Part shown: positions 1-64,000 of the stretch, one piece after another | How the letters are laid out: each line of letters begins with the position of its first letter | Position numbering within the stretch: position 1 is the stretch's first letter | Assembly: GCA_963732305.1 (NCBI GenBank) | Contig: CAVSYW010000002.1 | Coordinates: forward strand, 860,694 to 924,693 | Direction of reading: 5' to 3' | DNA length: 64,000 nucleotides | DNA from: an uncultured Acidobacteriaceae bacterium | GTDB taxonomy: Bacteria > Acidobacteriota > Terriglobia > Terriglobales > Acidobacteriaceae | Program-made: the position numbers and the translations under genes | Notes under the pieces: generated by a model | Databases searched by the model: none | What the model was told of the DNA's origin: nothing | Seen by the model: only the letters and a program-made list of their open reading frames with translations

Positions 1-345
1 GCGTGTCTCACGTTGACGGCGCTGTTGCTCGTTGCCATGGCGAACTTTCATGGAAAGATCGCGGTCGTGGCGCTCTCGAGCCTGGGTTTTGGCGTGATGG
101 ACCTGATGCTGCCATCGGCGTGGGCCTTGTGCCTGGCAATCGGCGGCCGCTTGAGTGGAACCGCGACGGGAATGATGAACACTGCGGGCCAGGCTGGAGG
201 ATTTCTATGCACCGTACTGTTTGGCTACATTGTGCATGCGACCGGCAGCTACGACCTTCCGCTGTATTTCATCGCTGCGATGGTGCTTACGAGCGCCGCC
301 ATCTTTACGCGCATCGACTGCACGCAATGCGTGGACGCGGATTAA
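1..345 (+). CDS. MFS transporter, anion:cation symporter (acid-sugar) type, C-terminal part only (5' end outside window)
   Basis: Frame open from base 1; hydrophobic helices and the ACS-like C-terminal motif GTATGMMNTAGQAGG...GYIVHATGSYDLPL. Confidence 0.8.
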   Translation, partial: ACLTLTALLLVAMANFHGKIAVVALSSLGFGVMDLMLPSAWALCLAIGGRLSGTATGMMNTAGQAGGFLCTVLFGYIVHATGSYDLPLYFIAAMVLTSAAIFTRIDCTQCVDAD

Positions 346-362
346 GGCGTGCGAATGTTTGA

Positions 363-1658
363 TCAGGCTCGACGGCCATCGCGCACGTTGGCAAAGAAAT
401 TTTCGGGGCCGATCTGGCCGCCTTTGAGCGCGAGTTCGAGTCCATCGAGTGGCGATGCTGCGCTGCCCCGGCAGAGCGGCACGCCGGCCACGAGCGGCGC
501 GGCAAAGGTCAGTGCGTCGATCCCCAGTTGCTTCACGGCATGAGTTGCCGTATCGCCGCCGGCGATCAGAACCCGGCGCACGCCGGTGGCGAGGACGAGC
601 TTGCGCAACAAAACGCCGAGGGCCGTGCCGAAACTTTCGCCGCGCTTTTCGTTCGGAATCTTTGGGCCGAGGGCGGTGTAAAGCACGACACTACGGCCGC
701 TCCTGAGCGATTTATGGGCGTTCGCTGCGACGGTGTTCCACGGTCCCGCGCCTTCAAGACGCCATGCGGCAAACCCCATCTGTTTCGCGCGACGAATCTG
801 CGTGGCCGTCACCGGCGAGCAGCTTCCGCTGAGCACCAGGAGCCGATCGACGGGCGGCGCGGGTTCGAGTGCCTGCGCGGCATGGATCAGTCCCATCGAG
901 CGCCAATGATGCAGAAGCCCATGCGTGAGACCGGAGCTGCCCACGGCAAAGACCGGCTGCACCGCCGCGCGTTCCCAGAGAATGCGTGCGGTTTCCTCAA
1001 GCATGGCGTCGGAGAAGCCATCGAAAACGACGGCGCCGGTATGAGCGGCCACCAGGCGCTGCCAATGTTTCTGCGCGGTTTGTGATTGGAAGGCGGCCAG
1101 ATTGACGAGGCCCATCGGGAGCTTTGTCTGCCGGGCGAGATGCAGGCGCAGGTCGGCCTCCGTCATGGGCGTCACAGGATGACGCCGCATGGTCGGATGG
1201 CGGTCGATGCGGTACATCACGCCGTCGGCCTTGGCGAACAAGTTCCCGAAGACAACGGCGCGTCCCAGGTGCGGCGCTCCCACGACGACAGGAACCGTGC
1301 CGGCGCGAAATACCTGGCGGCCCAACTCCATTGCGCGGCCAATACTGCCAACGCTGGGCGAGCTGTCAAATGTGGAGCAGACTTTGTAGTGATTTACCGG
1401 GGCGCCGAGCCGCCGCATGGCGCGAAAGATTGCGGGCAGATTGCGGCTCATCCATGCGGGTCCGCGGCTGCGGCTTTCGCCTGCGATTCCCACCGCGCGG
1501 CAATCGGAGAAAGCGGCAAGGGCACGCGCATCGGGCGTGCGCGTGAAAAGAACGGCCTTGACGCCGTGAAGCGCCAGCGCTTCAAGCACGTCGGTGGAAC
1601 CGGTAAAGTCGTCGCCGTACCAGACATAGAGCGGATGCGCTGCTGGTTGCGTGCTCAC
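363..1658 (-). CDS. oiaK: Four-carbon acid sugar kinase family (DUF1537/DUF1357_C), OiaK-like
   Basis: GDDFTGSTD, HYKVCSTFDS, LSGSCSP, IAGGDT, LKGGQIG motifs; GTG start at 1658 overlaps the RLP TGA (GTGA coupling). Confidence 0.85.
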   Translation of the reverse strand: MSTQPAAHPLYVWYGDDFTGSTDVLEALALHGVKAVLFTRTPDARALAAFSDCRAVGIAGESRSRGPAWMSRNLPAIFRAMRRLGAPVNHYKVCSTFDSSPSVGSIGRAMELGRQVFRAGTVPVVVGAPHLGRAVVFGNLFAKADGVMYRIDRHPTMRRHPVTPMTEADLRLHLARQTKLPMGLVNLAAFQSQTAQKHWQRLVAAHTGAVVFDGFSDAMLEETARILWERAAVQPVFAVGSSGLTHGLLHHWRSMGLIHAAQALEPAPPVDRLLVLSGSCSPVTATQIRRAKQMGFAAWRLEGAGPWNTVAANAHKSLRSGRSVVLYTALGPKIPNEKRGESFGTALGVLLRKLVLATGVRRVLIAGGDTATHAVKQLGIDALTFAAPLVAGVPLCRGSAASPLDGLELALKGGQIGPENFFANVRDGRRA

Positions 1659-2944
1659 GCGGCAAACGCCTCCAGCGCGGAGCGCAACTCTTCGTGGATT
1701 TTTGCATATTCGGCGAGAGCGATGCCCGCTGCCGCCGCTTCCCACGCTTGATGCAGACTGCGCACGCCTGCGGCAGGACCCGCGGGGTGGGCGAGAATTC
1801 CTCCACCACAGGCATAGATCAGATCCATCGAACCGAGCGCCTTGTATGTATCCGGCGCCTGGCGCGCGGACTGGCCCGAGGAAAAGACCGGCATGATCTC
1901 GCAGCCCTTATGCGGTGAAGGGAACATGGGCTTGAGACACTCTCGCGCGGATGCGATGACGCTCGCGTCGTCTTCGCAAAATTTGTTGCGCAGGCCGTTC
2001 ACGTGGATGTGATCGATGCCGGCGAGCCGCCAGAACTTCTGGAAGGCGATGAAGCTCATTCCCGTGGCATGCGAGCGGCTGAACATGCCCCAGCCGTTGC
2101 GATGGCCATGGATGGCTACCTGCGCATGACGACGCAGCGCGGTCATTGCGGGAAGGCCCACACTATTGACGCTGACCATTACACATGTGCCGCCGGAAGC
2201 GACCACCAGGTCATGACGGCGCAGCATCTGGTCAATTTCGCCGGTGATGTTGGCGGCATACATCGGCCGTTTGCCGATTCTCTCGGCGTATTCGTTCAGG
2301 GCGCGCAGGACCGCGGGAACTCGCTGATCGAAGGGGCAGTGGGGCCCGTCCGATTGCAGTTCGTCGTCCTTGATGAAATCGACGCCGGCCTCGGCCAGCA
2401 TCTTCACTTGTGCCGCGGTTTGCTCCGCCGAAAAGCCGACGCTCGGCTTGATAATCGTGCCGATGATCGGGCGCCCGTGGACGTTTGTGAGCCGCCGCGT
2501 GCCTTCCACGCCGAATTGCGGACCCAGATATGCAGACAGGAAGGCGGGCGGCAATGTGACGTCGAGCAGCTTGAGGCCGGAGAACGGCTTCAGCTCGAAG
2601 AGATTGCCCGCGACGGTTGCCAGCAGGTTGGGGAGCGAGGGGCCCATGTTTTCGATGGGCCAGGAAAGTGTGACTTCCGCGACGCGGCGCACCACGGGGC
2701 CGGTGTGTTTTCTCGGGAGGCCGGAACCGGCGAGCGACGGGGTATCGACTGTGCCCAATTCGACGATTCGCTCTACGCGCGCGGCGTGGCGCTCGCGGAG
2801 TTCGTCGGTTTCGCCTGGAACGCGCACAAACGTTCCAGTAGACTGCTCGCCTGCCATGGTCGCGGCCGCCTCTTCGAGCGGGAACGCCGTCTCGATCCAA
2901 TATCGTGCGTAAACTCGATCCGTACCTGGGGTCTGGCTTGTCAT
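1655..2944 (-). CDS. RuBisCO-like protein (form IV), 3-oxo-isoapionate-4-phosphate transcarboxylase/decarboxylase (OiaT/OiaX)-like
   Basis: GEQSTGT, AGNLFEL, GTIIKPSVG, DFIKDDE (carbamyl-Lys motif), HGHRNG, PVFSSG, CGGGILAHP; no small subunit; coupled to a DUF1537 kinase. Confidence 0.9.
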   Translation of the reverse strand: MTSQTPGTDRVYARYWIETAFPLEEAAATMAGEQSTGTFVRVPGETDELRERHAARVERIVELGTVDTPSLAGSGLPRKHTGPVVRRVAEVTLSWPIENMGPSLPNLLATVAGNLFELKPFSGLKLLDVTLPPAFLSAYLGPQFGVEGTRRLTNVHGRPIIGTIIKPSVGFSAEQTAAQVKMLAEAGVDFIKDDELQSDGPHCPFDQRVPAVLRALNEYAERIGKRPMYAANITGEIDQMLRRHDLVVASGGTCVMVSVNSVGLPAMTALRRHAQVAIHGHRNGWGMFSRSHATGMSFIAFQKFWRLAGIDHIHVNGLRNKFCEDDASVIASARECLKPMFPSPHKGCEIMPVFSSGQSARQAPDTYKALGSMDLIYACGGGILAHPAGPAAGVRSLHQAWEAAAAGIALAEYAKIHEELRSALEAFAA

Positions 2945-2953
2945 TCTTGTTCT

Positions 2954-4741
2954 CTAAACATGCTGGGCATACATCGTGTAGGCTTCATCGCGCACGAAAT
3001 AGAAGGGCGCGTAGGTTCGTGTCCGGTCCGCGGAGTGGAATGAAAAAACTCCCGCCATCTCCGCCGCGGGCCGTAAGGTCTCCTGAATTGCGTAAGTGGT
3101 CTCACCTTCCGCGGGCTTCTGCTCGACATAGACCAGCGGACCACGCAACAGCGCCACCGTCTCGGGATGCAGATCGTCGATTGCTTCTGTGCGAAATTGC
3201 ATGGGCAGTTGAAGAGTGAGCGTATCGCCGCTGGTCCAGCGACGCCGCACCACCGCAAATCCTCGCTCGATATCCGCATGCACCGATCTTCCATTAATGC
3301 GAATCGGCGGCGTCTCATTCATCCACGCAGGAACCCGCAATTGCATCGTGAACTGGGCCGGAGCAGTGCAAGTGACGCGCAAAGACACCGTCTCCCCCAG
3401 CGGGTATTCCGTTTCCTGCGTCAGCGTGACCGTAACTCCGCGCTGCAACCATTTCACGCGCGATGGCGCGTACAAATTGACGGCCACGCCGTCCCTCGCG
3501 CGGAAGTAAACATTCTTCACGTAGTCCGCGACGCTCTCCACGAGGGTTCCCGAGCAGCACGGCCATTTCTTGGCATAGAAAACCTTGTGCGCCGCCGCTC
3601 CATAGGTCGAGTAGTAGGGGTAATCACCGTCGGCGTCGGGTTCTTTCACCGCGAGAACGCCGTTGAAGACGACGCGCTCCAAACCGTCGCCGTAGCGCGC
3701 ATCGCCGGTGGCACAGAGGAGGTAACGCGCGAGTTTGATGGCTGCGTAACTGCCGCAGGGCGTCTCGAAATGATCGTTGGTTGTATGCAGGCTCTCGTAG
3801 AGTTGGCCTTTGCGCGGCTCGATGAATGTCTCGTTCGGCCCCCAACCTCCGGTGGCGAATTGCTGTGTGGATGCGAGAAGTTGCGCCGCGTTTTGCATGG
3901 CACGCAGATATTTTTCGTCGCCCAGCACGAGCCGCGCTTTGCCCGCCGAACTGAGCGCGATGACGTGGCTGTAAGCGTGCCGGCCCGGCAAAACATCCTG
4001 CCCCGCGGCAAGCGGATCGAAGTAATCGCGGTCAAGCATGTAGGCCATCGCGCGGTCGTACAGCGCGCGATCTCCAGTGAGCTCATGAGCGAGAAAAAGA
4101 GACTCGGGCAGAACGTAGGTCTCGTCGTAGGGAGGATCTTTCTTGCCGACCCGGTCGCGCCCGCGTTCGGGAATATACGGAAGAGCACCGTGAAACACGC
4201 GCGGAACAAGATCACGCGCATCCGAAATGCCGCTCAGATTGTACGCATCCATCAATCCGGCAAGGTGTTTGTCGAGGATGTAGCAGGGCCATACGTTTTC
4301 GGCGTTGGGCCCGGCAAAGCACTGGTATTTGGGGCCGAGAGTGGCCGCGAATCCATTTACCAACGCGGCAACCTTCGCAGCGCAGGCGGCGTCACCGGTG
4401 GTTCGGCCGATCCGAGCCAGCCCGGAGATGTATTGCCCAAGTGAATGGCCCGGTACGAAGCCATCGTGGCCGTACCAGCCGCCCATCGGCTCGCCCGGAG
4501 CAGGCAATCCAGCGCGTTCGCGATAGACCTTCAGCAGCCGATCGTTATCGAGGGCGAGATATGCAGCATGAATGCGATCGTACTGGCTCTTGAGAGGCCC
4601 ACCCGTCAGCTCGACCGCTCCATAATCGAACTCGGCCAGCACTTCAGACGCGCTGGGAAGGGCGGTTGTGCTTGCACCGCTCGCCAGTGTGGCCGCGGCT
4701 GCACCGGCTAGAAATTCCCTTCTCGTAATTTCGTTGTCCAT
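2954..4741 (-). CDS. GH127(/GH146) glycoside hydrolase with Tat signal (beta-L-arabinofuranosidase/aceric acid hydrolase family)
   Basis: TRREFL twin-arginine leader; GHSLGQY, HAYS, ETPCGSY and WPCCSGT (Cys3 Zn site) motifs; C-terminal beta-sandwich (TLTQETEYP, LRVPAW). Confidence 0.88.
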   Translation of the reverse strand: MDNEITRREFLAGAAAATLASGASTTALPSASEVLAEFDYGAVELTGGPLKSQYDRIHAAYLALDNDRLLKVYRERAGLPAPGEPMGGWYGHDGFVPGHSLGQYISGLARIGRTTGDAACAAKVAALVNGFAATLGPKYQCFAGPNAENVWPCYILDKHLAGLMDAYNLSGISDARDLVPRVFHGALPYIPERGRDRVGKKDPPYDETYVLPESLFLAHELTGDRALYDRAMAYMLDRDYFDPLAAGQDVLPGRHAYSHVIALSSAGKARLVLGDEKYLRAMQNAAQLLASTQQFATGGWGPNETFIEPRKGQLYESLHTTNDHFETPCGSYAAIKLARYLLCATGDARYGDGLERVVFNGVLAVKEPDADGDYPYYSTYGAAAHKVFYAKKWPCCSGTLVESVADYVKNVYFRARDGVAVNLYAPSRVKWLQRGVTVTLTQETEYPLGETVSLRVTCTAPAQFTMQLRVPAWMNETPPIRINGRSVHADIERGFAVVRRRWTSGDTLTLQLPMQFRTEAIDDLHPETVALLRGPLVYVEQKPAEGETTYAIQETLRPAAEMAGVFSFHSADRTRTYAPFYFVRDEAYTMYAQHV

Positions 4742-4784
4742 TGCGATGGGGTTGCTCTCCTCTGAACCCTACGGTGCGGTTCAG

Positions 4785-4816
4785 GGCCGCCGAAGGTCAA
4801 ACTTCGGCGGCCTTTT
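4785..4816 (+). terminator. Strong hairpin overlapping the regulator stop (U-run on + strand)
   Basis: GGCCGCCGAAG-gtcaaa-CTTCGGCGGCC-TTTT; a second hairpin at 4762-4784. Confidence 0.45.
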
Positions 4817-6038
4817 GATTCCGCAAAGCGGAATTTTCGGGGCCGCTCGCCGACTTGTGCGCGGCGCCTACCGCAGCCTCATCGAGAGGGTACACGAGGG
4901 CCACATTGCGCGGGGTCAACAACTGGTGCTTGACGAAGATGGCCGCCGGCACTGGTTTTTGCTGCAGAATATTGAGCGCCAGGGGAATCAGTTCATCGCC
5001 GTAGCGTTCGGGGAAATAGGCCACCGATCCGACCAGCCGCGTGCCCGGCCTGCGCAATTCCGCGCGCGCTTCGCGGAGGGCATTCTGGCCCATCACGGCG
5101 CACTGCTGCGATGCGCCGGCTTCTTCAAAAGCGCGCAGCGCGGCCAGTGCGCAGATATCGTTCACCGTGCCCACGAGCGTGCGGCGCGGTTCGCGGCGGC
5201 GCAGGTACTTGCGCAGCACGTCGAGCACCTGTTCAAAATTTCCGCGGCCGTTGAGCCGGACCAGCGGAGCCTCGACAATTCTCGGCAACTCCGCGCGCAG
5301 CCCGTCGACCAGGCCGGAAAGGCGCAACTCCAGGAGCGACCCGGCGATGGGCAGCTCCACAAGAACCAGCTGATCCACCTTGCCTTCCCAGTTTTCGCGC
5401 GCCCAACGGCCCAGGGCGCGACCGCCGATGAGCCCGGCCTTATAATTATCCGCGCCGAAGTAAGTAGCGCCTGGATGCGGCACTTCGATGGCGATGACGG
5501 GCACGTTTGCGGCCAGAAATTTTGAGGCGATGACGGGCGCCACGCGCTCGTAGGTCTGGAATTCGAGGACCAGGTCGACGCGTTCGCGAATCAGCACATC
5601 GGCGTTGCGCAACGCCTCGCGGGCGCTGTAGCGATTGTTGAGGGTGATGAGCTGCACGTGCTCACGCGCCGCTGCGTTGACCAAGCTGCGCGTCACCTCG
5701 CGCGCAAATTCAGTGTCGCCCTGCGTAGCAAAACCGATGCGGAAAGGCCGCGCCGTGACCGGTCCAAAACTGTTGCGATAGACGCCCGCACTCACGCGCT
5801 CCACCAGCCCGCCGTGAATGAGCGTGCGCAGCAGGCGAAAGGTGGTGGTCTTGGGCAGGCCGGTGCGCTCCATTACAGTGGTGAGCGGCAAATCTTCTCC
5901 GAGATGACGAAAAGCTTTGAGCACTTCGCATGCGCGCAGAACAGTCTGCGACTCATTGCGGTCGCTGCTGCGGCCATTCGCCTCCGCGGCGTCCTGCTCC
6001 AGATCCTCCGGGGCCTGTTTGTCCTCGCGTCGCGCCAC
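4797..6038 (-). CDS. Transcriptional regulator: IclR-type HTH fused to a periplasmic sugar-binding-like domain
   Basis: N-terminal SQTVLRACEVL...TGLPKTTTFRLLRTL HTH followed by a LacI/RbsB-type domain (VIAIEVPHPGATYFGADN, VMGQNA). Confidence 0.85.
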   Translation of the reverse strand: MARREDKQAPEDLEQDAAEANGRSSDRNESQTVLRACEVLKAFRHLGEDLPLTTVMERTGLPKTTTFRLLRTLIHGGLVERVSAGVYRNSFGPVTARPFRIGFATQGDTEFAREVTRSLVNAAAREHVQLITLNNRYSAREALRNADVLIRERVDLVLEFQTYERVAPVIASKFLAANVPVIAIEVPHPGATYFGADNYKAGLIGGRALGRWARENWEGKVDQLVLVELPIAGSLLELRLSGLVDGLRAELPRIVEAPLVRLNGRGNFEQVLDVLRKYLRRREPRRTLVGTVNDICALAALRAFEEAGASQQCAVMGQNALREARAELRRPGTRLVGSVAYFPERYGDELIPLALNILQQKPVPAAIFVKHQLLTPRNVALVYPLDEAAVGAAHKSASGPENSALRNQKAAEV

Positions 6039-6079
6039 GTTCCTTGTTCCTCTCCCGGGATTCGGACTTCAGGCGCCAC

Positions 6080-6107
6080 AGTATATTCCGATTCCCGGAA
6101 TTGGCAA
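6080..6107 (-). promoter_or_regulatory. sigma70-like promoter of the regulator with a palindromic operator in the spacer
   Basis: Minus strand TTGCCA-N16-TATACT; perfect palindrome ATTCCG-N5-CGGAAT at 6085-6101. Confidence 0.6.
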
Positions 6108-6362
6108 GTCCGATTTTTGCTTCGTCCGCAGGGGCCCCGCACGCGCGGTTGAATTCCGACCGGTCCTCAGGATCGTCCCAGACTTCCGATCCCAGGGGAC
6201 GCGCCCGACCGAAGGGTTGCGGCACGTGAAGTGGGCGCGCGAATCGAGAGAGCCGAGAAGTGATTGGCTCTACCAATCTCCTACCAGCGAAAGCGTTTGC
6301 TGTTGACCGATTCAGCCGCGGCAAATACGATTCGCTTGGAACCGACAGGAGAAACAATTGGG

Positions 6363-7214
6363 ATGGAAATGCCGCCGAAAGAACCGGAGCGCGCTGCTTG
6401 GCTGAAGCACAGAGCCAATTGGATCCGGCTCAGCGCCATGACCATGAACCATCATGCGCAACTGGGTCACACCGGCGGCGATCTCTCCGCAGCCGACATC
6501 CTGGCCGTGCTGTTTCTCGGCGGACTTTTGAAAATTGACCCTGCGCAACCCCGATGGCCCGAGCGTGATCGCTTCATTCTCTCCAAGGGGCACGGCGCCG
6601 CGGCGTATTATTCGACGCTCGCCGCGCGCGGATTTTTCCCGATCGAGCAGCTTAAGACCTACATGGACCCGCTCTCGATGCTGAACGGCCATCCAGACCG
6701 CAACAAGCTGGCCGGCGTCGAGGCCAACACCGGCCCGTTGGGGCACGGGTTGCCCATCGCTGTGGGCGCGGCGTTGGCTGCCCGCATGAGAAAGGAGTCC
6801 TGGCGGGTGTTTGTCCTCACCGGCGATGGTGAGTTGCAGGAGGGCTCCAACTGGGAGGCCGCGATGACCGCGCAACACTACGGTCTCGACCAACTCACCG
6901 TAATTGTGGACCGCAATCGCATCCAGCAGGGCGATTTTACGGAAAATACGATTCGCATGGAGCCGTTGGCCGAGCGCTTCCGGGCGTTCGGATTCGCCGT
7001 GGAGGAAATCGACGGCCACTCCACTGCGGCACTCTTCGATCGCTTGTCGCATTTGCCTCTGGAAAAGAGCAAGCCCTCGTGCATCATCGCGAACACGGTG
7101 AAGGGCAAGGGTGTTTCTTTCGCGGAAAATCAACCTGCATGGCATCATGGCGTGCCAACGAAGGAGCAACTTGCCACGGCGGCGAGAGAACTTGGCGTGG
7201 AGGTGGCGTGGTGA
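6363..7214 (+). CDS. aptA: Transketolase N-terminal subunit (apulose-4-phosphate transketolase A-like)
   Basis: GHTGGDLS, LSKGH, GPLGHGL, GDGELQEGSNWE ThDP motif, WHHGVP; AGGAG upstream of ATG 6363. Confidence 0.85.
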   Translation: MEMPPKEPERAAWLKHRANWIRLSAMTMNHHAQLGHTGGDLSAADILAVLFLGGLLKIDPAQPRWPERDRFILSKGHGAAAYYSTLAARGFFPIEQLKTYMDPLSMLNGHPDRNKLAGVEANTGPLGHGLPIAVGAALAARMRKESWRVFVLTGDGELQEGSNWEAAMTAQHYGLDQLTVIVDRNRIQQGDFTENTIRMEPLAERFRAFGFAVEEIDGHSTAALFDRLSHLPLEKSKPSCIIANTVKGKGVSFAENQPAWHHGVPTKEQLATAARELGVEVAW

Positions 7215-8179
7215 GCGGCTTATCCTCATCTGCAACCGGCCAGCAGCTCTTCGACTGCCGCGACGCCTATATGAACGCTCTTGAAGAGATGGCGGCCGTC
7301 GACCCGCGCGTGTGTGCCGTGGCCAACGACTCGGTGTCTTCGGCGAAGCTCAAGAATTTTAAAAGCAAGTTCCCTGAGCGCTTTGTCAATGTCGGCATTG
7401 CCGAACAGAACATGGTGGGCGTAGGCGCGGGGCTGGCAAACGGCGGCATGGTTCCTTACGTCTGCGGCGCGGCGTGCTTCCTGACCGCGCGCGCCATGGA
7501 GCAGATCAAAGTCGATCTCGCGTACACCAAAGCAAACGTGAAGCTCTGCGCCATGTCGCCGGGCATGGCCTACGGACAGCTTGGGCCCACGCATCACTCC
7601 ATTGAAGATTTGGCCTGGATGCGCGTGCTGCCGAATCTCGTCGTGATTGTTCCGGCCGATCCCGCGGAGACCGCGGCTGTGATGCGCTACTCGCTCGTGC
7701 ACGAGGGGCCGATGTTCCTGCGCATCGCGCGCGTGCCCGTGCCGCGCGTGCATGGTGACGATTACGAATTCAGATTGGGTAAAGCTGTGCGGTTGCGCGA
7801 GGGCTGCGATGTAACTCTTATTGCGAACGGTCTGTTGGTGAGCCGCGCCCTCGATGCGGCCAAAGCGCTTGAGGCGCGCGGACTATCGGCGCGCGTGCTG
7901 AATATGAGTACTGTGAAACCGCTCGATGGCGAGGCGATTCTTGATGCGGCCCGCACCACTCGCGGCATTGTCACCGCGGAGGAAGCATTGGCGGCCGGTG
8001 GATTGGGTGGCGCAGTCGCCGAGGTGCTTGCGCTGGAACATCCCGCGCCGATGCGCATACTGGGCGTGCCCGACGTTTTCGCGCCTACGGGTACGGCAGA
8101 ATTCCTGCTCGAACATTTTGGGCTGACCGCGGCGGGGATCGAATGCGCGGCCCTGGAACTGCTGAAGCGAGAGGCATAG
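7211..8179 (+). CDS. aptB: Transketolase C-terminal subunit (apulose-4-phosphate transketolase B-like)
   Basis: VNVGIAEQNMVG, RAMEQIK, GPTHHSIED, GGLGGAVAE; GTGA overlap with aptA. Confidence 0.85.
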   Translation: MSGLSSSATGQQLFDCRDAYMNALEEMAAVDPRVCAVANDSVSSAKLKNFKSKFPERFVNVGIAEQNMVGVGAGLANGGMVPYVCGAACFLTARAMEQIKVDLAYTKANVKLCAMSPGMAYGQLGPTHHSIEDLAWMRVLPNLVVIVPADPAETAAVMRYSLVHEGPMFLRIARVPVPRVHGDDYEFRLGKAVRLREGCDVTLIANGLLVSRALDAAKALEARGLSARVLNMSTVKPLDGEAILDAARTTRGIVTAEEALAAGGLGGAVAEVLALEHPAPMRILGVPDVFAPTGTAEFLLEHFGLTAAGIECAALELLKREA

Positions 8180-9691
8180 ATGGCAGGCGAATGGATTCTC
8201 GCGATCGACCAGGGAACGACCAACACCAAAGCATTGTTGGTGGATCGCGAAGGGCGCACTGGCTATCGTGTCTCGACGCCGCTTGAAATCCTGCAACCGC
8301 AGCCGGGCTTTGTGGAGCAGGATCCGCTCGCGCTCTGGCAGTCGGTGGTTCAAGTCATCGTGGCGTGTGCGCGCCACGCGAGGTCGGAAGGCGCAACCAT
8401 TACGGGAATCGCGATCACGAATCAGCGCGAGACCGCTGTTGCATGGCGTCGGGCCGCAGCGGGAAGCTTCGCCGCGGGTGAACCTGTGGGCAACGCCATC
8501 ACCTGGCAGTGCCGGCGTTCCGCGCCCGTCTGCGATCGCGTTCGCACGCATGCGGCGACGATTCAATCCGTGACGGGTCTCCCGCTCGACCCGTTGCTGA
8601 GCGCCACCAAGTGGGCGTGGCTCTTCGATCAGCATCCCGAACTGCGGGCACAGGCAGCGCTTGGCGATCTGCATCTCGGCACCGTCGACGCGTGGTTGCT
8701 TTATAACCTGACCGGTGGCAGGGTTCACGCCACCGATCACACGAACGCTTCGCGCACCGCGCTGCTCAGCTTGGCGACGCTAGATTGGGACCCAGCGCTG
8801 AGCGAGCTTTTCGAAATTCCCCGCGCGGCAATGCCCGCAGTGCGCTCGTCAAGCGGAGATTTTGGAGTTTGCGCTGCCATTCCCGAGCTCGCCGGCGTTC
8901 CTATCGTCGTCCTAATCGGCGACTCGCATGCCGCGCTCGTGGGCCACGGCCGCTACGAGCCGGGAACGGTGAAGGCCACTTATGGCACCGGCTCTTCTCT
9001 CATGATGCTTTCGGCGGAACTCGTGACGGAGGCGAAACAGCTCGCACGCACCGTTGCATGGTCGACGGAGGGCGGCGCGCACTTCGCGCTTGAAGGCAAC
9101 ATCGCCATGAGCGGCGCGGCCGTGCAATGGGTGGGCGAATTCCTCGGCCTTGCGCATCCTGTTGAAGACGCCGCGGCGCTGGCCGCAACCGTACCCGACG
9201 CCGCCGGTTTGATACTCGTGCCCGCAATGGTGGGGCTCGGCGCGCCGCATTGGGACTCGGCTGCGCGCGGCCTGATGACAAATGTCGAGCGCTCGCACAC
9301 GGCCGCTCATCTGGCTCGCGCTGCGATTGATGCGATTGCTTTCCAGGTGGCCGATGTCCTGGAAGCGATGGAAGAGGCCGCGCGTGTGAAGCTGCCGGTT
9401 CTGCTGGCCGACGGCGGCGCTACGCGCAACGATGCGCTGATGCAGATGCAGGCCGACGTTCTGGGCCGGCCCGTGCATCGCTCCACGCAAGAGGATCTCT
9501 CCGCGCGCGGTGCAGCCCTGCTGGGCGGCCTCGCCCTTGGATGGTGGCGCTCGCTCGACGAACTTGCTGCGCTGCCGAATCCTAAGCAGCATTTCGAGCC
9601 GCGCAGTACGCAGGCCGATCGCGGGCGTCTGCGCAGCGCGTGGCGGCTTGCCGTCGAGCGCGCACGGCTCACTGCGGAGCGTGTTGCATGA
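8180..9691 (+). CDS. aplK: FGGY-family sugar kinase, glycerol-kinase-like (apulose kinase-like)
   Basis: LAIDQGTTNTK, ITNQRET, GTVDAWL, TYGTGSS, ADGGATRN; context with aptAB. Confidence 0.75.
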   Translation: MAGEWILAIDQGTTNTKALLVDREGRTGYRVSTPLEILQPQPGFVEQDPLALWQSVVQVIVACARHARSEGATITGIAITNQRETAVAWRRAAAGSFAAGEPVGNAITWQCRRSAPVCDRVRTHAATIQSVTGLPLDPLLSATKWAWLFDQHPELRAQAALGDLHLGTVDAWLLYNLTGGRVHATDHTNASRTALLSLATLDWDPALSELFEIPRAAMPAVRSSSGDFGVCAAIPELAGVPIVVLIGDSHAALVGHGRYEPGTVKATYGTGSSLMMLSAELVTEAKQLARTVAWSTEGGAHFALEGNIAMSGAAVQWVGEFLGLAHPVEDAAALAATVPDAAGLILVPAMVGLGAPHWDSAARGLMTNVERSHTAAHLARAAIDAIAFQVADVLEAMEEAARVKLPVLLADGGATRNDALMQMQADVLGRPVHRSTQEDLSARGAALLGGLALGWWRSLDELAALPNPKQHFEPRSTQADRGRLRSAWRLAVERARLTAERVA

Positions 9692-11256
9692 TCCAGGCGC
9701 ATGAGGCGGAAGCAGAGGTGATTCTGGAGGCCCGCAACATTACCAAGCGTTTTCCCGGCAACGTCGCGCTCGATGGCGTCACTTTCCGTGCGTATCGCGG
9801 ACAAGTGAATGTGCTCATCGGTGAAAACGGCGCGGGGAAGTCGACGCTGATGCGCATCCTGGCGGGCGCGGAAAAAGCCGATGATGGTCAACTGTTTCTC
9901 GATGGCCGGCCGATTGAGCTGCGCTCGCCGCGCGATGCATCGTCGCACGGAATCTCGATTGTCTACCAGGAGTTGCTGACCCTAACCAATCTGAAGATCA
10001 GCGAAAACATTTTTGCCGGCCGGGAACTTTGTCGCGCGGCGGTGCTGGTCGATCAAGTGGCAGAAGACCGGCGGTCGAGATCGGTTCTTGAGCACCTGCG
10101 GAAACCCATGGATGTGGGCACCGAAACAGGGAGGCTGTCGCTCGGTTGCAGGCAGGTGGTGGAGATTGCCCGCGCCCTCGATCAGGGTTCGAGGATTCTG
10201 ATTCTGGATGAGCCGACTTCCGCGCTTTCGGCATCGGAGGCGGAGTCGCTTTTCGAGGTCATCGCAGATTTGAAGGGCGCCGGTGTGACGATCATCTACA
10301 TCTCGCACCGGCTGCATGAACTACTCCATCTTGGCGATCGATTTACCGTGCTGCGCTCGGGGCGCGTGGTGGGCGAGGCGACACGAGCCGACGCGACGCG
10401 CGCGTGGATCGTGGAGCGCATGTCGGGTCGCAAGGAAGGCGCTAGCGACGCGCCCACTGCGATTGCGCCGGCTCGTCCCACGGTGCTGACGGTAAGGGGC
10501 CTCACTCTGCCCGGCTCGGTTGGTGATGAAGCCGCACGGGCAGCGTTGCACGATGTAAGTCTTGATCTCCGCGAAGGCGAAATCCTCGGAGTCTACGGGC
10601 TGCTGGGCGCGGGACGAACCGAACTGGTGGAATCGCTTGCCGGTCTTCGGCCAATCGCGTCGGGATCTGTAGCAATTCGAGGACAAAGAATTCGCAACGG
10701 CAGCGTGCGCGACGCATTAAGGGCGGGGATGGTCCTGATGCCCGAAGACCGGCAGCGCGACGGCCTCTTTCCGGAGCTTTCGATTCGCGAAAATGTCGTC
10801 ATGGCGGCGGAGACGGGCCTCTTTCTTTCGCGAGACGAAGAGACCAATCGTGTGCGCAAGCTTACGGCTGAATTGCACATCGCTGCGAAAGACATCGAGC
10901 ATCCCGTGACCACGCTTTCCGGAGGAAATCAGCAGAAGGTGCTGTTGGCGCGATGCCTGATGTGCTCACCATCGGTTCTGTTGATGGACGAGCCGACCCG
11001 CGGTGTCGATGTGGGCGCAAAGGCCGAGATTTACGGCATTCTGCGCGAGCTGGCGGCGAAAGGACTGAGCATTTTGTTTACGTCATCGGAGATCGAAGAG
11101 ACGCAAGCGCTCGCCGCACGCGTGCTTGTGCTCTGCCAGGGACGAATTTCAGCGGAGTTTTCGCACAACGAGTTGAGCGACGAGGGCTTGTTTGCCGCTG
11201 CCAGTCCTTCAGTTACCGCTTCGGCCAACAAATCGATCGCGGGAGGTACCGCATGA
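9688..11256 (+). CDS. Sugar ABC transporter ATP-binding protein (double ATPase, CUT2 family)
   Basis: GENGAGKST, LILDEPT, LSGGNQQKV, LMDEPTRGVDVGAK; ATGA overlap. Confidence 0.95.
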   Translation: MIQAHEAEAEVILEARNITKRFPGNVALDGVTFRAYRGQVNVLIGENGAGKSTLMRILAGAEKADDGQLFLDGRPIELRSPRDASSHGISIVYQELLTLTNLKISENIFAGRELCRAAVLVDQVAEDRRSRSVLEHLRKPMDVGTETGRLSLGCRQVVEIARALDQGSRILILDEPTSALSASEAESLFEVIADLKGAGVTIIYISHRLHELLHLGDRFTVLRSGRVVGEATRADATRAWIVERMSGRKEGASDAPTAIAPARPTVLTVRGLTLPGSVGDEAARAALHDVSLDLREGEILGVYGLLGAGRTELVESLAGLRPIASGSVAIRGQRIRNGSVRDALRAGMVLMPEDRQRDGLFPELSIRENVVMAAETGLFLSRDEETNRVRKLTAELHIAAKDIEHPVTTLSGGNQQKVLLARCLMCSPSVLLMDEPTRGVDVGAKAEIYGILRELAAKGLSILFTSSEIEETQALAARVLVLCQGRISAEFSHNELSDEGLFAAASPSVTASANKSIAGGTA

Positions 11257-12338
11257 GTTCCGCCACGCACAACCAACCGCGCGTCCATCGTTTCGCGTTG
11301 GCGTCGGCTCGCGCTATTCTGCTTCTGCTGCGGGCCCGCGCCATTATGGTGCTGGTGTTGCTTCTCGCCTTGTTCTCCGTGCTTGCCCCTGAGTTTCTCA
11401 CCGCCAACAACCTCTCGATCCTCACCAAGCATGTAGCCATCACCGCAATTCTTGCGGTGGGGATGACCTTTGTCGTGCTGACCGGCGGCATCGATCTATC
11501 AGTTGGCTCCATCGCAGGACTCGGCGGTATGGTGGCGGGTTATCTTCTCACGCAGGGGCTCTCGATTGGCGGCGGGACGCATTATCCGCCTGTCGCCATC
11601 GTCATCCTGCTCACGATCTGCGCGTGCCTGCTGGTGGGTGCGCTCAACGGATGGCTGGTTGCCAAGGCCGGCGTCGCTCCGTTCATTGCGACGCTGGGCA
11701 CGCTCTATATCGCACGCGGCGCGGCGCTGTTGATCTCGAACGGAAAAACGTTTCCTAATCTTGGCGGCGGAGCATCGAGAGGCAGTACGGGATTCCCCGC
11801 ATTCGGTCAAAGTTTCCTGCTGCATGTGCCCACGCCGGTCTGGATGATGATGGCGCTCTTCGCTGTGGCGTGGGTGGTGGCGACGAAGACCCCGTTCGGC
11901 AGGCATGTATATGCGATTGGCGGAAACGAACGCGCGGCGCGGCTGGCGGGCATTCGCGTGGCGCAGGTGAAGGTGGCCACGTATGTCTTTTCGGCGTTCT
12001 GCGCTGCGCTGGTCGGGCTCATCATCGCGGCGCAACTGGAGGCCGCACATCCGGCAACCGGTGAAAGCTTTGAGCTGAACGCGATAGCGGCGGTGGTGCT
12101 GGGCGGAACGTCGCTGATGGGCGGCCGAGGCTCGGTGACGGGCTCGCTGATTGGCGCGTTTGTGATCGGGGTTCTTGCCGACGGCCTGGTGATGCTGGGC
12201 GTTTCTGAGTTTTGGCAGATCGTGATCAAAGGCGTAGTGATTGTGCTGGCCGTCGGACTCGATCAGTTGCAGACGCGGCTGCAGGCCAGGATTCTGCCGT
12301 ACTTGACTACGGCGAGCGTCGGGGAAGGCCAATCATGA
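11253..12338 (+). CDS. Sugar ABC transporter permease (RbsC-like)
   Basis: TGGIDLSVGS, FIATLG, FGRHVYAIGGNERAARLAG, IAAVVLGGTSL. Confidence 0.95.
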   Translation: MSSATHNQPRVHRFALASARAILLLLRARAIMVLVLLLALFSVLAPEFLTANNLSILTKHVAITAILAVGMTFVVLTGGIDLSVGSIAGLGGMVAGYLLTQGLSIGGGTHYPPVAIVILLTICACLLVGALNGWLVAKAGVAPFIATLGTLYIARGAALLISNGKTFPNLGGGASRGSTGFPAFGQSFLLHVPTPVWMMMALFAVAWVVATKTPFGRHVYAIGGNERAARLAGIRVAQVKVATYVFSAFCAALVGLIIAAQLEAAHPATGESFELNAIAAVVLGGTSLMGGRGSVTGSLIGAFVIGVLADGLVMLGVSEFWQIVIKGVVIVLAVGLDQLQTRLQARILPYLTTASVGEGQS

Positions 12339-13282
12339 TGCGCCGCGCGCTTGCCCTGTTTGGATGCGGGTTGGCGCTGCTGCTTGTGTGCGCCGGATGC
12401 CACCGCGACCAGCATCGCAAGAAGTTGATCGTCATCATTGTTCCTTCGCAAGACAATCCCTATTTCAAGGCCGAAGCCGATGCCGCCGCCGCGCGCGCGC
12501 TCGAACTCGGCTATCGCGTGCGCGTGGACGCGCATGAAGACGACGCGTATCGTCAGGACAACCTGGTGGATGCAGCCATCGCCTCGAATGCAGCGGTCAT
12601 CATATTGGACAATGCGGGCGCCGATGCAACCGTGTCTGCGGTCCGTCGCGCAACCAAAGCGGGCATCGCAGTGTTTCTCATTGACCGAGAAATCGACGCC
12701 ACGGGGATTGCGAAGGCGCAGATCATTTCAGACAACGATCAAGGTGCGCGGCTGGTTGCGGCGGAGTTTGCGCGCGCGATGAACGGAAAGGGCGAGTACG
12801 CGGAGCTGATTGGCAAAGAATCCGACACCAACGCCCAGATTCGCACCAAAGGCTTTCACGCCGTGCTCGATCGGTTTCCGGGCCTCAAGCTGGTCTCCGC
12901 GCAGTCCGCGAACTGGTCGCAGTCGGAGGCGTTTCAAAAGACAGAAACCATGCTGCAAGCCCACGGGAATATCGCAGGCATCATTGCCGGGAACGATACG
13001 ATGGCTCTGGGAGCCGCGGCGGCAGTGAAGTCCGCCGGGATTTCGAACCTGCAGATCACAGGATTCGATGGCAGCCCCGATGCGATTGACGCCATCAAGG
13101 CCGGCGAGTTGCGTGCCACCGCCTTGCAGCCGGCCGTGCTGATCTCTCGGCTCGCAGTGGACGAGGCAGATCGGTTTTTGAAGACGGGCTCGACCGGCCA
13201 GCAGGAACTGCAAATCATTCCCTGCGAGCTGGTCACTGCCAGCAATGCGGGCGACTATCGCAATTTTGAAAAGGTAAGGTGA
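12335..13282 (+). CDS. Sugar ABC substrate-binding lipoprotein, D-apiose-binding-protein-like
   Basis: Lipobox VCAGC; segments DNPYFKAEA, LDNAGADA, FLIDREI, GKESDTNA, SANWSQ, GNDTMA, recalled as characteristic of apiose import binding proteins. Confidence 0.8.
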   Translation: MMRRALALFGCGLALLLVCAGCHRDQHRKKLIVIIVPSQDNPYFKAEADAAAARALELGYRVRVDAHEDDAYRQDNLVDAAIASNAAVIILDNAGADATVSAVRRATKAGIAVFLIDREIDATGIAKAQIISDNDQGARLVAAEFARAMNGKGEYAELIGKESDTNAQIRTKGFHAVLDRFPGLKLVSAQSANWSQSEAFQKTETMLQAHGNIAGIIAGNDTMALGAAAAVKSAGISNLQITGFDGSPDAIDAIKAGELRATALQPAVLISRLAVDEADRFLKTGSTGQQELQIIPCELVTASNAGDYRNFEKVR

Positions 13283-14724
13283 GCGTCATGGCGAATTCAA
13301 CTTGTCTTGGAGTCATCGTTGGCAATCGCGACTTCTTTCCCGATGTGCTGATCGCGGAAGCTCGCAAAGATCTGACCAAGCTTTTTGCGGAGCTGAAGAT
13401 CGAGCCGGTCTGGCTTTCGCCTGAAGAGTCGAAGCTGGGCGCGGTGGAAACCTGGGCCGACGCGCAGAAATGCGGCGAGCTGCTGCGCAGAAACCGCGAC
13501 CGCGTCGAGGGCGTCCTGGTCTGCCTGCCGAATTTCGGCGACGAGAAAGGAGTTGCCGACTCCATCCGCCTCGCTGAAACGCACGTTCCGGTTCTGGTGC
13601 AGGCTTGCCCCGACGATCTCGATCAGTTCGGTCTCGACCGCAGGCGCGACGCGTTCTGCGGCAAGATTTCGGTCTGCAACAATCTGCGCCAGTACCGGAT
13701 TCCGTATTCGCTCACGCGCGATCACACGGTGGCGATCCTCGATGCGCGGTTCCGCGAAGACCTGGTGCAGTTTGTCCAAACCTGCAAGGTGGTGCGCGGT
13801 CTGAGCCGGGTGCGCATCGGAGCGGTTGGAGCGCGGCCCAACGCATTCAACACCACGCGCTTCAGCGAAAAACTTTTCGAAGCTTCAGGCATCACGGTGA
13901 ACACCATCGATCTTTCCGAAGTTTTTGGAAATGCCGCCAAGATCTCCAGCGACGACAAGCGCGTCGGCGAGCGCGTCGACAAAATTCGTTCGTATGCCGA
14001 TGCGTCGAAAGTCCCCGATGAGGCCATTGTGCGTATGGCGAAGTTTGCGCTGGTGGTGGACGACTGGATGCAGTCGCTATCGATCACGGCGACCGCCATC
14101 CAGTGCTGGAGCTCGCTGCAGAAAAACTTTGGCGTGAATGTGTGCACCATCATGTCGATGATGAGCGAGCAGATGCTGCCCTCGGCTTGCGAAGTGGACA
14201 TCGCAGGCGTCGTAGGCATGTACGCATTGCAACTTGCCAGCGATAGCCCAAGCGCACTCGTTGACTGGAACAACAATTACGGCGGCGATCCCGAGAAGTG
14301 TGTTTTTTTCCACTGCGGCAACTGGGCTAAGGACTTTCTGCCCGACATCCGCATTGCCACCGCGCCTATTCTTGGCACGACGCTGGGCGAAGAAAACACG
14401 TTTGGCGCGCTGGAGGGCCGCACGCTTGCTGGACCTGTGACCTTCGGCCGCGTCAGCACTGACGACCTCAACGGCAGAATCACCGCTTACGTCGGCGAAG
14501 GCGAATTCACGAACGATCCGCTGAAGACCTTCGGCACGCGAGCGGTAGTGAAAGTGGCAGGGCTGCCGGCGCTCATGCATGTGATCTGCCAGAACGGCTT
14601 TGAGCACCACGCCGCGATGAACCGCAGTCACACCGCAGCCGCGGTAGCCGAGGCGATGAGCCGCTATCTTGGCTGGACGACTTATCACCACAACCGGCCG
14701 GCGGAATTACCTCCCTTGCCGTGA
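13279..14724 (+). CDS. L-fucose/L-arabinose isomerase family protein
   Basis: NFGDE, DAFCGKISV, AIQCW, SACEVD, FHCGN, GFEHH motifs; GTGA overlap with the SBP gene (alternative ATG 13288). Confidence 0.85.
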   Translation: MSVMANSTCLGVIVGNRDFFPDVLIAEARKDLTKLFAELKIEPVWLSPEESKLGAVETWADAQKCGELLRRNRDRVEGVLVCLPNFGDEKGVADSIRLAETHVPVLVQACPDDLDQFGLDRRRDAFCGKISVCNNLRQYRIPYSLTRDHTVAILDARFREDLVQFVQTCKVVRGLSRVRIGAVGARPNAFNTTRFSEKLFEASGITVNTIDLSEVFGNAAKISSDDKRVGERVDKIRSYADASKVPDEAIVRMAKFALVVDDWMQSLSITATAIQCWSSLQKNFGVNVCTIMSMMSEQMLPSACEVDIAGVVGMYALQLASDSPSALVDWNNNYGGDPEKCVFFHCGNWAKDFLPDIRIATAPILGTTLGEENTFGALEGRTLAGPVTFGRVSTDDLNGRITAYVGEGEFTNDPLKTFGTRAVVKVAGLPALMHVICQNGFEHHAAMNRSHTAAAVAEAMSRYLGWTTYHHNRPAELPPLP

Positions 14725-14808
14725 TGCTGGAGAACGGGAGGCGCTTATTCGGCTGAGCCTCATTGTTTCCAGTGAATCGTGATTCCTCCGGCTTTGAACT
14801 CTGGTTTC

Positions 14809-14962
14809 ATTGTGCGCCGGATGGGTTTAAGTATCTGCAAAAAAGACAGGGATCAGGGAGCGAGGTTCATGGATCAACAAATGAACGGGCTAGGGTGAGG
14901 CAGAGGCTTCGAATTGGATGGTGCAGGGCTTGACTTGTGAAAATATTGCGGCGGTTTCCCCG
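14809..14962. repeat. Copy 1 of a ~155-bp imperfect direct repeat
   Basis: attgtgcgccg...tatctgcaa..aagacag...atgaacggg.tagggtga...ttggatggtgcagggcttgac.tgtgaaaa; recurs 644 bp later. Confidence 0.8.
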
Positions 14963-14992
14963 GTCCCCAAAGGCGAGGGACCGGGGGAACCC
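14958..14992. repeat. REP-like hairpin family A (CCCCGGTCCC-loop-GGGACCGGGG-GCACCC)
   Basis: Perfect 10-bp stem; further copies at 15719, 15799, 15879, 15959, 32113, 33577, 35606, 45872. Confidence 0.8.
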
Positions 14993-15452
14993 GCGCTCAA
15001 GCGTTTAACGGCACTGGAAAGAGAATCGAGCCCTCCGGTGTGCGGAAGGCCCGAAGCGTGGGGTCTGTGCGATCCCCGGCAAGTTAGCAAGTCAGCGAGC
15101 GGACCAGGAGCGCTTTTTTGCAACTGGCTTGTTTTCTGCAAGATGGCAAAAGCGTACTGGGATACTGCCAAAGTACGATGTTTTGAAATTCCTCCCAAGT
15201 CAAACAATCCAAATTGTTTAGGTGGCTTCACAGTTTCTTTGTCGATTTTTGAATTGCAGGGCGCGAGCCGCCCCATCGGGCAAGAATCACCCGCTGGCGG
15301 CCCCGGAGTGCCGGCCGGAAAACCAGACTCCGATTGGCACTCCGGGGTGGGGGGAGGGGTGGGGGAGTTATTAGGTAGTTAACAGACGCCAGTGAGCCGG
15401 AGAAGCGGTGGCGGGAATTGATTGTCGTGGCCTGGGGGCTGCTCATAGAACG

Positions 15453-15606
15453 ATTGTGCGCCGAATACATTTAATTATCTGCAATCAAGACAGAGATCAC
15501 GGATCAGGGGCCAGGGATCGGAAAATGAACGGGTTAGGGTGAATCAGAGACTTCGATTTGGATGGTGCAGGGCTTGACCTGTGAAAACAGGGCGGCGCTT
15601 TCCCCG
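15453..15606. repeat. Copy 2 of the ~155-bp imperfect direct repeat
   Basis: Aligns by eye with 14809-14962. Confidence 0.8.
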
Positions 15607-15718
15607 ATCCGTCCGCCTCGCCACGGCGAGCAGGCGCGGCGGACGAGGAACCGAGGGCACCCTCAACTTGGTGAGATCTTCCCTAAGTTAGGAGCCATCC
15701 GGCCCGTCTCCTCGACCT

Positions 15719-15995
15719 CCCCGGTCCCCAAAGGCAAGGGACCGGGGGCACCCTCATTCGTGCGTGGCGGAGGGACCGAGGGGTGCGGTCTGTGCGATCC
15801 CCGGTCCCCAAAGGCAAGGGACCGGGGGCACCCTCATTCGTGCGTGGCGGAGGGACCGAGGGGTGCGGTCTGTGCGATCCCCGGTCCCCAAGTGCAAGGG
15901 ACCGGGGGCACCCTCATTCGTGCGTGGCGGAGGGACCGAGGGGTGCGGTCTGTGCGATCCCCGGTCCCCAAGTGCAAGGGACCGGGGGCACCCTC
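15719..15995. repeat. 80-bp tandem repeat (about 3.5 units), each carrying a family A hairpin
   Basis: ccggtcccca recurs at 15721, 15801, 15881, 15961; units identical except in the loop (aaggca to agtgca). Confidence 0.95.
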
Positions 15996-16094
15996 GTACA
16001 TGTCTGGCGGCTTAGTTCACGGGGGCACCCTCGTACATGTCTGGTGGCTTAGTTCACGGGGGCACCCTCGTTCATGTCTGGCGGCCTAGTTCGC
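15984..16094. repeat. 37-bp tandem repeat (3 units) running into the stop codon of the adjacent gene
   Basis: gggggcaccctcgtacatgtctggcggcttagttcac at 15984, 16021, 16058. Confidence 0.9.
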
Positions 16095-19000
16095 CGTCAC
16101 CGTGAAGGTGGTGGAGGCCGTGGGGCTGACCACGGGGTTGCTGGTTGGGGTCACTGTAAAGGTGTAGGTGCCCGCTGTTGTAGGAACATAGTTCACGGTA
16201 ACCGAAGCGGATTGCCCCGAGGAGGGGTTGTAGGCGGTGCTGCCCTGATAGGCGGCCGTGAGGATCACGCTGGTGCCGCCTGCGAAAGTGCTGGCGGGAA
16301 TCGTAAGGGTGACGCTTCCGTTGGTGAGCGTACTATTCAGCCCGGCTTCGGCTCCTCCGGAGAGAGTGACGCCTCCGGTGGCTGTGCCCGCGGAGCCGGT
16401 GACCGTAACAGTGACCATGAGCGGAGCATTGGCTTCAATCGTGTTCGATGCGGGCGTGACGGTGACGGTGGGAGTTGGCAGTGTGGGTGCGGTTGTCCCT
16501 CCTCCTCCTCCGCTGCTGCCTCCGCTGCAGCCTGCGAAGGTGAGTGTTAGAGAGACGATGAGTAGAAGCACGCTCATCAAATTTCTCCACTTGCGTGCGC
16601 CTCCGGGGATTACAAGGAGGAGGAGCGCGGCGAGTGCAGCGCTGCCGACAGCTCCGGACAACTTAGTTCCCCTGGAAAGAGGTGCGTGGGGAGTCGCGGG
16701 CGCGGAGAGCTTCGTCAACTGCGTGGCCTTGGCGCTTGGGCCGGTTACACCGGGGCCGATATTGGGCCGGCGGAGCTCGGACACGGTTGTCAATGAGGTT
16801 GTGTGGATGGCAAAGGTGACGGGCGACCCGGTGGGCGCGCCATTGGCGAACGTTACCGTTCCGTTGCCTGAGAGCGTGCAGGTCGGATTGGCCGGATTTG
16901 AAGCGCTCGCCCCGTTAGAGTATGCGGTGAGCACGCAGGACGCGGATGTGAAGGTCACAGTGCCGGTGTAATTACTGGTTGAAGAGACTGCAACCGATGC
17001 CGTGGCCGCCGTTCCGGGAGTGACCGTAGACGACGGGCCCGTACCGGTGAGCGAAAAGACCGACTGCGCAACGGCCAGTTTTGCTGTGGCCGACACTTGG
17101 GCGTAGTTCGTGTCTCCAAGGTAGCTGGCGGTAATGGGATCGCCCGACGGGAGGCTTGGGACTGGCGACAGCGTGTTTGCGGGGATGGTGAACGTGGCAA
17201 CTCCGCTGGAATTAAGGGCCGCACTCGCCGGCGCCGCAGCCGTGAAGTAGCCGCTGCCATAAAGGGTCACGGTTCCAGAGGGGACTGCGGCGCCCGTGCA
17301 GCTCCCGGTGGGGTTCGGTGGGGTGTTGCAGGCCAGGCTCACTGTGACCAGCAGCGGGGAGCCTGAATTCACGGTAGAGGTGGCCGGTGTGACGGTTATT
17401 GTGGTAGCGAGCACCTGGAAGAACTTGACAGTAACGGAAGTGGTGGTGCTTCCGGGGTTGTAGTTGGAGTCGCCGCTGTACTGGACGTTGAGCGCGTCGA
17501 TCTGGTTGGGCGTTCCTCCGGGGAGCGAGTTGGGCGTGATGATCACTGAATATTGCCCGCTGCTGTTGAGCTGGGCCAACCGCCGAGGTGTAAGAGGTTC
17601 CGTAGGAGACGGTCACCGTCCCGGTTGGTATTGCGCCCGTGCCCGTCACGGTTCCCGTGATGACGACTTGCTGGTTGGATTGAATGGAGGACGGCGTGGG
17701 TGCGGCCGACACTGAGGGGGTGAGTTTGTTTACCGTGACGCCGGCGGTTTGGCTGTTGGGCGCGTAGTTGGCGTCTCCGGAGTAGTTCACGGTCAGGGTG
17801 TCGGCTCCCCCGGCGAGGGTGCCGGCGGGGATGACAAAAGTGTAGGAGCTGGTGGTATTGGCCCCGCCGCTGACGAGCGCTTCCGTCGAGGAGGTGTAGC
17901 CGCCGCCGGAGAGAGTTACCGACCCGGAGGGCGTCGTTTTGCCGGAGGGACTGCTGCCTACAGTGACCGTGACGTTAAGGCTTGCGCCCAAAGAAACAGG
18001 GTTGGGAGCCGGCGTCACGGTTATGGTGGTTGCGCCTGATCCGATGATGGAGACCCAATTGTTGACCACGTTGGTTACGTTCAGCGAACCCAGGCCAGTA
18101 GCAAGGTCGTAGCCGGCGGTCGCGGAATAGCCGTTGAGGATGCCAAGGCCTTCGTCGGAGTCGGCGTAGCCCAAGGTGCTGTAGGACGCGGTGCAGTTGG
18201 GAGAATCGACGCCATTGTCGTAGATATCTTCGTCGCAGGGCATGGCGCTGGTACCCGAATCGATGTCGTTGAACATACAAGTGGTGCTGCCGGCCTTGAC
18301 GGTCTCAGCGCTGCAGGCGTTGTAGCCACTTAAGCTCTGCTTCGCCGCCAGTGTGTAAAGCTCGGGGTTTGCGAAGCCTTGTGTGACCCCCGTCTTCTGA
18401 TTGATGAGCGCCATGACACCCGCCATTGCCGGGGTTGCGACCGAAGTTCCACCCACTTCCTGGTAGAAGGACTCTTTATAGGTGGAGTATGTGCATGGGG
18501 CGTTGCCGCCGTCTGCCTGGGAGACGCAGATGAGGTAGGCGCTCGATGATGTGTATCCGTCGGAGGCGAAGAAGCTGACGTCGGGCAGATCGCGCACGCC
18601 GTCGCTGGGAATGTTGGTGATGCCGGTTGTGCAGTTTGCTGGATTTCCGGGGGTAACGCAGGTTTGTTGCCAGCCCGGCTTGGGCCAGCCGTTGTTGACG
18701 AGATTGAGTGAGGCCTGCGGAGCGTTCGTATCGGGATTCGTGGTGGCGCCGGTGCTGGTGGATCCGGCGGTGCAGCCGGAGAATGCGCCGGTCTCATCGT
18801 TTATCACTGCGTTGCCCACTATGCAGTTGCTGGCTCCGCCGCTTCCGCCTACGGTTTCAAGAAGATAAGTGATGTAGGGGTAGGTGACACCAAGGCCCTC
18901 GTACCCGTCATAGTAGGTGAAATCGTAATCAAGAAGGAAGTTGCAGGACTGTTCGGTGTTTGCAATCCCGTTCGATCCGGACGATGGGATGCCGTAGATG

Positions 19001-20750
19001 AAATTCGCTGCATCCTGCACCCACTGCAGCGTGAGCGGATTGGTGCAGGACTCATTCCATGGGGTCTCGGGTACGTAGCCCAGTGCGGATGTGACTGCCG
19101 TGGTCGATCCTGGGCTTTGAATTGGAATGCTGCTCCAATAGGGCGCGGCCGTGCACTCTGTGTTGGCTGAGCCGTTGGCGGTGTCCGGGTTGCACCAGTT
19201 GAAGTCCGTGCCACCTACCGCGGTGTTCCAGGGAGTGGAGGCAAGCCCGCTGACGGTGAGCCCGGACTCTGCGACGAAGTTGCCGTCATCGCAGGAAGCT
19301 GAGCCGGAGTCGCCGGCAGCGACAAATACGGAGATTCCTTCGGCTGCAGCCTGTTGCCAGAGATTCGTAGTACTGGACGTTGCCCGCGGTGCCGTTGCCG
19401 AGTTCGCACTCGCCATAACTGACGTTCATGATGCGGGCGCCGTTGAGCGGAGAGGCCGCGTTGGCGACGTTGTTGACGATGTAGCTTTCAGAATCGTAGA
19501 GGTTGTCGTCGGTGACCGATGCGGGGTAGGAGGAAACCAGGATAATCTGCGCGTTTTTGGCGATCGACGCCGACCATTCGACGTCGAGCGAGTTTTCAGT
19601 AAGATCGTCGATGCCGCATGGGTTGTCTTCATAGGGAACCGTGCCGGTGGTGTCAGTGCAAACGGTGAGGGGCTCGCTGTTTCCGGAGAGGCGAATGGGC
19701 GTGTTGGCCGCATTGCCGGTTGGCAGGCCGAAGTAGTTACGGAAGGTGTAGACGTCGTTGTTGTATGGGGGGTTGGTGACGTTGCCATTAAAACAAGCGG
19801 TTACCGTCTGGCCGACACAGATGTCGCTGGTTCCGGCAATGGCAATCGTCTGTCCCGTGCCATCGATCACCCCGGCAGACGTGGTTCCGTTCCAGAGGGG
19901 AAGAACGTTGTAGATGGTGGCGAAGTCCCACGGGTCCACATCCTCGACCTGGTAGGCGCTGTTACCGCCGATGCTGATGCCGAACTGCGGGCTTGTCTTT
20001 GCGGGCTTGGTCACGGCGAGCGACCTGTTTGTGGGGGTCGCTGAGGCTGAGGTGGAGGGCGAGACAGGGGAGCTCGTGATCCGCATCCATTTGCCGGACG
20101 ACGCGTCACGTTGGACTGTTTGGCCCATGTGGTGCTCGGGCCGCGGGAAGAAATTGTGCAGAGCTTTGACGCCGACGACGACGGTAGAGAGAGCGGCGGG
20201 GATCTGCGGGTCGCTCATGTTGCCGATGTGCGCCTCGCCCTTGACCGTGAGGTTATGAATCTCAGTGTGGAAGGCGCTCTGGACCTGGCCTGCCGTTGCC
20301 GCCGAAGCGGATGGACATGTGGTCTTTGGTGACCTGGGAGACGGCGAATCCGTGGCCGGTGAGCCAGTTGGTGATGGTCTGGATGTCGGTCTGTGAGGGT
20401 CCGAACTGGTCGCCGATCTGATCGGGCGTGAGCCACCGATGGTAGTTGGGCGAGTTCTGGTCGTATTCGCCGGCGACGTAGGCATCGAAGGCGGCCTGCT
20501 GCGCCGGATCGCGGCTGAGGACCAGGATGAGATCGGTCATGGGCAGGCTGTCGGACACCTTGCCCATGTCGTGCCTGGCATTGGCGAAGGGATGGGTGTT
20601 GCCCTTGAGCGTGACCAACTGGGACTCGTCAATGCGATTGACAATGCGGACGGTGGGCGCGACTCTTTGCCCCTGGGCGGCGGGTAATAAGAGGACACTG
20701 GGCGATATGCACAGGGCGACGAACAGGGGGAGCGAACGCAGGTTGATCAT
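16086..20750 (-). pseudogene. S53 (sedolisin) peptidase with pro-domain and Ig-like repeats, split by three +1 frameshifts (~1553 aa if repaired; may be sequencing error)
   Basis: Signal peptide MINLRSLP, pro-domain, ENSLDVEW, AAGDSG, GGTSVATP, GYDLATGLGS; shifts near 20297, 19365, 17579 identified by comparison with the intact paralog. Confidence 0.88.
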
Positions 20751-21138
20751 AGTGGGTGGTCCTGGACCCTTTCTTGAGAAAGACCCTCGATTGGGGGAAG
20801 AGTTGCCGTGCGTGAGAGAAAAACCGGCGCGGGGCCGGTGGGATTCGCGTTCATGGGACGAATTGAAGACAAGACCATCATAGGACGGCTGCTTGGTTGC
20901 TCTGGCACCCATTTCCGCAAAAGACGCAGAAATGCATGAGGCACGGGATAGTTGGCAAGGCCGCGCCGGCAAACATTGCCAAGTTGGGAAGAGACCGCAC
21001 GGATTCGAACGATGGATTTCAAGATTGCGCGCGAAGGTACTTTTCCGTGACAAATGCGAATGTTTGATGCCGGATGAAAAATGAAAAATGGAAGCGAGCG
21101 GGCCTTTGTGGAATGAACCGCCCGTGAACTCGCAGTGT

Positions 21139-21168
21139 TAGACGTTTGGAAAGGGGGAAATGTTGACA
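21139..21168 (-). promoter_or_regulatory. Candidate ECF-sigma promoter upstream of S53 gene 2
   Basis: Minus strand TGTCAAC-N17-CGTC; same motif and spacing at 28852-28879. Confidence 0.6.
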
Positions 21169-21222
21169 AAGCAGGGAGACAGGGCTCGGTGCAGGAGGGC
21201 TCGGAGGGTGAGATTTGTGCGT

Positions 21223-21267
21223 TCCCATCCTTTCGGGGGTGAAGCTGCCGAAAGGATGGGGCACGGG
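21223..21267. repeat. REP-like hairpin with GGGGCAC tail downstream of S53 gene 1
   Basis: CCCATCCTTTCGG-loop-CCGAAAGGATGGG-gcacgg; related hairpins at 40090-40216. Confidence 0.65.
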
Positions 21268-21290
21268 ATTTTTGCTGGGTTGAGGTTGCG

Positions 21291-24200
21291 CTAGTTCACC
21301 GTGACGCTGAAGGTCGCGGTGACCGTGGGGGTGACGGACGGGTTGGCGGTCGAGGTCACGGTGAATACGTAGGTTCCGGCTGTGGTGCCAGAATCGGTGT
21401 AGCCTCCGCCTCCGCCTCCGCCTCCGCCGCTGCCGCCACAGCTTGCCAGGCCGCCGATGGCGATCATGACGACAAGAAGTGAGAGCATAGAGCGCCAGGA
21501 CCGGCGGCGGGCCGGGATGCCGAAGAAGACGAGCAGGGCGAGGATTGCGCCGGAGCCCGCGCCCAGCCATTCGCGGCCATTGCCGCCCGGCAGATTCGGA
21601 CGTCGATTCTGCGCCACGGTATGTGTCACGGTGGTGCCGACGGTAAAGGTGACGGTGCAACTCGATCCGCAGGTCGCGAAATTAATCTGGCCGTTGTTGC
21701 TGCCTGTGCAAGTGGGCGTGTCGTCAGGGTACGAGCTGGACGGGTCGCCGGAGGCCTCAGCACACGAGAGAGTGACGGCACCGGTGTAGCCGGCGACGGC
21801 CGTTCCGGTGACGACAACCGTTGCCGAACTTCCGGGCGCGACGCTGGAGGGGCTGGCCGTACCTGCTGCAAGGGTGAAGGTGGAAGTGACGGTGACCGAG
21901 CCGGTATTTTGCCCCGACGTGTAGTTGGTGTCGCCACCGTAGTTCGCAGTCAGCGTGACACTGCCAGTGCTGAGCGCGTTGGCGGGGATGGTGAAGACGC
22001 AGGCAGTGTTGCTGGCGCAGGGGCTGGTCCCGATGGTCTCTAATGTGGCCGTGTAGCTGCCGCTGGAAGCGCTGAGGGTGATGGTACCTGTGGGCGTAGA
22101 GCCGCCGCCGGTCACCGACACGGTCACATTCAGGCTGGCATTGGCGTTGACCGAGGACGAAGCCGGCGTGACAGTGATGGTGGGAGTGAGCGGAGCTGGG
22201 GTGACGGTGACTGAGCCGGTGTTTTGCGCCAACGTGTAGTTGGTGTCACCACTGTATTTCGCAGTCAGCGTCACACTTCCAGTGCTGAGCGCGTTGGCGG
22301 GGATGGTGAAGACGCAAGCAGTGTTGCTGGTGCACGGGCTGGTCCCAATGGTCTCTAATGTGGCTGTGTAAGTGCCGCTGGAAGCGCTGAGGGTGATGGT
22401 GCCTGTGGGCGTAGAGCCGCCGCCGGTCACCGACACGGTGACATTCAGGCTGGTGTTGGCGACGATGGAGGACGAAGCCGGCATGACGGTGATTGTGGGC
22501 GGAGCCGCTGTGACGGTGACCGAGCCGGTACTTTGCGCCAACGTGTAGTTGGTGTCACCACTGTATTTCGCAGTCAGCGTCACACTTCCAGTGCTGAGCG
22601 CGTTGGCGGGGATGGTGAAGACGCAAGCAGTGTTGCTGGCGCAGGGGCTGGTCCCGATGGTCTCTAATGTGGCCGTGTAAGTGCCGCTGGAAGCGCTGAG
22701 GGTGATGGTGCCTGTGGGCGTAGAGCCGCCGCCGGTCACCGACACGGTGACATTCAGGCTGGTGTTGGCGACGATGGAGGACGAAGCCGGCATGACGGTG
22801 ATTGTGGGCGGAGCCGCTGTGACCGTGACCGAGCCGGTACTTTGCCCCAAAGTGTAGTTGGTGTCACCACTGTATTTCGCGGTCAGCGTGACACTTCCAG
22901 TGCTGAGCGCGTTGGCGGGGATGGTGAAGACGCAAGCGGTGTTGCTGGCGCACGGGCTGGTCCCGATGGTCTCCAATGTGGCTGTGTAGCTGCCGCTGGA
23001 AGCGCTGAGGGTGATAGTGCCTGTGGGTGTTGCGCCGCCGCCGGTCACCGACACGGTGACATTCAGGCTGGTGTTGGCGACGATGGAGGACGAAGCCGGC
23101 ATGACGGTGATTGTGGGCGGAGCCGCTGTGACGGTGACCGAGCCGGTACTTTGCGCCAACGTGTAGTTGGTGTCACCACTGTATTTCGCAGTCAGCGTGA
23201 CACTGCCAGTGCTGAGCGCGTTGGCGGGGATGGTGAAGACGCAAGCGGTGTTGCTGGCGCACGGGCTGGTCCCAATGGTTTCCAGTGTGGCCGTGTAGCT
23301 GCCGCTGGAAGCGCTGAGGGTGATAGTGCCTGTGGGTGTTGCGCCGCCGCCGGTCACCGACACGGTGACATTGAGGCTGGTGTTGGCGACGATGGAGGAC
23401 GAAGCCGGCATGACGGCGATGGTGGGCGGAGCCGCTGTGACCGTGACCGAGCCGGTGTTTTGCGCCAAAGTGTAGTTGGTGTCGCCACTGTATTTCGCAG
23501 TCAGCGTGACACTGCCAGTGCTGAGCGCGTTGGCGGGGATGGTGAAGACGCAAGCGGTGTTGCTGGCGCACGGGCTGGTCCCAATGGTTTCCAATGTGGC
23601 TGTGTAGCTGCCGCTGGAAGCGCTGAGGGTGATAGTGCCTGTGGGTGTTGCGCCGCCGCCGGTCACCGACACGGTGACATTCAGGCTGGTGTTGGCGACG
23701 ATGGAGGACGAAGCCGGCATGACGGTGATTGTGGGCGGAGCCGCTGTGACGGTGACCGAGCCGGTACTTTGCGCCAACGTGTAGTTGGTGTCACCACTGT
23801 ATTTCGCAGTCAGCGTGACACTGCCAGTGCTGAGCGCGTTGGCGGGGATGGTGAAGACGCAAGCGGTGTTGCTGGTGCACGGGCTGGTCCCGATGGTTTC
23901 CAGTGTGGCCGTGTAGCTGCCGCTGGAAGCGCTGAGGGTGATAGTGCCTGTGGGTGTTGCGCCGCCGCCGGTCACCGACACGGTGACATTCAGGCTGGTG
24001 TTGGCGACGATGGAGGACGAAGCCGGCATGACGGTGATTGTGGGCGGAGCCGCTGTGACGGTGACCGAGCCGGTACTTTGCGCCAACGTGTAGTTGGTGT
24101 CACCACTGTATTTCGCGGTCAGCGTGACACTTCCAGTGCTGAGCGCGTTGGCGGGGATGGTGAAGACGCAAGCGGTGTTGCTGGTGCACGGACTGGTCCC

Positions 24201-27200
24201 GATGGTTTCCAGTGTGGCCGAGTAGCTGCCGCTGGAAGCGCTGAGGGTGATAGTGCCTGTGGGTGCTGCGCCTGTGCCGGTGACCGACACGGTGACATTC
24301 AGGCTGGTGTTGGCGACGATGGAGGACGAAGCCGGCATGACGGTGACGGTGGGAGTGAGCGGAGCCGCTGTGACCGTGACCGAGCCGGTACTTTGCCCCA
24401 ACGTGTAGTTGGTGTCACCACTGTAGTTCGCAGTCAGTGTCACGCCTCCAACACCCAACGAGTTGGCGGGGATGGTGAAGACGCAAGCGGTGTTGCTGGT
24501 GCACGGGCTGGTCCCAATGGTTTCCAGTGTGGCTGTGTAGCTGCCGCTGGAAGCGGTGAGGGTGATGGTGCCTGTGGGTGCTGCGCCTGTGCCGGTGACC
24601 GACACGGTGACATTCAGGCTGGTGTTGGCGACGATGGAGGATGAAGCCGGCATGACGGTGATTGTGGGCGGAGCCGCTGTGACCGTGACCGAGCCTGTAC
24701 TTTGCGCCAACGCGTAGTTGGTGTCACCACCATATTTCGCAGTCAGCGTCACACTTCCAGTGCCCAACGAGTTGGCCGGGATGGTGAAGACGCAAGCGGT
24801 GTTGCTGGTGCAGGGGGCGATCGCGATGGTTTCCAGTGTGGCCGTGTAGCTGCCGCTGGAAGCGCTCAGGGTGATGTTCCCGGTGGGCGTTGCGCCGCCG
24901 CCGGTGACCGACACGGTGACATTCAGGCTGGTGTTGGCGACGATGGAGGACGAAGCCGGCGTGACGGTGACGGTGGGAGTGAGCGGAGCGGGGGTGACGG
25001 TGACCGAGCCGGTACTTTGCCCCAACGTGTAGTTGGTGTCGCCACCGTAATTCGCAGTCAGCGTCACACTTCCAGTACCTAACGAGTTGGCTGGGATGGT
25101 GAAGACGCAAGCGGTGTTGCTGGTGCAGGGACTGGTCCCGATGGTCTCCAGTGTGGCTGTGTAGCTGCCGCTGGAAGCGCTGAGGGTGATAGTGCCTGTG
25201 GGTGTTGCGCCGGTGCCGGTGACCGATACGGTTACATTCAGACTGGTGTTGGCGACGATGGTGGACGAAGCCGGCATCACGGTGATGGTGGGAGTGGCCG
25301 AGGTGACAGTGACCGAGCCGGAGTTATGCACCGATGCGTAGTTGGTGTCGCCACTGTAGTTCGCAGTCAGTGTCACGCCTCCAACACCCAACGAGTTGGC
25401 GGGGATGGTGAAGACGCAAGCGGTGTTGCTTGTGCAGGGGGCGATCGCGATGGTTTCCGTTGCGGCTGTGTAGCTGCCGCTGGAAGCGCTCAGGGTGATA
25501 GTGCCTGTGGGTGCTGCGCCGGTGCCAGTGACCGATACGGTTACATTCAGACTGTTGTTGGCGGTGATGGTGGACGAAGCCGGCATGACGGTGACGGTGG
25601 GAGTGAGCGGAGCGGGGGAAGTGACAGTGACCGAGTTTTGGCCGGTGGCGAGGGAATAGACGGGGTCGCCGCTGTAGCCGACGGTCAGGGTGCTCACGCC
25701 GACGGAGAAACTGCTGGCGGGAATGAGGAAGGTGTATGCGCCGCTCGAGTCCAGGGTCTGAGCTGCTGTGGGTCCATAGCCTCCACCGAAGAGCGTGACC
25801 GTTCCGGTGGGTGTTTGGCCGCCGGAGACCACGCTGGCGACCGTGACCGTGACGCTCAGACTGTTGTTGGAAGGAATGCTGCTGGGCGTCGGCGTGACTG
25901 TCACGTTTACGGCGGCGCTGCCGTTGGACGGCGTCCAGCCCTCGACAACGTTAAAGATGTTCAACGAGCCAAGGCCGGTGGCAAGGTCGTAGCCCGTGGT
26001 CGCGTTATAACCGGGGAGGATGCCGATGAAGTCTTGCTCCCCGGCGGTCATTTCGTGTGAGGCGCAGTTGGGGGTATTGTTGAGGGCGTCGCAGGGCTGG
26101 TCGGTGTTGGACTGGTCGATGTCGTTAAAGTAGCAACCGGTGCTGGCGGCGGTGACGCTTTCAGCGCTGCACGCCGAGTAGCCGCTGGAGCTCTGCTTGG
26201 CGGCCAGAGAATAGAGCTCGGCGTTGGGGTTGCCTTGCGACGCGCCGGTCTTCTGGTTGATGAGCGCCATGACGCCCGCCATGGCCGGCGTAGCGACCGA
26301 AGTTCCGCCTACTTCCTGTGCAATCGGTTCAACGTTGCTGGAGTAGTTGCACGCCTGAGCAGTGCCATAGGCGGACGCGTCCTGCGAGACGCAGATGAGA
26401 TAGGCGCTGCTGGAAAGGTATCCGTCGGACGCGAAGAAGCTGACGTCGGGCAGATCGCGCACGCCGTCGGTTGGGATGCCGGTGACGCCGGTTTGCCAAC
26501 TTGGTTTGGGCCAGCCGTTGTTGACAAGGTTGACAGAAAGCTGGGATGCGCCGGTGGCGGGATTCGTGGTGGCGCCGGTGGATGTCGCGCCGGTGTTGCA
26601 GGTACCGAGCGTATGGTTGGTGATTGCTGAAGAGGTGGTGTTGGAGACGCATCCGGAGGGACCGCCTCCGCCGCCTACAACTGACAAGAGTTTGACGCCG
26701 TAGGGATAGTAGTAGCTTAAATCTCCTCCGACTTCGAAGATCTCCTGCTGCATGAAGTTGCAGGCCTGTTCAGTGTCGTTGTTCTTGAGGTCGCCGGAAT
26801 TAAACTCGTAGACCTTAAGAGCGATGTCGTTGATCCAGTTGAAGGCGAGGGGATTGGCGCAAGAATCGTTCCAGGGAACCTCGGGCACATAACCGACGGC
26901 GGAGGACTGGTTGGCGGCGTTTGACGTGTTCCAGTAGGGCGTTGCGGTGCAGCCAACAGGCGGTGTGGTGGTGTAAGTGAAGATATCCTGGGGTGGGCAC
27001 CAATTGAAATCGGTGCCGCCTACGGCGGTATTCCAGGGCGTGGAGGCCATGCCGCTTACCGCGAGCCCGTTTTCGGCTCTTCCGGCGTTTGTGTCGCAGC
27101 CTGCGGAGCCGGAATCGCCGGCGGCGACAAAGACCGCGATGCCTTCAGCGGCGGCCGTTTGCCACAGGTCGTAGTACTGCACATTGCCCGCGGTTCCAAG

Positions 27201-28514
27201 GCCCAGCTCGCACTCGCTGTAGCTCACATTCATGATGTGCGCGGTGAGATTGTCGACGATGTAGCTTTCCGAATCGTAGAGGTTGTCGTCGGAGGCAGAT
27301 TGAGGATAGCTGGAGACGAGGACAATCTGAGCGTTCTTGGCGATGGATGCCGCCCACTCAACGTCCAGGGAGTTTTCAAGCAGATCGTTGATGTTGCAAA
27401 GCGCTGTGGCCGAAAGGCTGGTGCAGACGGTTAGAGGTTGGCTGGAGGGGCTGCCGTTGAGCAAGATGGGCGTGTTGTAGGAGCTGTTTGTAGGCAGATT
27501 GAAGAAGGTGCGGAATGTGGCGACGTCGTTATTGCCGTTGGCGTTGACGGCGGTTCCCGATCCGGACGCGCCGGAGCCGTTGGGCTCACCAACGTCGATG
27601 GCGCTGGTTCCGGCGATGGCGATGGTCTGGCCGGCGCCATCGATGCCGGCGCTCCATAGCTTCGTGAGGTTGTAGATGGTGGCGAAGTCCCAGGGTCCGA
27701 CATCCTCAACCTGGTAAGAACCCCCGTTCGATGGGCCGTTGGCGCCTAACTGCGGTGTGGGACGGCGGGAGAGCGTCCGCGTGGGGAAGGGCGGGTCCGC
27801 CAAGGGCGAAGAGCTCGTGTCGCCGGTGGATTCGCCCGAGCCGGAGCGCATCCATTGCCCCTGCGCGTTGAGCTGGACGGTGCTGCCAAGATGGTGGGCA
27901 GGGCGCGGGAAGAAGTTGTGGAGCGACTTGACGCCGACGACGACGGTGGAGAGCGAGGCCGGGATCTGTGGGTCGCTCATGTTGCCGATGTGGGCCTGGC
28001 CCTTGACGACGAGGTTGTGAATCTCGGTGTGGAAGGCGCTCTGGACCTGGCCGGCGGTGCCGCTAAAGCGGATGGACATGCCGTCTTTGGTGACTTGCGC
28101 GACGGTGAAGCCGTGGCCGGTGAGCCAGTTGACGATGGTTTGGATATCGGTTTGCGAGGGTCCGAACTGCTCGCCCACCTGATCGGGCGTGAGCCACTGA
28201 TGGAAGTTGGGCGAGTTTTGGTCGTATTCGCTAGCGACGTAGGCGTCGAAGGCGGCCTGCTGCGCCGAGTCGCGGCTGAGGACCAGGATGAGGTCGGTCA
28301 TGGGCAGGCTGTCAGCCACTTTGCCCTGGTCGTTTTTGGCGTTGGCCGCGGGATGGGTGTTGCCGCCGAGCGTGACTCGGTCTGTCTCGTCGATGCGGGA
28401 GGTGATGCGGACTCTGGGCGCGACGCCCTGCCCCTGAGAAGCGGTGGGGACGAGGCAGACGCCCGGTAATAGGCACAGGGAAACGAAGAGGGGGAGCGAG
28501 CGCAATTTGGTCAT
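21291..28514 (-). CDS. Giant secreted S53 (sedolisin/kumamolisin) peptidase with 13+ Ig-like domains and C-terminal membrane hairpin (~2407 aa)
   Basis: ATG 28514 (MTKLRSLPLF signal), pro-domain, catalytic ENSLD / GDSG / GGTS, Ca-site GYDLATGLGS, Ig repeats ending YSGDTNY. Confidence 0.92.
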   Translation of the reverse strand: MTKLRSLPLFVSLCLLPGVCLVPTASQGQGVAPRVRITSRIDETDRVTLGGNTHPAANAKNDQGKVADSLPMTDLILVLSRDSAQQAAFDAYVASEYDQNSPNFHQWLTPDQVGEQFGPSQTDIQTIVNWLTGHGFTVAQVTKDGMSIRFSGTAGQVQSAFHTEIHNLVVKGQAHIGNMSDPQIPASLSTVVVGVKSLHNFFPRPAHHLGSTVQLNAQGQWMRSGSGESTGDTSSSPLADPPFPTRTLSRRPTPQLGANGPSNGGSYQVEDVGPWDFATIYNLTKLWSAGIDGAGQTIAIAGTSAIDVGEPNGSGASGSGTAVNANGNNDVATFRTFFNLPTNSSYNTPILLNGSPSSQPLTVCTSLSATALCNINDLLENSLDVEWAASIAKNAQIVLVSSYPQSASDDNLYDSESYIVDNLTAHIMNVSYSECELGLGTAGNVQYYDLWQTAAAEGIAVFVAAGDSGSAGCDTNAGRAENGLAVSGMASTPWNTAVGGTDFNWCPPQDIFTYTTTPPVGCTATPYWNTSNAANQSSAVGYVPEVPWNDSCANPLAFNWINDIALKVYEFNSGDLKNNDTEQACNFMQQEIFEVGGDLSYYYPYGVKLLSVVGGGGGPSGCVSNTTSSAITNHTLGTCNTGATSTGATTNPATGASQLSVNLVNNGWPKPSWQTGVTGIPTDGVRDLPDVSFFASDGYLSSSAYLICVSQDASAYGTAQACNYSSNVEPIAQEVGGTSVATPAMAGVMALINQKTGASQGNPNAELYSLAAKQSSSGYSACSAESVTAASTGCYFNDIDQSNTDQPCDALNNTPNCASHEMTAGEQDFIGILPGYNATTGYDLATGLGSLNIFNVVEGWTPSNGSAAVNVTVTPTPSSIPSNNSLSVTVTVASVVSGGQTPTGTVTLFGGGYGPTAAQTLDSSGAYTFLIPASSFSVGVSTLTVGYSGDPVYSLATGQNSVTVTSPAPLTPTVTVMPASSTITANNSLNVTVSVTGTGAAPTGTITLSASSGSYTAATETIAIAPCTSNTACVFTIPANSLGVGGVTLTANYSGDTNYASVHNSGSVTVTSATPTITVMPASSTIVANTSLNVTVSVTGTGATPTGTITLSASSGSYTATLETIGTSPCTSNTACVFTIPANSLGTGSVTLTANYGGDTNYTLGQSTGSVTVTPAPLTPTVTVTPASSSIVANTSLNVTVSVTGGGATPTGNITLSASSGSYTATLETIAIAPCTSNTACVFTIPANSLGTGSVTLTAKYGGDTNYALAQSTGSVTVTAAPPTITVMPASSSIVANTSLNVTVSVTGTGAAPTGTITLTASSGSYTATLETIGTSPCTSNTACVFTIPANSLGVGGVTLTANYSGDTNYTLGQSTGSVTVTAAPLTPTVTVMPASSSIVANTSLNVTVSVTGTGAAPTGTITLSASSGSYSATLETIGTSPCTSNTACVFTIPANALSTGSVTLTAKYSGDTNYTLAQSTGSVTVTAAPPTITVMPASSSIVANTSLNVTVSVTGGGATPTGTITLSASSGSYTATLETIGTSPCTSNTACVFTIPANALSTGSVTLTAKYSGDTNYTLAQSTGSVTVTAAPPTITVMPASSSIVANTSLNVTVSVTGGGATPTGTITLSASSGSYTATLETIGTSPCASNTACVFTIPANALSTGSVTLTAKYSGDTNYTLAQNTGSVTVTAAPPTIAVMPASSSIVANTSLNVTVSVTGGGATPTGTITLSASSGSYTATLETIGTSPCASNTACVFTIPANALSTGSVTLTAKYSGDTNYTLAQSTGSVTVTAAPPTITVMPASSSIVANTSLNVTVSVTGGGATPTGTITLSASSGSYTATLETIGTSPCASNTACVFTIPANALSTGSVTLTAKYSGDTNYTLGQSTGSVTVTAAPPTITVMPASSSIVANTSLNVTVSVTGGGSTPTGTITLSASSGTYTATLETIGTSPCASNTACVFTIPANALSTGSVTLTAKYSGDTNYTLAQSTGSVTVTAAPPTITVMPASSSIVANTSLNVTVSVTGGGSTPTGTITLSASSGTYTATLETIGTSPCTSNTACVFTIPANALSTGSVTLTAKYSGDTNYTLAQNTGSVTVTPAPLTPTITVTPASSSVNANASLNVTVSVTGGGSTPTGTITLSASSGSYTATLETIGTSPCASNTACVFTIPANALSTGSVTLTANYGGDTNYTSGQNTGSVTVTSTFTLAAGTASPSSVAPGSSATVVVTGTAVAGYTGAVTLSCAEASGDPSSSYPDDTPTCTGSNNGQINFATCGSSCTVTFTVGTTVTHTVAQNRRPNLPGGNGREWLGAGSGAILALLVFFGIPARRRSWRSMLSLLVVMIAIGGLASCGGSGGGGGGGGGYTDSGTTAGTYVFTVTSTANPSVTPTVTATFSVTVN
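21895..25610 (-). repeat. Twelve near-identical 309/315-bp coding repeats (103/105-aa Ig-like domains)
   Basis: gacgaagccg at 22471 and 22780 (period 309); unit PPTITVMPASS...PCTSNTACVFTIP...YSGDTNY...SVTVTAA. Confidence 0.95.
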
Positions 28515-28849
28515 AGAGGATGGTCCTGAAACCTTTATTGAGAAAGAACCGAGAAAGCGGAATAGGCTGAGTGTATACGAGAATAACAAGCGCGGGCCGG
28601 TGGATTTGGCGTTGAGTGGACGAGTTGGAGGACCAGATCGTCTTCGAGAACGGGTCGAGGCCGCGAATTCGCGGGTAGCAGTTTGCGTCGGCAAGCGCTG
28701 CCAAGCCGACAGTGGACTGTCCGAATGGCCACGATCCATTTGAAATCGGCCCGACGTCATTATTGTGCCTGAAGAACAAAAACGATCAAAGCCGGCAGAG
28801 TACGGATGAGAGGCCGCTTTTTGAGATGGGGCGGGCAGACTCGGAATAC

Positions 28850-28879
28850 TGGACGTGTGGCAGGGGAGAAATGTTGACA
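28850..28879 (-). promoter_or_regulatory. Candidate ECF-sigma promoter upstream of S53 gene 1
   Basis: Minus strand TGTCAAC-N17-CGTC inside a ~45-bp block conserved with 21125-21172. Confidence 0.6.
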
Positions 28880-29055
28880 AAGACCAGGTTCGAGGACTGA
28901 CCGAGGTAATAGAGGGCGGAGCGCGAGCGCGGGTGCGGGCCCTTGCTCCCTGCTTTTTTCAATAGGCATGAGATTGCAATAGACAATTGATGCGCAAGGG
29001 TTTATGATTCGTTTTCCTGGATGATGGCTTTATCTTTTCATGGATGAGTGGCTGG

Positions 29056-29808
29056 ATGCGGGCTTCGCTCTTCATTACTTGTTATAACGACACTTTGTAT
29101 CCCGAGACTGGGCGGGCGGTGGTGCGGTTGCTGGAGCGGCTGGGCGTGGAAGTGGAGTTTCGCGCGGGGCAGACTTGCTGCGGACAGATGCATGCGAATA
29201 CCGGCTTTCGGAGCGAGGCTTTCAGCCAGGCCAGGCGGCTGGTGCGGCTGTATGCGGACGCCGAGGCGGTGGTGATTCCGTCGTCGTCGTGCGTGGCGAT
29301 GATGCGCGATCAGTATCCGGGGCTTTTTGAGGAGCTGGGCGACGAGGGGCTGCGGCGGGATTATGCGGCGCTGTTGCCGCGGGTGTTTGAGCTGAGCGAA
29401 TTTCTTGTGGACAAATTGGGCGTGGAGGATGTGGGCGCGTATTTTCCGCACCGCGTGACGTACCACGCGAGTTGCCACGGGCTTAGGGCACTGCGGCTGG
29501 GCGACCGGCCGTTTCGGCTCTTGAAAAACGTGCGCGGACTGGAGCTGGCGCCGCTGGAGAATCTGGACCGCTGCTGCGGGTTCGGCGGGACGTTCAGCGT
29601 GAAAAACGGCGATGTGTCGTCGGCGATGCTGACGGTGAAGCTCGAAGATGTGCTGTGGACGCGGGCGGAGTTTTGCACGGCGCTGGATAATAGCTGCCTG
29701 ATGCACCTGGGCGGGGCGATGCATCGCGCGTATGCGCCGATGAAGACGATTCATATGGCGGAGATTTTGGCGAGCACGCAGGACGAGCCGGCTGAGGTGG
29801 CGGGATGA
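29056..29808 (+). CDS. lutA: Lactate utilization protein A (CCG Fe-S protein)
   Basis: FITCYND, QTCCGQ, YHASCH, CCGFGGTFSVKN, CLMHL. Confidence 0.93.
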   Translation: MRASLFITCYNDTLYPETGRAVVRLLERLGVEVEFRAGQTCCGQMHANTGFRSEAFSQARRLVRLYADAEAVVIPSSSCVAMMRDQYPGLFEELGDEGLRRDYAALLPRVFELSEFLVDKLGVEDVGAYFPHRVTYHASCHGLRALRLGDRPFRLLKNVRGLELAPLENLDRCCGFGGTFSVKNGDVSSAMLTVKLEDVLWTRAEFCTALDNSCLMHLGGAMHRAYAPMKTIHMAEILASTQDEPAEVAG

Positions 29809-31304
29809 GCGCGGCCGACCATCCCGTGCTTGATCCAGCACTGGCGGCGCCGTTTCCTGTGGCCGCTTTGCCGGTGCTGCGCAATGTGCAACTGCGCAAG
29901 AATGTGGCGCACGCGATTGATGTGATCCAGGCTAAGCGGGCGAAGCTGGTTGCGGAAAAAACTGACTGGAAAGAGCTGCGCGCGGCTGCGGCGGCGATTA
30001 AAGATGAGGCGCTCGAAAATCTGGGCGCGTACCTCGAACAATTTGAGGAGCGGTGCACGGCGGCGGGCGGGCATGTGCATTGGGCGGCGGATGCGGCCGA
30101 GGCGCGGAGGATCATTCTGGAGCTGCTGCGCGAAGAGGGCGCGGACGAAGTTATCAAAATCAAGACCATGACTTCGGCGGAGATTCAGCTGAATCCGTTT
30201 CTGGAAGCGGCGGGCGTGCGGACGTACGAGACGGATCTGGCCGAGATCATTTTGCAGCTTGGCAAAGGAGAGCCCTCGCATATTGTGGTTCCGGCGCTGC
30301 ATGTGAATCGCAGCCAGGTAAGGGAGATTTTTGCGCGGACCATGGGGATCAAGGATTTGTCGGACGATCCCAAGGCGCTGACGGCGGCGGCGCGGACATA
30401 TTTGCGGCGGAAATTTCTGGATGTGCCGACGGCGATCAGCGGGGCGAATTTTCTAATTGCCGAGACGGGCGGCGTGGCGATTGTGGAGTCGGAAGGCAAC
30501 GGGCGCATGTGCCTGACGCTGCCGCGCACCATGATTACGCTGGCGGGGATCGAGAAGGTGATTCCGCGGTTCCAGGATCTTGAGGTGATGCTGCAGATGC
30601 TGGCGCGGTCGGCTACGGGCGAGCGGATGAGTCCGTATACGTCGCTGTGGACGGGCGTGACGCCGGGGGACGGGCCGCAGCGGTTTCATGTGGTGCTGCT
30701 CGATAATGGGCGGTCGTCGATTTTGGCGCGCAAGACGGAACGGCAGACTTTGCGCTGCATTCGCTGCGGGGCCTGCATGAATACGTGCCCGGTGTACCGG
30801 CAGACGGGCGGGCACGCGTATGGGTCGGTGTATCCGGGGCCGATTGGAGCGATTTTGACGCCGCAGCTGGAGCAGATGAGACACGCGCAGTCGCTGCCGT
30901 TTGCGTCGTCGTTGTGCGGGGCGTGCTACGAAGTGTGCCCGGTGAAGATCAACATTCCGGAGATCCTGATCGATTTGCGGGCGAGGGTGACGGATCAGGA
31001 ACGGCGGACGGTCGCGAAGTTTTTCGATCCGATGTATGTGGGGATGCGCACGGCGAACTTGATTTTTTCGCGGGCGTGGCTGTTTCATCTGGCGCAATGG
31101 GCGGGACGGATCGGTGCGAAGCTCGTGACGCGGCGGGATGGATGGATTCATTCGCTGCCGAGCGTGGGGGGGAAGTGGACGCAGACGCGGGATTTGCGGG
31201 GGCTGCCAAAGCAGAGTTTCCATGAGTGGTGGGCGGAACGTGAGAAAGCGAGCCAGCAAGTCAGCGGGTCAGCGAGTCAGCGAACCGGCGGGGAGGCACG
31301 ATGA
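29805..31304 (+). CDS. lutB: Lactate utilization protein B (LUD plus 4Fe-4S)
   Basis: ETDLAE, PSHIVVPALH, ESEGNG, CIRCGACMNTCP, SSLCGACYEVCP. Confidence 0.95.
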   Translation: MSAADHPVLDPALAAPFPVAALPVLRNVQLRKNVAHAIDVIQAKRAKLVAEKTDWKELRAAAAAIKDEALENLGAYLEQFEERCTAAGGHVHWAADAAEARRIILELLREEGADEVIKIKTMTSAEIQLNPFLEAAGVRTYETDLAEIILQLGKGEPSHIVVPALHVNRSQVREIFARTMGIKDLSDDPKALTAAARTYLRRKFLDVPTAISGANFLIAETGGVAIVESEGNGRMCLTLPRTMITLAGIEKVIPRFQDLEVMLQMLARSATGERMSPYTSLWTGVTPGDGPQRFHVVLLDNGRSSILARKTERQTLRCIRCGACMNTCPVYRQTGGHAYGSVYPGPIGAILTPQLEQMRHAQSLPFASSLCGACYEVCPVKINIPEILIDLRARVTDQERRTVAKFFDPMYVGMRTANLIFSRAWLFHLAQWAGRIGAKLVTRRDGWIHSLPSVGGKWTQTRDLRGLPKQSFHEWWAEREKASQQVSGSASQRTGGEAR

Positions 31305-32050
31305 ACGCGATCACCGATAGCCGCGGACGGGTTCTCGATGCGATTCGTGCCGCTACGGGTGGGTCCGCTGGGCGGAATTCTGTTGCGCCTGATGGGACGG
31401 CTGCGGAAACGCATTTGGGCGTGCCGCGCGACTATGTGCGGCAGGGAAACATGACGGTCAGCGCCCGTCACGAGCGGTTCGTGGAGCGTTTGCGGGAATA
31501 CGATGCGGAAGTAGTGGAATGCGAACCGGACGGGCTGGCGGCGGCGATTGCGGCGGTCGTGGCGGCGAGCGGCAGACATCGGTTTGTGGCGCCGCCGGGG
31601 ATTCCGGCGGAATGGACTGTCGAGGCCGCGTGGAAGATCGAAGGATGGGAATGCACATTCGACCATGGGCTGGAGACGCGGGAGATCGAGCGGGCCGAAG
31701 GTGTGATCACAGCGTGCTTTTGCGGGGTGGCGGATTCGGGTACCATCGTGCTTCACCATTCCGCCAGCGAGGGGCGCAGGGTCCTCTCTTTGCTTCCGGA
31801 CTGGCACCTGTGCGTGGTTTACGCGAGCCAGGTGGTGGAAACGCTGCCGGAGTACTTTGACCGATGCGAGGGAGCAAGGGAACGAGAAAGCAGGGAACAG
31901 GGATCAGGGAACAGGGATCAGGGCGCGAGTGGTTTGCCGAAGCTGGTGACTTGGATCTCTGGGCCGAGTGCTACGGCGGATATTGAAATGACGCGCATCA
32001 AAGGCGTGCACGGGCCGCGATTTTTGAATGTGATACTTGTCCAGGACTGA
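31301..32050 (+). CDS. lutC: Lactate utilization protein C (LUD domain), with in-frame repeat-derived insert
   Basis: SGTIVL, LSLLPDWH, ISGPSATADIE, GVHGP; CAGGGA(A/T) repeats at 31891-31925. Confidence 0.92.
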   Translation: MNAITDSRGRVLDAIRAATGGSAGRNSVAPDGTAAETHLGVPRDYVRQGNMTVSARHERFVERLREYDAEVVECEPDGLAAAIAAVVAASGRHRFVAPPGIPAEWTVEAAWKIEGWECTFDHGLETREIERAEGVITACFCGVADSGTIVLHHSASEGRRVLSLLPDWHLCVVYASQVVETLPEYFDRCEGARERESREQGSGNRDQGASGLPKLVTWISGPSATADIEMTRIKGVHGPRFLNVILVQD

Positions 32051-32112
32051 TGTGGTCGAGAGGGAACCGGGATTTGTGCTGGGTTGAAGAAGTGGGTCGG
32101 GGTTCGTGCTGT

Positions 32113-32320
32113 CCCCGGTCCCCGAATGCAAGGGACCGGGGGCACCGAGGCTCTTGCTGATTTAAGGGTCGAAAAGCAACCGCAGGTCCTTCGAATTCGT
32201 CCGCTGGGGCGGAATTCGCTCAGGATGACACAGTTGTTTTGATGCGAGCTTTGGCTGTTTCTTGTTGACATGTGCGGGCGGGGACGCCCGCACGACAGCC
32301 GGTCAGGAGACCGGCGTTAC
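32113..32320. repeat. Mosaic of three different REP-like elements between lutC and rhaI
   Basis: Family A hairpin 32113-32146; gcaggtccttcg...ctcaggatgaca element ~32180-32230; double hairpin GTGCGGGCG-GGGA-CGCCCGCAC / GCCGGTC-AGGA-GACCGGC 32272-32320. Confidence 0.7.
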
Positions 32321-32334
32321 ACTGCGAGGGGAAA

Positions 32335-33531
32335 ATGATGAAACTTTCGGATTCTGCGGTTCAGGATGCTGCATTCAAGGCGCTCGATGCGTTCAAGATC
32401 GAGATTCCCTCATGGGGATTCGCCAACACCGGCACGCGCTTTGGCAAATTTGTGCAGGCTGCCGCCGCCACCACCATTGAAGAGAAGTTTGCCGATGCGG
32501 GCGAGGTGAACAAGCTGACCGGCGTGACGCCTACCGTGGCGCTGCACGTGCTTTGGGATTTGCCCAATGGCGTGAAGGATGTGGCGGAAGTGAAGGCGCT
32601 GGAGAAGCGCTTCGGCGTGAAGTCGGGATCGATCAACCCAAATTTGTTTCAGGACCAGGAGTACAAGTACGGCTCGCTCTGCAACCCCTCGGCGGAGATT
32701 CGCGCGCACGCGCTGGAGCACATGCTGGATTCGATCGAGATCGCTAAGGCCCTCGGGTCGCGCGACATCTCGCTGTGGATGGCGGACGGCTCGAATTATC
32801 CGGGCACGCAAGCCATGCGCAAGCGCATCACCTGGCTCGAGGAAGCATTGCGGGTTTCGCACGATCACATGGCGCACTACCAAAGGCTGCTCGTCGAGTA
32901 CAAACCGTTTGAGCCGGCTTTCTACCACACCGATATTGCGGACTGGGGTATGTCGAGCCATTTTGCCAAAATGGCCGGTCCGCAGGCGCGGGTGCTGGTG
33001 GATACCGGACATCACTACAACGCGCAGAATATCGAACAGATTGTTGCGTGGCTGCTGCACACGAATATGCTGGGCGGGTTCCACTTCAACGACCGGCGCT
33101 ATGCCGACGACGATCTGACGCTGGGCTCGATCGATCCTTACCAGATCTTCCGCATCTTCCACGAGATTCACGCGGCTGCCGACGATGGGCTGGGCGGCGA
33201 GATTGCTTACATGATCGACCAGAGCCACAACCTGAAGGGCAAGATGGAAGCCATGGTGCAGACGGTGATGACGGCCCAGGAACTGTATCTGAAGGCGGCG
33301 CTGGTGGATCGCCATCAGCTGGCCGGCTTGCAGCAGTCGTGCGATCTGGTGGCTGCCGAGGAGTTGTATCGCGGCGCTTTCTGGACCGATGTGCGGCCGG
33401 TGCTGAGCGCGTGGCGCGAGGCGCATGGATTGCCTGCCGATCCGCTGGCGGCGCTCAAAGAGAGTGGCTACGTGGAGCGCGTGGGCAAGGAGCGGGGAAG
33501 CCGGAGCATGGCGGTTAGTAGCTACGCGTGA
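32335..33531 (+). CDS. rhaI: L-rhamnose isomerase (xylose-isomerase-like TIM barrel, RhaI type)
   Basis: EIPSWGFANTGTRF, INPNLFQDQEYKYGS, EYKPFEP, DWG, VDTGHH, HFNDRRYADDDL, MIDQSHN. Confidence 0.93.
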   Translation: MMKLSDSAVQDAAFKALDAFKIEIPSWGFANTGTRFGKFVQAAAATTIEEKFADAGEVNKLTGVTPTVALHVLWDLPNGVKDVAEVKALEKRFGVKSGSINPNLFQDQEYKYGSLCNPSAEIRAHALEHMLDSIEIAKALGSRDISLWMADGSNYPGTQAMRKRITWLEEALRVSHDHMAHYQRLLVEYKPFEPAFYHTDIADWGMSSHFAKMAGPQARVLVDTGHHYNAQNIEQIVAWLLHTNMLGGFHFNDRRYADDDLTLGSIDPYQIFRIFHEIHAAADDGLGGEIAYMIDQSHNLKGKMEAMVQTVMTAQELYLKAALVDRHQLAGLQQSCDLVAAEELYRGAFWTDVRPVLSAWREAHGLPADPLAALKESGYVERVGKERGSRSMAVSSYA

Positions 33532-33576
33532 AAAGCAGCTGTCAGCTAGTAGAGTTAGGTTGAAGTCGATGGTCTT

Positions 33577-33611
33577 CCCCGGTCCCCAAAAGCGAGGGAC
33601 CGGGGGCACCC
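33577..33611. repeat. REP-like hairpin family A
   Basis: ccccggtccc-caaaagcga-gggaccgggg-gcaccc. Confidence 0.8.
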
Positions 33612-33666
33612 AGCAATTCGGGGCGGTTTGACTCCGCTCCCATAAATATGGGAGCCTTAGGTTTCG

Positions 33667-33918
33667 ATGAAGACTACGCTTGAAATCCCGGACCCAATTT
33701 TCCGCCGCGCCAAAGCGGTTGCGGCGCAGCGAGGCGTTGCCTTGCGCGTTTTTGTTACCGAAGCGGTCGAGGAGAAATTGGCCGGCACATCTCGAAAGGG
33801 AGAGAAGCCCTGGGCCAAACTGGTAGGCGGCCTCAAGCATCTTCACAAAGAGACGACGCGCATCAACGGAATCATGAAGGCGGAGTTTGAAAAGATCGAA
33901 CCCGAGGACTGGGAGTGA
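33667..33918 (+). CDS. vapB: VapB-like antitoxin (RHH)
   Basis: MKTTLEIPDPIFRRAKAVAA RHH start; GTGA overlap with a PIN toxin gene. Confidence 0.8.
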   Translation: MKTTLEIPDPIFRRAKAVAAQRGVALRVFVTEAVEEKLAGTSRKGEKPWAKLVGGLKHLHKETTRINGIMKAEFEKIEPEDWE

Positions 33919-34292
33919 TTGTCGATACGAACGCTCTTTCGGCGATCGCGGACAATGAAGCTGCGGCGGCACGAATCGCGACTCGGGCGGAATCGATTGA
34001 ACTGCCGGTCATTGTTCTCGGCGAATACCGCTTCGGGATCGCGCAATCCCGTCGTCGCGCAGAGTACGAGCAGTGGCTCGGGAAACTGATTACAGCAACG
34101 CGGGTCTTGCCTGTCGATGAAGAGACCTCCAGCCAGTATGCCAAAATTCGCGCAGAGCTCAAAAAAGCCGGTCAGCCCATCCCTTCGAACGATCTATGGA
34201 CCGCCGCTCTCGCACGCCAGCATCGACTTACCCTCATGAGCCGCGATCTGCACTTCGATCATGTCCAGGGGCTTAAGCGAATTGGCTGGTGA
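33915..34292 (+). CDS. vapC: VapC PIN-domain toxin
   Basis: IVDTNALS, VLGEYRFG, IPSNDLWTAALA, SRDLHF acidic PIN residues. Confidence 0.92.
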   Translation: MIVDTNALSAIADNEAAAARIATRAESIELPVIVLGEYRFGIAQSRRRAEYEQWLGKLITATRVLPVDEETSSQYAKIRAELKKAGQPIPSNDLWTAALARQHRLTLMSRDLHFDHVQGLKRIGW

Positions 34293-34399
34293 CAGCATCT
34301 TGTCGTCCGGCCGTTTCACATCTAAGTTGTTACGGGGCAAGTTGTTCTATGATGTTGTGATGCCTGGGTTTCATTAGGGACACAGGTGCGGAGGCGTCG

Positions 34400-35548
34400 T
34401 TGGCCAAAGCTAAGATCAAACGGCTCTACTTGATTCCGATCCTTTCCAAGGCGCTCGACGTGATTGAGCTGCTGGAGCAGGACAACTCTCCACTGACGCT
34501 GGAAGACGTTTACCAGAAGACCAACATCTCGAAGACCAGCGTGTACCGGATTTTGAAGACGCTGGTGCATCGCGGCTACCTGGCACAGATGCCGAATGGG
34601 CAGTACCGGCTGGTTTCGCGGCCGCGGCGGCTGTGTTTCGGTTTTGCCGTGCAGAGCGCGGAGATGCCGTATTCCGAAGCCGTGGCGCAGAGCGTGAGTG
34701 CGGCGGCCGCGGCGGCGGGCGTGGAGCTGCTGCTGCTGGACAACCGCTACGATCCGGCGATGGCGGTAAGAAATGCCGAGGAGTTTGTGGCCAAGCGCGT
34801 GGACCTGGTGCTGGAGTTCCAGGTGGAGGAGGCGGCTGCGCCGAGGGTGGCGCACATATTCAAGAAGGCCGACATTCCACTGGTCGCGATCGACGTGCCT
34901 CACCCGAATGCGACGTATTTTGGCGTGGATAATTTTGAAGTGGGCTACGAAGCGGCGGCGATTCTGGCCAACTATGCGCTGCGCAAGTGGAAGGGCAAGG
35001 TGGATCGCGTGGTGGGCCTGGGATTTATCGAGGCCGGCAGCTTTGTGCAGAACCGCATCACGGGCGCATTCGACGGAATCCGCGAACGCTTCAGGGACCT
35101 CGATCCCGAATGCTTTGTGCGGCTCGAAGGCCGCGGCATGCGCGACGCGAGCCACAAAGCGATGAAGGAGTTGTTGCGGGGATCGAAGCCCGGCGAGCAC
35201 ACGCTGGTGGCCGCGGCTACGGATTCGAGCGCGCTGGGTGTGCTGGACGCGGTGCGCGAGGCGGGCCTGGAAGAAAATTTCGCCATCGTGGGGCAGGACT
35301 GCATTCCTGAAGTGATGGAAGAGATGAAGCGCGGCGGGAGCGCGATGGTTGGCTCGATTTCGCACGAGCCGGAAACTTACGGGCCGCGGCTGATCCAGTT
35401 GGGGATTGCGATTCTGCGCGGGTATACGGTGCCTCCTTATAACTACGTGCATCACAAGGCGGTGACGCCGGAGACGCTGGGGGCGGAGGAGAAGGCGAAG
35501 CATGGCAATGGGGCGAAGGCGCTGGTGGAGCAGGGCGTAAGCCAGTAG
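34400..35548 (+). CDS. Transcriptional regulator: IclR-type HTH fused to sugar-binding domain (rhamnose locus)
   Basis: KALDVIELL...KTSVYRILKTL HTH; VAIDVPHPNATYFGVDN; paralog of 4797-6038. Confidence 0.85.
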   Translation: MAKAKIKRLYLIPILSKALDVIELLEQDNSPLTLEDVYQKTNISKTSVYRILKTLVHRGYLAQMPNGQYRLVSRPRRLCFGFAVQSAEMPYSEAVAQSVSAAAAAAGVELLLLDNRYDPAMAVRNAEEFVAKRVDLVLEFQVEEAAAPRVAHIFKKADIPLVAIDVPHPNATYFGVDNFEVGYEAAAILANYALRKWKGKVDRVVGLGFIEAGSFVQNRITGAFDGIRERFRDLDPECFVRLEGRGMRDASHKAMKELLRGSKPGEHTLVAAATDSSALGVLDAVREAGLEENFAIVGQDCIPEVMEEMKRGGSAMVGSISHEPETYGPRLIQLGIAILRGYTVPPYNYVHHKAVTPETLGAEEKAKHGNGAKALVEQGVSQ

Positions 35549-35605
35549 CCAATAGGCAATAGCCAGTGGGGAGTAGTTTTCGTGCTGGGGTTGGGGGCGT
35601 GCTTT

Positions 35606-35640
35606 CCCCGGTCCCCAAAAGCTAGGGACCGGGGGCACCC
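35606..35640. repeat. REP-like hairpin family A
   Basis: ccccggtccc-caaaagcta-gggaccgggg-gcaccc. Confidence 0.8.
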
Positions 35641-35736
35641 TCATGTTGTGGTGAGTTTGCTTCCTGAAGGACCAGGCCACGTGCAACTGGAACCCCCGAA
35701 GCCAAGCAGCGGCCCCGGTTACGGAGGGTACGACTC

Positions 35737-36066
35737 ATGGCCCAAATGACACCCTTCAGATACGGCGGCTTCTACGACGTACCTCGATACATCTCACTTC
35801 GCTATCGGGGACGGCGATTCGTGCTGCAGAGCCCATTTGATGAGGATCTTGACGAATACCCCAGCGAGTACTCGGTTTACATTGTCCCTGAATCTGCTGA
35901 CGATTCACAGCCGGTCTGTCCTCCAGAGTTCTTCCTCAATACGCCAACGGCTTGCATTGGACATATTCAAATAGACCAAGTGACGTTTGACCCGAGTAAT
36001 CGCAAGGAACTTGACGCCTCCATCCTCGACAGCTTGATTGCCGACCAAGAGCCGAGAACTCAATGA
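35737..36066 (+). CDS. Hypothetical protein (109 aa, acidic)
   Basis: GGAGGG RBS, protein-like composition (FYDVPR, FDEDLDEY), lower GC than flanks; no family recognised. Confidence 0.6.
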   Translation: MAQMTPFRYGGFYDVPRYISLRYRGRRFVLQSPFDEDLDEYPSEYSVYIVPESADDSQPVCPPEFFLNTPTACIGHIQIDQVTFDPSNRKELDASILDSLIADQEPRTQ

Positions 36067-36346
36067 CATGCTTGCGCGACGCTCCACGGGCGGCCTGGAC
36101 TACCGCTGACGAACCGCATTACTTGCCACGCACGCCTGAATTCCCCGAATAAAACGGTTTCCTGACGGCTGCCGCTGTATCATAGACATGTGCTCGATCC
36201 TTTCCCCGATCGGCGCGCTCCAGAACTCTTGAAATGTTAGCCAGAGCTGGTTTGGAAGCGGGCAAGATGTGTACCCTTCTCGCGCGGCACGCGAATGCGA
36301 ATTTTCAGAACAAGGCGAATTTCGATTTCGCCCATGAGTGCTTCTT

Positions 36347-38557
36347 ATGACAACTGCTACTGCTTCCCCTGTATTGCATTTCCTTGAGGACCGCTGGGAC
36401 TTTGCCCACGCGGCCACTCTCGACGAACCTGAGCTCCTGCGTTATCGCTCGAATCTGCTTGGGTCGGACTTGCGCATTACCAATTTTGCCGGAGGCAATA
36501 CAAGCTCCAAAATTCTGGAGATGGATCCGCTGACGGGCGAGCCGGTGGAAGTGCTGTGGGTGAAAGGCTCGGGCGGCGACCTGGGTTCGATCAAGCGCAG
36601 CGGTTTTGCCACGCTCTATATGGATAAGCTGCTGGTGCTGGAGCGCAAGTACGGGGGCGTGGATACGGAAGACGAGATGGCGGAGATGTATCCGCTGTGC
36701 GCGTTCAAGAACAATCCTGTAGCCGCGTCGATTGACACGCCGCTTCACGGATTTTTGCCGTTCCCGCATGTGGATCACCTGCACCCCGACTGGGGGATTG
36801 CGTTGGCGGCGAGCGCGAACGGCAAAGCCAAGATGGACGAGTTCAACCGCGAGTTCGGACACCGGCTGGTGTGGCTGCCGTGGCAGAGGCCGGGCTTTGA
36901 ACTGGCCATGATGATGAAGCGTGCGGTGAAAGAGAATCCTGGCTGCGATGGGATCGTACTGGGCGGGCACGGGCTGTTTACCTGGGGCCAGACGCAGCGC
37001 GAGTGCTACCTGAATACGCTGACGACGATCGACCAACTGGGACAGTTTATTGAGCGGCATGGACGGGGCAAGACGCGCTTTGACGGCGAGGTACAGCCGG
37101 CGCGGGCCGATCGTAAAGAACTGGCGGCACAGATTGCGCCGTTCTTGCGCGGCCGCATCAGCGCGAAGCATCGTTTTATTTCGAGCTTTAGCGACGCGGC
37201 AGATGTGCTCGAGTTTATCGATTCGGCGGACGCGAAGGAGCTGGCTTTTCTGGGAACGAGCTGCCCGGATCACTTTATCCGCACCAAGATCCGGCCGATG
37301 TTTGTGCCGTGGAATGCGGGCGAGGATTTGCAGGCACTGCGGGATCAGATCGACATCTCTTTGTCGAATTACCGCGATCAGTACCGGCAGTATTACCGGA
37401 CATTTGCGACCAAGGATTCGCCGGCGCTGCGCGATGCCAGCCCCGCCGTGGTGCTGATACCGGGGATGGGGATGTTCAGCTTCGGCAAGAATAAGACCGA
37501 GGCGCGCATCACGGGCGAGTTCTATACGAATGCCATCCACGTGATGGAAGGCGCGAGCTTGCTGGGCGAGGGCGAGGTGACGGGAGTGCTGCCACAATGC
37601 CCGCCGGGAATGGATCCTGCGAGCTTCAAGGTGTTTTCGAATTATGTGGCGCTGCCGGCGGTGGAAGCGTTCCGCATCGAGTACTGGGCGCTGGAAGAGG
37701 CGAAGATTCGCCGCCAGCCGCCGGAGAAAGAATTGAGCCGGCGCGTGGCGCTGGTGGTGGGCGGGGCCAGCGGCATCGGACGCGAAGTGGCGCACCTGGC
37801 CGCGGTGCGCGGCGCGCACGTTTTTATTGCCGACCGCAACACGGAGGGTGCGGCGCAGGTTGCTATGGAGCTGGGTTCGGTTGTGCCGGTGGAATTTACC
37901 GGCAGTTCGTCGGTGGACATCCGAAGCAGGGATTCGATTCGCGAGATGCTGAGCGCGGCGGCGCTGGCGTTCGGCGGGATCGATATTCTGATCAACACGG
38001 CGGCAATCTTTCCGTCGACGCTGACGGGCGAAATTCCCGACGAGATGTGGGCCGATACCATGGCCATCAACGTGACGGCGAATTACCTGCTCGCCGACGA
38101 GGCAGCCAAGCTGTTCGAGGAACAGGGACTGCACGGCAACATCGTGTTCACGAGTTCGGCGAACGCGGTGGTGGCCAAGCGCGGCAGCGAGGCGTACGAC
38201 GTGAGCAAGGCGGCGCTGTCGCATTTGATTCGCGAGCTGGCGGTGAGCATGGCGCCGAACGTGCGCGTGAACGGCATCAGCCCGGCGACGGTGGTGAAAG
38301 GATCCACGATGTTCGGACGCGACCGGCTGCTGGCTTCGCTGAAGAAGTACAATATTCCTTTCCGGGAAACTTTCAGCGATGAGGAGCTGCGCAGCCGCCT
38401 GGCCGCGTTCTACGCCGAGCGCACGTTGACGAATAAGGCCATCGATCCGGCCGATTGCGCAGAATCCATTCTCTTCCTGGCCAGTCCTCGGGCGCGCTGC
38501 ACGACGGGACATGTGATTCCCGTGGACGGCGGACTGACCGAGGCGTTTCAACGCTGA
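36347..38557 (+). CDS. rhaEW: Bifunctional rhamnulose-1-phosphate aldolase / short-chain dehydrogenase
   Basis: GGNTSSK, VKGSGGDL, VDHLHPD, SCPDHFIRTK; SDR part GGASGIG, YDVSK, VRVNGISP, PVDGG. Confidence 0.93.
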   Translation: MTTATASPVLHFLEDRWDFAHAATLDEPELLRYRSNLLGSDLRITNFAGGNTSSKILEMDPLTGEPVEVLWVKGSGGDLGSIKRSGFATLYMDKLLVLERKYGGVDTEDEMAEMYPLCAFKNNPVAASIDTPLHGFLPFPHVDHLHPDWGIALAASANGKAKMDEFNREFGHRLVWLPWQRPGFELAMMMKRAVKENPGCDGIVLGGHGLFTWGQTQRECYLNTLTTIDQLGQFIERHGRGKTRFDGEVQPARADRKELAAQIAPFLRGRISAKHRFISSFSDAADVLEFIDSADAKELAFLGTSCPDHFIRTKIRPMFVPWNAGEDLQALRDQIDISLSNYRDQYRQYYRTFATKDSPALRDASPAVVLIPGMGMFSFGKNKTEARITGEFYTNAIHVMEGASLLGEGEVTGVLPQCPPGMDPASFKVFSNYVALPAVEAFRIEYWALEEAKIRRQPPEKELSRRVALVVGGASGIGREVAHLAAVRGAHVFIADRNTEGAAQVAMELGSVVPVEFTGSSSVDIRSRDSIREMLSAAALAFGGIDILINTAAIFPSTLTGEIPDEMWADTMAINVTANYLLADEAAKLFEEQGLHGNIVFTSSANAVVAKRGSEAYDVSKAALSHLIRELAVSMAPNVRVNGISPATVVKGSTMFGRDRLLASLKKYNIPFRETFSDEELRSRLAAFYAERTLTNKAIDPADCAESILFLASPRARCTTGHVIPVDGGLTEAFQR

Positions 38558-38608
38558 GGAAGGGCGTTCAAGGAAGAGCGCTGAAGAAAATGGGGAACTG
38601 CTGCCGTC

Positions 38609-40036
38609 ATGCAAGAGCCTGCTCGTGTTGCCATTGATTTAGGCGCGGAAAGCTGCCGGGTTTCGCTGCTTCGCTGGGTGGATGGTCGTCCGGCAATCGA
38701 AATCATCCATCGCATTCCCAACGGACCTAAGCATCGCGGCGCATCGCTCTACTGGTCGCTGACGGAGATTCTCGCCGGGCTTGAGGAAGGACTGCGCAAG
38801 GCAGCGGCGACGGCGACTGAGGGGATCGCGTCGATCGGCGTGGATAGTTGGTCCGTCGATTACGTGCGGCTTGGGCAAGATGGCAAGATGCTGTGCGAGC
38901 CTTTTTGCTATCGCGATGAGCGCACGACGAAGACGAAGCAAGCTGCAGACGCAATCATCTCTTCCTTCGACATCTATCGGCGCACGGGCGCTTATCCCAT
39001 CAATCTCAACACTGTGTATCAGCTCATGGCCGATCCTGTGGCGGGGATCGAGAAGAGCGCGCCGTGGGTGATGTTCCCGGAGTTCGTTCTTTACTGGCTG
39101 AGCGGGCGGCGCGTGGGCGAGTATACGAATGCCGCGCACACAGGGCTTGTGAATCTGAAGACGGGCACGTGGGATGCGGAACTGTTTGAGATGCTGGGGT
39201 TGGATGTCGCCGCCGCGCCGCCGCTGGTGGCGACGGGGACAGTTCTGGGGCCGATAACGGGACCGCTCGCGGCGCTCGACGCCTTCCGCGCGACACAGAT
39301 TATTGCGCCGGCCACGCACGACACGGCGAGCGCCATCGCGGGCATTGCCACGGATCTTAGCTCGGCCGCGTATATCAGCTCGGGCACATGGTCGCTGGTG
39401 GGCACGATTACGCAGACACCGGTGACGACGCGGCACGCCTTCGACGCGGGTTACACGAACATCGGCGCTGCGGGCGGAGGGCTGCTGTTTCACTCGCTCA
39501 TCAATAGCATGTGGCTGCTGAAGCAGTGCATGGACGGCTGGGCGGCGGAGGGGCGGCCGTGGAAGATCGAGGATATCGTCGAGAAGGCTGCCGCATGCAA
39601 TGCCACCGGCGGAGTGCTCGATATGGATGCGCCGACGTTGATGCTCGACTCGGGCATGCCGGAGCGCATGAACAGCGAGTTGAAGCGGCTGGGATTCGAA
39701 GCGATTCCCGACGTGGCGGGCAACGAGCCGCTGTTTGCGCGGACGATTTTTGAAAGCCTGGCGCTGCGGTATGCGTCGGCGCTCGCGAATCTCGAAAAGA
39801 TGCTGGGCCGCAAGCTCGACCGCATTCACATGATTGGCGGAGCCACGCGTAACAAACTGTTGATTGAGCTGACCGAGAAGCAGACCGGGCTGAAGGTCGA
39901 AATCGGCGAGACCGAAAGCTCGACGGTGGGCAGCCTGGCGATTCAACTGGCGGCGAGCGAGGCGACGGGTGAGCGGGTGACGCCCGCGGCTATCGCTAAG
40001 TGGGCAGAGCGGCTGTGCGAGAAGCAGCGTTGCTGA
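38609..40036 (+). CDS. rhaB: Rhamnulokinase (FGGY family)
   Basis: AIDLGAESCR, SIGVDSWSVDY, YRDERT, ATHDTASA, YISSGTWSL, IGGATRN. Confidence 0.92.
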   Translation: MQEPARVAIDLGAESCRVSLLRWVDGRPAIEIIHRIPNGPKHRGASLYWSLTEILAGLEEGLRKAAATATEGIASIGVDSWSVDYVRLGQDGKMLCEPFCYRDERTTKTKQAADAIISSFDIYRRTGAYPINLNTVYQLMADPVAGIEKSAPWVMFPEFVLYWLSGRRVGEYTNAAHTGLVNLKTGTWDAELFEMLGLDVAAAPPLVATGTVLGPITGPLAALDAFRATQIIAPATHDTASAIAGIATDLSSAAYISSGTWSLVGTITQTPVTTRHAFDAGYTNIGAAGGGLLFHSLINSMWLLKQCMDGWAAEGRPWKIEDIVEKAAACNATGGVLDMDAPTLMLDSGMPERMNSELKRLGFEAIPDVAGNEPLFARTIFESLALRYASALANLEKMLGRKLDRIHMIGGATRNKLLIELTEKQTGLKVEIGETESSTVGSLAIQLAASEATGERVTPAAIAKWAERLCEKQRC

Positions 40037-40089
40037 TTGGCTGCTCGCTTGAGCGCGTTTCAATATGTTTGCAGTGGACCTTATCGCTT

Positions 40090-40216
40090 TCCCACCCTTT
40101 TCGCTCGAAGCGCGAAAAGAATGGGGCACGGATCGTTGTGCTGAGTTGAAAGTGGATTGTTGGGGTTCGTGCTTTCCCACATCTCATCCGCCACGGCGGA
40201 CGAGATGTGGGGCACC
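40090..40216. repeat. Two REP-like hairpins with GGGGCAC tails between convergent genes
   Basis: cccaccctttt cgc..gcg aaaagaatggggcac and cccacatctcatccgcc..ggcggacgagatgtggggcaccc. Confidence 0.65.
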
Positions 40217-40273
40217 CGTTTATCGTGGTCGGTCAGGCGCGAAAGCCCGGTGTTCGAGTTGCCGAGCAAGGCG

Positions 40274-40666
40274 CTACTTTGCACCGGGAAATTTCTCCAT
40301 ATGTATCTCGCCTTTGCGCCCGAAGTAGAGCACTTGCCTACCGGTGAGGAAGGCCCGATAGCCGGCTACGCCAGCCGCGGTTGAGCGCTTGACGAACTCA
40401 GGATAGCGAATGGTATCGGCCTGTGCGCCGCGAATTGCGGTCACCAGATCGGCGGCGGAGAATTCTTCGGCGACGGGATCGAGCTTGAGAATCATCGGCT
40501 CCGTAAAGGTTTCGCCATTGGTGGCGTAATAGGTTTTGCGGCCGGCGGCAAAGTCGACGCAATACGATTCGACGCCCACTTCGAGCAGCTTGCCGACTCC
40601 CTGGGGGAAGGTCATTTTGCCTTCCTGGGTTTGAACCGTGACCTCGTGGATGACCTGGGTGTTCAT
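40274..40666 (-). CDS. DUF1398-like protein
   Basis: TFPQ..LLEVGVESY, GVAGY, YFGRKGEIHME pattern; AAGGAGG RBS. Confidence 0.72.
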   Translation of the reverse strand: MNTQVIHEVTVQTQEGKMTFPQGVGKLLEVGVESYCVDFAAGRKTYYATNGETFTEPMILKLDPVAEEFSAADLVTAIRGAQADTIRYPEFVKRSTAAGVAGYRAFLTGRQVLYFGRKGEIHMEKFPGAK

Positions 40667-40676
40667 GATTTCCTCC

Positions 40677-41150
40677 TTATTCAGTGGGAAGTTTTTCGAA
40701 CCCGTGCACCCGCACGAGCTTTTTCAGAATGGAAAGAACCGTTTCGCGCTCCTTGCGGGAGAGCGGATGAAAAAACTCTCGATCGTTCTGGTCGGCGAGG
40801 GCGGCAAGGGTGGGAACCAGCCGCCTGCCCGCTGACGTAAGACCGATCTCCTGGTAGCGGCGATCGCCTCTGCCTTCTTGCCGCGTGACGTAGCCCTTGG
40901 CCAGCAGACGGTCGATCAGTTTGGTGATGGCGCCGCGCGTCATGCCGATATGAGCGGCCACGATGCTGGGTGAGGTGAGGCTTTCGCCGTACATTTCGCG
41001 CATTACCACCCACTCGGCGACAGAGACGCCGCTCTGCTCCAGCTTGCGCGTGAAGGCGTGCGAGACGTGGTTGGAGACGAAGCGCAGCCAGAAGCCGATG
41101 TGGCTTTTGAGTTGACTGACAGCGGCTTGGGAACTGGAGGACCTGCCCAT
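40677..41150 (-). CDS. MarR-family transcriptional regulator (probably leaderless)
   Basis: GMTRGAITKLIDRL, GDRRYQEIGLTSAG winged HTH. Confidence 0.92.
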   Translation of the reverse strand: MGRSSSSQAAVSQLKSHIGFWLRFVSNHVSHAFTRKLEQSGVSVAEWVVMREMYGESLTSPSIVAAHIGMTRGAITKLIDRLLAKGYVTRQEGRGDRRYQEIGLTSAGRRLVPTLAALADQNDREFFHPLSRKERETVLSILKKLVRVHGFEKLPTE

Positions 41151-41156
41151 CAACAT

Positions 41157-41188
41157 ACTTTACGGAGAAATAGTTTCCGTGTCAACTA
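41157..41188 (-). promoter_or_regulatory. marR promoter with overlapping inverted repeat
   Basis: TTGACA-N17-TAAAGT, ATG 41150 six nt after the -10; TAGTT-N8-AACTA at 41171-41188. Confidence 0.65.
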
Positions 41189-41227
41189 CTTTATGAGAAG
41201 ATACACTTGCAGCGACGAGGAGGGTTT

Positions 41228-42019
41228 ATGGCGAAAGCAAGCGTGGCGGGCAAAGTCCGGGGTTTTGAGCGCGGAGTGCGGGCGGCGCTTCGCCAGATGA
41301 AGGATGCCGAGCGGGCCGCGGGGATGCGCGCCTATATGCGCGGCCGTTTCGAGTACCTGGGTGTGGGAACGCCGGAACGTCGGGCTGCGGTCGCGCCGCT
41401 GATGCGCGCATTCAAGCCGGCGAGTGCGGAAGAGCTGCGCGAGGCGGCCGAGGGTTTGTGGGCGATGCGCGAGCGCGAGTATCAATATGTAGCGGCGGAC
41501 CTGCTGATTCGGTATCAAAGTGCGTTGAGCACAGACGATCTCCCCTGGCTGATCGAGTTGGCGCAGCAGAAGTCATGGTGGGACACGGTGGACTGCCTGG
41601 TGAAAGTCGTGGGCAAGATTGTGCGCCGGGCGGAACATGAAGGAAATGGAGCGAAGGGCGTGCGCGCGATGGAGCGGGCGGTGAAGCACGAGGACTTCTG
41701 GGTGCGGCGGATCGCGATGCTGCACCAACTGGGCTGGCGCGGCGAAGTTGACACGGAGCGGCTCTTCCGTTTTGCCGAACTGCTGGCGGCCGAGAAGGAA
41801 TTGTTTATTCGCAAAGCGATCGGGTGGGCGCTGCGCGATTACGCTTGGCATGACTGGCGGGCGGTGGAGAAGTTCCTTAAGACGACCGAGGGGAAGTTTT
41901 CGGGGCTTACGGTGCGCGAAGCTAGCAAGAATTTTGCTGCGCTTAGAGCGCGGCCGCTTGGCCTGCGGGGGTCTGGAGACCCCCGCGACAGCCGGTCTAG
42001 AGACCGGCGTTACAACTAA
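41228..42019 (+). CDS. DNA alkylation repair protein (AlkD-like HEAT-repeat glycosylase family)
   Basis: REYQY, WWDTVD, FWVRRIAMLHQL, LFIRKAIGWALRDYA; C-terminus reads through a REP element. Confidence 0.9.
   Translation: MAKASVAGKVRGFERGVRAALRQMKDAERAAGMRAYMRGRFEYLGVGTPERRAAVAPLMRAFKPASAEELREAAEGLWAMREREYQYVAADLLIRYQSALSTDDLPWLIELAQQKSWWDTVDCLVKVVGKIVRRAEHEGNGAKGVRAMERAVKHEDFWVRRIAMLHQLGWRGEVDTERLFRFAELLAAEKELFIRKAIGWALRDYAWHDWRAVEKFLKTTEGKFSGLTVREASKNFAALRARPLGLRGSGDPRDSRSRDRRYN
41965..42012. repeat. Double-hairpin REP-like family B
   Basis: GCGGGGGTC-TGGA-GACCCCCGC-gaca-GCCGGTC-TAGA-GACCGGC-gttac; relatives at 32272, 48477, 50396, 56726. Confidence 0.75.
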
Positions 42020-43182
42020 TCTTTGTTGCTCTCGGCCCACCATCTTGCGAACGAGGCGAGGGTTGTTCCTGGCGAGTTTTCGGTCGCGTAGCGTTGGAGC
42101 TCTCGATCCGTCGTCTCTTTTTCTGCTTTCATTTGGTTGCGAACTTCGGATGCAAGCCCGGCACCGGCGCTTTCAGGGAAATCGGGGAATTGCGTGTGAA
42201 GGCGGGGGATAGAATCTGCGTCGGGCTCGATCGCGAGTTGATTGACTGCCGCGCGGATGCGCTCGATCGTGCCGCTGACTTCGAGGTCGGGGTCGGCGAG
42301 AATTTGCTCGGCGAGGCTCCTGATGCGCTGCCGCTGCATATCGTGTCCAAGGCGGTGGGCGGCCAATCCGGCAGCGATCGGCAGGTTGCCTTCGTAGCTG
42401 CCGTCGTCATAAAGAGCGGCCTGGAGAAAGATCACGGGGGATTTGGGATCCTCCATGCAGGTTCCATTGGCGGCGGTTCCGGAGTTATCCGAGACGGTGA
42501 GCTGGCCGGTTGCGCCGGGCGCGATGCGCGCCAAGGTTTCCTCGGACCAACCCGACTCCCCGTCGGTGCTGCTGCCGACCCGGTACGCGACGACGGTCTT
42601 TGCGGAGAGATTGTGCACCGTGAGAGTGCCGGTGATGCGATCGCGGGTCGCGTAGTCGTCAAGATTAACCGAGAGTGCGTTGCTGTGCAGGGCCGGCTGG
42701 TTGGCCGTAGCAGGTTGCGGAGTGACGATGCGGAATGTGATGGGCTCGAGGCCGAAGCGCTGCAACTCGGGGAATGTGACCTCTTCGTTGAGCTTTACGG
42801 AATGCGTGGCGAAGGTTTCGTGCGGGATGTCTTCCACTGAGCCGGTTGCCTTGGCGGTATCGAAGTCGCCGTAAAGCACCGTTGCGACGATCGAGACGGT
42901 GTCTCCGCTGGTCTTCAATTCCAGGCGCAACGCGGAAGGCTCGCGAATGCCGGGATCGGGATTGGGCAGATGGCGGAGGCTTGCAGAGCGAAACAGGGCG
43001 ACGCCGGTGGGGGTGGTGAGAGTGAAGTCCTGAGGGCATCCGTTGGCGTCAGGAAATTCCAGGGCAAGCGGGCTGGCCGGGGCCGGGAGCGCTCTTGGAA
43101 TTTGCGGCGATGCGACGCCGGGCACGAGGCAGGCCAGCAGGCAGGCAGAAAAAAGTACGCGATGCGCGATTTTGGCGAGCAT
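42016..43182 (-). CDS. Exported hypothetical protein (~388 aa)
   Basis: Signal peptide MLAKIAHRVLFSACLLACLVPGVA; beta-rich then helical; no family recognised. Confidence 0.75.
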   Translation of the reverse strand: MLAKIAHRVLFSACLLACLVPGVASPQIPRALPAPASPLALEFPDANGCPQDFTLTTPTGVALFRSASLRHLPNPDPGIREPSALRLELKTSGDTVSIVATVLYGDFDTAKATGSVEDIPHETFATHSVKLNEEVTFPELQRFGLEPITFRIVTPQPATANQPALHSNALSVNLDDYATRDRITGTLTVHNLSAKTVVAYRVGSSTDGESGWSEETLARIAPGATGQLTVSDNSGTAANGTCMEDPKSPVIFLQAALYDDGSYEGNLPIAAGLAAHRLGHDMQRQRIRSLAEQILADPDLEVSGTIERIRAAVNQLAIEPDADSIPRLHTQFPDFPESAGAGLASEVRNQMKAEKETTDRELQRYATENSPGTTLASFARWWAESNKD

Positions 43183-43227
43183 AGTTGGCACTCATTATAG
43201 GCTCGCTTGGTTTGGGGTCAAGTGCGC

Positions 43228-43291
43228 GGTGCGTGAGGCGAGCAAGAATTTTAGGGCGCTGGGCCAAGTCGGGAATGGCGTCCGCGCTTGA
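43228..43291 (+). pseudogene. Duplicated 3' end of the AlkD-like gene (VREASKNFRALGQVGNGVRA*)
   Basis: 27/33 nt match to 41911-41943, same reading frame content. Confidence 0.65.
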
Positions 43292-43317
43292 CTTTCGACC
43301 GGGACTGGCCGTAGTTT
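43288..43317 (+). promoter_or_regulatory. sigma70-like promoter
   Basis: TTGACT-N18-TAGTTT. Confidence 0.55.
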
Positions 43318-43323
43318 GTCTTT

Positions 43324-43550
43324 ACACGGGAAAGGAGGATGATCCAGCCTATGAGCAAAGATTCTTCGAGATGTACTGTACGTGAGGTGACTGAGGCCTA
43401 GGGCATCGCGCCCCTGACCCCAGGTAAGTCCAGACGGAGGATTCTCCGCCATGGCTCTGGCTTTCGCGGCAGCGCGATGGCCTTAGTCCAATCCCAACAG
43501 ATCACCGGCAGCGGCCTGGGGACGTGAGTTCCCGGGCCGTTGTTGTTTTA
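43324..43550 (+). ncRNA. Candidate small structured transcript carrying a 16-aa sORF (MSKDSSRCTVREVTEA, 43351-43401)
   Basis: Promoter, AAAGGAGG SD, long-range pairing 43386-43506, intrinsic terminator; family not recognised. Confidence 0.45.
43509..43550 (+). terminator. Intrinsic terminator
   Basis: 15-bp stem CAGCGGCCTGGGGAC-gtga-GTTCCCGGGCCGTTG followed by TTGTTTTT. Confidence 0.75.
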
Positions 43551-43554
43551 AAAA

Positions 43555-43615
43555 CAGGGAATAGGGAACAAGAAGTCAGGGAGCAAGGGAGCGAGGGAAC
43601 AAGGGAACGAGAAAA
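43555..43615. repeat. 7/8-nt purine-rich tandem repeats (CAGGGAA / CAAGGGAA)
   Basis: Direct reading; sister array at 44212-44292. Confidence 0.8.
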
Positions 43616-43662
43616 CCGGGGCGCAGGGATCTGAAAAGCAGGAAACTGCTGAGAGGTGGAGG

Positions 43663-44208
43663 ATGGGACACGAGCTTGATAACACGATTGCGTTGTTGGA
43701 GCGGACGCCGGCAGCGCTCAATGCGCTGCTGCGCGGATTGCCGGAGTTTTGGACGGAGAGGAACGAGGGCGGGGATACCTGGAGCGTGAGCACAGCGATC
43801 GCGCACCTGATTCATTGCGAGGATGAGGATTGGATGCCGCGGGCGCGGCATATTCTGCGTGCGGGTGACAGTGAGCCTTTCGCGCCTCTCGACCGCGAGG
43901 GGCACGTGCGCTTTGGCCGCGGCAAAACGCTGGCGCAACTGCTCGATGAATTTACGCGAGCGCGGACGAAGAGCCTGGACGAACTGCGCGGACTGAAATT
44001 GACGCCGCAGGATCCGGGGCGGAGGGGACGGCATCCGGCCCTCGGCTCGGTTACGTTGTCTGAGCTGCTGGCCACCTGGGCGGCACACGATTTGACGCAC
44101 TTGCACCAGATTTCGCGGATCATGGCGCACCAGATGCGCGAGGCCGTGGGACCATGGGTGCGATTCCTGGGAGTGATGCAGTGCGCGGGACACAGCGAAG
44201 CGGGGTAA
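43663..44208 (+). CDS. DinB/YfiT-like family protein
   Basis: WSVSTAIAHL, HPALGSVTLSELLATWAAHDLTHLHQI metal-binding His pattern. Confidence 0.88.
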   Translation: MGHELDNTIALLERTPAALNALLRGLPEFWTERNEGGDTWSVSTAIAHLIHCEDEDWMPRARHILRAGDSEPFAPLDREGHVRFGRGKTLAQLLDEFTRARTKSLDELRGLKLTPQDPGRRGRHPALGSVTLSELLATWAAHDLTHLHQISRIMAHQMREAVGPWVRFLGVMQCAGHSEAG

Positions 44209-44211
44209 AAG

Positions 44212-44292
44212 CAGGGAACAAGGGAGCAAGGGAGCGAGGGAGCGAGAAGGCAGGGAACAGGGAACAGGGAACAGGGAACAGGGAACAGGGAT
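44212..44292. repeat. 7/8-nt tandem repeats including (CAGGGAA)x5-6
   Basis: cagggaa at 44251, 44258, 44265, 44272, 44279, 44286. Confidence 0.9.
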
Positions 44293-44336
44293 TCGATGCT
44301 CCTTGTGGCTCTTTGATGACTTAGAATCCTCATAGA

Positions 44337-44807
44337 ATGAAGTGTCCATATTGTGGTTTCGGGCAGGATCGGGTGGTGGACTCGCGCGAGAGCAAAGAGG
44401 CCGACTCGATCCGGCGGCGGAGAGAGTGCGAGAAGTGCGAGCGGCGCTTCACCACCTACGAGCGCATCGACGAGATTCCTTACATGGTGGTGAAAAAAGA
44501 CGGCCGGCGCGAGCGATTCGACCGGCAAAAAGTTTTGAGCGGGCTGCTGAGGGCCTGCGAAAAACGGCCGGTGGCTTCAAGCCAACTGGAAAAAATCGTC
44601 GACGCGACGGAGGCGTTTCTTGTGGATGCGCCGGAGCGCGAGCGCACTACTTCAGAAGTTGGCGAGCTCATTATGCAGCACCTCAAGGGGCTCGATACCG
44701 TCGCCTACATTCGCTTTGCGTCGGTGTATCGCGACTTTAAAGATGTGAATGAGTTCAAGCTGGAGTTGGAGGGGCTGCTGGGGAGTCACGGGAAGAAAAA
44801 GAGCTAA
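44337..44807 (+). CDS. nrdR: Transcriptional repressor NrdR
   Basis: MKCPYC...DSR...IRRRRECEKC..RFTTYE, ATP-cone, VAYIRFASVYRDF. Confidence 0.97.
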   Translation: MKCPYCGFGQDRVVDSRESKEADSIRRRRECEKCERRFTTYERIDEIPYMVVKKDGRRERFDRQKVLSGLLRACEKRPVASSQLEKIVDATEAFLVDAPERERTTSEVGELIMQHLKGLDTVAYIRFASVYRDFKDVNEFKLELEGLLGSHGKKKS

Positions 44808-44812
44808 TAAAT

Positions 44813-45826
44813 ATGTCAGAGAAGAAAACACATAAGGTAACGCTGATTCCCGGCGACGGCATTGGGCCGGAAGTTACGCAGGCTGTGGTGCGCATTCTTG
44901 AGGCGACCGGCGCGAAGTTTGAGTGGGAGCGGTTTGCTGCCGGGGCCGAGGCCTTCGAGATTCACGGCGAGTACATTCCCGTGGCGCTGTACGAGTCGAT
45001 CGAACGCAATCGCGTGGCGCTGAAGGGGCCGGTTACGACGCCCATCGGCGGCGGGTTCAAGAGCATCAACGTTACGCTGCGCAAGAAGTTCGATCTCTTC
45101 GCCAACCTGCGGCCTATCCGCAATCTGCCCGGCCTCGATACCAAGTATCCCGGCGTGGACCTGGTGATTGTGCGCGAGAATACCGAGGGCGAGTACGTGG
45201 GCCTGGAGCACGAGGTGGTTCCGGGGGTGGTGGAAAGCATCAAGGTGATTACGGAAAAGGGATCGACGCGCATCGCGCGGTTTGCGTTTGAATATGCGCG
45301 CAAGCACGGGCGCAAGAAGATCCACTCGATTCACAAAGCCAACATTATGAAGCTGTCGGACGGGCTGTTTTTGCGCTGCGCGCGGAAGGTGGCTGAGGAG
45401 TTTCCCGAGATCACGTATGGCGAGCACCTGATCGACAACACCTGCATGCAACTGGTGATGAATCCCTTCCAGTACGACACGCTGTTGCTTGAGAATCTCT
45501 ATGGCGATATTGTGAGCGACTTGTGCGCGGGTCTTGTGGGCGGGTTGGGACTGGCACCGGGCGCGAACCTGGGCGTAGACTGCGCCATTTTTGAGGCGGT
45601 GCACGGGTCGGCGCCGGACATTGCGGGCAAAGATGTGGCCAATCCCACGGCGCTGCTGCAGTCGGCGATTCTGATGCTGCGGTATCTGGACGAGGAGGCC
45701 GCGGCCGATAAGGCGCAGAAGGCGCTGGAAGCAGTGTACGCAGAGCGCCGGACATTGACGCGCGACGTGGGCGGGACGGCGGGAACTACGCAGTTTACTG
45801 AGGCGATGCTGGCGAAAATTGCGTAA
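44813..45826 (+). CDS. icd: NAD-dependent isocitrate dehydrogenase (isocitrate/isopropylmalate dehydrogenase family)
   Basis: IPGDGIGPE, LRKKFDLFANLRP, RENTEGEY, HKANIMK, NLYGDIVSD, EAVHGSAPDIAG. Confidence 0.85.
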   Translation: MSEKKTHKVTLIPGDGIGPEVTQAVVRILEATGAKFEWERFAAGAEAFEIHGEYIPVALYESIERNRVALKGPVTTPIGGGFKSINVTLRKKFDLFANLRPIRNLPGLDTKYPGVDLVIVRENTEGEYVGLEHEVVPGVVESIKVITEKGSTRIARFAFEYARKHGRKKIHSIHKANIMKLSDGLFLRCARKVAEEFPEITYGEHLIDNTCMQLVMNPFQYDTLLLENLYGDIVSDLCAGLVGGLGLAPGANLGVDCAIFEAVHGSAPDIAGKDVANPTALLQSAILMLRYLDEEAAADKAQKALEAVYAERRTLTRDVGGTAGTTQFTEAMLAKIA

Positions 45827-45871
45827 GGCTGGTTTCTGACTGCGTAAATCGTTAGTTTTGCATCCCAGTTT

Positions 45872-45903
45872 CCCCGGTCTCAAAATCGAGACCGGGGGCA
45901 CCC
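45872..45903. repeat. REP-like hairpin family A with compensatory stem change
   Basis: ccccggtctc-aaaatc-gagaccgggg-gcaccc. Confidence 0.75.
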
Positions 45904-46014
45904 GGCGATGGGATAAGACAAGGGAACAAGGGAACAAGAAGACCGGTGGTGCCTCAGTTTGAAGAGGGCTATGCCTTGGGGGCTATTGAATCCTGCAAAA
46001 GAAATGTCCTTGCA

Positions 46015-46112
46015 CCGTCCCTACGGGACTCCGCAGCCAATCTCTGGAATCCGCTTTCCCCACGCTGAAGCGCGGGGCTAACAAACATCGCGCCTCCGGC
46101 GCGCTCGCGACA
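46015..46112. repeat. REP/MITE-like palindromic element between convergent genes
   Basis: gtccc-tac-gggac and ccccacgc-tgaa-gcgcgggg-cta hairpins. Confidence 0.55.
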
Positions 46113-46123
46113 CAGCTTGCGGG

Positions 46124-48322
46124 TCAGTATCCGAAGATCTCGACGAGCATGCGGTTGATCTCGGGATCGCTGCGGAGTTCATTCAGGAAAAGGGCGGAAG
46201 TAGCGGTAAGACTGAAGGCGGGCGTGGATTCAGCCTGTACGCTGGCGAGTGCCTGGCGAATGACTGGGATGTCATCCAATCCGGCGTGAACGGACAAGAG
46301 CGTGAAGGCAGGAACGAATTCGCCCCGGCTGCTGCGGTCTTCCAGTTCATTCAATAGGCGGAGGGCGTCATTGCGGCGCCCTGCTCGGCCGTACGCCGTT
46401 CCCAGCAGACCGATGAAGAGCGGCGCGCGCGAGGCGGCGACGACCTTTTCCAGGGTTTCAACGGCCTCCTCGTTGCGGTGGAGAAGACACAGCGACAGAC
46501 CTTTGGCCCACTGCCCAAACAGGTAATCCGGCTGCAATTCCACCGCCTGCGAAGCGGACCGCAACGCCTGTTCAAAGCGCCCAGGGATTACGTAGGGAAA
46601 AGTTGCAAGGCCGTGGATAAACGGGGAAAGCGGATCCAGTTGCGAGGCCAGCGTGACATGAGCAAACGACTCGTCCGGGTGACGGTCCTGCGCCAGGAAT
46701 ATGCCGTAGTAGGCATGCGCGAGGGAGGAGCGGGGGTTGATGGCGAGAGCTTTCTGGAAGTGCGGGCCGGCTTCACGCCAATTGGAGACGAAGTAGAAGG
46801 CGTAGAAGGCACGCGAGAAGTTGACCTCCCAAAGTTCTGGAGCGAGCTCGAAGGCCTTGGTGACGGCGGCGAGCGCCGGCGATTTGCCTTCTTCGTGTGA
46901 GATCAAGCCGTAGACGCGCAGGATGCCGTAGCAATCGGCAAGCCCCGACCAGGCGAGGGCAAAACCGGGGTCGAGTTCAAGGGCCTGCTGGAAGCACTTC
47001 ATGCCCAGGCGTACGGAAGAGGGCGAGCGCTGGCTGCAGTGATGGCGGCCCTTGAGGTAAAGCTCGTAGGCCTCAAGGTTCTGGGTGGCCGGCTTGACGC
47101 CCGCTCCGAGGGCCACTTCGAGCTGATTGGCGATGGCGCGGGCAATTTCGTCCTGCACTTCAAAGATGTCTTCCATCTGCCGATCGTAGCGCTCCGACCA
47201 AAGCTGGAAGCCGTTCCCAGCGTCGACCAACTGCACGGTTACGCGGACGCGATTGCCGGCACGGCGCACACTGCCGTCAAGAACGTTGGCGACGTGAAGC
47301 TTCGACGCGATCTCGCCCATCGCGGTGTTCGTGCCTTTAAAGGAGAACGACGAGCTACGGGCGGCGACACGCAAGCCGTCAACTTGGCTCAACGCGATCA
47401 GAATCTCCTCGGCCAATCCGTCGCTGAAATATTCGTTTTCCTTGTCCGCGCTGAGATTGGCGAAGGGAAGAACGGCGATGGATGGAGTTTCGGACGAACG
47501 AACCGCGGGCTGCGTGAGATCCTTCAGCGCCTGTTTCAAGGGGCCCATGCCGGGAAAGCGGGCGGACGGGTCCTTCGCCATGCAGCGCGTGACGATCGAT
47601 TCCAGCCCCGGAGTTACATGAGGTGCGATCTCCCGCAGCGGGCGCGGTTCTTTATGGAGGACAGCTGCCATGGTTGAAATCGGCGATGCTTCGGAAAACG
47701 CACGCCTGCCGGAAAGCATCTCGTAGAGCAGCACACCGAACGCGAATACGTCGGAGCGGGCGTCTACGGGTTTGCACTCTACCTGCTCGGGCGACATGTA
47801 AGCTGCCGTTCCCAGGATGATTCCTGCCTGCGTCGCGCCCGAGATGGTTTCGTCGGATCCGGCAGTCTCCTGCACCTTCGCCAGTCCGAAGTCCAGCACC
47901 TTGACGCGGCCAGCGGCCTTGACGTTGGCCGGCTTGAGATCGCGATGGATGACGCCCCGCTGGTGCGCGTACTCCAACGCGTCCACAATCCGCTTCGCAA
48001 TACGCACCGCTTCCTCTACCGGGATCGGTCCCTTGGCGATGCGTTCCACCAGGGTGTCGCCTTCAATCAGCTCCATCACCAGCGCGCCTTCTTCTACGCC
48101 GTAGATGGTGGCGATGTTGGGGTGATTGAGCGAAGCCAGCACCTTGGCCTCGCGCGTGAAGCGGGCCAGCCTCTCAGGATCGTTGGCAAGCGCTGCAGGA
48201 AGAATTTTGATGGCGACTTCGCGGTCCAGCCGGGTGTCGGTAGCGCGGTAAACCTCGCCCATGCCTCCAGCGCCGAGCTTGGAAGTGAGCTTGTAGTGTG
48301 CGATGAAGGCTGGGTGGGCCAT
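46124..48322 (-). CDS. Soluble eukaryotic-like Ser/Thr kinase with TolB-like domain and TPR repeats
   Basis: LGAGGMGEVY, VAIK, HRDLKPAN, DFG, YMSPE; SIAVLPFANLS...YFSDGLAEE; TPR helices. Confidence 0.93.
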   Translation of the reverse strand: MAHPAFIAHYKLTSKLGAGGMGEVYRATDTRLDREVAIKILPAALANDPERLARFTREAKVLASLNHPNIATIYGVEEGALVMELIEGDTLVERIAKGPIPVEEAVRIAKRIVDALEYAHQRGVIHRDLKPANVKAAGRVKVLDFGLAKVQETAGSDETISGATQAGIILGTAAYMSPEQVECKPVDARSDVFAFGVLLYEMLSGRRAFSEASPISTMAAVLHKEPRPLREIAPHVTPGLESIVTRCMAKDPSARFPGMGPLKQALKDLTQPAVRSSETPSIAVLPFANLSADKENEYFSDGLAEEILIALSQVDGLRVAARSSSFSFKGTNTAMGEIASKLHVANVLDGSVRRAGNRVRVTVQLVDAGNGFQLWSERYDRQMEDIFEVQDEIARAIANQLEVALGAGVKPATQNLEAYELYLKGRHHCSQRSPSSVRLGMKCFQQALELDPGFALAWSGLADCYGILRVYGLISHEEGKSPALAAVTKAFELAPELWEVNFSRAFYAFYFVSNWREAGPHFQKALAINPRSSLAHAYYGIFLAQDRHPDESFAHVTLASQLDPLSPFIHGLATFPYVIPGRFEQALRSASQAVELQPDYLFGQWAKGLSLCLLHRNEEAVETLEKVVAASRAPLFIGLLGTAYGRAGRRNDALRLLNELEDRSSRGEFVPAFTLLSVHAGLDDIPVIRQALASVQAESTPAFSLTATSALFLNELRSDPEINRMLVEIFGY

Positions 48323-48526
48323 GGGCTTGCGTCAATCGAATCGTAGCATCTTTGTATAGATAGCTGGGATGTTTATGGAGAGGGCATGCGGAGAGCGGTT
48401 CGGCATTTCTCGTAGACGACGCTACGGCCCGGAATTCGTGGCATGGTGAAGTCTCTGAGTGCCGGGAGGCCCTCAGTACAGCCGGTCAGGAGACCGGCGG
48501 TACGATTTCCGGGCCTCGGTGGAACA

Positions 48527-49307
48527 CTAGATGGGGTTTTCGACGCGGCGCAGGATGGCGGCTACGCCGTTGACCGAGCCGGTGCCCTTGTCGAGGATCG
48601 GGGAGGTGCTGATTTCGACCTTCACTTTGCGACTGTTTCGTGTCAACAGCGTGGCAATGCCCTTGCAGTATCTCTCGATGGCGACGCGGCGATCGAGCGC
48701 TGGGCCATCGAGAGATTGATAGTCCAGAATCGGCACGGCTTCTTCAATGACTTTGCCTTCCAGTTCGCAGAGACCGAAAACCGAGAAGCGATTCAGCGGC
48801 GGGATTCGACAGACCGGACCAACCCAAGAATATCGGTGAGCACGACGGCCTCGGACACGGAGCGCACGGCGTTCTCCAGCCATTGGCAGGTGCGAAGTGC
48901 CTCTTCCAGCGCATTCATTCGTTCGGTCACATCCACGAAGAGCATGCGCATGCCGGCCGGTTTTCCTTCAGGGGTGCGGATCATGGTGCGATGCAACTCG
49001 TAGGTGCGGAATCTGCCGGAGCAATCGAAGATGGAGCGGCAGATGACGGGGGGCTCCTCGCCCGAGGCCATGAGAGAAAGAAAGGCGGCGGTGCTGCGAT
49101 TTTTTTCGTCGATGGCCAGCAGATCCCAACCGCTGTTTGCCGATGAGCTCGCCCTGTTCGGGATGGTGCAGGGCAAGGGTTGCGCGGTTGGCGCGCGTAA
49201 TGATGCCGCGCGCGTCCATCTCCACATAGGGCAGCGGGAGATGATCGATGTCGAGCATCGCAGTTCGGCCGCGGTTGCTGGGAAGCAATTTGAGAAGTTG
49301 CGTTCAT
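48527..49307 (-). pseudogene. Tandem PAS-domain protein split by four +1 frameshifts (~258 aa if repaired)
   Basis: LPLPYVEMDARGIITRANRA, ELIGK..WDLL, LTDILGLVRSV(N)PAAESLLG, VEISTSPILD; shifts ~49281, 49137, 48807, 48778. Confidence 0.7.
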
Positions 49308-50273
49308 CGTGCTCTCCCGCTGGTGGTAAGCAAGGTGATTTTGTAGACATCGTCGGCGCTTTTCAGGCGCTCGATCGGGCGTCAGGTCGAAGGTGATGGG
49401 GATGCGCAGCATGGTGGCGCGTCCGCCGATGTTGACGGTGGTTTCGCGATTCTGCATGGCGATGCGATCCAGCTCCGCGGTGAGAATCTGATCGTTGGCG
49501 CGGCCCTGCAGAATGGCCAGCAGCGAAGAGTCGCTCCAGTGATAAATGGCGTCGTCGGAGTGGAGGCTTTCGGTGAGAAACGCGGAGACGGCCATGAGGC
49601 AGTCTTCCACTGCTTCCGGGCCGAAGCGCTGGTTGATCATGGTGAGGCAGCTCAAGCGGAAGAGCACGATGAAGCCCCGCTCGCCGCTTTCCATGAGGCG
49701 CTTTACGTGCTCGATGGCGCTGCCGCCGCCGCGCAGACCCGCGGCGTTCAGGTTTTCTGTGGAGTGGTCGGCGGTGCGGAACTGCGAAGCCTCGATTGGA
49801 GCAGACTCAGCGCCTGCGGGATGGAGAAAAGTCTCCAGCCGCTCGTGATAATCCTGGGCGCTTTCGGACGAGGTCACGCTTGCGAGCTTGCTGAGCAGCA
49901 CGGAGGGGTTGGGCGCGGAAGCATCGATGCCGAGGCTTTTCAAAAGCTCACGGAAGAGAAGCGAAGCGATGGCGCGCCATTCCGTGGTGCGATTGCGCAA
50001 CTCGGATTCGCTGCGGTTACGATAGCTTTCAAACTCGCTCAACACGGCGCGCACCTGCGCCAGCTTTTCTTCTTCGGGCAGGCGGTCAGGCAGTTGCAGG
50101 GCGAGTTTGGCCACGCTCGAGCGAAACTCCTTGTAGATTTCGCCGTCGATTTCGGGAACGCCGCGGGCCGTGCCTTCCACTACGAGGGTAAGGACGCGCT
50201 CCGGGTTGGGGAGGACGACCGCGGTTTTCTCCGGGCTCGATCCTTTCAATCCGGCCATTTGGCGCAGGTTCAT
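49304..50273 (-). CDS. Degenerate GGDEF-like domain protein (one +1 frameshift near 49378)
   Basis: AGLRGGGS, INQRFGPEAVEDCL, DDAIYHWSDSSLLAIL (GGDEF position reads WSDSS); repaired stop TGA overlaps the PAS gene ATG. Confidence 0.7.
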
Positions 50274-50395
50274 CCGGGATGGGCTCCTGCTCGTTTTTAT
50301 CGGCAAAGATTGCGGCGCCAATAGGCACCGAGGGGCGGGAATTCCATAGGCGCTGGTGTTCTGACCTCGTGATTTAGTTAACATTGCCGGAGGAG

Positions 50396-50443
50396 CGCGG
50401 GCGTGGACGCCCGCACGACAGCCGGTCTGGAGACCGGCGTTAC
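50396..50443. repeat. Double-hairpin REP-like family B
   Basis: GCGGGCGT-GG-ACGCCCGC-acgaca-GCCGGTC-TGGA-GACCGGC-gttac. Confidence 0.75.
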
Positions 50444-50525
50444 TACTCCGGCGGACTCGTCACCGGTTCGCTCGCGGGCGCTGCGCGTAAACTCGACCTC
50501 TTGTACACTAAATAGGTACAAGGCC

Positions 50526-51617
50526 ATGAAAACTAAACAACCTGTAGGCATCCTGGGCGCGACTGGAATGGTCGGCCAGCGTTATATTCAACTGCTCGAA
50601 AACCATCCCTGGTTCGAGGTGAGCTGGGTTGCGGCCAGCGACCGGTCGAGTGGAAAGACTTACGGCGAGGCGGCGAAGTGGCGATTGGATACGCCGCTGC
50701 CCGAGCGCATCGCGAAGATGGTGGTGGCGCCGGCCGAACCGGAAGGCGTGCCGAAGATTATTTTTGCCAGCGTGGACGCGGCGATTGCGCGCGAGATGGA
50801 ACCGAAGTTTGCCGCGGCCGGCTGCGCCGTGATCTCGAACTCGAGCGCCTTCCGCATGACGCCGAACGTGCCGCTTGTGATTCCCGAGGTGAATGCCGAT
50901 CACCTGCACCTGATTGAAGAGCAGCCGACGCGCAAGGAATCGGGCGGCTACATTGTGACCAATCCCAACTGCTCGACGATTGGATTGGTGATGGCGCTGA
51001 AGCCGATCGAGGAGCGCTTCGGCATCGAGACGATTTTTGTGACGACAATGCAGGCTGTCAGCGGCGCGGGCTATCCCGGCGTGGCGTCGATGGATATTCT
51101 CGACAACGTGGTGCCGTATATCGGCAGCGAAGAAGAGAAGATGGAGGCGGAGACGCTGAAGCTGCTGGGCCGGATGGAGAGCCACGGCGTGGCTCCGCTG
51201 GGCGCGAAGATTACGGCGCACTGCAATCGCGTGCCGGTGGTGGACGGGCACACCGAATGTGTATCTCTGAAGCTCGGCAAGAAGCTGGGCAGGGAAGTGA
51301 CGCGCGAAGACATTCTGGCGGCATGGGCGGAGTTCAATCCGCTGGCCGGGCTGGAATTGCCGTTCGCCCCCGCGACGCCCGTGGTGTGGACCGCGCAAAA
51401 CGACCGGCCGCAACCGCGGCTCGATCGCAATCGTGGCAGCGGCATGGCGGTGACGGTGGGACGGTTGCGCCCGTGCACTGCGCTTGACTGGAAGTTCGTA
51501 CTGCTTTCGCATAACACCGTGCGCGGCGCGGCCGGCGCAACCATTTTGAATGCCGAGATGCTGGTGAGCCTGGGGAAACTGGAAAACAGCTCTCAGCTTT
51601 CAGCTGTCAGCTCTTAG
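50526..51617 (+). CDS. asd: Aspartate-semialdehyde dehydrogenase
   Basis: GILGATGMVGQ, SNSSAFRM, NPNCST, QAVSGAGYPG, CNRVPVVDGH, HNTVRGAAG. Confidence 0.96.
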   Translation: MKTKQPVGILGATGMVGQRYIQLLENHPWFEVSWVAASDRSSGKTYGEAAKWRLDTPLPERIAKMVVAPAEPEGVPKIIFASVDAAIAREMEPKFAAAGCAVISNSSAFRMTPNVPLVIPEVNADHLHLIEEQPTRKESGGYIVTNPNCSTIGLVMALKPIEERFGIETIFVTTMQAVSGAGYPGVASMDILDNVVPYIGSEEEKMEAETLKLLGRMESHGVAPLGAKITAHCNRVPVVDGHTECVSLKLGKKLGREVTREDILAAWAEFNPLAGLELPFAPATPVVWTAQNDRPQPRLDRNRGSGMAVTVGRLRPCTALDWKFVLLSHNTVRGAAGATILNAEMLVSLGKLENSSQLSAVSS

Positions 51618-51621
51618 CTTG
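51587..51621. repeat. Heptamer array CAGCT(N2)x5 containing the asd stop; inverted array at 51721-51755
   Basis: cagctct cagcttt cagctgt cagctct tagcttg. Confidence 0.85.
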
Positions 51622-51765
51622 TTGTGCGGGCGGTGGGTGGCATTGGCTGACAACCGATTTTCGGGCGGAGCGGCGTGAGGGAAGAATCTTGCGCGGGCCT
51701 CGGGAGCCGGCGGAAGAAAATAGCTGAAGGCTGATAGCTGATGGCTGAAAGCTGGTTTGGATTAC

Positions 51766-53193
51766 ATGAACTTGGTAGTGATGAAGTTTGGCGGCACGTC
51801 GGTAGAAGATGCGGCGGCGATTGGACGAACCGCGGCCATTGTGGCTGGGCGCGTGGCCCTGGGCAAGAGTCCGGTGGTGGTGGTGAGCGCCATGGCCAAG
51901 GTGACCGACCAGTTGCTGCGCGCCGCGTCCGCGGCTTCGCAGGGTGATCGTGCCGGTGCCCTCGCCATTAGTTCGCGCCTCCGCTGCCGGCATTGCGATA
52001 CCGCGCGCGACCTGGTGAAGGATGCGGCCGAAATCGCCGCGCTGGTCCGAATCCTCGATGAGAAATTCGCGACACTCGATGAAGTGCTGCGCGGCCTGGC
52101 GGCGATTCGCGAGCTTACGCCGCGTATCTCCGATCTGATTGTGAGCTACGGCGAGCGGCTTTCGAGCCGCATCGTGACTGCGGCCTTTCGAGAACGCGGC
52201 GTTAACGCGGCGCATGTGGACGCGCGCGAAGTGATCGTCACCGATTCGGAGTTTCAGAAGGCCGCGCCGCTCGACGACATTATTGAAAAGCGCGCGCAGG
52301 AGAAACTGCTGCCGCTTCTCGGCGAGGGCAAGGTGCCGGTGATGGGCGGCTTCATCGCGTCGAACGAAGCGGGACTGACGACAACGCTGGGTCGCGGCGG
52401 ATCGGATTACACCGGCGCACTCGTGGGCGGCGCGCTCGAGTCCGAGACCATCGAGATCTGGACCGACGTGGACGGCATCATGACCGCCGATCCGCGCGTG
52501 TGTCCCGATGCGCTGCGCGTGAAGGTGATCAGCTTTGAGGAGGCGGCGGAGCTGGCGTACTTCGGCGCCAAGGTGCTGCACCCGGCCACGATTTTGCCTG
52601 CGGTGAAGAAAAATATTCCGGTGCTGGTGCTGAACAGCCGCAACGCGGCATGCGAAGGCACGCGCATTATCTCCGTTGCGCCGCACTGCAAGAGCCCGTT
52701 CAAGTCGATCGCCGTCAAAAGAAAGCTGACCATCATCGACATTGTGGCCAGCCGCATGCTGATGACGCACGGCTACCTGAGTAAGATGTTCGCGATCTTC
52801 GACCGGCACAAGTGCCCCATCGATATGGTTTCGACGAGCGAGGTTTCGATCTCCGTTACGGTCGACTCGAACGCGAGCCTGCCCCAAATTGACGCCGACC
52901 TGAAGGCGCTGGCCGACGTGACTTACGAGGGCAAGAAGGCGCTGATCTGCATGGTGGGCGAGGACATTCGCGGCCAGCAAGGCATTGCCGCGAAGGTGTT
53001 CAATGCCATCCGGCACGTGAACGTGCGCATGATCTCGCAGGGCGCAAGCGAAATCAACATGAGCTTCATGATCGAAGAGGATGATGCCGATGAGGCGGTG
53101 CGCTCGCTGCACGCGGCGTTTTTCAAAGAGCCCGATCCGGAGATCTTCGACGTGGAAGCGAGGAAACAGTTGTCAGTGATCAGTGGTCAGTGA
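51766..53193 (+). CDS. lysC: Aspartate kinase (LysC, two ACT domains)
   Basis: VMKFGGTSV, SYGERLS, TTLGRGGSDY, WTDVDG, FGAKVLHP, STSEVS, SQGAS. Confidence 0.96.
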   Translation: MNLVVMKFGGTSVEDAAAIGRTAAIVAGRVALGKSPVVVVSAMAKVTDQLLRAASAASQGDRAGALAISSRLRCRHCDTARDLVKDAAEIAALVRILDEKFATLDEVLRGLAAIRELTPRISDLIVSYGERLSSRIVTAAFRERGVNAAHVDAREVIVTDSEFQKAAPLDDIIEKRAQEKLLPLLGEGKVPVMGGFIASNEAGLTTTLGRGGSDYTGALVGGALESETIEIWTDVDGIMTADPRVCPDALRVKVISFEEAAELAYFGAKVLHPATILPAVKKNIPVLVLNSRNAACEGTRIISVAPHCKSPFKSIAVKRKLTIIDIVASRMLMTHGYLSKMFAIFDRHKCPIDMVSTSEVSISVTVDSNASLPQIDADLKALADVTYEGKKALICMVGEDIRGQQGIAAKVFNAIRHVNVRMISQGASEINMSFMIEEDDADEAVRSLHAAFFKEPDPEIFDVEARKQLSVISGQ

Positions 53194-53256
53194 TCAGAGA
53201 ATCGTGCACCGTGCGTCGTGACCTGATCACGGTCCACGAACCACGGTCCACGATTC
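53167..53256. repeat. Heptamer arrays (CAGTGAT/CAGTGGT containing the lysC stop; then inverted NNNCGTG/CCACGNN sets)
   Basis: cagttgt cagtgat cagtggt cagtgat cagagaa; aatcgtg caccgtg cgtcgtg ... ccacgaa ccacggt ccacgat. Confidence 0.75.
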
Positions 53257-53267
53257 CGAAGGAACCT

Positions 53268-53945
53268 ATGCTGATTCTCGTTCTGGGCAAGGGGAAGACC
53301 GGCAGCCTGGTGGCCGAAGTGGCGCTGGAGAGCGGCCACGGCGTGCGCGCGCTCGACATCAACGAGAATCCTCATGCCTCGGCGCTGACGGCTCCGAACC
53401 TCGCCGGCGTCGATGTGGTCATCGACTTCACCGCTCCCGAAGCGGCCGTGGAAAACATACGCGCGGTGCTGGCGCTGGGCGGGCGCATCGTGGTCGGTAC
53501 GACTGGCTGGTATGCGAAGCTCGACGAGATCAAGGCGCTCGCTCGCCAGCGCGGCGGCGGGTTGCTTTACGGGACGAATTTTTCCATCGGCGTACAGAAG
53601 CTCTTCCAATTGACGGCGGAGTTGGCTAAGCTCGAGGGCTACAAGTTCTCCATCGACGAGACGCATCACGTGACCAAACTCGATGCGCCCTCCGGAACGG
53701 CGATTACTCTCAAAGAAATCATTCTTGGCGTGCGGCCGGGCATCGATGTGCCGATCGAGTCGAATCGTGTGGGCGATGCCAAGGGCGAGCACCTGGTGCG
53801 CGCGTCGAGCGACTGCGATGTGCTGGAACTGCGGCATGACGCGCATTCGCGGCGCGGCTTCGCGCTGGGCGCGGTGCGCGGAGCGGAATGGCTGGCCGGC
53901 AAGTCCGGCGCATGGGAGTTCCGGGAGATTTTCGATCAGCTCTGA
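53268..53945 (+). CDS. dapB: 4-hydroxy-tetrahydrodipicolinate reductase
   Basis: LGKGKTG, VIDFT, VVGTTGW, NFSIG, ETHHVTKLDAPSGTA, GFALGA. Confidence 0.94.
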   Translation: MLILVLGKGKTGSLVAEVALESGHGVRALDINENPHASALTAPNLAGVDVVIDFTAPEAAVENIRAVLALGGRIVVGTTGWYAKLDEIKALARQRGGGLLYGTNFSIGVQKLFQLTAELAKLEGYKFSIDETHHVTKLDAPSGTAITLKEIILGVRPGIDVPIESNRVGDAKGEHLVRASSDCDVLELRHDAHSRRGFALGAVRGAEWLAGKSGAWEFREIFDQL

Positions 53946-53971
53946 TCGGACAGCGTACTTTGATTCTTATC

Positions 53972-54067
53972 ATGCTTGAGGAGCAGTTCGACCTGAAAAT
54001 CGTTCCTTCCAAAGGCCCGGTCGAGGTCATCGTCATCGACCACATCGAGAAGTCCTCGGCCAACTGA
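53972..54067 (+). pseudogene. Remnant C-terminus of a TIGR03435-like (acidobacterial expanded family) gene
   Basis: LEEQFDLKIVPSKGPVEVIVIDHIEKSSAN* resembles the family terminus recalled as LQEQLGLKL..xKGPVEVLVIDHVEKPSEN. Confidence 0.6.
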
Positions 54068-54088
54068 ACCTTGTCTGGTGCAAGAGTA

Positions 54089-54128
54089 AATAACAAACAT
54101 TGACAAAGTCTGTTATTCGGTTCAGCAT
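54089..54128 (+). promoter_or_regulatory. TA operon promoter/operator
   Basis: TTGACA 54100-54105 flanked by inverted repeat AATAACA-N15-TGTTATT. Confidence 0.5.
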
Positions 54129-54149
54129 GAGAAACAGGAGATTTTCCCT

Positions 54150-54416
54150 ATGAATGTTTCTCTTACCCCGGAACTGGACAAATTTGTAGCCAATAAAGTG
54201 AAAACGGGTCGCTACACCTCGGCGAGCGAAGTGGTGCGTGAGGCGCTGCGGTTGCTTGAAGAGCAAGACAAGACGCGCGAGGCGCGGCTGGAAGAGTTCA
54301 ACCGCGAGTTGAAGCGTCGAATTGACGCCCTCGACCGGGGCGAGTTCGTGACTGCCGAGGAAGTGCGCGAACACTTTCGCAAGAGATCGGAACAGCGGAG
54401 GAAACGGATCGGATGA
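54150..54416 (+). CDS. parD: ParD-family antitoxin (RHH)
   Basis: MNVSLTPEL..V..GRYTSASEVVREALRLL. Confidence 0.9.
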   Translation: MNVSLTPELDKFVANKVKTGRYTSASEVVREALRLLEEQDKTREARLEEFNRELKRRIDALDRGEFVTAEEVREHFRKRSEQRRKRIG

Positions 54417-54718
54417 GCGGGTATGTTCTGAGCGGCGAAGCGCTCCTTGAACTCGATGACATATGGAGCTACATCGCTCAGGACAAACCCGAAGCCGCAG
54501 ATCGTTGGATATCGAAACTTCTTGAGGCCTGCGAAACGCTCGCACACAATCCGCAGTTAGGGCACCCCCGCGTTGAGCTCGCCGATAAATCGTTCCTGTT
54601 TTGGCCGGTGGGCGCATATCTACTTGTCTATCGGTTCCTGAGCGACCGTATTGAAATTGTGGCCGTAACGCAGGGCGCGCGAGATATACCGTCTTTCCTG
54701 CGCGAGCGCAGCCAATAA
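54413..54718 (+). CDS. parE: ParE/RelE-family toxin
   Basis: ALLELDDIWSYIAQD, NPQLGHPR, YLLVYR, IEIVAV; ATGA overlap. Confidence 0.9.
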   Translation: MSGYVLSGEALLELDDIWSYIAQDKPEAADRWISKLLEACETLAHNPQLGHPRVELADKSFLFWPVGAYLLVYRFLSDRIEIVAVTQGARDIPSFLRERSQ

Positions 54719-54796
54719 CAAACTCGATCATGTTGGGGGAAGACGCAGCCGGGTTTTCGCACCTGGTTCGCTCTACCGTTATAAACTTGAGCTGTT

Positions 54797-55726
54797 ATGG
54801 AAATGACGGGTTGCGGTACTGCAATTGTGACGCCCTTCAGGGGCGATGGATCGGTGGATGAGCCGGCGCTGTGGTCGCTGGTGAATTGGCAGATCGAGTC
54901 GGGGATCGATTTTCTGGTGGTGTGCGGATCGACGGGCGAGGCCGCGACGCTGGACGAAGAAGAGTGGCTGCATACCATTCGGCTTGTGATCGATGCCGCG
55001 GCGGGGCGCGTTCCCATCTGGGCCGGCTGCACGCATAACGCCACGCGCGTGTTGCTGCGGCAGGCGGCGCTGCTCAAGCGCGTGCCTGGAGTGGCCGCGA
55101 TACTTTCGGCAAATCCCTATTACAACAAGCCGACGCAGGAGGGGCAGTTCCAGCATTTTCTGGCGCTGGCGCGCGAGGTGGATCCGCTGCCGGTGTGCGT
55201 TTACAACGTGCCGGGACGCACGGCCGCTAACCTGGAGCCCGAGACCGTAGCGCGATTGGCCGCAGCTGCCAACAATATTGAAGCGATCAAAGAAGCTGCC
55301 GGCAAGTTGACGCAGTTTACCGAGCTTGCGCATGCGCTGCCGCGCGGTTTCAAGATTTTCTCGGGCGACGACAACCTGGCGCTTGCGGCTATCGCCGTGG
55401 GCGCGCATGGATTGATCAGCGTGGCTTCGAATGAGGCTCCGGCCGAGGTGACGCGCATGATTCGCGCGGCGCTCGAGAATCGCTGGGACGAGTCACGCGA
55501 TATGGAGCGGCGGTATTCGCGGCTGTTCGACGCCAACTTCTGGGAATCGAATCCCGGGCCGGTAAAAACTGTGCTGAGCCTGATGGGTCGCTGCGGCGAT
55601 ACGGTTCGTTTGCCGCTGGTGCCGCCCACGGCGGCTACGCGCGCCAAGCTGGAGAGGCTGGCCGGCGAGTTGGGTTTGCTGAAGCACACGCAGATTCCGG
55701 CGGGTGTTCGGTCGGAAGTTTATTGA
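54797..55726 (+). CDS. dapA: 4-hydroxy-tetrahydrodipicolinate synthase
   Basis: TAIVTPF, GSTGEA, NPYYNKP, YNVPGRT, AIKEA, SGDD, ESNPGPVK. Confidence 0.96.
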   Translation: MEMTGCGTAIVTPFRGDGSVDEPALWSLVNWQIESGIDFLVVCGSTGEAATLDEEEWLHTIRLVIDAAAGRVPIWAGCTHNATRVLLRQAALLKRVPGVAAILSANPYYNKPTQEGQFQHFLALAREVDPLPVCVYNVPGRTAANLEPETVARLAAAANNIEAIKEAAGKLTQFTELAHALPRGFKIFSGDDNLALAAIAVGAHGLISVASNEAPAEVTRMIRAALENRWDESRDMERRYSRLFDANFWESNPGPVKTVLSLMGRCGDTVRLPLVPPTAATRAKLERLAGELGLLKHTQIPAGVRSEVY

Positions 55727-55734
55727 AGAAAAAT

Positions 55735-56649
55735 ATGCGAAGCAGATTGGTTTTCGAGCGTGGATTTGCGTCGTTCATTTTGATCACGCTGGCCGTGTTC
55801 TTTGTCGCGGTGCATTTCGCTGCGGCGCAGAGCCAGCCGAGTTCTTCGCAGCCGCAAACCGGTGCAACACCGCCGGACCGCACCGAGCTGCTGAAGGTGA
55901 AGCCGAATATCTCGGGGCAGCGCAACGGGATTTTCGTTGAGCCGGACCCGATGGACTTTGCCGATCATGCGGGCTACGTTTCGCTGTTCGATGGAAAAAC
56001 GCTCACCGATTGGGACGGGCAGCCCGGCGTGTGGAGCGTGGAAGACGGCGCGATCGTGGGCGTCTCGACCAAAGAGCACGTCGCAGGAAATTCTTTCCTC
56101 GTTTATCACGGTGCGGAAGCGAAGGATTTCGACCTCAAGCTCGAAATCAAAGTGGAGTGGGGCGGAGGCAGCGGCGTGCAGTATCGCAGCAGCACGGGCA
56201 TTCCGCCGGGACGCACGGCCGGCAAGGGTGAGCCGGCGCTCGATTCGCGCTGGGTAATGATTGGGCCGCAAGCCGACTTCTGGTTTCCGGTGAATGAGCG
56301 TGCGAAGCAATACAGTGGGCAGCTCTACTCGCAGAACACATCGCTTGGCATTGTTGCGTGGCGCGGGCAGGTGGTCGAATCCGAGCCGGGCAAATTTCAG
56401 CGGCTCGTGGGGACGATCGGCGACCGCGCGCAACTGGGGACGTATGTGAAAGACGGCGAGTGGAACCAGTACACGATCATCGCGCGCGGCGGAACGATAC
56501 TGCACATTCTGAACGGCCAATTGATGACGGTGCTTGTGGATGACGATCCGGTTTCGACGAATAATGTTTCTGGATTATTCGGATTACAGATCGAGGGAAC
56601 GCCGTGCAAGGTGTCGTTCCGCAATATTTGGTTGAGAAAAATTAATTAA
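55735..56649 (+). CDS. Exported DUF1080 (3-keto-disaccharide hydrolase-like) protein
   Basis: Signal peptide; SLFDGKTLTDW, GSGVQYRS, GEWNQYTI, GLQIE, FRNIWLR. Confidence 0.88.
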   Translation: MRSRLVFERGFASFILITLAVFFVAVHFAAAQSQPSSSQPQTGATPPDRTELLKVKPNISGQRNGIFVEPDPMDFADHAGYVSLFDGKTLTDWDGQPGVWSVEDGAIVGVSTKEHVAGNSFLVYHGAEAKDFDLKLEIKVEWGGGSGVQYRSSTGIPPGRTAGKGEPALDSRWVMIGPQADFWFPVNERAKQYSGQLYSQNTSLGIVAWRGQVVESEPGKFQRLVGTIGDRAQLGTYVKDGEWNQYTIIARGGTILHILNGQLMTVLVDDDPVSTNNVSGLFGLQIEGTPCKVSFRNIWLRKIN

Positions 56650-56749
56650 TGTTCCTTCAGCACAGCAGTCAGCGCTCAACGGCCAATGTGTAACGCCGGC
56701 GTTTACGCCGCCAGGGGCGATGTGCGGGTCTGGAGACCCGCGTTTCCTC

Positions 56750-57097
56750 TTAAAACAGATCCGCAATCGGCGGAAACGTGAGCAGCAAACCTAGAATGAG
56801 CAAGACAAATGCCGCGGTATTGACGCGGGCGAGAGCGACGCTGCGATTGCGCCAACGCGTATGCAAGATGGCCCATGTTGCAAGCCACAACACGATCGCG
56901 CAGGTGGTGACGCCCGAGAGCGGGCCGGCGGGTTTCCAGAAAACCATCATGCTTTTGATGGCGGACGATTGATCGGCCAGGATGGCGAAGACGGCCACAA
57001 GAAATGCGCCAAAGCCGGCGGCGAGTATGGCCGCCGCGCCGGCGCCGTTGGGGCGAGTCGCGGACGGGGCGGAAGCTGAATCGTTTTGCGCGCTCAT
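56750..57097 (-). CDS. Small membrane protein of unknown function (about 3 TM)
   Basis: Hydrophobic segments; GPLSGVTT; ATGA overlap with upstream gene. Confidence 0.75.
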   Translation of the reverse strand: MSAQNDSASAPSATRPNGAGAAAILAAGFGAFLVAVFAILADQSSAIKSMMVFWKPAGPLSGVTTCAIVLWLATWAILHTRWRNRSVALARVNTAAFVLLILGLLLTFPPIADLF

Positions 57098-57672
57098 TTG
57101 GTTTCTCCCTGAACAATATGGATGACTGGGCCGCCCTCAACTGGCGCGTTTTTGTTGATCATGGCGCCGAAGAATCCGGCCACGCCCGCGGCGAGGAGCG
57201 AGACCCACACAAACACAAGGACTGCGGAGCGAAGCTGCGGATGGTTCTTGAGATCGCGGCCGTATTCGAGAACCACGGCGGCAGCCATGGTGATGGAGAT
57301 GGGAGCGATCCAGGCCACGTGCTCCTTCCACTCCATGCCGATGGAGTGCCAGGCGCTGGTCGTGGGGCTTGCCATCAGCAGCCGCTGCGGAAATGCGGCG
57401 AGGTTCGCCATGCCCGGCGGCGGCGCCGCGCGATACCAGGGATAGATGATGTACGCGCCCGTGAGCACGGCGAGCCATGCCAGCGCGGCCATGGCGACGA
57501 GATAGATGCGGAGAAATTGTTCGTCGCGCTCCGTGGGCTGCGACGGGTTCTGCGTGCAATAGTGCCCGTAGAGTTGGACGAGCGCGCCGGAACAGGCCAG
57601 CAGGTAGAGCGCACCGAAGCCCATGCCATGAATGAGGGTCCAGAATCCGCGCGTGGTGATTTCCATCTGCAC
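57094..57672 (-). CDS. Membrane protein of unknown function (about 4 TM, His-containing WKEH motif)
   Basis: LIHGMGFG, WHSIGMEWKEHVAW; start GTG 57672 or ATG 57666. Confidence 0.78.
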   Translation of the reverse strand: MQMEITTRGFWTLIHGMGFGALYLLACSGALVQLYGHYCTQNPSQPTERDEQFLRIYLVAMAALAWLAVLTGAYIIYPWYRAAPPPGMANLAAFPQRLLMASPTTSAWHSIGMEWKEHVAWIAPISITMAAAVVLEYGRDLKNHPQLRSAVLVFVWVSLLAAGVAGFFGAMINKNAPVEGGPVIHIVQGETK

Positions 57673-57707
57673 CGTCCCTTGATTTCAATCGGCTGGGCGT
57701 CGCGGGG

Positions 57708-58568
57708 TTATTGCCCGTCTATGCCGGGAGGAGCAGGGAAGAGCGGACTTTCCGCTGAATCTTTCTTCTCATCCGGAGACGCACCCTTCGCGTCCTTGCC
57801 CCACGTCCAATACATGCCGACGTATGCGTAGTTCTCAGTCTGTCCCGCAACGGAGTGGCCGTAGCTGAACATGAACTGCCGGTTTGGATTGTGCTTGAAG
57901 TGATAGAGGGCGCCGACATCGACCATGGCCGAGCGCTCGGTTTGCGCGGCGCCAAAGCCCTCGCGGCCGTGCGCGAAGATCTCAGCGCCGATCTCCCACT
58001 GCTCGCCCACCTCGCGCGTGACGAGAAAGCCGGCGTAAGGAAAGTCGCGGTAGTTGGCCTGCGGCACAACCTGGTAGCCACCGCCGCCGTCAAAGAGCCA
58101 TTTGCCGGAGTTTTTTTGCAGCCAGATGGGCAGCTTGTACCAGACCTTGCCCACGCCGAGGCCCTTGTCGAAGTTGCCAGTAGGCAGTTCGAACATGGTG
58201 TAGCTGCCGATCTCTGGAAAGTGCCTGGTCTCTTTGATGAAAGAGAATTTCACGCCCGTCTCCATGTCGGTGACTCCAAACTGAGTGGGCCCCGTGCCGG
58301 CGGGGAGATAGACGGGATTGTTCGACGGAGCCGCCACGCCCCAGGGAAGAATGACGTGAAGCTGCACGCGGGGAAGTGCGCCCCAGTTGAACTCGAAGGC
58401 AGGACCCGTGGAGTCTATCTCCGCCGGAGTGCCGTCGACGCCGCCGAAGATGTAGAACTCGTAGTGATGCAGATCGACGGGGACGGAATCGTCAGTCTGA
58501 TAGGGAGGGCCTTGCGCGCGAAGATGGGCCGCTGCGAAGAGGAAGAGCGCTAGGGCGGCAAGCCTCAG
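57708..58568 (-). CDS. Probable outer-membrane beta-barrel protein (MetA/SphA-like 'transporter' family); start codon uncertain
   Basis: Frame open well upstream of GTG 58367: signal peptide RLAALALFLFAAAHLRA-QGPPYQTDD...; alternating amphipathic strands; no ATG/GTG/TTG upstream in frame (CTG 58568 used). Confidence 0.7.
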   Translation of the reverse strand: MRLAALALFLFAAAHLRAQGPPYQTDDSVPVDLHHYEFYIFGGVDGTPAEIDSTGPAFEFNWGALPRVQLHVILPWGVAAPSNNPVYLPAGTGPTQFGVTDMETGVKFSFIKETRHFPEIGSYTMFELPTGNFDKGLGVGKVWYKLPIWLQKNSGKWLFDGGGGYQVVPQANYRDFPYAGFLVTREVGEQWEIGAEIFAHGREGFGAAQTERSAMVDVGALYHFKHNPNRQFMFSYGHSVAGQTENYAYVGMYWTWGKDAKGASPDEKKDSAESPLFPAPPGIDGQ

Positions 58569-58645
58569 GCGCTTGCTGGTGAGCTGTTTTGGGTGCCTGA
58601 TCTTAGCTAGGGAAAAGTGTGCCGTTGGTAAACCCTCTTCGGCAA

Positions 58646-58674
58646 ACTTTATATCGAATTTCGATAGTCGTCAA
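58646..58674 (-). promoter_or_regulatory. Promoter of the envelope module with a perfect palindrome (likely PadR operator) in the spacer
   Basis: TTGACG-N17-TAAAGT; TATCGAA-T-TTCGATA at 58652-58666. Confidence 0.7.
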
Positions 58675-58708
58675 GAAAAAATTGTGCAAATTCATGTATA
58701 GTGGTGCT

Positions 58709-59035
58709 GTGAAGGATCAGAATCGCGAGCTTTTCTACGGTCTCATTCGCATTCACGTGCTGCTGCACGCGCGTCAGGAGCCGATTTTCGGTCTTGCCAT
58801 GATGGAGGAGCTTGCTCACCACGGCTATCGCATCGGTCCGGGCACGCTCTACCCGCTGCTGCACGGACTGGAACGCCTGGGTCTTCTAAAGTCCGCCGAC
58901 GAGAGCGCAGGAGGCCGCCGTAAGATGTACCGGATCACTGCGGCCGGAAAAAGGGCGCTGACGCGGGCAAGCGGGAAAGTCGACGAGCTCTACCACGAAT
59001 TGCACGAGGCGCATCCGCGGCGGTTGAGTGAGTGA
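58709..59035 (+). CDS. PadR-family transcriptional regulator (possibly leaderless GTG)
   Basis: LIRIHVLLHA, GPGTLYPLLHGLE, RKMYRITAAG; TATAGT 58697-58702 upstream. Confidence 0.9.
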   Translation: MKDQNRELFYGLIRIHVLLHARQEPIFGLAMMEELAHHGYRIGPGTLYPLLHGLERLGLLKSADESAGGRRKMYRITAAGKRALTRASGKVDELYHELHEAHPRRLSE

Positions 59036-59040
59036 GCGGA

Positions 59041-60756
59041 CTACCGGCGGCGCCCGCCGCCACCGCTTGAGTGGCTCATCCTGGGAGCTTTGGGCGCACT
59101 GAAATGTCCACCGCCGCCATAGTTTTTGGGAGCGCTATATTTTGGCGCGCTGAACCTCGGTTGCTTTTGGCTGCTGAATCCGCGAAAACCGCCCGACTCA
59201 TTCCGCGCCATTGTGTTACCGCGCGGCTCATACCCGCGGCTTGAATACGTGCGCGGGTCGATTCCTGGCGTGCGATAGGATTGCGGTGCGCGATAGGTCG
59301 AATACGGATTTGTGTATGCGTATGAGGGTCGCTTCGCGTAATTCTGTTGCGCCGGCCGGTTCGTGTACCCGTAGCCCGGATTGCTGAACGTTTGCGGACG
59401 AGTCGCGTACCCTGGATTCGAATACGATTGCGGACGATTGGGATAGGTCTGCGGGTGATACGCGTAGTTCTGCGACGTGGGGCGCTGGAAGTTCTGCGCG
59501 GGCAGCGAGGGACGCGTATAACTGTATGCCGGCTGCTGCGCACCGCGATTCGAGTAGGCCTCGGGGCGAGCGGGTTCGCGGTAAGGCTCGGGCTGCCGCG
59601 CGTAGTTCTGCGCTGGTGCGCGATTGTCGTACGCGCCGCCGCGCTGATATGAATCCTGGCGCGAATTCTGGTACGCGTTTTGCGGCGTGGGAAAGCGGCG
59701 ATAGGAATTGTCATATCCGCCCGGCGCGCGCTCATTCTGCCGCCAGCCGTTGTAGGCGCGCGCACCACCACGTGGCAGGCCCCAATCGCGTACTGATGCG
59801 CTATTGGTAAAGTAGCCGCTGTGATTGAAAAGGACTGCGTGCCCGATCCAGTCGAGCCCCCATGACAGCAGGCCGAAGGGCGTGCGATCGAAGGCCCCGA
59901 GCGCGAAGCTCAGTCCATATTGAATCGGCAGGCCGTTAAAGAATGAACCGAGGGCGCCGACGAGCGAGAAGCCCGGATATGGGGCAATGGGCGGTCCATA
60001 GACATCCCACGGATCGTAGGTCGGCACGTAGACGATCTGCGGATTGGGCGGCGCGATGTCGACGTAACCCTGGTTTTCAGTCACGTCTTCCTGCGGCGTG
60101 CTTTCGAGATTGCCGGCCTGCTGGGCGCGGTCGCGCAGCACTTGAACCGTCTGCATCACATCCTGCGGCTGGTTGTAATAGGCGTTGCCGAGGGCCGTGG
60201 TCCAATCCAGGTTGTGGTTCAACATGTCGAGCACATCGGAGAATGCGGTAAGCGCCTTCACGCTCGGATCCCAGTCGGCCTGCTGATCGGCTCCGTCGGC
60301 GATCTGATCGGGCGCGCTGTAACCCTCGGCGCGCATTTGCTGCAACCACTGATCGGCGACGGCCACCTGCGCGGGATACGTGGACGCGGTGAGTATCTGC
60401 GCCAGGAGCGCGTCGGGATAGAGCGCAATGGGCGCCAGAAGCTGCTCAAGCTGGTCGGCGCTGAGAGCCTGAGCCGGCGTGCCCGGCTGCGTCAGTTGTT
60501 CATCGGGAGACGGCGCGTCGTAAGGCTGCTGCGCGTATGGCTGCTCTTGAGGAGCGTACTGCGGCTGCTGATATTGCGGTTGTTGATACTGCGGCTGCTG
60601 GTATTGGGGCTGTGCGTAAGAGCTGCCGGGTGCGGCGTAATACGGCGAAGCGGGATACGCCTGCTGAGCGGTGAGGAGTGCAGGTGCACAGGCGAGAGCA
60701 AGACATGCGATTGCGGCGACTGAAGAAAATGCGTGCAAGCTCGATGCGGTCTTCAT
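59041..60756 (-). CDS. DUF3300 domain secreted protein with long low-complexity tail
   Basis: LEQLLAPIALYPDALLAQIL, WDPSVKALTAF, LGNAY, VQVLRDRA, IVYVPTYDP; (PQYQQ) repeats; Y/R/P/Q/G-rich tail. Confidence 0.9.
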   Translation of the reverse strand: MKTASSLHAFSSVAAIACLALACAPALLTAQQAYPASPYYAAPGSSYAQPQYQQPQYQQPQYQQPQYAPQEQPYAQQPYDAPSPDEQLTQPGTPAQALSADQLEQLLAPIALYPDALLAQILTASTYPAQVAVADQWLQQMRAEGYSAPDQIADGADQQADWDPSVKALTAFSDVLDMLNHNLDWTTALGNAYYNQPQDVMQTVQVLRDRAQQAGNLESTPQEDVTENQGYVDIAPPNPQIVYVPTYDPWDVYGPPIAPYPGFSLVGALGSFFNGLPIQYGLSFALGAFDRTPFGLLSWGLDWIGHAVLFNHSGYFTNSASVRDWGLPRGGARAYNGWRQNERAPGGYDNSYRRFPTPQNAYQNSRQDSYQRGGAYDNRAPAQNYARQPEPYREPARPEAYSNRGAQQPAYSYTRPSLPAQNFQRPTSQNYAYHPQTYPNRPQSYSNPGYATRPQTFSNPGYGYTNRPAQQNYAKRPSYAYTNPYSTYRAPQSYRTPGIDPRTYSSRGYEPRGNTMARNESGGFRGFSSQKQPRFSAPKYSAPKNYGGGGHFSAPKAPRMSHSSGGGGRRR

Positions 60757-60987
60757 GGTAATTCCTCACAGTCCGTTCATGCTCGGCGCGAATCATTCGT
60801 CGCCTGGAGCCGTTGAGCGGCCGAGCCCACTCCGTTGTGGCAGGAGACCTATGAATACCCGCGCGCTGCCCCGCAGAGCCTGGAGAAGGCTTATCTATAT
60901 GACCCCTGCTAGGGGGATTAGTTTCGTCTGTGGGGAGAATAGTTGCGGGGGGCCGGCACGCTCGATTGCGTGGCCGCGCCGGCTTCG

Positions 60988-61491
60988 TTATCCGGCCAAC
61001 GTCTTCTTGACGAGCTCGCTTACGGCTTTGCCGTCGGCGCGCACGCCCGCCGTTTGCAGTTTGGCCTGTACCGCCTTCATCGCTGGGCCCATCTCTTTCT
61101 GAACGGGCTTGTGGCCGAGCGTGGCTTCGAGTTCGCCGAGGGCCTCGGCGACCAATTTCGCCAGCCCTGCTTCGTCCAGCGCTTTGGGCAGGAACTCTTC
61201 GATGACCACGATCTCCGCGGCTTCCTTGTTTGCGAGGTCCAGCCGGTTGCCCTTGGTGAACTGCTCGATCGAGTCGCGCCGCTGCTTGATCATGCTCGAG
61301 AGAACCTGCTCGGATTCGGGCTGGGTGAGCGAAACGTCGATTTGCTTTTGCGATGCGCGCTTCTCTATGGCTCGGTTCATCAGCGCCGACTTGATCAGAC
61401 GCAGGGTTCCGAGGCGCTCCGCGTCGTGGGCTTTCATGGCGGTGACCATTTGCTTACTGATCTGGGCTTCGAGTGCGCCGGGTTCGGACAT
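60988..61491 (-). CDS. yqeY: GatB/YqeY domain protein
   Basis: AMKAHDAERLGTLRLIKSAL, KQRRDSIEQF..GNRLDLANKE, FLPKAL. Confidence 0.93.
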   Translation of the reverse strand: MSEPGALEAQISKQMVTAMKAHDAERLGTLRLIKSALMNRAIEKRASQKQIDVSLTQPESEQVLSSMIKQRRDSIEQFTKGNRLDLANKEAAEIVVIEEFLPKALDEAGLAKLVAEALGELEATLGHKPVQKEMGPAMKAVQAKLQTAGVRADGKAVSELVKKTLAG

Positions 61492-61493
61492 TT

Positions 61494-61528
61494 TAGCTCC
61501 TAGCTGTTAGCTCCTAGCTTGTAGCTAG
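61494..61528. repeat. Heptamer array TAGCT(N2)x5 that supplies the yqeY Shine-Dalgarno
   Basis: tagctcc tagctgt tagctcc tagcttg tagctag; minus-strand AGGAG 6 nt before ATG 61491. Confidence 0.8.
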
Positions 61529-61725
61529 AGGCCAGTCAAACCAGCGCCCGCGGGAGCGAGGCTGGCCAAGGTGAAATTGTAACGATCCAGGCCCCCGGGA
61601 TGCACGCGGCGCGCAATGGTTGCATCGCCGGGGAACTTCGCTTTCACAGAGCGAAACCGACTGTAGGACGCTGCCAAGACTTTTGCCCTCCTACGGCATT
61701 TATATAAGTGACAAGTGGGAGGTGG

Positions 61726-62649
61726 ATGATGATGAGGTTCTGGAGAACAACGGTCGCGCTGGCTGGTTTGGGAATTGCCGCCATGCCGGCTTTTGGCGCC
61801 AATCCAGCGCGCCCCGGCACCGTGAACTACATCGAAGGCGCGGCATATCTCAACGGCAGACCGCTGAATCAACAAAGCGTGGGAAGCCTCGCGCTGGATT
61901 CCGGCCAGGTGCTCACGACCGGATCGGGCAAGGCCGAGATACTGCTCACGCCGGGCATCTTTCTGCGCGTGGACGATGGCAGCGCGGTGAAGATGATTTC
62001 GCCCGATCTGGCGCAGACACAAGTTGCGCTGGAGCGCGGGCGGGCCGGCGTGGAAGTGGACCAGATCTTTCCGCAGAACGAGGTGCAGATCCTCGACAAC
62101 GGCGTGACGACTCAATTGATCAAGCCCGGTTACTACGAGTTCAACGCCAACCAGCCGGAGGCCATGGTCTTCAATGGCCGTGCCGAGGTGGCAGTAGGCA
62201 ACGGCAAATGGGAGACGGTAAAGGGTCACCATGAGCTGGCGCTCGTGGCGGACGGCGCGCACGAAAAGACAGTCGGCTTCGACTCGCACCCCGTCAACGA
62301 TGAGCTTTACAACTGGAGTAGCCTGCGCTCCCAGTATTTGGCCGAAGCCAACAACCAGATTGCCGGCGAGTACGCTTACGGGGCGGGCTTCTATCCGGGG
62401 TGGTATTGGGACCCGTACATGTACGACTACACGTTCCTCGGCATGGATCCGTTCTTTAGCCCGTTCGGATGGGGCTTCTATCCGTGGGGCGGGTACGGGG
62501 GCTTCTACGGAGGTGGGTTCTACGGCGGGCGAGGATTCTACCACGGCGGCAGCAGGGGATTCGTGGGTGGCGGCTTCCACGGCGGCGGTGGATTCCATGG
62601 CGGCGGCGGCGGCGGCTTTCACGGCGGCGGCGGTGGTGGCCGGCGATAA
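61726..62649 (+). CDS. Secreted FecR-domain-like protein with Gly/Phe/Tyr-rich tail
   Basis: Signal peptide; GTVNYIEG, GQVLTTGSGKAEILLTPG, LERGRAGVEV; tail GGFHGGGG..RR (start may be ATG 61729/61732). Confidence 0.75.
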   Translation: MMMRFWRTTVALAGLGIAAMPAFGANPARPGTVNYIEGAAYLNGRPLNQQSVGSLALDSGQVLTTGSGKAEILLTPGIFLRVDDGSAVKMISPDLAQTQVALERGRAGVEVDQIFPQNEVQILDNGVTTQLIKPGYYEFNANQPEAMVFNGRAEVAVGNGKWETVKGHHELALVADGAHEKTVGFDSHPVNDELYNWSSLRSQYLAEANNQIAGEYAYGAGFYPGWYWDPYMYDYTFLGMDPFFSPFGWGFYPWGGYGGFYGGGFYGGRGFYHGGSRGFVGGGFHGGGGFHGGGGGGFHGGGGGGRR

Positions 62650-62672
62650 ACAGCGCCAGACCATACTCACCG

Positions 62673-62706
62673 AAAATGGCTGGATTCGGGGAGTCCGGCC
62701 ATTTTT
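62673..62706 (+). terminator. Intrinsic terminator (potentially bidirectional)
   Basis: AAAATGGC TGGAT-loop-GTCCG GCCATTTTT. Confidence 0.6.
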
Positions 62707-62809
62707 CTGCCTGTCGTATCTTTTCCACAGTTGAAATCGATCACAAAACTCACATAATTGTGTATTATGTGGATGACAAGCAACGAATCTGCTCCGAAAT
62801 GAGGGAAAA

Positions 62810-63991
62810 ATGATCCGCAAAACGCGCCTTTTTACTCCCGGCCCGACGCCGCTGCTTCCGGCGGCCCAGTTTGCCATGGCGGCGGCCGATATGCACCACC
62901 GGACCGCAGAGTTTCGGGCCCTTTTCCAGAAGGTTCTGGCGCAGCTCAAGGTTTTTGTGGGCACGAAGAACGACGTGCTGCTTTTGTCCTGTTCGGGCAC
63001 GGGCGCGATGGAAGCGTCGGTGTCGAACCTGACTTCGCCGGGCGATAAAGTGCTGGTGCTGACGGCGGGCAAATTTGGCGAGCGCTGGACCGGACTGGCG
63101 AAGGCCTTCGGCTGTGCGCCGGATGTGGTGACTGCTCCTTACGGGCAGACCTTCGACCTGGCGCAGGTGCGCGCCGCGCTTAAGCCCGAGCACAAGGTGA
63201 TCTTTACGCAGGCCACCGAGACTTCGACGGCGGTGCGGAACGATATCCAGGCTATTGCCAAGCTGCGCGACGAGATTGCGCCGAACACACTGCTCGTTGT
63301 CGATGGCATCACCGGGCTCGGCACTACGCATTTCGATGTCGACGGCTGGGGCATCGACGTGATCATTGGCGGTTCGCAGAAGGCGGTGATGATGCCGCCC
63401 GGTCTCGCTTACCTGAGCGTGAGCGAAAAGGCGTGGGCGGCGATGGAGACCACGAAGAATCCGCGCTACTACTTTGACCTGCGCAAGGAGCGTAAAAACG
63501 CCGTCAAGGGCGAGAGCGCGTACACGCCGGCAGTGGCGCTGGTTGCGGGTCTGGGCGCGGCGCTCGACTACATTGCGGGGCAAGCAGGCGGCGATTTGGA
63601 GAAGGGCCGCATCGCGCTGATCGATAACGCGCAGGTGAACGCGGAAGCGACGCGCGCGGGGCTGGTGTCGCTGGGATTCACGCTGTTTGCGCCGACGGCG
63701 CCCGCGGCGGCGGCCACCGCGGTTGCCGTGCCGGAGGGCATGGACTCGGGCGCGGTGGTGAAGGCGCTGAAGGCGAAGTTCGCGCTGGTGATTGCCAATG
63801 GGCAGGGCGAGATGCAGGGCAAGATCTTCCGCGTGGCGCACCTGGGCTACTTTGACTATCTCGACACCGTGGCGCTGCTGGGCGCGATGGAGTTTATCGC
63901 AAGAGACACGCTGGGGCTTCCGGTGAAGTGGGGACAGGCAGTGGCCGCGGCGCAGGAAGTGTATGCGAAAACAGTGGTCGGTGGTCAGTGA
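62810..63991 (+). CDS. Class V PLP aminotransferase (alanine-glyoxylate/serine-pyruvate family)
   Basis: LFTPGPT, HHRTAEF, SGTGAMEA, TETST, VVDGIT, GGSQKAVMMPPG, IFRVAHLG. Confidence 0.93.
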   Translation: MIRKTRLFTPGPTPLLPAAQFAMAAADMHHRTAEFRALFQKVLAQLKVFVGTKNDVLLLSCSGTGAMEASVSNLTSPGDKVLVLTAGKFGERWTGLAKAFGCAPDVVTAPYGQTFDLAQVRAALKPEHKVIFTQATETSTAVRNDIQAIAKLRDEIAPNTLLVVDGITGLGTTHFDVDGWGIDVIIGGSQKAVMMPPGLAYLSVSEKAWAAMETTKNPRYYFDLRKERKNAVKGESAYTPAVALVAGLGAALDYIAGQAGGDLEKGRIALIDNAQVNAEATRAGLVSLGFTLFAPTAPAAAATAVAVPEGMDSGAVVKALKAKFALVIANGQGEMQGKIFRVAHLGYFDYLDTVALLGAMEFIARDTLGLPVKWGQAVAAAQEVYAKTVVGGQ

Positions 63992-64000
63992 TCAGTGGTC

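Follow-up and report, generated by a model that had tools for sequence, protein, structure and literature searches.

A candidate aceric acid cassette with a RuBisCO-like protein next to an apiose-type operon in an uncultured Acidobacteriaceae bacterium

The window, a stretch of 64,000 nucleotides from an uncultured soil Acidobacteriaceae bacterium, carries two divergent units (Table 1), which we propose serve two branched sugars of side chain B of rhamnogalacturonan-II (RG-II). From the association of their genes we favour, on balance, the reading that one is an apiose unit and the other a cassette that handles a branched sugar acid, with L-aceric acid as the likeliest substrate. The RuBisCO-like protein (RLP), kinase and glycosidase of the latter would then probably form a route for aceric acid that is not yet described, and the searchable literature yielded no pathway for aceric acid. 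The two-operon layout proposed in the earlier note was confirmed, as Pfam and NCBIfam recovered every gene named there in its place, and the layout is syntenic in a JGI contig (RLP 85% identical to that of the window). The surroundings comprise GH29, GH78, GH42, GH43-like and GH140-like genes and a TonB-dependent receptor, i.e., a neighbourhood of chain-B-type RG-II glycosidases.

Table 1. Features of the two units and their intergenic region (positions within the window)
Feature	Position	Strand	Basis or remark
MFS transporter gene, 3' end	1..345	+	gene start = window -890; Pfam MFS_1 167 bits
DUF1537 (SBD_N + NBD_C) acid-sugar kinase, OiaK-like	363..1655	-	Pfam
RuBisCO-like protein (RLP), 3-oxo-isoapionate-4-phosphate clade, OiaT/OiaX-like	1655..2944	-	Pfam
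GH127/GH146-clan cysteine glycosidase, Tat-exported	2954..4741	-	PF07944 151 bits + PF20736
Regulator, IclR-type HTH + periplasmic-binding-protein-like sugar sensor	4797..6038	-	Pfam
Perfect palindrome ATTCCG-N5-CGGAAT, candidate operator	6085..6101		read directly from sequence
Transketolase N-terminal (ThDP-binding) subunit, AptA-like	6264..7214	+	Pfam
Transketolase C-terminal subunit, AptB-like	7211..8179	+	Pfam; start taken from synteny
FGGY kinase, AplK-like (glycerol-kinase-like)	8180..9691	+	Pfam
ABC sugar importer ATPase	9688..11256	+	Pfam, NCBIfam
ABC sugar importer permease	11253..12338	+	Pfam, NCBIfam
Periplasmic sugar-binding protein (SBP)	12212..13282	+	match to PDB 5IBQ
Fucose-isomerase-fold (Fucose_iso_C) aldose-ketose isomerase	13279..14724	+	PF02952 104 bits

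The RLP and the DUF1537 kinase are each the sole copy in the genome (the longest ORF of the kinase reaches 1745; synteny gives 430 aa). The RLP scored 445 bits on NF042437 and the kinase 449 bits on the OiaK model NF042436, both under the cut-off of 700; such sub-threshold OiaK/OiaX scores do not support a new specificity, because relatives linked to ApnO score equally low. The best match of the RLP among solved structures was 3NWR (408 bits), and its catalytic motifs are kept (GEQSTGTF, GNLF, IIKPSVG, FIKDDE, HGHRNGWG, HVNGLRNKF, SSGQ and GGG), with no difference in these motifs between ApnO-linked and ApnO-less loci. The RLP tree placed loci carrying both ApnO and AGR (a one-cysteine Asp/Glu-racemase-fold protein, see below) in basal position and the ApnO-less Acidobacteriaceae in a derived clade of 21 sequences (support 100/97).

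ApnO, ApsD and ApnL of the annotated Paraburkholderia sprentiae apiose cluster were used as tblastn queries. No ApnO was found in the window genome at E<=1e-3, a repeat with positive controls agreeing, and ApsD and ApnL gave only generic matches (25-31%) to Gfo/Idh/MocA and SMP-30 proteins, so that the lack of oxidative apiose enzymes noted earlier for the two operons holds genome-wide; immediately to the left, where the earlier note allowed for apsD, apnL or apnO, lie the MFS and AGR genes. ApnO was likewise absent from the RLP-bearing Acidobacteriaceae genomes (four including that of the window; the three sister genomes, each likewise with one RLP and one DUF1537 kinase, are 99-100% complete, the window genome 91%), from a planctomycete and from Lacibacter cauensis (the last with a positive control), that is, from six cassette-keeping genomes of three phyla. 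It is present 3-4 kb from the RLP in two Acidobacteriota genomes of another family.

The combination of GH127, RLP and DUF1537 kinase without apnO, for which the earlier note had suggested a neighbourhood analysis, recurs in Acidobacteriota, Planctomycetota and Bacteroidota. In a second genus (genomes G299, G219 and G099) the regulator, GH127, RLP, kinase, MFS transporter and AGR occur together, the transketolase operon being unlinked in G299 and G219 and absent from G099. In a Lacipirellulaceae MAG (Planctomycetota), which lacks ApnO, RLP, kinase and AGR are joined by an SBF transporter; about 3.8 kb beyond the SBF gene stands a GH127 that reaches 577 + 281 bits with the aceric acid hydrolase model and 438 bits with 5MQO. 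On a Chitinophagaceae contig a partial GH127 (585 bits, covering half of the model) is followed on the same strand by RLP, kinase, AGR and SBF. The cassette of L. cauensis (Bacteroidota) lies inside an RG-II-type glycosidase cluster on one strand (GH141-like, GH78-like, GH127, RLP, kinase, AGR, SBF, GH88/105, GH2, GH106); there the GH127 reaches 1150 bits on the NCBIfam model “aceric acid hydrolase” (cut-off 950), and the RLP-kinase cassette begins 96 bp after it.

The glycosidase of the window is of a different kind. Its gene lies 9 bp upstream of the RLP gene, and the protein has the leader MDNEITRREFLAGAAAATLA and the motifs ETPC and WPCC. The earlier appeal to the BT1003 precedent does not stand, since the protein scores 92.8 bits on the aceric acid hydrolase model (against 950) and is closer to BT0349, a GH146 beta-L-arabinofuranosidase and its nearest solved relative (5OPJ, BtGH146, 137 bits, versus 52 bits for 5MQO, BT1003). 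Across the window genome no BT1003-type GH127 was found. All characterised GH146 members are arabinofuranosidases (PMC10850190).

Two further conserved members of the left unit are found at the left edge. AGR, encoded just left of the window, is conserved in the unit, and the MFS gene, convergent with the kinase gene in all Acidobacteriaceae loci examined, falls in the anion:cation symporter / D-galactonate transporter subfamily (TIGR00893, 191 bits); we propose that it imports the acidic sugar. Neither the racemase-fold gene nor the anion transporter, both just left of the window, had been seen in the first reading. The two kinds of transporter that accompany the cassette share no homology (one is an MFS protein from the anion:cation symporter family, the other is of the SBF/BASS family) but are both of anion-carrying type, which points to an acid as substrate. 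In an unbiased metagenome scan for AGR (15 loci counted, each flanked by 8 kb or more on either side), the kinase was present in 13, the RLP in 12, the window-type GH127 in 11 and ApnO in 4. ApnO and AGR occur together in seven metagenome loci, and because six of these also carry kinase or RLP, RLPs of this clade do function alongside ApnO in related organisms; AGR cannot be read as a plain substitute for ApnO. In the planctomycete G700, where the RLP is lacking, AGR and SBF go with another DUF1537 route (DtnK-like kinase, PdxA, DHDPS-family enzyme, Fe-ADH). AGR may thus act more generally on acid sugars.

Substrates and reactions of the left unit (6038-363, minus strand, plus the two genes left of the window), which we infer throughout, would run as follows for an acidic branched sugar. 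The glycosidase would free an acidic furanose in the periplasm, and the anion-type MFS transporter would take it up. Across the loci compared, the cassette has no conserved oxidoreductase, so that its substrate would already have to be as oxidised as 3-oxo-isoapionate; on chemical grounds, we know of no RG-II sugar but aceric acid for which this is true. AGR might then yield the 2-ketose HOCH2-CO-C(OH)(COOH)-CHOH-CH3, the most speculative step: aceric acid has a quaternary carbon alpha to its carboxylate, which makes classical racemase chemistry inapplicable, and we know of no precedent for an aldose-ketose isomerase in the Asp/Glu-racemase fold. From its gene associations AGR is nevertheless a better candidate for the entry step than the fucose-isomerase-like enzyme. 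The DUF1537 kinase would phosphorylate the new primary hydroxyl, and the RLP, acting as OiaT does on 3-oxo-isoapionate-4-phosphate (decarboxylation, recarboxylation, hydrolysis), would give 3-phosphoglycerate and L-lactate. We prefer this reaction to simple decarboxylation because an aldolase accompanies the cassette in none of the three phyla.

The right unit (6264-14724, plus strand) resembles a non-oxidative transketolase route for D-apiose. For the apiose cluster of E. coli SE15, which served as reference (PMC13001218), this unit supplies the genome's best matches (39-56% identity): the AptA-like subunit is 45% identical to AptA and the genome's best match to it, the AptB-like subunit (longest ORF from 7079) 42% to AptB, the FGGY kinase 43% to AplK, the ABC ATPase 44% and the permease 56% to their counterparts. 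ATPase and permease align in a single frame to locus L005. The SBP closely resembles a protein from Rhizobium etli with the PDB entries 5IBQ/4RY0 (for 5IBQ, 323 bits and E 1.6e-95); we take the 5IBQ structure to contain D-apiose. Apiose would be taken up by the ABC importer, converted from aldose to apulose by the fucose-isomerase-fold enzyme (a putative step), phosphorylated by the AplK-like kinase and cleaved by the AptAB-like split transketolase to DHAP and a transferred C2 unit.

The isomerase gave no sequence match in the PDB. According to the earlier proposal it is the aceric acid isomerase that supplies the kinase and RLP of the left unit. It does adjoin the cassette here, in L005 and in a planctomycete operon (L067/L093), it lacks a characterised close relative, and the fucose/arabinose isomerase family accepts deoxy-L-sugars. 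The split transketolase, however, stands beside its orthologue in 42 of 80 loci from at least five phyla, mostly with FGGY kinase and ABC importer, and RLP plus kinase lie within 10 kb in only one of the 80. G099 keeps the GH127-RLP-kinase unit although isomerase and transketolase are both missing, only a 50% paralogue of the isomerase being present (in the window genome that paralogue adjoins an SSF symporter), and the isomerase of G299, G219 and L. cauensis is on another contig than the cassette. D-apiose and aceric acid also have opposite configurations at C2, so one isomerase is unlikely to serve both. We regard this version as very improbable; the enzyme is an integral part of the transketolase-type operon and is proposed as apiose isomerase. 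What survives of the aceric acid idea is an RLP and kinase without ApnO that are tied to the release of an acidic RG-II sugar, while the role of the isomerase and the BT1003 precedent fall away.

Three other readings bear on the left unit. The classical oxidative apiose/apionate route, with OiaK and OiaT acting on 3-oxo-isoapionate and with ApnO (and ApsD/ApnL) replaced by enzymes that homology misses, is unlikely. The RLP is 56% identical to the ApnO-linked RLP and the kinase 44% to the annotated P. sprentiae OiaK of the canonical ApsD/ApnL/ApnO cluster, an RLP homologue 86% identical (P0074) is labelled transcarboxylase/hydrolase (OiaT) by JGI, the motifs are unchanged, ApnO, AGR, MFS, kinase and RLP occur jointly in related loci, and apionate would also fit an anion transporter; but the six genomes of three phyla keep the cassette without ApnO, an oxidoreductase conserved beside the cassette is lacking (the Gfo/Idh/MocA gene of L. 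cauensis is not ApsD-like), the ApnO reaction requires NAD+, a cofactor not bound by the racemase fold, and G099 has the cassette without an apiose route of any kind. We give a similarly small chance to co-regulation of chemically unrelated genes, in which the glycosidase is a beta-L-arabinofuranosidase (on RG-II, arabinan or extensin) and the rest degrades another plant or soil acid. That the nearest characterised relatives of the glycosidase are arabinofuranosidases agrees with this, as does the other DUF1537 route of G700. Yet the place immediately upstream of the RLP is filled, depending on the phylum, by a BT1003-type or a GH146-like enzyme, two divergent members of the GH127 clan of which the former is above the equivalog cut-off for aceric acid hydrolase, and we know of no other RG-II acid whose C(OH)(COOH) centre is tertiary, the kind handled by this RLP clade. 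The cassette might also be a decaying remnant, with AGR a pseudogene and the RLP arm no longer working in the window strain, which we consider doubtful, albeit the least so of these alternatives. AGR is split over three reading frames by two frameshifts in about 700 bp, whereas each of the 14 flanking genes aligns in one frame and eight close metagenomic relatives have it intact; on the other hand, the rest of the unit (RLP, kinase, glycosidase, regulator, MFS) consists of intact genes, and the frameshifts may be a local assembly error. The strain may thus carry a defective cassette, or AGR may be misassembled.

The regulator, previously thought common to both operons, is assigned to the left arm because it is co-directional with it and is retained there when the transketolase operon is elsewhere, as in three loci (L087-L089) where it remains with the GH127-RLP-kinase unit. 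The palindrome sits in the divergent intergenic region, and a paralogue of the regulator is encoded at 34400-35548.

The gene content of the window was examined with Pfam and NCBIfam models, and every gene named in the earlier note was present; the same gene layout was found in a syntenic JGI contig, in which the RuBisCO-like protein (RLP) is 85% identical. Left of window position 1 lie an MFS transporter and a gene of the Asp/Glu-racemase fold (hereafter AGR), followed by GH42, GH43-like, GH78 and GH29 genes, a TonB-dependent receptor and an apiosidase-like GH140 gene (the last two together spanning window -15853 to -9790). From GH42 to GH140, this is the make-up of a rhamnogalacturonan-II (RG-II)-type utilisation island in an acidobacterium. 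Between the regulator gene and the transketolase gene, which are divergently transcribed, the promoter region contains a perfect palindrome, ATTCCG-N5-CGGAAT.

Features in and around the window (window coordinates unless a locus or contig is named)
Feature	Position	Strand	Basis or remark
DUF1537 kinase	363-1655	-	Pfam + NCBIfam
RLP	1655-2944	-	Pfam + NCBIfam
GH127-type glycosidase	2954-4741	-	Pfam + NCBIfam
IclR-HTH/periplasmic-binding-domain regulator	4797-6038	-	Pfam + NCBIfam
Palindrome	6085-6101		
Right operon: split transketolase, FGGY kinase, ABC ATPase, permease, sugar-binding protein		+	Pfam + NCBIfam
Fucose_iso_C protein	ends 14724	+	Pfam + NCBIfam
LutABC-type lactate utilisation genes	29044-32050		L-rhamnose-like locus
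TIM-barrel isomerase	32272-33531		L-rhamnose-like locus
IclR-HTH/binding-domain regulator	34400-35548		L-rhamnose-like locus; paralogue of left-arm regulator
Class II aldolase/SDR fusion	36338-38557		L-rhamnose-like locus
FGGY kinase	38609-40036		L-rhamnose-like locus
AGR, split	L002:17095-17804 = window -1599 to -890 = C2:859095-859804		three frames: L002 17095-17208, 17183-17473, 17472-17804
TonB-dependent receptor	L002:4825-8904		1359 aa; beside GH140 gene
GH140 apiosidase-like protein	L002:2841-4430		DUF5060 + PF13204 + DUF5605
Isomerase paralogue (48% identical)	G000:C5:380150-381574 (L092:9151-10575)		source genome, contig C5

The ApsD, ApnL, ApnO, OiaK and RLP sequences of the annotated Paraburkholderia sprentiae plasmid cluster were used as tblastn queries against the source genome, which has one RLP (56% identical to the P. 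sprentiae RLP) and one DUF1537 kinase (44% identical to OiaK). ApnO had no match anywhere in the genome, and ApsD and ApnL returned generic Gfo/Idh/MocA and SMP-30 matches only, so that the lack of an apiose dehydrogenase, a lactonase and ApnO, which the earlier note had seen in the two operons, holds genome-wide. Neither was ApnO found in three sister Acidobacteriaceae genomes (G299, G219 and G099), in a Lacipirellulaceae metagenome-assembled genome (G401) or in Lacibacter cauensis (G702), with positive controls in the search at 299 bits (G016) and 289 bits (G251). RLPs of the window type occurred in only 6 of 401 sampled Acidobacteriota genomes. Four of these, from Acidobacteriaceae, are without ApnO (three are 99-100% complete, the source genome 91%), and in the other two, which belong to another acidobacterial family, RLP and ApnO lie 3-4 kb apart. 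Since the absence of ApnO is shared by near-complete Acidobacteriaceae genomes, it is a trait of the lineage and not an assembly gap. In ApnO-containing acidobacterial loci a gene of about 480 aa lies between RLP and kinase (L090:10669-12108 and L091:10442-12124). A megablast search of plasmids gave short transketolase and RLP matches only.

The kinase shows the two-domain DUF1537 architecture (SBD_N PF07005, 181 bits; NBD_C PF17042, 94 bits), and the RLP has both RuBisCO large-chain domains (PF00016, 235 bits; PF02788, 45 bits) and keeps the carbamylated-Lys/Asp/Glu metal site, with FIKDDE and the other motifs aligned. On the OiaK model NF042436 the kinase scores 449 bits, under the 700-bit equivalog cut-off that the Paraburkholderia OiaK passes with 822; because an ApnO-linked acidobacterial kinase fails likewise (477 bits), the shortfall reflects phylogenetic distance and is no proof of another function. 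The RLP scores 445 bits on the OiaX model NF042437 (cut-off 700 bits), and ApnO-linked RLPs score 444 and 515. Low OiaK/OiaX scores were accordingly discarded as a sign of new specificity, their ApnO-linked relatives scoring alike. Alignment of the RLP catalytic motifs did not tell ApnO-linked from ApnO-less loci, and a search for discriminating residues turned up an insertion of 2 residues plus a small number of peripheral substitutions, to which no meaning could be given. A PdxA gene 18 kb upstream was rejected as a partner of the kinase, as it passes the housekeeping PdxA model (336 vs 290 bits). Homologue searches with the window RLP and isomerase returned near-identical Terracidiphilus sequences only, and the diversity described below comes from a representative library and locus scans.

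The left unit is a module of its own. In a second genus (L087-L089) the order regulator, GH127, RLP, kinase, MFS, AGR, GH42, GH78/GH29 is kept, and the transketolase operon is not adjacent; in G299 and G219 that operon lies on another contig, and G099 has neither a transketolase nor an orthologous isomerase (a 50% isomerase paralogue only). As the unit persists where the transketolase operon is unlinked or absent, the RLP arm is independent of the right operon. Its MFS transporter is of the D-galactonate / anion:cation symporter subfamily (TIGR00893, 191 bits), so an anionic substrate is indicated. When metagenomes were scanned with an alignment of AGR sequences as seed, 80 loci came back, and in 15 of them AGR had 8 kb or more of sequence on either side; among these 15 a DUF1537 kinase was nearby in 13, an RLP in 12, a window-type GH127 in 11, and a transketolase and ApnO in 4 each. 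AGR is thus a core member of the left unit.

AGR has the racemase fold (PF01177, 78-81 bits), and its structure model (pLDDT 91.9) superposes on Asp, Glu, hydantoin and allantoin racemases with TM-scores of 0.76-0.80 at 13-20% identity. Of the two catalytic cysteines, on opposite faces, of the Asp/Glu/hydantoin racemase superfamily, its orthologues keep the first (VTCSS), and all six have LAQASMA at the second site; with that position lost, AGR is a one-base enzyme and not a classical racemase. Other one-base enzymes of the superfamily, such as arylmalonate decarboxylase, likewise share the fold and one of the two cysteine positions, but AGR differs from them in keeping the cysteine of the first site, not that of the second. 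In the source genome AGR is split by two frameshifts. Each of the 14 genes around it aligns in a single frame, and AGR is intact in eight close metagenomic relatives; the break is either a true pseudogene or an error of the assembly at this spot. In the planctomycete G700 (L175, G700:C35:1-16631) AGR stands in an operon with an SSF symporter at either end, a split transketolase, an SBF transporter, an Fe-ADH, DHDPS-family and PdxA-family genes and a DtnK-like DUF1537 kinase, and no RLP was found in it; from this gene content, the AGR/SBF pair appears to serve another acid-sugar route too.

By its genes, the right operon appears to be an ordinary transketolase-type apiose operon. Its sugar-binding protein matches PDB 5IBQ/4RY0 (323 bits), which we take to be the apiose-binding protein of Rhizobium etli. 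ApsI, the isomerase of the D-apiose transketolase pathway, is a TIM-barrel enzyme. The right-operon proteins are the genome's best matches to the E. coli SE15 apiose cluster as defined in PMC13001218 (AptA 45%, AptB 42%, AplK vs the FGGY kinase 43%, permease 56%, ATPase 44% and sugar-binding protein 39% identity), with a second FGGY kinase on contig C7 nearly as close to E. coli AplK (39.5%). The window operon resembles the D-apiose transketolase pathway (ApsI, AplK, AptAB), known from Pectobacterium carotovorum and from the E. coli ST131 cluster of PMC13001218, in its split transketolase, FGGY kinase and CUT2-type ABC importer, which are 39-56% identical to the E. coli SE15 proteins. The DUF2291 gene is absent from the window operon, and the E. 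coli cluster has two SDR oxidoreductases where the window has a fucose-isomerase-fold isomerase. A cluster of the same make-up as the E. coli ST131 one, which is without apsI, was seen on an Agrobacterium tumefaciens plasmid (L003, NZ_CP049218.1, 22533-32554): besides a SorC-type regulator and two SDR oxidoreductases, it has the split transketolase, the FGGY kinase and the ABC importer.

The window isomerase has the fucose-isomerase fold (Pfam), no sequence match in the PDB, and a single NCBIfam match, to SftI, at 109 bits (far under the cut-off of 700). The sulfoquinovose transketolase pathway also pairs an isomerase of this fold (SftI) with a split transketolase; the window differs in that its binding protein is of the apiose type and genes for sulfo-sugars are absent. 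We scanned one genome per species with a 4-sequence seed alignment (a 13-sequence alignment was too divergent) and obtained 80 loci with orthologues 52-92% identical, spanning Acidobacteriota, Chloroflexota, Verrucomicrobiota, Planctomycetota, Alphaproteobacteria, Bacillota and others. A split transketolase lay within 10 kb in 42 of the 80, mostly together with the FGGY kinase and ABC importer, and RLP plus kinase in one only (L067), which makes the isomerase an integral part of the transketolase route; the simplest reading of these neighbourhoods is that it acts on apiose. A 48%-identical paralogue in the source genome, present in G299, G219 and G099 as well, has as neighbours an SSF symporter gene, two genes whose products match no Pfam family and, close by, a phosphoketolase gene; it was rejected as a partner of the cassette for this setting.

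The cassette of RLP, kinase, AGR and anion transporter is also found outside Acidobacteriota. In G401, GH29, the isomerase, the split transketolase, the FGGY kinase, the ABC importer, RLP, kinase, AGR and an SBF transporter lie in this order on one strand, with a GH127 gene beyond them on the other; this GH127 scores 438.7 bits against 5MQO (other GH127 structures at most 198) and 577 + 281 bits on the "aceric acid hydrolase" model NF049879 (positions 6-656). A Chitinophagaceae-type contig (L173) carries, on one strand, a GH127 fragment, RLP, kinase, AGR and SBF, the fragment covering the final 54% of the same model with 585.6 bits. In the cultured L. cauensis (GCA_007830055.1) a single strand encodes GH141-like, Gfo/Idh/MocA, SSF, MFS, GH78-like, GH127, RLP, DUF1537 kinase, AGR and SBF genes, continued by GH88/105, GH2, GH130/43-like and GH106; its GH127 reaches 1150.2 bits on NF049879 (cut-off 950, positions 3-657), and its fucose-isomerase-like gene is on another contig. 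GH141, GH78, GH127, GH2 and GH106 enzymes reportedly dismantle RG-II side chain B in Bacteroides thetaiotaomicron. The L. cauensis Gfo/Idh/MocA gene was considered as an ApsD and dropped, for it has no similarity to ApsD. The earlier note had proposed a check for GH127-RLP-DUF1537 neighbourhoods without ApnO, and such a neighbourhood exists in Acidobacteriaceae, Planctomycetota and Bacteroidota. A co-occurrence test in Planctomycetota had 4 positives among 301 genomes, too few to be of use.

Seven metagenome loci (L129, L137, L148, L159, L166, L172 and L174) combine ApnO and AGR, with an MFS transporter in 6, a kinase in 6 and an RLP in 5; two of the seven also have the window-type GH127 and regulator. 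No apiose cluster with this mixed architecture was described in the literature examined. In the RLP tree, loci with both genes (L148, L172, L166, L129) take basal positions; the 21 sequences of ApnO-less Acidobacteriaceae make up a derived clade with 100/97 support, and the cassettes of Bacteroidota and Planctomycetota group in a separate clade (100/100 support). In the mixed loci, two branched sugars of RG-II might feed one kinase/RLP pair, apionate via ApnO and aceric acid via AGR, and lineages with the transketolase apiose route, or with none (G099), may have lost ApnO and kept the rest.

The window glycosidase begins with MDNEITRREFLAGAAAATLA, a twin-arginine leader, and belongs to the GH127/GH146 clan by its catalytic (alpha/alpha)6 domain (PF07944, 151 bits), with the ETPC and WPCC motifs of Zn-cysteine glycosidases kept and the Zn-binding Glu/Cys3 set mapped by motif, not by structural superposition. 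BT1003 of the B. thetaiotaomicron RG-II locus, an aceric acid hydrolase, is the sole characterised enzyme of GH127/GH146 that is not an arabinofuranosidase (PMC10850190); it is of the same clan and has the Zn-Cys3-Glu catalytic motifs, but the window enzyme is Tat-exported and without a match to the GH127 C-terminal domain. On NF049879 the window enzyme scores 92.8 bits (cut-off 950) over model positions 337-567 only, and its best match among solved structures, at low identity, is the beta-L-arabinofuranosidase BT0349 (BtGH146, 5OPJ; 137 bits, residues 151-540), so the BT1003 precedent invoked in the earlier note does not carry over to it. No BT1003-type GH127 gene was found in the source genome. 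Genuine BT1003-type enzymes are encoded immediately before the cassette in Lacibacter and close to the cassette in the planctomycete, and the acidobacterial cassette differs in having MFS for SBF/BASS and a Tat-exported GH146-like glycosidase for the BT1003 type. In different phyla, two divergent enzymes of the clan are encoded at an equivalent place just before the RLP, and this suggests, by position, an aceric-acid-releasing role for the window enzyme.

Aceric acid catabolism is the best available explanation of the RLP arm, and we hold it with moderate confidence. It accounts for a cassette with no oxidoreductase in any of the three phyla, with anion-type importers from two unrelated families, placed directly after a glycosidase of the aceric-acid-releasing clan and containing a kinase and an RLP homologous to enzymes that act on HOOC-C(OH)(CH2OH)-CO-CH2OH. 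Aldose-ketose isomerisation of aceric acid would give HOOC-C(OH)(CHOH-CH3)-CO-CH2OH, the methyl homologue of that compound, with no redox step, and on chemical reasoning we agree with the earlier note here. Free aceric acid has no primary hydroxyl, so that the DUF1537 kinase could act only after isomerisation; it would phosphorylate the CH2OH beside the ketone, and the RLP would then remove or migrate the tertiary carboxylate. In the oxidative D-apiose/D-apionate pathways, the OiaK + OiaT/OiaX module (Carter et al. 2018, Nat Chem Biol 14:696, as summarised in PMC13753588) likewise places an RLP of the same clade after a DUF1537 kinase, with the same proposed chemistry; the window cassette has AGR, an anion transporter and a GH127-clan glycosidase in place of ApnO/ApsD/ApnL, and the substrate proposed for it is the methyl homologue that aceric acid would give.

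The isomerisation is the weakest step. The earlier note gave it to the fucose-isomerase-like enzyme of the right operon, and this part of its interpretation is most likely wrong: that enzyme belongs to the transketolase operon, and G099 has the cassette without an orthologue. We would assign the step to AGR, which the cassette never lacks, rather than to the isomerase, which it can lack. Against AGR stands the chemistry, because the carboxylate-bearing carbon is quaternary and a single thiol would have to effect a 1,2-proton shift, which is unprecedented in the racemase fold; the planctomycete operon, where AGR and SBF accompany other enzymes and no RLP, tells against it as well. The outcome of the RLP reaction may be carboxylate removal or an OiaT-type reaction to 3-phosphoglycerate and L-lactate, and sequence alone fits either. 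We favour the OiaT-type outcome, as no aldolase for 5-deoxypentulose-1-phosphate accompanies the cassette and an RLP homologue 86% identical is labelled OiaT (transcarboxylase/hydrolase) by JGI. The earlier note's observations were confirmed and its interpretation partly supported. A fuller version is tentative and, taken as a whole, rather unlikely: the cassette would be the first L-aceric acid pathway, AGR a cofactor-free aldose-ketose isomerase (new for the fold), the RLP would carry out carboxyl migration and hydrolysis to 3-phosphoglycerate and L-lactate, the GH146-like Tat enzyme would have taken over the BT1003 role in Acidobacteriaceae, and ApnO would have been lost after the transketolase route took apiose.

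To our knowledge, aceric acid occurs only in RG-II, and its release by BT1003 is known. Full-text literature searches found no aceric acid catabolic pathway, in line with the earlier note, and a 2026 RG-II preprint lists the apiose enzymes as the only ones known. The cassette in Acidobacteriota, Planctomycetota and Bacteroidota would give aceric acid consumption named genes in cultured bacteria such as L. cauensis. If the assignment is true, RuBisCO-like proteins would gain another physiological substrate and the Asp/Glu-racemase fold a new reaction type, and the cassette would be a genomic marker of soil bacteria that fully mineralise the most complex plant pectin. Soil metagenomes contain window-type RLPs in great abundance (8000 candidates scored), and the result bears on their annotation.

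A second sugar locus in the window (29044-40036) resembles an L-rhamnose regulon. Its LutABC-type genes could also consume lactate from the RLP reaction.

Follow-up and report, generated by a model that had tools for sequence, protein, structure and literature searches.

A form IV RuBisCO-like protein of probable OiaT type in an Acidobacteriaceae genome with no detected ApnO

Apiose is a plant-wall sugar, and among the enzymes that act on the acids derived from it, the D-apionate oxidoisomerase ApnO forms 3-oxo-isoapionate and is the usual supplier of the OiaT pathway. OiaT, or 3-oxo-isoapionate-4-phosphate transcarboxylase/hydrolase (EC 3.7.1.28), reportedly belongs to the oxidative D-apionate route (Carter et al. 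2018, Nat Chem Biol 14:696, cited through PMC6302742 and PMC13753588). Other described members of the RuBisCO superfamily against which a new sequence of this kind can be compared include OiaX, the MtnW enzymes of MTA salvage, the RuBisCO-like protein of known structure 3NWR and bona fide RuBisCO of forms I-III.

The gene described here lies in a 64,000-nucleotide stretch of DNA from an uncultured Acidobacteriaceae bacterium (the window) and encodes a RuBisCO-like protein (RLP). According to both of its large-chain domains and its fold, the protein is a form IV member of the RuBisCO large-subunit superfamily. Within form IV, its sequence relationships indicate that it is probably of OiaT type, that is, of the 3-oxo-isoapionate-4-phosphate transcarboxylase/hydrolase kind. 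The branch to which it belongs, devoted to the breakdown of apiose-derived acids, has already been described, and the active-site pattern is not special to this gene. What is odd about the gene is its context, as the enzyme that usually makes the substrate is missing from the genome.

When set beside the described OiaT systems, the RLP falls into one clade with the RLPs of ApnO-OiaK-RLP clusters (62-75% identity), carries a signature over 23 active-site positions identical to that of the ApnO-linked RLPs and, like them, is partnered by a DUF1537 kinase. It differs in that its genome contains no ApnO, ApnL or clear ApsD, in that it is the middle gene of a GH127-like/RLP/kinase operon within a pectin (RG-II-type) glycosidase locus, and in that this locus also carries a transketolase route for apiose. 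The features of the locus are collected in Table 1.

Table 1. Genes and active-site segments of the RLP locus (positions in the window; residues in RLP numbering, with spinach RuBisCO equivalents).
Feature	Position	Strand	Basis
DUF1537 acid-sugar kinase, OiaK-like	363..1658	-	Pfam SBD_N and NBD_C; OiaK NF042436 449 bits, cut-off 700
RLP, form IV, 429 aa, OiaT-type clade (probable)	1655..2944	-	Open minus-strand ORF, Pfam, NCBIfam scores, tree, fold
H312-I-H314 ... K321-F322: H325, H327 and loop-6 K334 kept, Phe at L335	1979..2011	-	Alignment; OiaX has Q325, Q327, Y335
H281-R282-N-G-W285: H294 and R295 kept, Trp for H298	2090..2104	-	Alignment; H294/R295 kept in OiaX too
K192-D-D194-E195: carbamyl-Lys and Mg ligands (K201, D203, E204)	2360..2371	-	Invariant, 87 of 87 aligned
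K166-P-S168: K175 kept, Ser at K177	2441..2449	-	Alignment; Ser in 79 of 80 clade members
N114: N123 kept	2603..2605	-	Alignment; Gly in OiaX
E33: E60 kept	2846..2848	-	Alignment; Asp in OiaX
GH127/GH146-like glycosidase, predicted Tat-exported, operon gene 1 of 3	2954..4741	-	Pfam GH127 catalytic and middle domains
IclR-HTH/periplasmic-binding-fold regulator	4797..6038	-	Pfam; flanked by the RLP operon and by the transketolase-route operon that faces it

Fold and active site of the RLP

The reading frame of the RLP is uninterrupted on the minus strand, with a stop on the plus strand. Both RuBisCO domains of Pfam are matched, RuBisCO_large (PF00016) at E 2e-69 and RuBisCO_large_N (PF02788) at E 1.9e-11, so that the motifs of the protein reflect homology and not a chance set. 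The AlphaFold model (pLDDT 91.4, pTM 0.90) finds its best structural matches among RLPs and form III RuBisCO, and it superposes on 3NWR with TM 0.90/0.95 and an rmsd of 2.0 A, which bears out the RuBisCO fold proposed in the initial annotation. 3NWR, a structural-genomics entry from Burkholderia fungorum whose name carries no function, is the closest solved structure (408 bits, about 48-55% identity). The two proteins have the GEQS, KDDE, H-x-H-R-N-G and SSGQ motifs in common, but 3NWR presents Asn at the K177 position and H-V-H-G-L-A-G-K in loop 6, where the RLP has H-V-N-G-L-R-N-K.

Active-site positions, given hereafter in spinach numbering followed by the RLP residue, were read from an alignment of 87 sequences comprising the RLP, a form I large subunit from Phyllobacterium and 85 relatives. 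The positions kept in the RLP are E60=E33, T65=T38, N123=N114, K175=K166, K201=K192, D203=D194, E204=E195, H294=H281, R295=R282, H325=H312, H327=H314 and K334=K321, to which the phosphate-site positions S379=S355, G381=G357 and G403/G404=G380/G381 are added. The changed ones are K177=S168, S61 (Q34), W66 (F39), T173 (I164), H298 (W285), L335 (F322) and G380 (S356), which gives 16 RuBisCO-like positions and seven that are not over the 23 scored. All the motifs first listed from the sequence (E60, N123, K175, the carbamyl K-D-D-E, H294/R295, H327, the loop-6 Lys and the SSG/GGG sites) are therefore present in the 429-residue frame, and the alignment confirms the Ser at the K177 position. The accompanying description of a nearly full RuBisCO set except K177 was somewhat overstated because S61, W66, T173, H298, L335 and G380 are replaced as well.

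The retention of the K201-D203-E204 triad together with the replacements K177S, T173I, H298W, W66F and L335F constitutes a form IV pattern. With bona fide RuBisCO, the RLP shares the fold, the carbamyl-Lys/Mg triad, E60, N123, K175, H294, R295, H327, K334, S379 and the glycine phosphate site, but it is devoid of K177, T173, H298, W66, L335 and G380, and neither a small subunit nor prk or cbb genes were found near it. A true RuBisCO was rejected on the basis of the Ser at K177 and of scores of 245-260 bits against 438-497 with the form III/large-subunit models (260 against 497 for TIGR03326, 246 against 438 for NF003252) and of 172 against 489 (NF010002; PRK13475).

MtnW, the DK-MTP-1-P enolase of MTA salvage, was also excluded, on the basis of HMM scores. 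Its superfamily and fold are the same (TM 0.85 with 2OEM from G. kaustophilus), but it is 27% identical to the RLP, and the corresponding models give 136 bits against 513.6 (TIGR03332) and 182.5 bits against 409 (NF007095), far under their cut-offs; no methionine-salvage genes were found near the RLP. The grouping with MTA-salvage RLPs that had been raised as a counter-argument to the initial annotation is not borne out, and these scores, along with the position of the protein in the clade of the RLPs from ApnO-kinase-RLP clusters, agree with its proposal of an RLP that handles a beta-keto acid and is not an MTA-salvage enolase/isomerase.

With regard to the Ser at the K177 position, its frequency in the clade (Table 1) means that it is not a special trait of this RLP. 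As a peculiarity of the gene it was ruled out, since it represents the normal state of the whole enzyme clade; it is also found in one OiaX. The identical 23-position signature occurs in 74 of the 86 relatives (54-90% identity), ApnO-linked RLPs included.

Family placement and comparison with OiaX

OiaT is not represented by a model in NCBIfam, where OiaX, under its cut-off, is the sole named match of the RLP. The term OiaT-type is used here for the RLP clade that includes the RLPs of canonical ApnO-kinase-RLP (D-apionate) clusters, a label taken from gene context and KO-derived names. In the tree of the 87 sequences, the RLP shares a clade (support 99) with every ApnO-linked RLP from Xanthobacteraceae, Burkholderiales and Bryobacterales, and OiaX is set apart in a clade of its own (support 100). 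The loci of Microvirga, Xanthobacteraceae, Paraburkholderia and Bryobacterales display an RLP-kinase-ApnO arrangement with erythrulose-phosphate isomerases absent, as in the OiaT route; the Microvirga cluster, whose RLP is 62% identical to the one studied here, reads ApsD-ApnL-...-RLP-kinase-ApnO, equally devoid of these isomerases. The KO-derived name 3-oxoisoapionate-4-phosphate transcarboxylase/hydrolase is attached to proteins 86% identical to the RLP, and the KO-derived OiaT name also to proteins that share about 80% identity with a clade member from Xanthobacteraceae. Additionally, none of the 80 related loci has a TIM-like or RpiB-type isomerase within 10 kb (the only matches in this genome are on contig C5), in keeping with products that feed straight into central metabolism. 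The clade also holds RLPs of the same signature in another arrangement, RLP-kinase-SDR, in Rhizobium etli and Oxalobacteraceae, and the signature consequently does not fix the substrate.

OiaX belongs to the same branch of the superfamily, has the same kinase partner and acts on the same class of substrate. It is nevertheless unlikely that the RLP would be a plain OiaX-like decarboxylase releasing CO2 and a ketose-1-phosphate, with further enzymes downstream. In its favour, OiaX is the top-scoring named NCBIfam model (445 bits), and K175, K201, D203, E204, H294, R295, W298, K334 and the phosphate-binding glycines are common to both proteins, with Ser or Ala at the K177 position of OiaX. The score, however, is far below the equivalog cut-off (445.5 bits against 700 for NF042437), the identity is 44%, and the clades are separate. 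The RLP furthermore keeps E60, N123, H325, H327 and S379, all of which are lost in each of the three OiaX lineages; OiaX has D60, G123, Q325, Q327, Y335 and G/C379, and the E/N/H/H/F of the RLP at the first five of these positions served, with the score, to reject an OiaX equivalog. Unlike the R. etli OiaX cluster, which carries TIM-like and RpiB isomerases, the gene has no adjoining isomerase of either type. One argument initially advanced for a transcarboxylase/hydrolase, the retention of H294 and the loop-6 Lys, did not hold: three lineages of PGAP-named OiaX decarboxylases keep H294, R295 and K334, so that these residues do not discriminate between transcarboxylation and decarboxylation.

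For the OiaT-type enzyme that is preferred here, a reaction sequence can be proposed, all of whose steps are modelled on homologous proteins and on the mechanisms published for OiaT and RuBisCO. The co-translated DUF1537 kinase would phosphorylate a branched 3-oxo acid sugar on the primary hydroxyl beside its keto group. The RLP would then bind the phosphate at S355, G357, G380 and G381, with the keto and hydroxyl oxygens placed on an Mg2+ held by carbamylated K192, D194 and E195. Loss of the beta-carboxyl would generate a RuBisCO-type enediolate, to which CO2 may be re-added at the adjacent carbon with the assistance of K321, E33 and N114. The new ketone would be hydrated and the C-C bond cleaved, with the probable participation of H281 and H314, and K166 would give the last proton. 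The expected products are 3-phosphoglycerate and a 2-hydroxy acid, which would be glycolate in the case of 3-oxo-isoapionate-4-P.

Operon context and substrate supply

The three genes of the operon are closely packed. The kinase probably starts at 1658 with a GTG that shares bases with the stop codon of the RLP (GTGA), and the stop codon of the GH127-like gene lies 9 nt ahead of the RLP start. Of the 80 related loci, 76 have the kinase paired with the RLP, the other four being short or ending just past the RLP, and a GH127-like gene is found directly upstream of the RLP in 36. This triad is conserved in Acidobacteriaceae, Sphingomonadales and Steroidobacteraceae as well as on a Croceibacterium plasmid, and the regulator next to it is conserved across the Acidobacteriaceae loci. 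The GH127-like protein bears a TRREFL leader and ETPC/WPCC motifs. A neighbouring gene for a racemase-fold protein, at about 859,090-859,800 of contig C2, contains two apparent frameshifts in this genome, and Telmatobacter bradus provides an example of an intact homologue.

In tblastn searches of the 4.92-Mb genome (91% complete), two ApnO sequences and one ApnL sequence used as queries gave no match at E 1e-5, and the canonical substrate is thus left with no known source here. ApnO was not found in nine of the 14 triad-bearing genomes, and these nine include the present genome, the complete Telmatobacter bradus genome and a Granulicella chromosome. ApnO-less isolates are T. bradus DSM 23630, Bryocella elongata DSM 22489 and Sphingomonas kyeonggiensis DSM 101806. 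Taken with the frameshifted neighbour, the missing ApnO and ApnL could suggest that the RLP is an evolutionary leftover, the kinase-RLP pair having been deprived of its substrate in this strain after ApnO loss. This explanation is highly improbable in view of the intact RLP, kinase and GH127-like genes, of the catalytic positions, which are all kept, and of the persistence of the triad in nine genomes of two phyla in which ApnO is absent, at 70-90% identity.

Substrate candidates and implications

L-aceric acid, or 3-C-carboxy-5-deoxy-L-xylose, is a branched acidic sugar of side chain B of rhamnogalacturonan-II, and to our knowledge no pathway for its breakdown has been described. A tentative alternative, clearly less probable than an OiaT acting on its canonical substrate, is that the GH127-linked subclade performs the same chemistry on another substrate, within an ApnO-independent route for a branched acidic sugar of which L-aceric acid would be the best candidate. 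Such a sugar would already have the oxidation state of a 3-oxo acid, and it is conceivable, at a similarly modest level of confidence, that the RLP and the kinase work on it together with an MFS transporter for acid sugars and a racemase-fold protein with a single Cys. The exported GH127/146-like enzyme would free the sugar, the MFS transporter would take it in, and the single-Cys protein of Asp/Glu-racemase fold would convert the aldose into the 2-ketose, which equals 3-oxo-isoapionate plus one methyl. The kinase would phosphorylate this ketose, and the RLP would yield 3-phosphoglycerate and lactate.

Several observations are consistent with such a route, besides the conservation of the triad in 36 of the 80 loci and its nine ApnO-less genomes. 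An AptA-like split-transketolase subunit is encoded in all ten other triad genomes searched, the operon being in the window here, and apiose itself therefore probably has another route. The triad loci contain GH78, GH106, GH29, GH42 and SGNH esterases together with a separate GH140 apiosidase, so that the GH127-like enzyme is not needed for apiose release. The MFS transporter is nearest to the D-galactonate (acid-sugar) transporter family, and the racemase-fold gene occurs in 32 of 36 GH127-type loci, compared with 4 of 25 ApnO-type loci. Among the papers searched, none was found to link the breakdown of aceric acid to an RLP.

Other observations argue against a separate substrate. All 23 catalytic positions are identical between GH127-linked and ApnO-linked RLPs, and the GH127-linked subclade sits on a short branch. 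Only five soft positions separate the two groups (T36, D47, R86, A231 and I310), all of which track phylogeny. A231, located inside barrel strand 3 of the model, corresponds to Phe in OiaX and in ApnO-linked RLPs that are distant, and was not counted as evidence. GH127 and ApnO genes share one operon in two loci, and ApnO lies 15-25 kb off in several sphingomonads. The raw anticorrelation between GH127 and ApnO (Fisher p = 5e-8) comes down to only 5-6 phylogenetically independent contrasts and loses its significance when kinship is considered; with so few contrasts, it was rejected as independent evidence. For the GH127-like protein, the best solved relative is the GH146 arabinofuranosidase BT0349 (entry 5OPJ, 137 bits); the aceric-acid hydrolase BT1003 (5MQO) is more distant at 52 bits, and NF049879 gives 93 bits against a cut-off of 950. 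Finally, we know of no racemase-fold member that acts as a sugar isomerase, which counts against the proposed isomerisation, as does the double frameshift of this gene in the present genome.

Returning to the OiaT-type reading, the residue pattern of the RLP, Ser at K177 included, is typical of an already known clade of RLPs. The positions that tell this presumed transcarboxylase/hydrolase clade from OiaX are E60, N123, H325/H327, L335 (Phe as opposed to Tyr in OiaX) and S379 (Gly or Cys in OiaX), and not H294 or K334. These discriminating positions represent targets for mutagenesis aimed at how the RuBisCO fold keeps or loses the re-addition of CO2. The occurrence of the triad in nine ApnO-less genomes, inside RG-II-type glycosidase loci, constitutes a testable pointer to another feed, possibly aceric acid. 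If true, the aceric acid reading would provide the first catabolic route for this sugar and a new natural substrate of RuBisCO-type carboxyl transfer.

The RuBisCO-like protein and its catalytic residues

Positions 1655-2944, open on the minus strand only, encode a 429-aa RuBisCO-like protein (RLP), P0001, in which both RuBisCO large-chain Pfam domains are recognised (E 2e-69 and 1.9e-11), and whose relatives at 82-90% identity carry the names Terracidiphilus or Acidobacteriaceae, marking the source organism as an acidobacterium. The top NCBIfam match is the equivalog NF042437 for the decarboxylase RLP OiaX, although at 445.5 bits it lies far below the 700-bit cut-off and P0001 was rejected as an OiaX equivalog. 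This match is followed by form III RuBisCO (260 versus 497), and two models for MtnW, the RLP of MTA salvage, score 182 versus 409 and 136 versus 514 bits. The nearest solved structure (408 bits) is 3NWR, an RLP entry without assigned function, on which an AlphaFold model of P0001 (32-row alignment, pLDDT 91.4, pTM 0.90) superposes with TM 0.90/0.95 and an rmsd of 2.0 A, followed in the structural ranking by other RLPs and form III RuBisCO. Judged from its sequence, P0001 is a further member of an already known enzyme class.

Twenty-three active-site columns (spinach numbering) were scored in an alignment of P0001 with 85 relatives and one form I large subunit. E60, T65, N123, K175, K201, D203, E204, H294, R295, H325, H327, K334, S379, G381, G403 and G404 are unchanged, and all the motifs listed in the initial annotation are real. 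K177 is replaced by Ser (S168 of P0001), as had been noted, although the description of a nearly full set lacking only this residue was slightly generous, since S61Q, W66F, T173I, H298W, L335F and G380S are also present. The exact 23-position string is found in 74 of the 86 aligned RLPs (54-90% identity to P0001), from Acidobacteriota, Alpha-, Beta- and Gammaproteobacteria, Acidimicrobiia, Chloroflexi and one haloarchaeon. Ser occupies the K177 position in 79 of 80 clade members, the single exception being Asn; 3NWR differs from P0001 in carrying Asn there. Across the aligned sequences, the residue pattern is a property of the whole clade and not of the P0001 gene, and the serine at K177 is likewise not special to it.

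OiaT-type versus OiaX-type chemistry

A maximum-likelihood tree built from 87 sequences places P0001 in a clade (support 99) holding all RLPs linked to ApnO, the D-apionate oxidoisomerase that makes 3-oxo-isoapionate, and three OiaX lineages form a separate clade (support 100). P0001 shares 62% identity with the Microvirga RLP and 44% with OiaX. A KO-derived transcarboxylase/hydrolase name is carried by JGI entries 86% identical to P0001, as well as by entries about 80% identical to a Xanthobacteraceae clade member. The putative membership of P0001 in the OiaT type (3-oxo-isoapionate-4-phosphate transcarboxylase/hydrolase) is set by the grouping with ApnO-linked RLPs and by these KO-derived names.

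The apionate pathway of Carter et al. 2018 is summarised in PMC6302742 and PMC13753588. On Rhizobium etli pRetNXC12e, an RLP named OiaX by PGAP is followed by a kinase, a TIM-like isomerase, RpiB and a 6PGDH-C-domain protein (ApnO), in a cluster that further holds an ABC transporter and a Gfo/Idh/MocA dehydrogenase. The annotated plasmid of Microvirga ossetica presents an ABC transporter, a dehydrogenase and a large hypothetical protein (ApnL), then the RLP, the kinase and ApnO, with no isomerases in the cluster. The products of the OiaT route reportedly require no additional dedicated enzymes, so this isomerase-free layout is the one expected for that route.

With regard to individual residues, H294 and the loop-6 Lys had initially been put forward as evidence for transcarboxylation. 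However, the aligned OiaX sequences also retain H294, R295 and K334, so their presence cannot tell carboxyl transfer from simple decarboxylation. OiaX carries instead D at E60, G at N123 and Q at both H325 and H327, where P0001 keeps E, N, H and H, together with Y at L335 and G or C at S379, where P0001 has F and the retained Ser, respectively. In RuBisCO, E60 latches loop-6 K334, the incoming CO2 and the new carboxylate are held by N123 and K334, and H327 acts with H294 in hydration and cleavage. Given these roles and the changes in OiaX, retention of E60, N123 and H327 is the better sequence argument for an OiaT-type reaction; the enzyme class first proposed appears right, supported by residues other than those then invoked.

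Operon and surroundings

The RLP gene is the middle member of a three-gene minus-strand operon, 9 nt behind the stop codon of a glycosidase gene and ahead of the gene for an OiaK-like DUF1537 kinase. The longest kinase ORF begins at a GTG within the RLP gene, but the likelier start is an in-frame GTG that shares bases with the RLP stop codon (GTGA) and leaves the GDDFTGS motif near the N-terminus; the overlap suggests translational coupling of both genes. Beyond a regulator gene, a facing operon encodes a split transketolase, an FGGY kinase, an ABC transporter and a fucose-isomerase-fold protein, and the likeness of the transporter's binding protein to that of the R. etli apiose cluster fits apiose uptake feeding a transketolase-type operon. 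A convergent acid-sugar-type MFS transporter gene and a racemase-fold gene lie left of the window. With the glycoside hydrolase genes tabulated below, this left-hand region resembles a locus for the use of rhamnogalacturonan-II side chains.

Coordinates of the features discussed (unprefixed, window; L002, locus extending left of the window; G000:C2, source contig; L008, L022 and L047, related loci)
Feature	Location	Strand	Remarks
GH127/146-like glycosidase	2954-4741	-	First operon gene; predicted Tat-exported; TRREFL leader, ETPC and WPCC motifs
DUF1537 kinase	363-1658 (likely start); 363-1745 (longest ORF)	-	Third operon gene
Periplasmic binding protein	12212-13282	+	Facing ABC transporter; 55% identical to that of the R. 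etli apiose (OiaX) cluster
Racemase-fold gene, source genome	L002:10401-11110 = G000:C2 ~859,094-859,803	+	Just left of window, upstream of MFS transporter
Racemase-fold ORF	L008:13835-14563	-	Example
Racemase-fold ORF	L047:11264-11947	+	Example
GH42, GH43-like, GH78 rhamnosidase and GH29 fucosidase genes	L002:2305-10153		Left of window
GH140 apiosidase-like genes	G000:C2:845266-846030 and 828361-829143		15-30 kb away
ApnO-MFS-ApnL-GH127-RLP-kinase	L022:3886-12639		Acidobacterial, one operon
GH127-RLP-racemase-MFS-kinase-ApnO	L047:7527-15351		Acidobacterial, one operon

Loci with and without ApnO

The source genome (4.92 Mb, 91% complete) contains a single RLP and a single DUF1537 kinase, and no ApnO or ApnL homologue was found in it. 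When 80 related loci were grouped by tree labelling, in 36 the RLP was directly preceded by a GH127-like gene and ApnO did not occur within 10 kb (Acidobacteriaceae, Sphingomonadales and Steroidobacteraceae), an arrangement identical on a Croceibacterium plasmid; 25 had ApnO without GH127, four had both, and 15 had neither (two with an SDR gene instead, some others on short contigs). GH127-linked RLPs form a nested subclade (support 90) within the ApnO-linked clade. At residue 231 of P0001 (window 2252-2254), which the model places in barrel strand 3, GH127-linked RLPs carry Ala; intermediate lineages have Val or Cys there, and both OiaX and the distant ApnO-linked RLPs have Phe.

The neighbour most specific to GH127-type loci is a ~225-aa Asp/Glu-racemase-fold protein (32/36, versus 4/25 ApnO-type loci), with a single conserved Cys (VTCSSIG) and the second catalytic Cys absent (VLAQASM; VLAQASMARV). 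Its homologues elsewhere are intact (222-245 aa), and single-base insertions near L002 10503 and 10779 break the source-genome gene, which is read in three frames and is a pseudogene unless the assembly is in error.

Whole-genome searches of 14 GH127-type genomes did not find ApnO in nine, including the complete genome of Telmatobacter bradus; the remaining five have it, 15-25 kb from the RLP where contigs matched. An AptA-like transketolase subunit is present in all ten of these genomes searched for it; the source genome has the operon in the window. An ApnO-less sphingomonad locus also holds GH106, GH78, GH42 and a GH140 apiosidase. Selective retention of the kinase-RLP pair without ApnO would fit a supply from aceric acid, an aldose with the same tertiary carboxyl group whose 2-keto isomer is 3-oxo-isoapionate plus one methyl. 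We nevertheless consider this supply rather unlikely: GH127-linked and ApnO-linked RLPs have the same catalytic positions, only five soft positions separate the two context types, all of them tracking phylogeny, and the glycosidase resembles a GH146 arabinofuranosidase more than it does BT1003, the aceric-acid hydrolase. Moreover, in both L022 and L047 a single operon holds GH127 together with ApnO, and the GH127/ApnO anticorrelation (Fisher p = 5e-8) comprises only 5-6 independent contrasts. Given this substantial counter-evidence, aceric acid is not taken as the main reading. The L022 and L047 layouts may possibly represent ancestral states from which ApnO was later lost.

Sister RLPs (L004:8986-12448 of Rhizobium etli pRetNXC12d; L082 and L087) share the 23-position signature, and their RLP-kinase-SDR clusters contain a KDG-type permease and lack ApnO; these RLPs probably act on another, uncharacterised 3-oxo acid-sugar phosphate. 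At the level of gene content, the comparison shows the kinase-RLP pair to be under selection in genomes predicted to be unable to make 3-oxo-isoapionate via the known enzyme, and the conserved ApnO-less context of P0001 is worth a bench test.

Follow-up and report, generated by a model that had tools for sequence, protein, structure and literature searches.

A stretch of an Acidobacteriaceae genome carrying three separable sugar-catabolic modules, probably a mosaic and not the remnant of one pectin island

Two described systems bear on the genes considered here. Growth on D-apiose has been shown by growth assay for the E. coli SE15 cluster ECSF_RS02670-02715 (2025 bioRxiv preprint). The other is the L-rhamnose pathway that uses RhaEW, a bifunctional enzyme (PMC3870299); for genomes that encode RhaEW, Rodionova 2013 (PMC3870299) reported lldD/lldEFG among the members of the RhaR regulon, so that a link between lut genes and rhaEW had already been noted there.

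The window, the whole 64 kb stretch of DNA analysed, comes from an uncultured soil bacterium of the Acidobacteriaceae. A sequence-only reading had proposed that it holds genes for three consecutive sugars of RG-II side chain B (aceric acid, rhamnose and apiose), arranged in an apiose/RLP locus (A) and a rhamnose locus (B) that were once adjacent and have lactate as a shared sink; taken as a whole, this interpretation is partly supported. The named genes of locus A, the middle region and locus B were all found with Pfam and NCBIfam profiles, confirming the gene content claimed between 363 and 40036. Plant-cell-wall sugar genes are also abundant in the stretch and the ~20 kb upstream of the window, a GH78 rhamnosidase, GH29, GH42, a beta-propeller GH and a GH140-like gene lying just upstream. 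Comparison with the genomes of relatives splits the content into three separable modules.

1-6038: M1, with MFS transporter, OiaK-like kinase, RuBisCO-like protein (RLP), GH127-like hydrolase and regulator RegA
6264-14724: M2, with split transketolase, FGGY kinase, ABC transporter and FucI-like isomerase
29044-40036: M3, with lutABC, rhaI, RegB, rhaEW and rhaB

The second of these resembles the E. coli apiose cluster, and its genes are as follows.

6264-8179, + strand: split transketolase, AptA/AptB-like, N-terminal subunit 6264-7214 and C-terminal subunit 7079-8179 (Pfam)
8180-9691, + strand: FGGY kinase, GlpK-like, candidate apulose kinase (Pfam)
9640-13282, + strand: CUT2 ABC transporter, with ATPase 9640-11256, permease 10953-12338 and substrate-binding protein (SBP) 12212-13282 (Pfam)
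13279-14724, + strand: isomerase of the L-fucose-isomerase fold, FucI-like (Pfam Fucose_iso_C)

For six M2 proteins the reciprocal best hit, at 39-56% identity, is encoded in the SE15 cluster: the two transketolase subunits (45% and 42%), the FGGY kinase (43%) and the parts of the ABC transporter (44%, 53-56% and 39%). The kinase scores 495.7 bits against NF000756, for which the cut-off is 498, and the SBP finds its best PDB matches in 5IBQ and 4RY0 (323 bits), whereas ribose-binding proteins reach 183 bits. In G031 the M2 arm has a GH140-like gene 2 kb away, and M2 orthologues are present without RLP in G006, G010, G022 and G033. Judged from sequence, the assignment of M2 as a good apiose module is supported; it would serve D-apiose uptake and the transketolase pathway by way of the apiose-type SBP and ABC transporter, the FGGY kinase and the split transketolase. 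The FucI-like isomerase occupies the place where the apiose pathway requires an isomerase. It accompanies the transketolase arm in G017, G031, G061 and G062, has a 48% paralogue elsewhere in its own genome, and may fill the position held by ApsI in other organisms.

The remainder of locus A forms a different unit.

1-345, + strand: C-terminal end of an MFS transporter, anion:cation symporter type, D-galactonate transporter-like (weak match to NCBIfam TIGR00893)
363-1745, - strand: DUF1537-type (SBD_N/NBD_C) acid-sugar kinase, OiaK-like (Pfam PF07005, PF17042)
1655-2944, - strand: RLP of the glycosidase-associated 'type I' clade (Pfam RuBisCO_large; tree)
2954-4741, - strand: six-hairpin glycosidase of the GH127/GH146 clan, GH127-like (Pfam PF07944, PF20736)
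4797-6038, - strand: RegA, IclR-type HTH fused to a periplasmic-binding-protein sensor domain (Pfam)

The complete MFS gene, the first of the cassette, starts 950 bases before the window (ORF C2:859743-861035 in its own genome) and is kept beside kinase and RLP in 48 of 80 RLP loci; the kinase adjoins the RLP in 76 of the 80 and the GH127-like gene does so in 42. None of the kinase, the RLP and the GH127-like protein reaches an NCBIfam equivalog cut-off. The kinase scores 449 bits against NF042436 (OiaK, cut-off 700) and the RLP 445 bits against NF042437 (OiaX, cut-off 700), the top PDB match of the latter being 3NWR (408 bits). The GH127-like protein scores 93 bits against NF049879 (aceric acid hydrolase, cut-off 950) and, in the PDB, 137 bits with 5OPJ, its best match, 52 bits with the 5MQO chain and 40 bits with 3WKW; a role for aceric acid as third sugar, proposed from gene context, is not supported. 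In the window's genome (91% complete) no homologue of ApnL or ApnO was detected at E<=1e-5, and both genes are absent within 10 kb of 38 type I RLP loci. Loci L023-L026, inside the type I clade, keep them, and in L024 ApnO-like, ApnL, GH127-like, RLP and kinase genes form one co-directional array. The upstream glycosidase block is kept with M1 across Acidobacteriota and Sphingomonadales. M1 belongs to a cross-phylum, glycosidase-associated RLP cassette without ApnL and ApnO. Since the genome has neither of these genes, the name 'apiose/RLP locus' was only half right. Locus A is, moreover, two modules and not one.

Module M3 and its candidate operator comprise the following.

28973-28989, + strand: ATTGCAATAGACAATTG, invariant block, candidate operator ~55 bp upstream of lutA
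29044-32050, + strand: L-lactate oxidation complex, lutA 29044-29808, lutB 29805-31304 and lutC 31301-32050 (Pfam CCG x2, LUD + Fer4, LUD)
32272-33531, + strand: rhaI, L-rhamnose isomerase, xylose-isomerase-like TIM barrel (TIGR02635)
33667-34292, + strand: vapB-like gene 33667-33918 and vapC PIN toxin 33915-34292 (Pfam PIN; NF047863)
34400-35548, + strand: RegB, RegA paralogue in the rhamnose locus (Pfam)
36338-38557, + strand: rhaEW, bifunctional rhamnulose-1-phosphate aldolase/lactaldehyde dehydrogenase (NF006189)
38609-40036, + strand: rhaB, rhamnulokinase, FGGY (Pfam FGGY_N, FGGY_C; TIGR02627)

The profile scores are 976 bits for rhaEW (NF006189, cut-off 634), 444.8 bits for TIGR00273 in lutABC, equal to the cut-off, 489 bits for rhaI (TIGR02635), just below the cut-off of 531, and 303 bits for rhaB (TIGR02627), below the cut-off of 528. 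The vapB-like and vapC ORFs, which overlap by 4 bp, are inserted between rhaI and regB, and no VapC match was found in the orthologous loci of G017, G061 and G062. That RhaEW yields L-lactate from rhamnose, and with LutABC leads to pyruvate, agrees with what was already known (PMC3870299). LutB lies 2-6 kb from RhaEW in at least 13 congeners (G001, G006, G007, G010, G013, G015, G016, G019, G021, G024, G028, G029, G033), all without RLP, and also in two genomes of another family, likewise without RLP. By contrast, lut or rha genes occur within +-10 kb at 0 of 80 RLP loci drawn from several phyla. On these sequence comparisons lutABC is best assigned to the rhamnose module, and the proposal of lactate as a sink shared with the RLP reaction is unsupported, given this distribution and the lutA promoter described below.

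Between M2 and M3 lie repeats and two peptidase genes.

14958-15987: five REP-like hairpins, CCCCGGTCCCC-N7-GGGACCGGGG, four of them spaced 80 bp apart
16086-21053, - strand: S53a, sedolisin (S53) paralogue with Ig-like domains, in four overlapping ORFs (Pfam Pro-kuma_activ, Peptidase_S8, Big_3_5)
21291-28880, - strand: S53b, 2529-aa sedolisin carrying 13 copies of Big_3_5, in divergent orientation to lutA (Pfam)

The hairpin occurs in 8 copies in the window against 0 expected and is scattered through G017, G031 and G032. Both members of the S53 pair are present as described, but S53a is frameshifted: compared with S53b its reading frame changes three times (near 20297, 19364 and 17590). It has no counterpart in G017, G061 or G062. 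An S53 orthologue adjoins lutA in G017, G061, G062, G029, G033, G021 and G024. In all, the S53 gene is divergent beside lutA in eight genomes, four of them without any RLP, so it appears, from gene order, to be an old neighbour of lutA and not an insertion between formerly adjacent loci.

The regulators of loci A and B are indeed paralogous, being 36% identical along their whole length (E 3e-73). RegA is kept with M1 in 17 acidobacterial loci, and RegB orthologues 80-93% identical are found in the lut/rha loci of G017, G031, G061 and G062. The genome encodes no third protein with the architecture of RegA and RegB, an observation that runs against independent modules. Two candidate sites for RegA were identified.

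4818-4834: perfect palindrome ATTCCG-N5-CGGAAT, candidate RegA operator, 77 bp upstream of the GH127-like start
6085-6101: second perfect copy of ATTCCG-N5-CGGAAT, between the divergent genes regA and tktN

These are the only two perfect copies in the 64 kb, one on each side of regA, and they flank M1 and M2 only; M3, the lutA promoter included, has no perfect RegA-type palindrome. The conserved block upstream of lutA, which is unique within the window and invariant in G000, G017, G061 and G062, differs from that palindrome. From these positions we infer that RegA probably controls M1 and M2 jointly, and M3 would have RegB together with its own operator-like block.

Linkage of M2, S53 and M3 is common to the window and its close relatives G017 and G061, and is confined to these three species-level genomes of ~84-88% DNA identity. 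Between M2 and S53 both relatives have an additional 6.8 kb occupied by other sugar genes (an MFS sugar transporter, a TIM-barrel isomerase-like protein, a Gfo/Idh/MocA oxidoreductase and an alginate-lyase-family protein). In G061, contig C34 carries M2, this block, S53 and M3, with GH78 abutting tktN, and M1 is on C27. The backbone GH29-GH78-(M1)-M2-...-S53-M3 is kept in all three despite turnover of the intervening segments. Elsewhere the modules are dispersed (G031, G062, G006). In G062, M1-M2 is followed on C37 by 24.5 kb of unrelated DNA and S53-M3 is on C98; in G031, M1, M2, lutABC with RegB, and rhaEW are on four contigs of 380-900 kb. Among 18 other genomes with both RLP and RhaEW, the two are on different contigs in 16, which, as many relatives are fragmented MAGs, cannot always exclude linkage past contig ends; in the remaining two the distance between them is 370 kb and 49 kb. 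The RhaEW of G017 was a false negative of one protein search and was found by another. Locus A directly abuts locus B in no genome compared, and with the extra sugar genes of G017 and G061 and the age of the S53-lutA pair this tells against two once adjacent loci split by the S53 genes.

We regard it as very improbable that loci A and B derive as two halves from a single ancestral island for RG-II side chain B, split by insertion of the S53 pair and with LutABC as common lactate sink. The adjacency of the modules, the paralogous regulators and nearby GH78, GH29, GH42, GH127-like and GH140-like genes matching the side chain B sugars would fit such an island. In a genome without ApnL and ApnO, moreover, the kinase and RLP would have to start from a compound that is a branched acid to begin with, and by analogy with 3-oxo-isoapionate-4-phosphate an OiaT-like transcarboxylase/hydrolase acting on 2-keto, 1-phospho aceric acid would give 3-phosphoglycerate and L-lactate. 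However, the separability of the modules, the lutABC-rha link, the history of S53 and the palindrome positions leave both the island and the shared sink unsupported, and the GH127-like scores point the same way. A reading with two sugars only, in which M1 is a second, oxidative D-apiose branch (OiaK with OiaX/OiaT) and the GH127-like protein frees apiose or arabinose, would make locus A apiose-only, with no aceric acid route. The top NCBIfam matches of kinase and RLP (OiaK, OiaX), the ApnL and ApnO-like genes of L023-L026 and the RegA sites tying M1 to M2 are consistent with this. It is nevertheless unlikely: both scores are far under the equivalog cut-offs, the canonical route to 3-oxo-isoapionate is missing where ApnL and ApnO-like genes are absent, and the MFS transporter belongs to the acid-sugar type.

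It is similarly doubtful that separately arisen modules have been brought together with the GH78, GH29, GH42, GH140-like and GH127-like genes over ~60 kb as an adaptive arrangement in the subclade, although the presence of sugar-releasing and sugar-degrading genes side by side could be the result of selection for a super-locus and to that extent counts against a simple mosaic. Such a locus would be a co-inherited toolkit for pectic fragments that contain rhamnose, fucose and apiose, with a separate regulator kept by each module. The cross-phylum retention of the glycosidase block with M1, the conserved backbone and the sugar genes in the M2-S53 block of G017 and G061 argue for it. Conservation among three such similar genomes is, however, expected from descent alone, the linkage is absent in other congeners carrying the same modules, and Acidobacteriaceae genomes are CAZyme-dense, so that glycosidase-rich neighbourhoods arise easily.

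The span is therefore probably a mosaic, its three catabolic modules having been inherited independently, and not the remnant of one island, even though linkage of M2, S53 and M3 in three species-level genomes shows that the neighbourhood is not random within the subclade. M3 would be a standard RhaEW-type L-rhamnose pathway, in which RhaI, RhaB and RhaEW convert rhamnose to DHAP and L-lactate and the co-located LutABC oxidises this lactate to pyruvate, making lutABC the last step of the rhamnose module; the S53 gene would be its long-standing divergent neighbour. M1 is probably a relocatable cassette (MFS, OiaK-like kinase, RLP, GH127-like, RegA), placed across phyla beside GH42, GH78 and GH29 genes and derived from apionate-pathway RLPs with loss of ApnL and ApnO. 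If the direction of rearrangement is as we infer, M2 and later M1 moved beside S53-M3 only in a small Terracidiphilus subclade (the window, G017 and G061). With the modules independent, joined in one small lineage only, and the lactate genes part of the rhamnose module, the arrangement would be mostly an ordinary one.

Pfam and NCBIfam scans of the window, which provided the gene calls, recovered every gene named in the sequence-only reading. That reading had taken the left-hand apiose/RLP (RuBisCO-like protein) part (1–14724, locus A) and the lutABC and rhamnose genes further right (29044–40036, locus B) to be the remains of one island for side chain B of RG-II, split by a pair of S53 peptidase genes and sharing lactate as a sink. 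The observed gene content is confirmed with caveats: S53a, one of the two S53 genes, is broken, and the kinase, RLP and GH127-like hydrolase of locus A score far under their equivalog cut-offs. The middle of the window, between the loci, holds REP-like hairpins and the two S53 genes; on the right the order is lutABC, rhaI, vapBC, RegB, rhaEW, rhaB, all on the plus strand.

Features of the window (coordinates, strand where assigned, description)
1–345, C-terminus of an MFS transporter (Pfam/NCBIfam)
363–1745, minus, OiaK-like DUF1537 kinase (NCBIfam, 449 bits, cut-off 700)
1655–2944, minus, RLP (best family OiaX, 445 bits, cut-off 700)
2954–4741, minus, GH127-like hydrolase (NF049879, 93 bits, cut-off 950)
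4797–6038, minus, RegA, IclR-HTH/PBP regulator
4818–4834, palindrome copy 1, 77 bp upstream of the GH127-like/RLP/kinase genes
6085–6101, palindrome copy 2, in the regA/tktN divergent region
6264–8179, plus, split transketolase
8180–9691, plus, GlpK-like FGGY kinase
9640–13282, plus, CUT2 ABC transporter
13279–14724, plus, FucI-fold isomerase
14958–15987, REP-like hairpins
16086–21053, minus, S53a
29044–32050, plus, lutABC
32113–32141, REP-like hairpin after lutC
33577–33605, REP-like hairpin after rhaI
33667–34292, plus, vapB-like/vapC (PIN) pair between rhaI and regB, ORFs overlapping by 4 bp
34400–35548, plus, RegB
35606–35634, REP-like hairpin after regB
36338–38557, plus, rhaEW (NF006189, 976 bits, cut-off 634)
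38609–40036, plus, rhaB

The genome itself (4.92 Mb, 9 contigs, 91% complete) has Terracidiphilus and Acidobacteriaceae MAGs as its closest public relatives. Many of these (G-numbers below, with C for contigs) are fragmented or rich in frameshifts, and the genes of G017 appear in pieces. The presence of RhaEW was scored by its aldolase half and by DNA searches, as the whole-protein search was unreliable (18 of 39 candidates scored, with G017 a false negative).

In G017 the DNA search of RLP-bearing congeners found the left locus wholly collinear; G031 has it divided, with the counterpart of 4–4726 (MFS, kinase, RLP, GH127-like) on C5 and the transketolase, kinase and isomerase genes on C8, and because of this division we describe the span as three modules, M1 (1–6038), M2 (6264–14724) and M3 (29044–40036), rather than two loci. 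The order in G017 is M1, M2, a 6.8-kb block, S53 and M3. Contig C34 of G061 carries M2, the 6.8-kb block, S53 and M3, followed by the same downstream genes as in the window; M1 is on another contig, at C27:123069–138500, in the order TBDR, beta-propeller GH, GH42, MFS, kinase, RLP, GH127-like, RegA, and on C34 (C34:178782–181709) a GH78 gene abuts tktN at a distance of 75 bp. M1 thus behaves as relocatable and may be a unit that moves between closely related species, the alternative being an artefact of MAG assembly. In G062, M1 and M2 are on C37, followed by 24.5 kb free of S53, lut and rha genes, and S53 and M3 are on C98. In G031, M1, M2, lutABC with RegB, and rhaEW (itself split) are spread over four contigs of 380–900 kb. 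Orthologues of M2 (isomerase at least 79% identical) also occur in the RLP-free genomes G006, G010, G022 and G033, on contigs other than those of the lut and rha genes.

The same separation is seen further afield. A census of 80 RLP loci (L010–L089), each taken with flanks of ±10 kb, contained no lut or rha gene in any of them. RhaEW was found in 18 of the 49 searched genomes underlying these loci; in 16 of the 18 it and the RLP are on separate contigs, in one the two are 370 kb apart, and in one, a closed Granulicella chromosome, 49 kb apart. No examined genome has locus A abutting lutABC, and no relative was found that lacks S53 and has A and B adjacent or closer together. The sequence-only reading had itself named unlinked loci in relatives as counting against it, and they are unlinked in G031, G062, G006 and 16 of the 18 wider genomes. 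Linkage is confined to the immediate subclade, and common descent is enough to account for it there.

The S53 genes do not mark an insertion either. An S53 gene is divergent from and adjoins lutA in the window, G017, G061 and G062, and likewise in the RLP-free genomes G029, G033, G021 and G024 (eight genomes in all); it is not beside lutA in G006, G007 and G028. S53 is thus an old neighbour of lutA, and the proposal that the pair had split A from B falls with its presence there in four genomes without an RLP. The second copy, S53a, occurs only in the window. As it has no counterpart in G017, G061 and G062, the duplication is specific to this genome. Relative to S53b its frame changes three times, near 20297, 19364 and 17590, and S53a is either a pseudogene or the product of indel errors in a long-read assembly. 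What G017 (C1:342763–350394) and G061 (C34:162783–170327) have between the M2 isomerase and S53 is the 6.8-kb block, 88.6% identical between the two and absent from our genome. The products of this block are a sugar transporter of the MFS, a protein of 467 aa, a TIM barrel resembling xylose isomerase, an oxidoreductase of the Gfo/Idh/MocA type and a member of the alginate-lyase family. The REP-like hairpin, CCCCGGTCCCC-N7-GGGACCGGGG, occurs eight times in the window, where chance predicts 0 copies; four copies, at 15719–15987, follow one another at intervals of exactly 80 bp. The element is dispersed through related genomes. GC skew is ~0.20–0.26 at 16000–32000, an interval that covers the minus-strand S53 genes and reaches into lutABC, compared with ~0.0–0.13 in the remaining window.

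M3 is a rhamnose module, and lutABC is firmly part of it. RhaEW, the bifunctional rhamnulose-1-phosphate aldolase/lactaldehyde dehydrogenase, has the Pfam domains Aldolase_II and adh_short and passes its NCBIfam equivalog. RhaI (best match TIGR02635, 489 bits, cut-off 531) and the rhamnulokinase (TIGR02627, 303 bits, cut-off 528) score under theirs, and their genomic context fits the rhamnose pathway. All three Lut subunits show the expected Pfam domains, two CCG domains in LutA, LUD with 4Fe-4S in LutB and LUD in LutC, and the TIGR00273 score of LutB, 444.8 bits, equals the cut-off. Among 36 congeners, RLP is present in only three, and RhaEW and LutB are common; LutB lies ~2–6 kb from RhaEW on the same contig in at least 13 RLP-free congeners (G001, G006, G007, G010, G013, G015, G016, G019, G021, G024, G028, G029 and G033) and is similarly close in two RLP-free genomes of another family. 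RhaEW has been validated biochemically by Rodionova et al. 2013 (PMC3870299), who placed lldD/lldEFG within the rhamnose regulons of RhaEW-encoding genomes and inferred that the pathway extends to pyruvate. Given that report, the link of lutABC to rhamnose, and with it the rhamnose to lactate to pyruvate part of the window, is already known biology. As in the clusters of that study, rhaEW, with the candidate rhaI and rhaB, stands here in one co-directional array with lutABC (= lldEFG). Unlike them, M3 has as regulator an IclR-HTH/PBP fusion, RegB, outside the regulator types treated there; it lacks a rhamnose transporter and a mutarotase, neither being found by Pfam/NCBIfam in the locus (for the transporter, between 29044 and 40036); and it is interspersed with a vapBC pair and REP-like hairpins and has S53 as a conserved divergent neighbour. 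Acidobacteria are not mentioned in PMC3870299. The counterpart rhamnose loci in G017, G061 and G062 gave no match to VapC. A 109-aa frame, orf109 (35737–36066), was considered as a rhamnose mutarotase and rejected; as it has no Pfam/NCBIfam match and is not conserved in relatives, it is probably not a gene.

RegA and RegB are indeed paralogous, as had been proposed (36% identity over the full length, E = 3e-73), and are the only two proteins of IclR-HTH/PBP architecture in the genome. A perfect palindrome, ATTCCG-N5-CGGAAT, has exactly two copies in the 64 kb. Lying upstream of the GH127-like/RLP/kinase genes and within the regA/tktN divergent region, these suggest that RegA controls M1 and M2 together. 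M3 contains neither a perfect nor a one-mismatch copy. A block of 17 bp before lutA, ATTGCAATAGACAATTG (28973–28989), with a TATGAT-like −10 box behind it, is identical in four genomes whose flanking DNA has diverged, and is unique in the window. Footprinting found this block specific to lutA, with separate conserved blocks upstream of rhaEW. Searches of the window with the palindrome and the lutA block found no operator common to the lutA and locus A promoters, and for lutA and the rha genes the intergenic regions of M3 share only the genome-wide REP-like hairpin. The inverted repeats of M3, tried as a shared operator, are copies of that hairpin. With the palindromes absent from M3, the lutA block unique and the M3 repeats REP-like, there is no sequence evidence for co-regulation of lutABC with locus A. 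In G031 (C12:237671–241702) the RegB orthologue is tail-to-tail with lutABC, and the two pieces of rhaEW lie elsewhere, on another contig; in that genome the regulator of RegB type thus stays with the lactate genes and not with rhaEW.

M2 is a credible candidate for an apiose module on sequence grounds. A transketolase pathway cluster for D-apiose was reportedly described by Carter et al. in 2018. M2 has the combination expected of such a cluster, an ABC transporter with an apiose-type solute-binding protein (SBP), an FGGY kinase and a split transketolase in one place, and resembles in this the D-apiose transketolase clusters of Pectobacterium carotovorum and E. coli ST131/ST1193 (MetaCyc PWY-8089), with a close SBP. 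Six of its proteins, namely both transketolase subunits, the FGGY kinase and the ATPase, permease and SBP of the transporter, are reciprocal best matches (39–56% identity) to a single cluster of E. coli SE15, which supports use of D-apiose by growth assay (bioRxiv 10.1101/2025.09.14.675865), and the SBP scores 323 bits against PDB 5IBQ/4RY0 compared with 183 bits against ribose-binding proteins. In G031 a gene with a GH140-like ‘apiosidase’ domain lies 2 kb from the M2 arm. Unlike the Pectobacterium cluster, M2 has no ApsI isomerase, and in its place stands the FucI-fold enzyme, the only candidate isomerase in M2; unlike the E. coli cluster, it has neither the two SDRs nor DUF2291. Its regulator also differs from that of the known D-apiose transketolase clusters.

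The 80 RLP loci provide a context for M1. Twenty-five (type II) have a PGDH_C-domain gene, probably ApnO, and seven of these also have ApnL, the D-apionate lactonase (806 bits, cut-off 750); type II thus represents the canonical route of apiose oxidation. The 38 loci of type I, with that of the window among them, have a GH127-like gene and an acid-sugar-type MFS and lack the ApnL and ApnO genes. Type I commonly keeps company with GH42 in 27 loci, GH78 in 25, a beta-propeller GH in 16 and a GDSL esterase in 12, and also with GH29; in sphingomonads GH106 accompanies it. In the tree the type I RLPs form one derived clade, and as this clade spans Acidobacteriota and Proteobacteria (Sphingomonadales, Steroidobacteraceae) it suggests that the cassette spread horizontally. 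A subgroup inside the clade (L021, L023–L026) keeps an ApnO-like gene and ApnL, and in L024 a GH127-like enzyme of the M1 kind sits in the apionate operon.

In the oxidative RLP pathways for D-apiose reportedly described by Carter et al. (2018), the lactonase ApnL and the oxidoisomerase ApnO supply 3-oxo-isoapionate to OiaK, which acts together with either the decarboxylase OiaX or the transcarboxylase/hydrolase OiaT. M1 resembles them in its kinase–RLP pair, for which OiaK and OiaX are the best families, and its RLP is nested among RLPs whose loci carry ApnL and the PGDH_C ApnO-like gene. It differs in that both proteins fall below the curated cut-offs, in the lack of an ApnL or ApnO-like gene in the locus and in the genome (tblastn, E ≤ 1e-5), and in the company of the pair, an MFS acid-sugar transporter, GH127-like, GH42, GH78 and GH29. 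Immediately before M1 a glycan-degrading block (C2:838695–861035, from 22 kb before the window start) runs through an MGH1-like GH, an SSS symporter, a PdxA-family dehydrogenase, a DUF5060+Apiosidase(GH140-like)+DUF5605 protein, a 1360-aa TonB-dependent-receptor-like protein, GH29, GH78, a beta-propeller GH (43/32/130-like), GH42 and the MFS gene. The GH42 gene is apparently frameshifted near its 3′ end. The claim of a neighbourhood rich in plant-glycan functions thus stands, with GH140-like, TBDR-like, GH29, GH78, beta-propeller GH and GH42 genes just upstream. In the RG-II PULs of Bacteroides thetaiotaomicron (Ndeh et al. 2017), the GH127 clan, GH78 and GH140-like families are said to act on side chain B. 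These are co-located here, with GH106 in the sphingomonad cassettes. Unlike in those PULs, there is a TonB-dependent-receptor-like gene only and no SusC/SusD pair, most of the RG-II-specific families are not seen, and monosaccharide catabolism is encoded beside depolymerisation. Nor is the GH127-like enzyme close to BT1003/5MQO, the GH127 aceric acid hydrolase; besides its low NF049879 score it gives 52 bits to 5MQO and 137 bits to 5OPJ.

The glycosidase context is compatible with M1 acting on an acid sugar that is already branched, aceric acid for instance. The RLP route could then, if the transcarboxylase/hydrolase reaction is a fair analogy, give 3-phosphoglycerate and L-lactate. Nothing relevant to the catabolism of aceric acid, or to the use of RG-II by Acidobacteria, turned up in a search of the literature. 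On one reading, which we consider improbable, the type I cassette would be a route, so far undescribed, for an acid sugar with a natural branch, L-aceric acid from side chain B of RG-II being the most plausible, and LutABC would serve both this route and that of rhamnose. This reading would have the MFS transporter, OiaK-like kinase, RLP and GH127-like hydrolase evolve from an apionate pathway that lost ApnL and ApnO, stay beside GH42, GH78, GH29, GH106 and GDSL-esterase genes from Acidobacteriota to Sphingomonadales, and be gathered in a Terracidiphilus subclade beside the apiose and rhamnose/lactate modules. M1 may equally be a trimmed apiose branch or serve another substrate, because its GH127-like enzyme is far from the aceric acid hydrolase and one of its kind belongs to the apionate operon of L024. 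Lactate as a shared sink is chemically possible; neither the census, with lut at 0 of 80 RLP loci, nor the search for a shared operator supports it.

That one ancestral island handles three consecutive sugars is not borne out by the comparative data. The best-supported reading is a mosaic, in which an apiose module was gained beside an old S53–lutABC–rha unit in one Terracidiphilus subclade and the relocatable RLP cassette would then have been inserted or lost beside the apiose module. The span thus shows an ordinary, lineage-specific juxtaposition of modules of known type. Had the one-island, shared-sink idea been true, it would have given the first genetic handle on bacterial aceric acid catabolism and shown a soil bacterium taking apart, one sugar at a time, the plant glycan of greatest complexity; the outcome guards against reading too much into the closeness of genes. 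Of value still is the by-product, an RLP cassette found across phyla that has lost the apionate-forming enzymes and lies amid rhamnosidase, fucosidase and GH127-clan genes. Among its cultured carriers are Telmatobacter bradus and Bryocella elongata, besides several species of Sphingomonas; B. elongata DSM 22489 also has rhaEW and lutABC, and T. bradus DSM 23630 serves as a carrier of the cassette alone. The type I cassette is thus a testable and clearly delimited candidate for an acid-sugar pathway as yet unknown.
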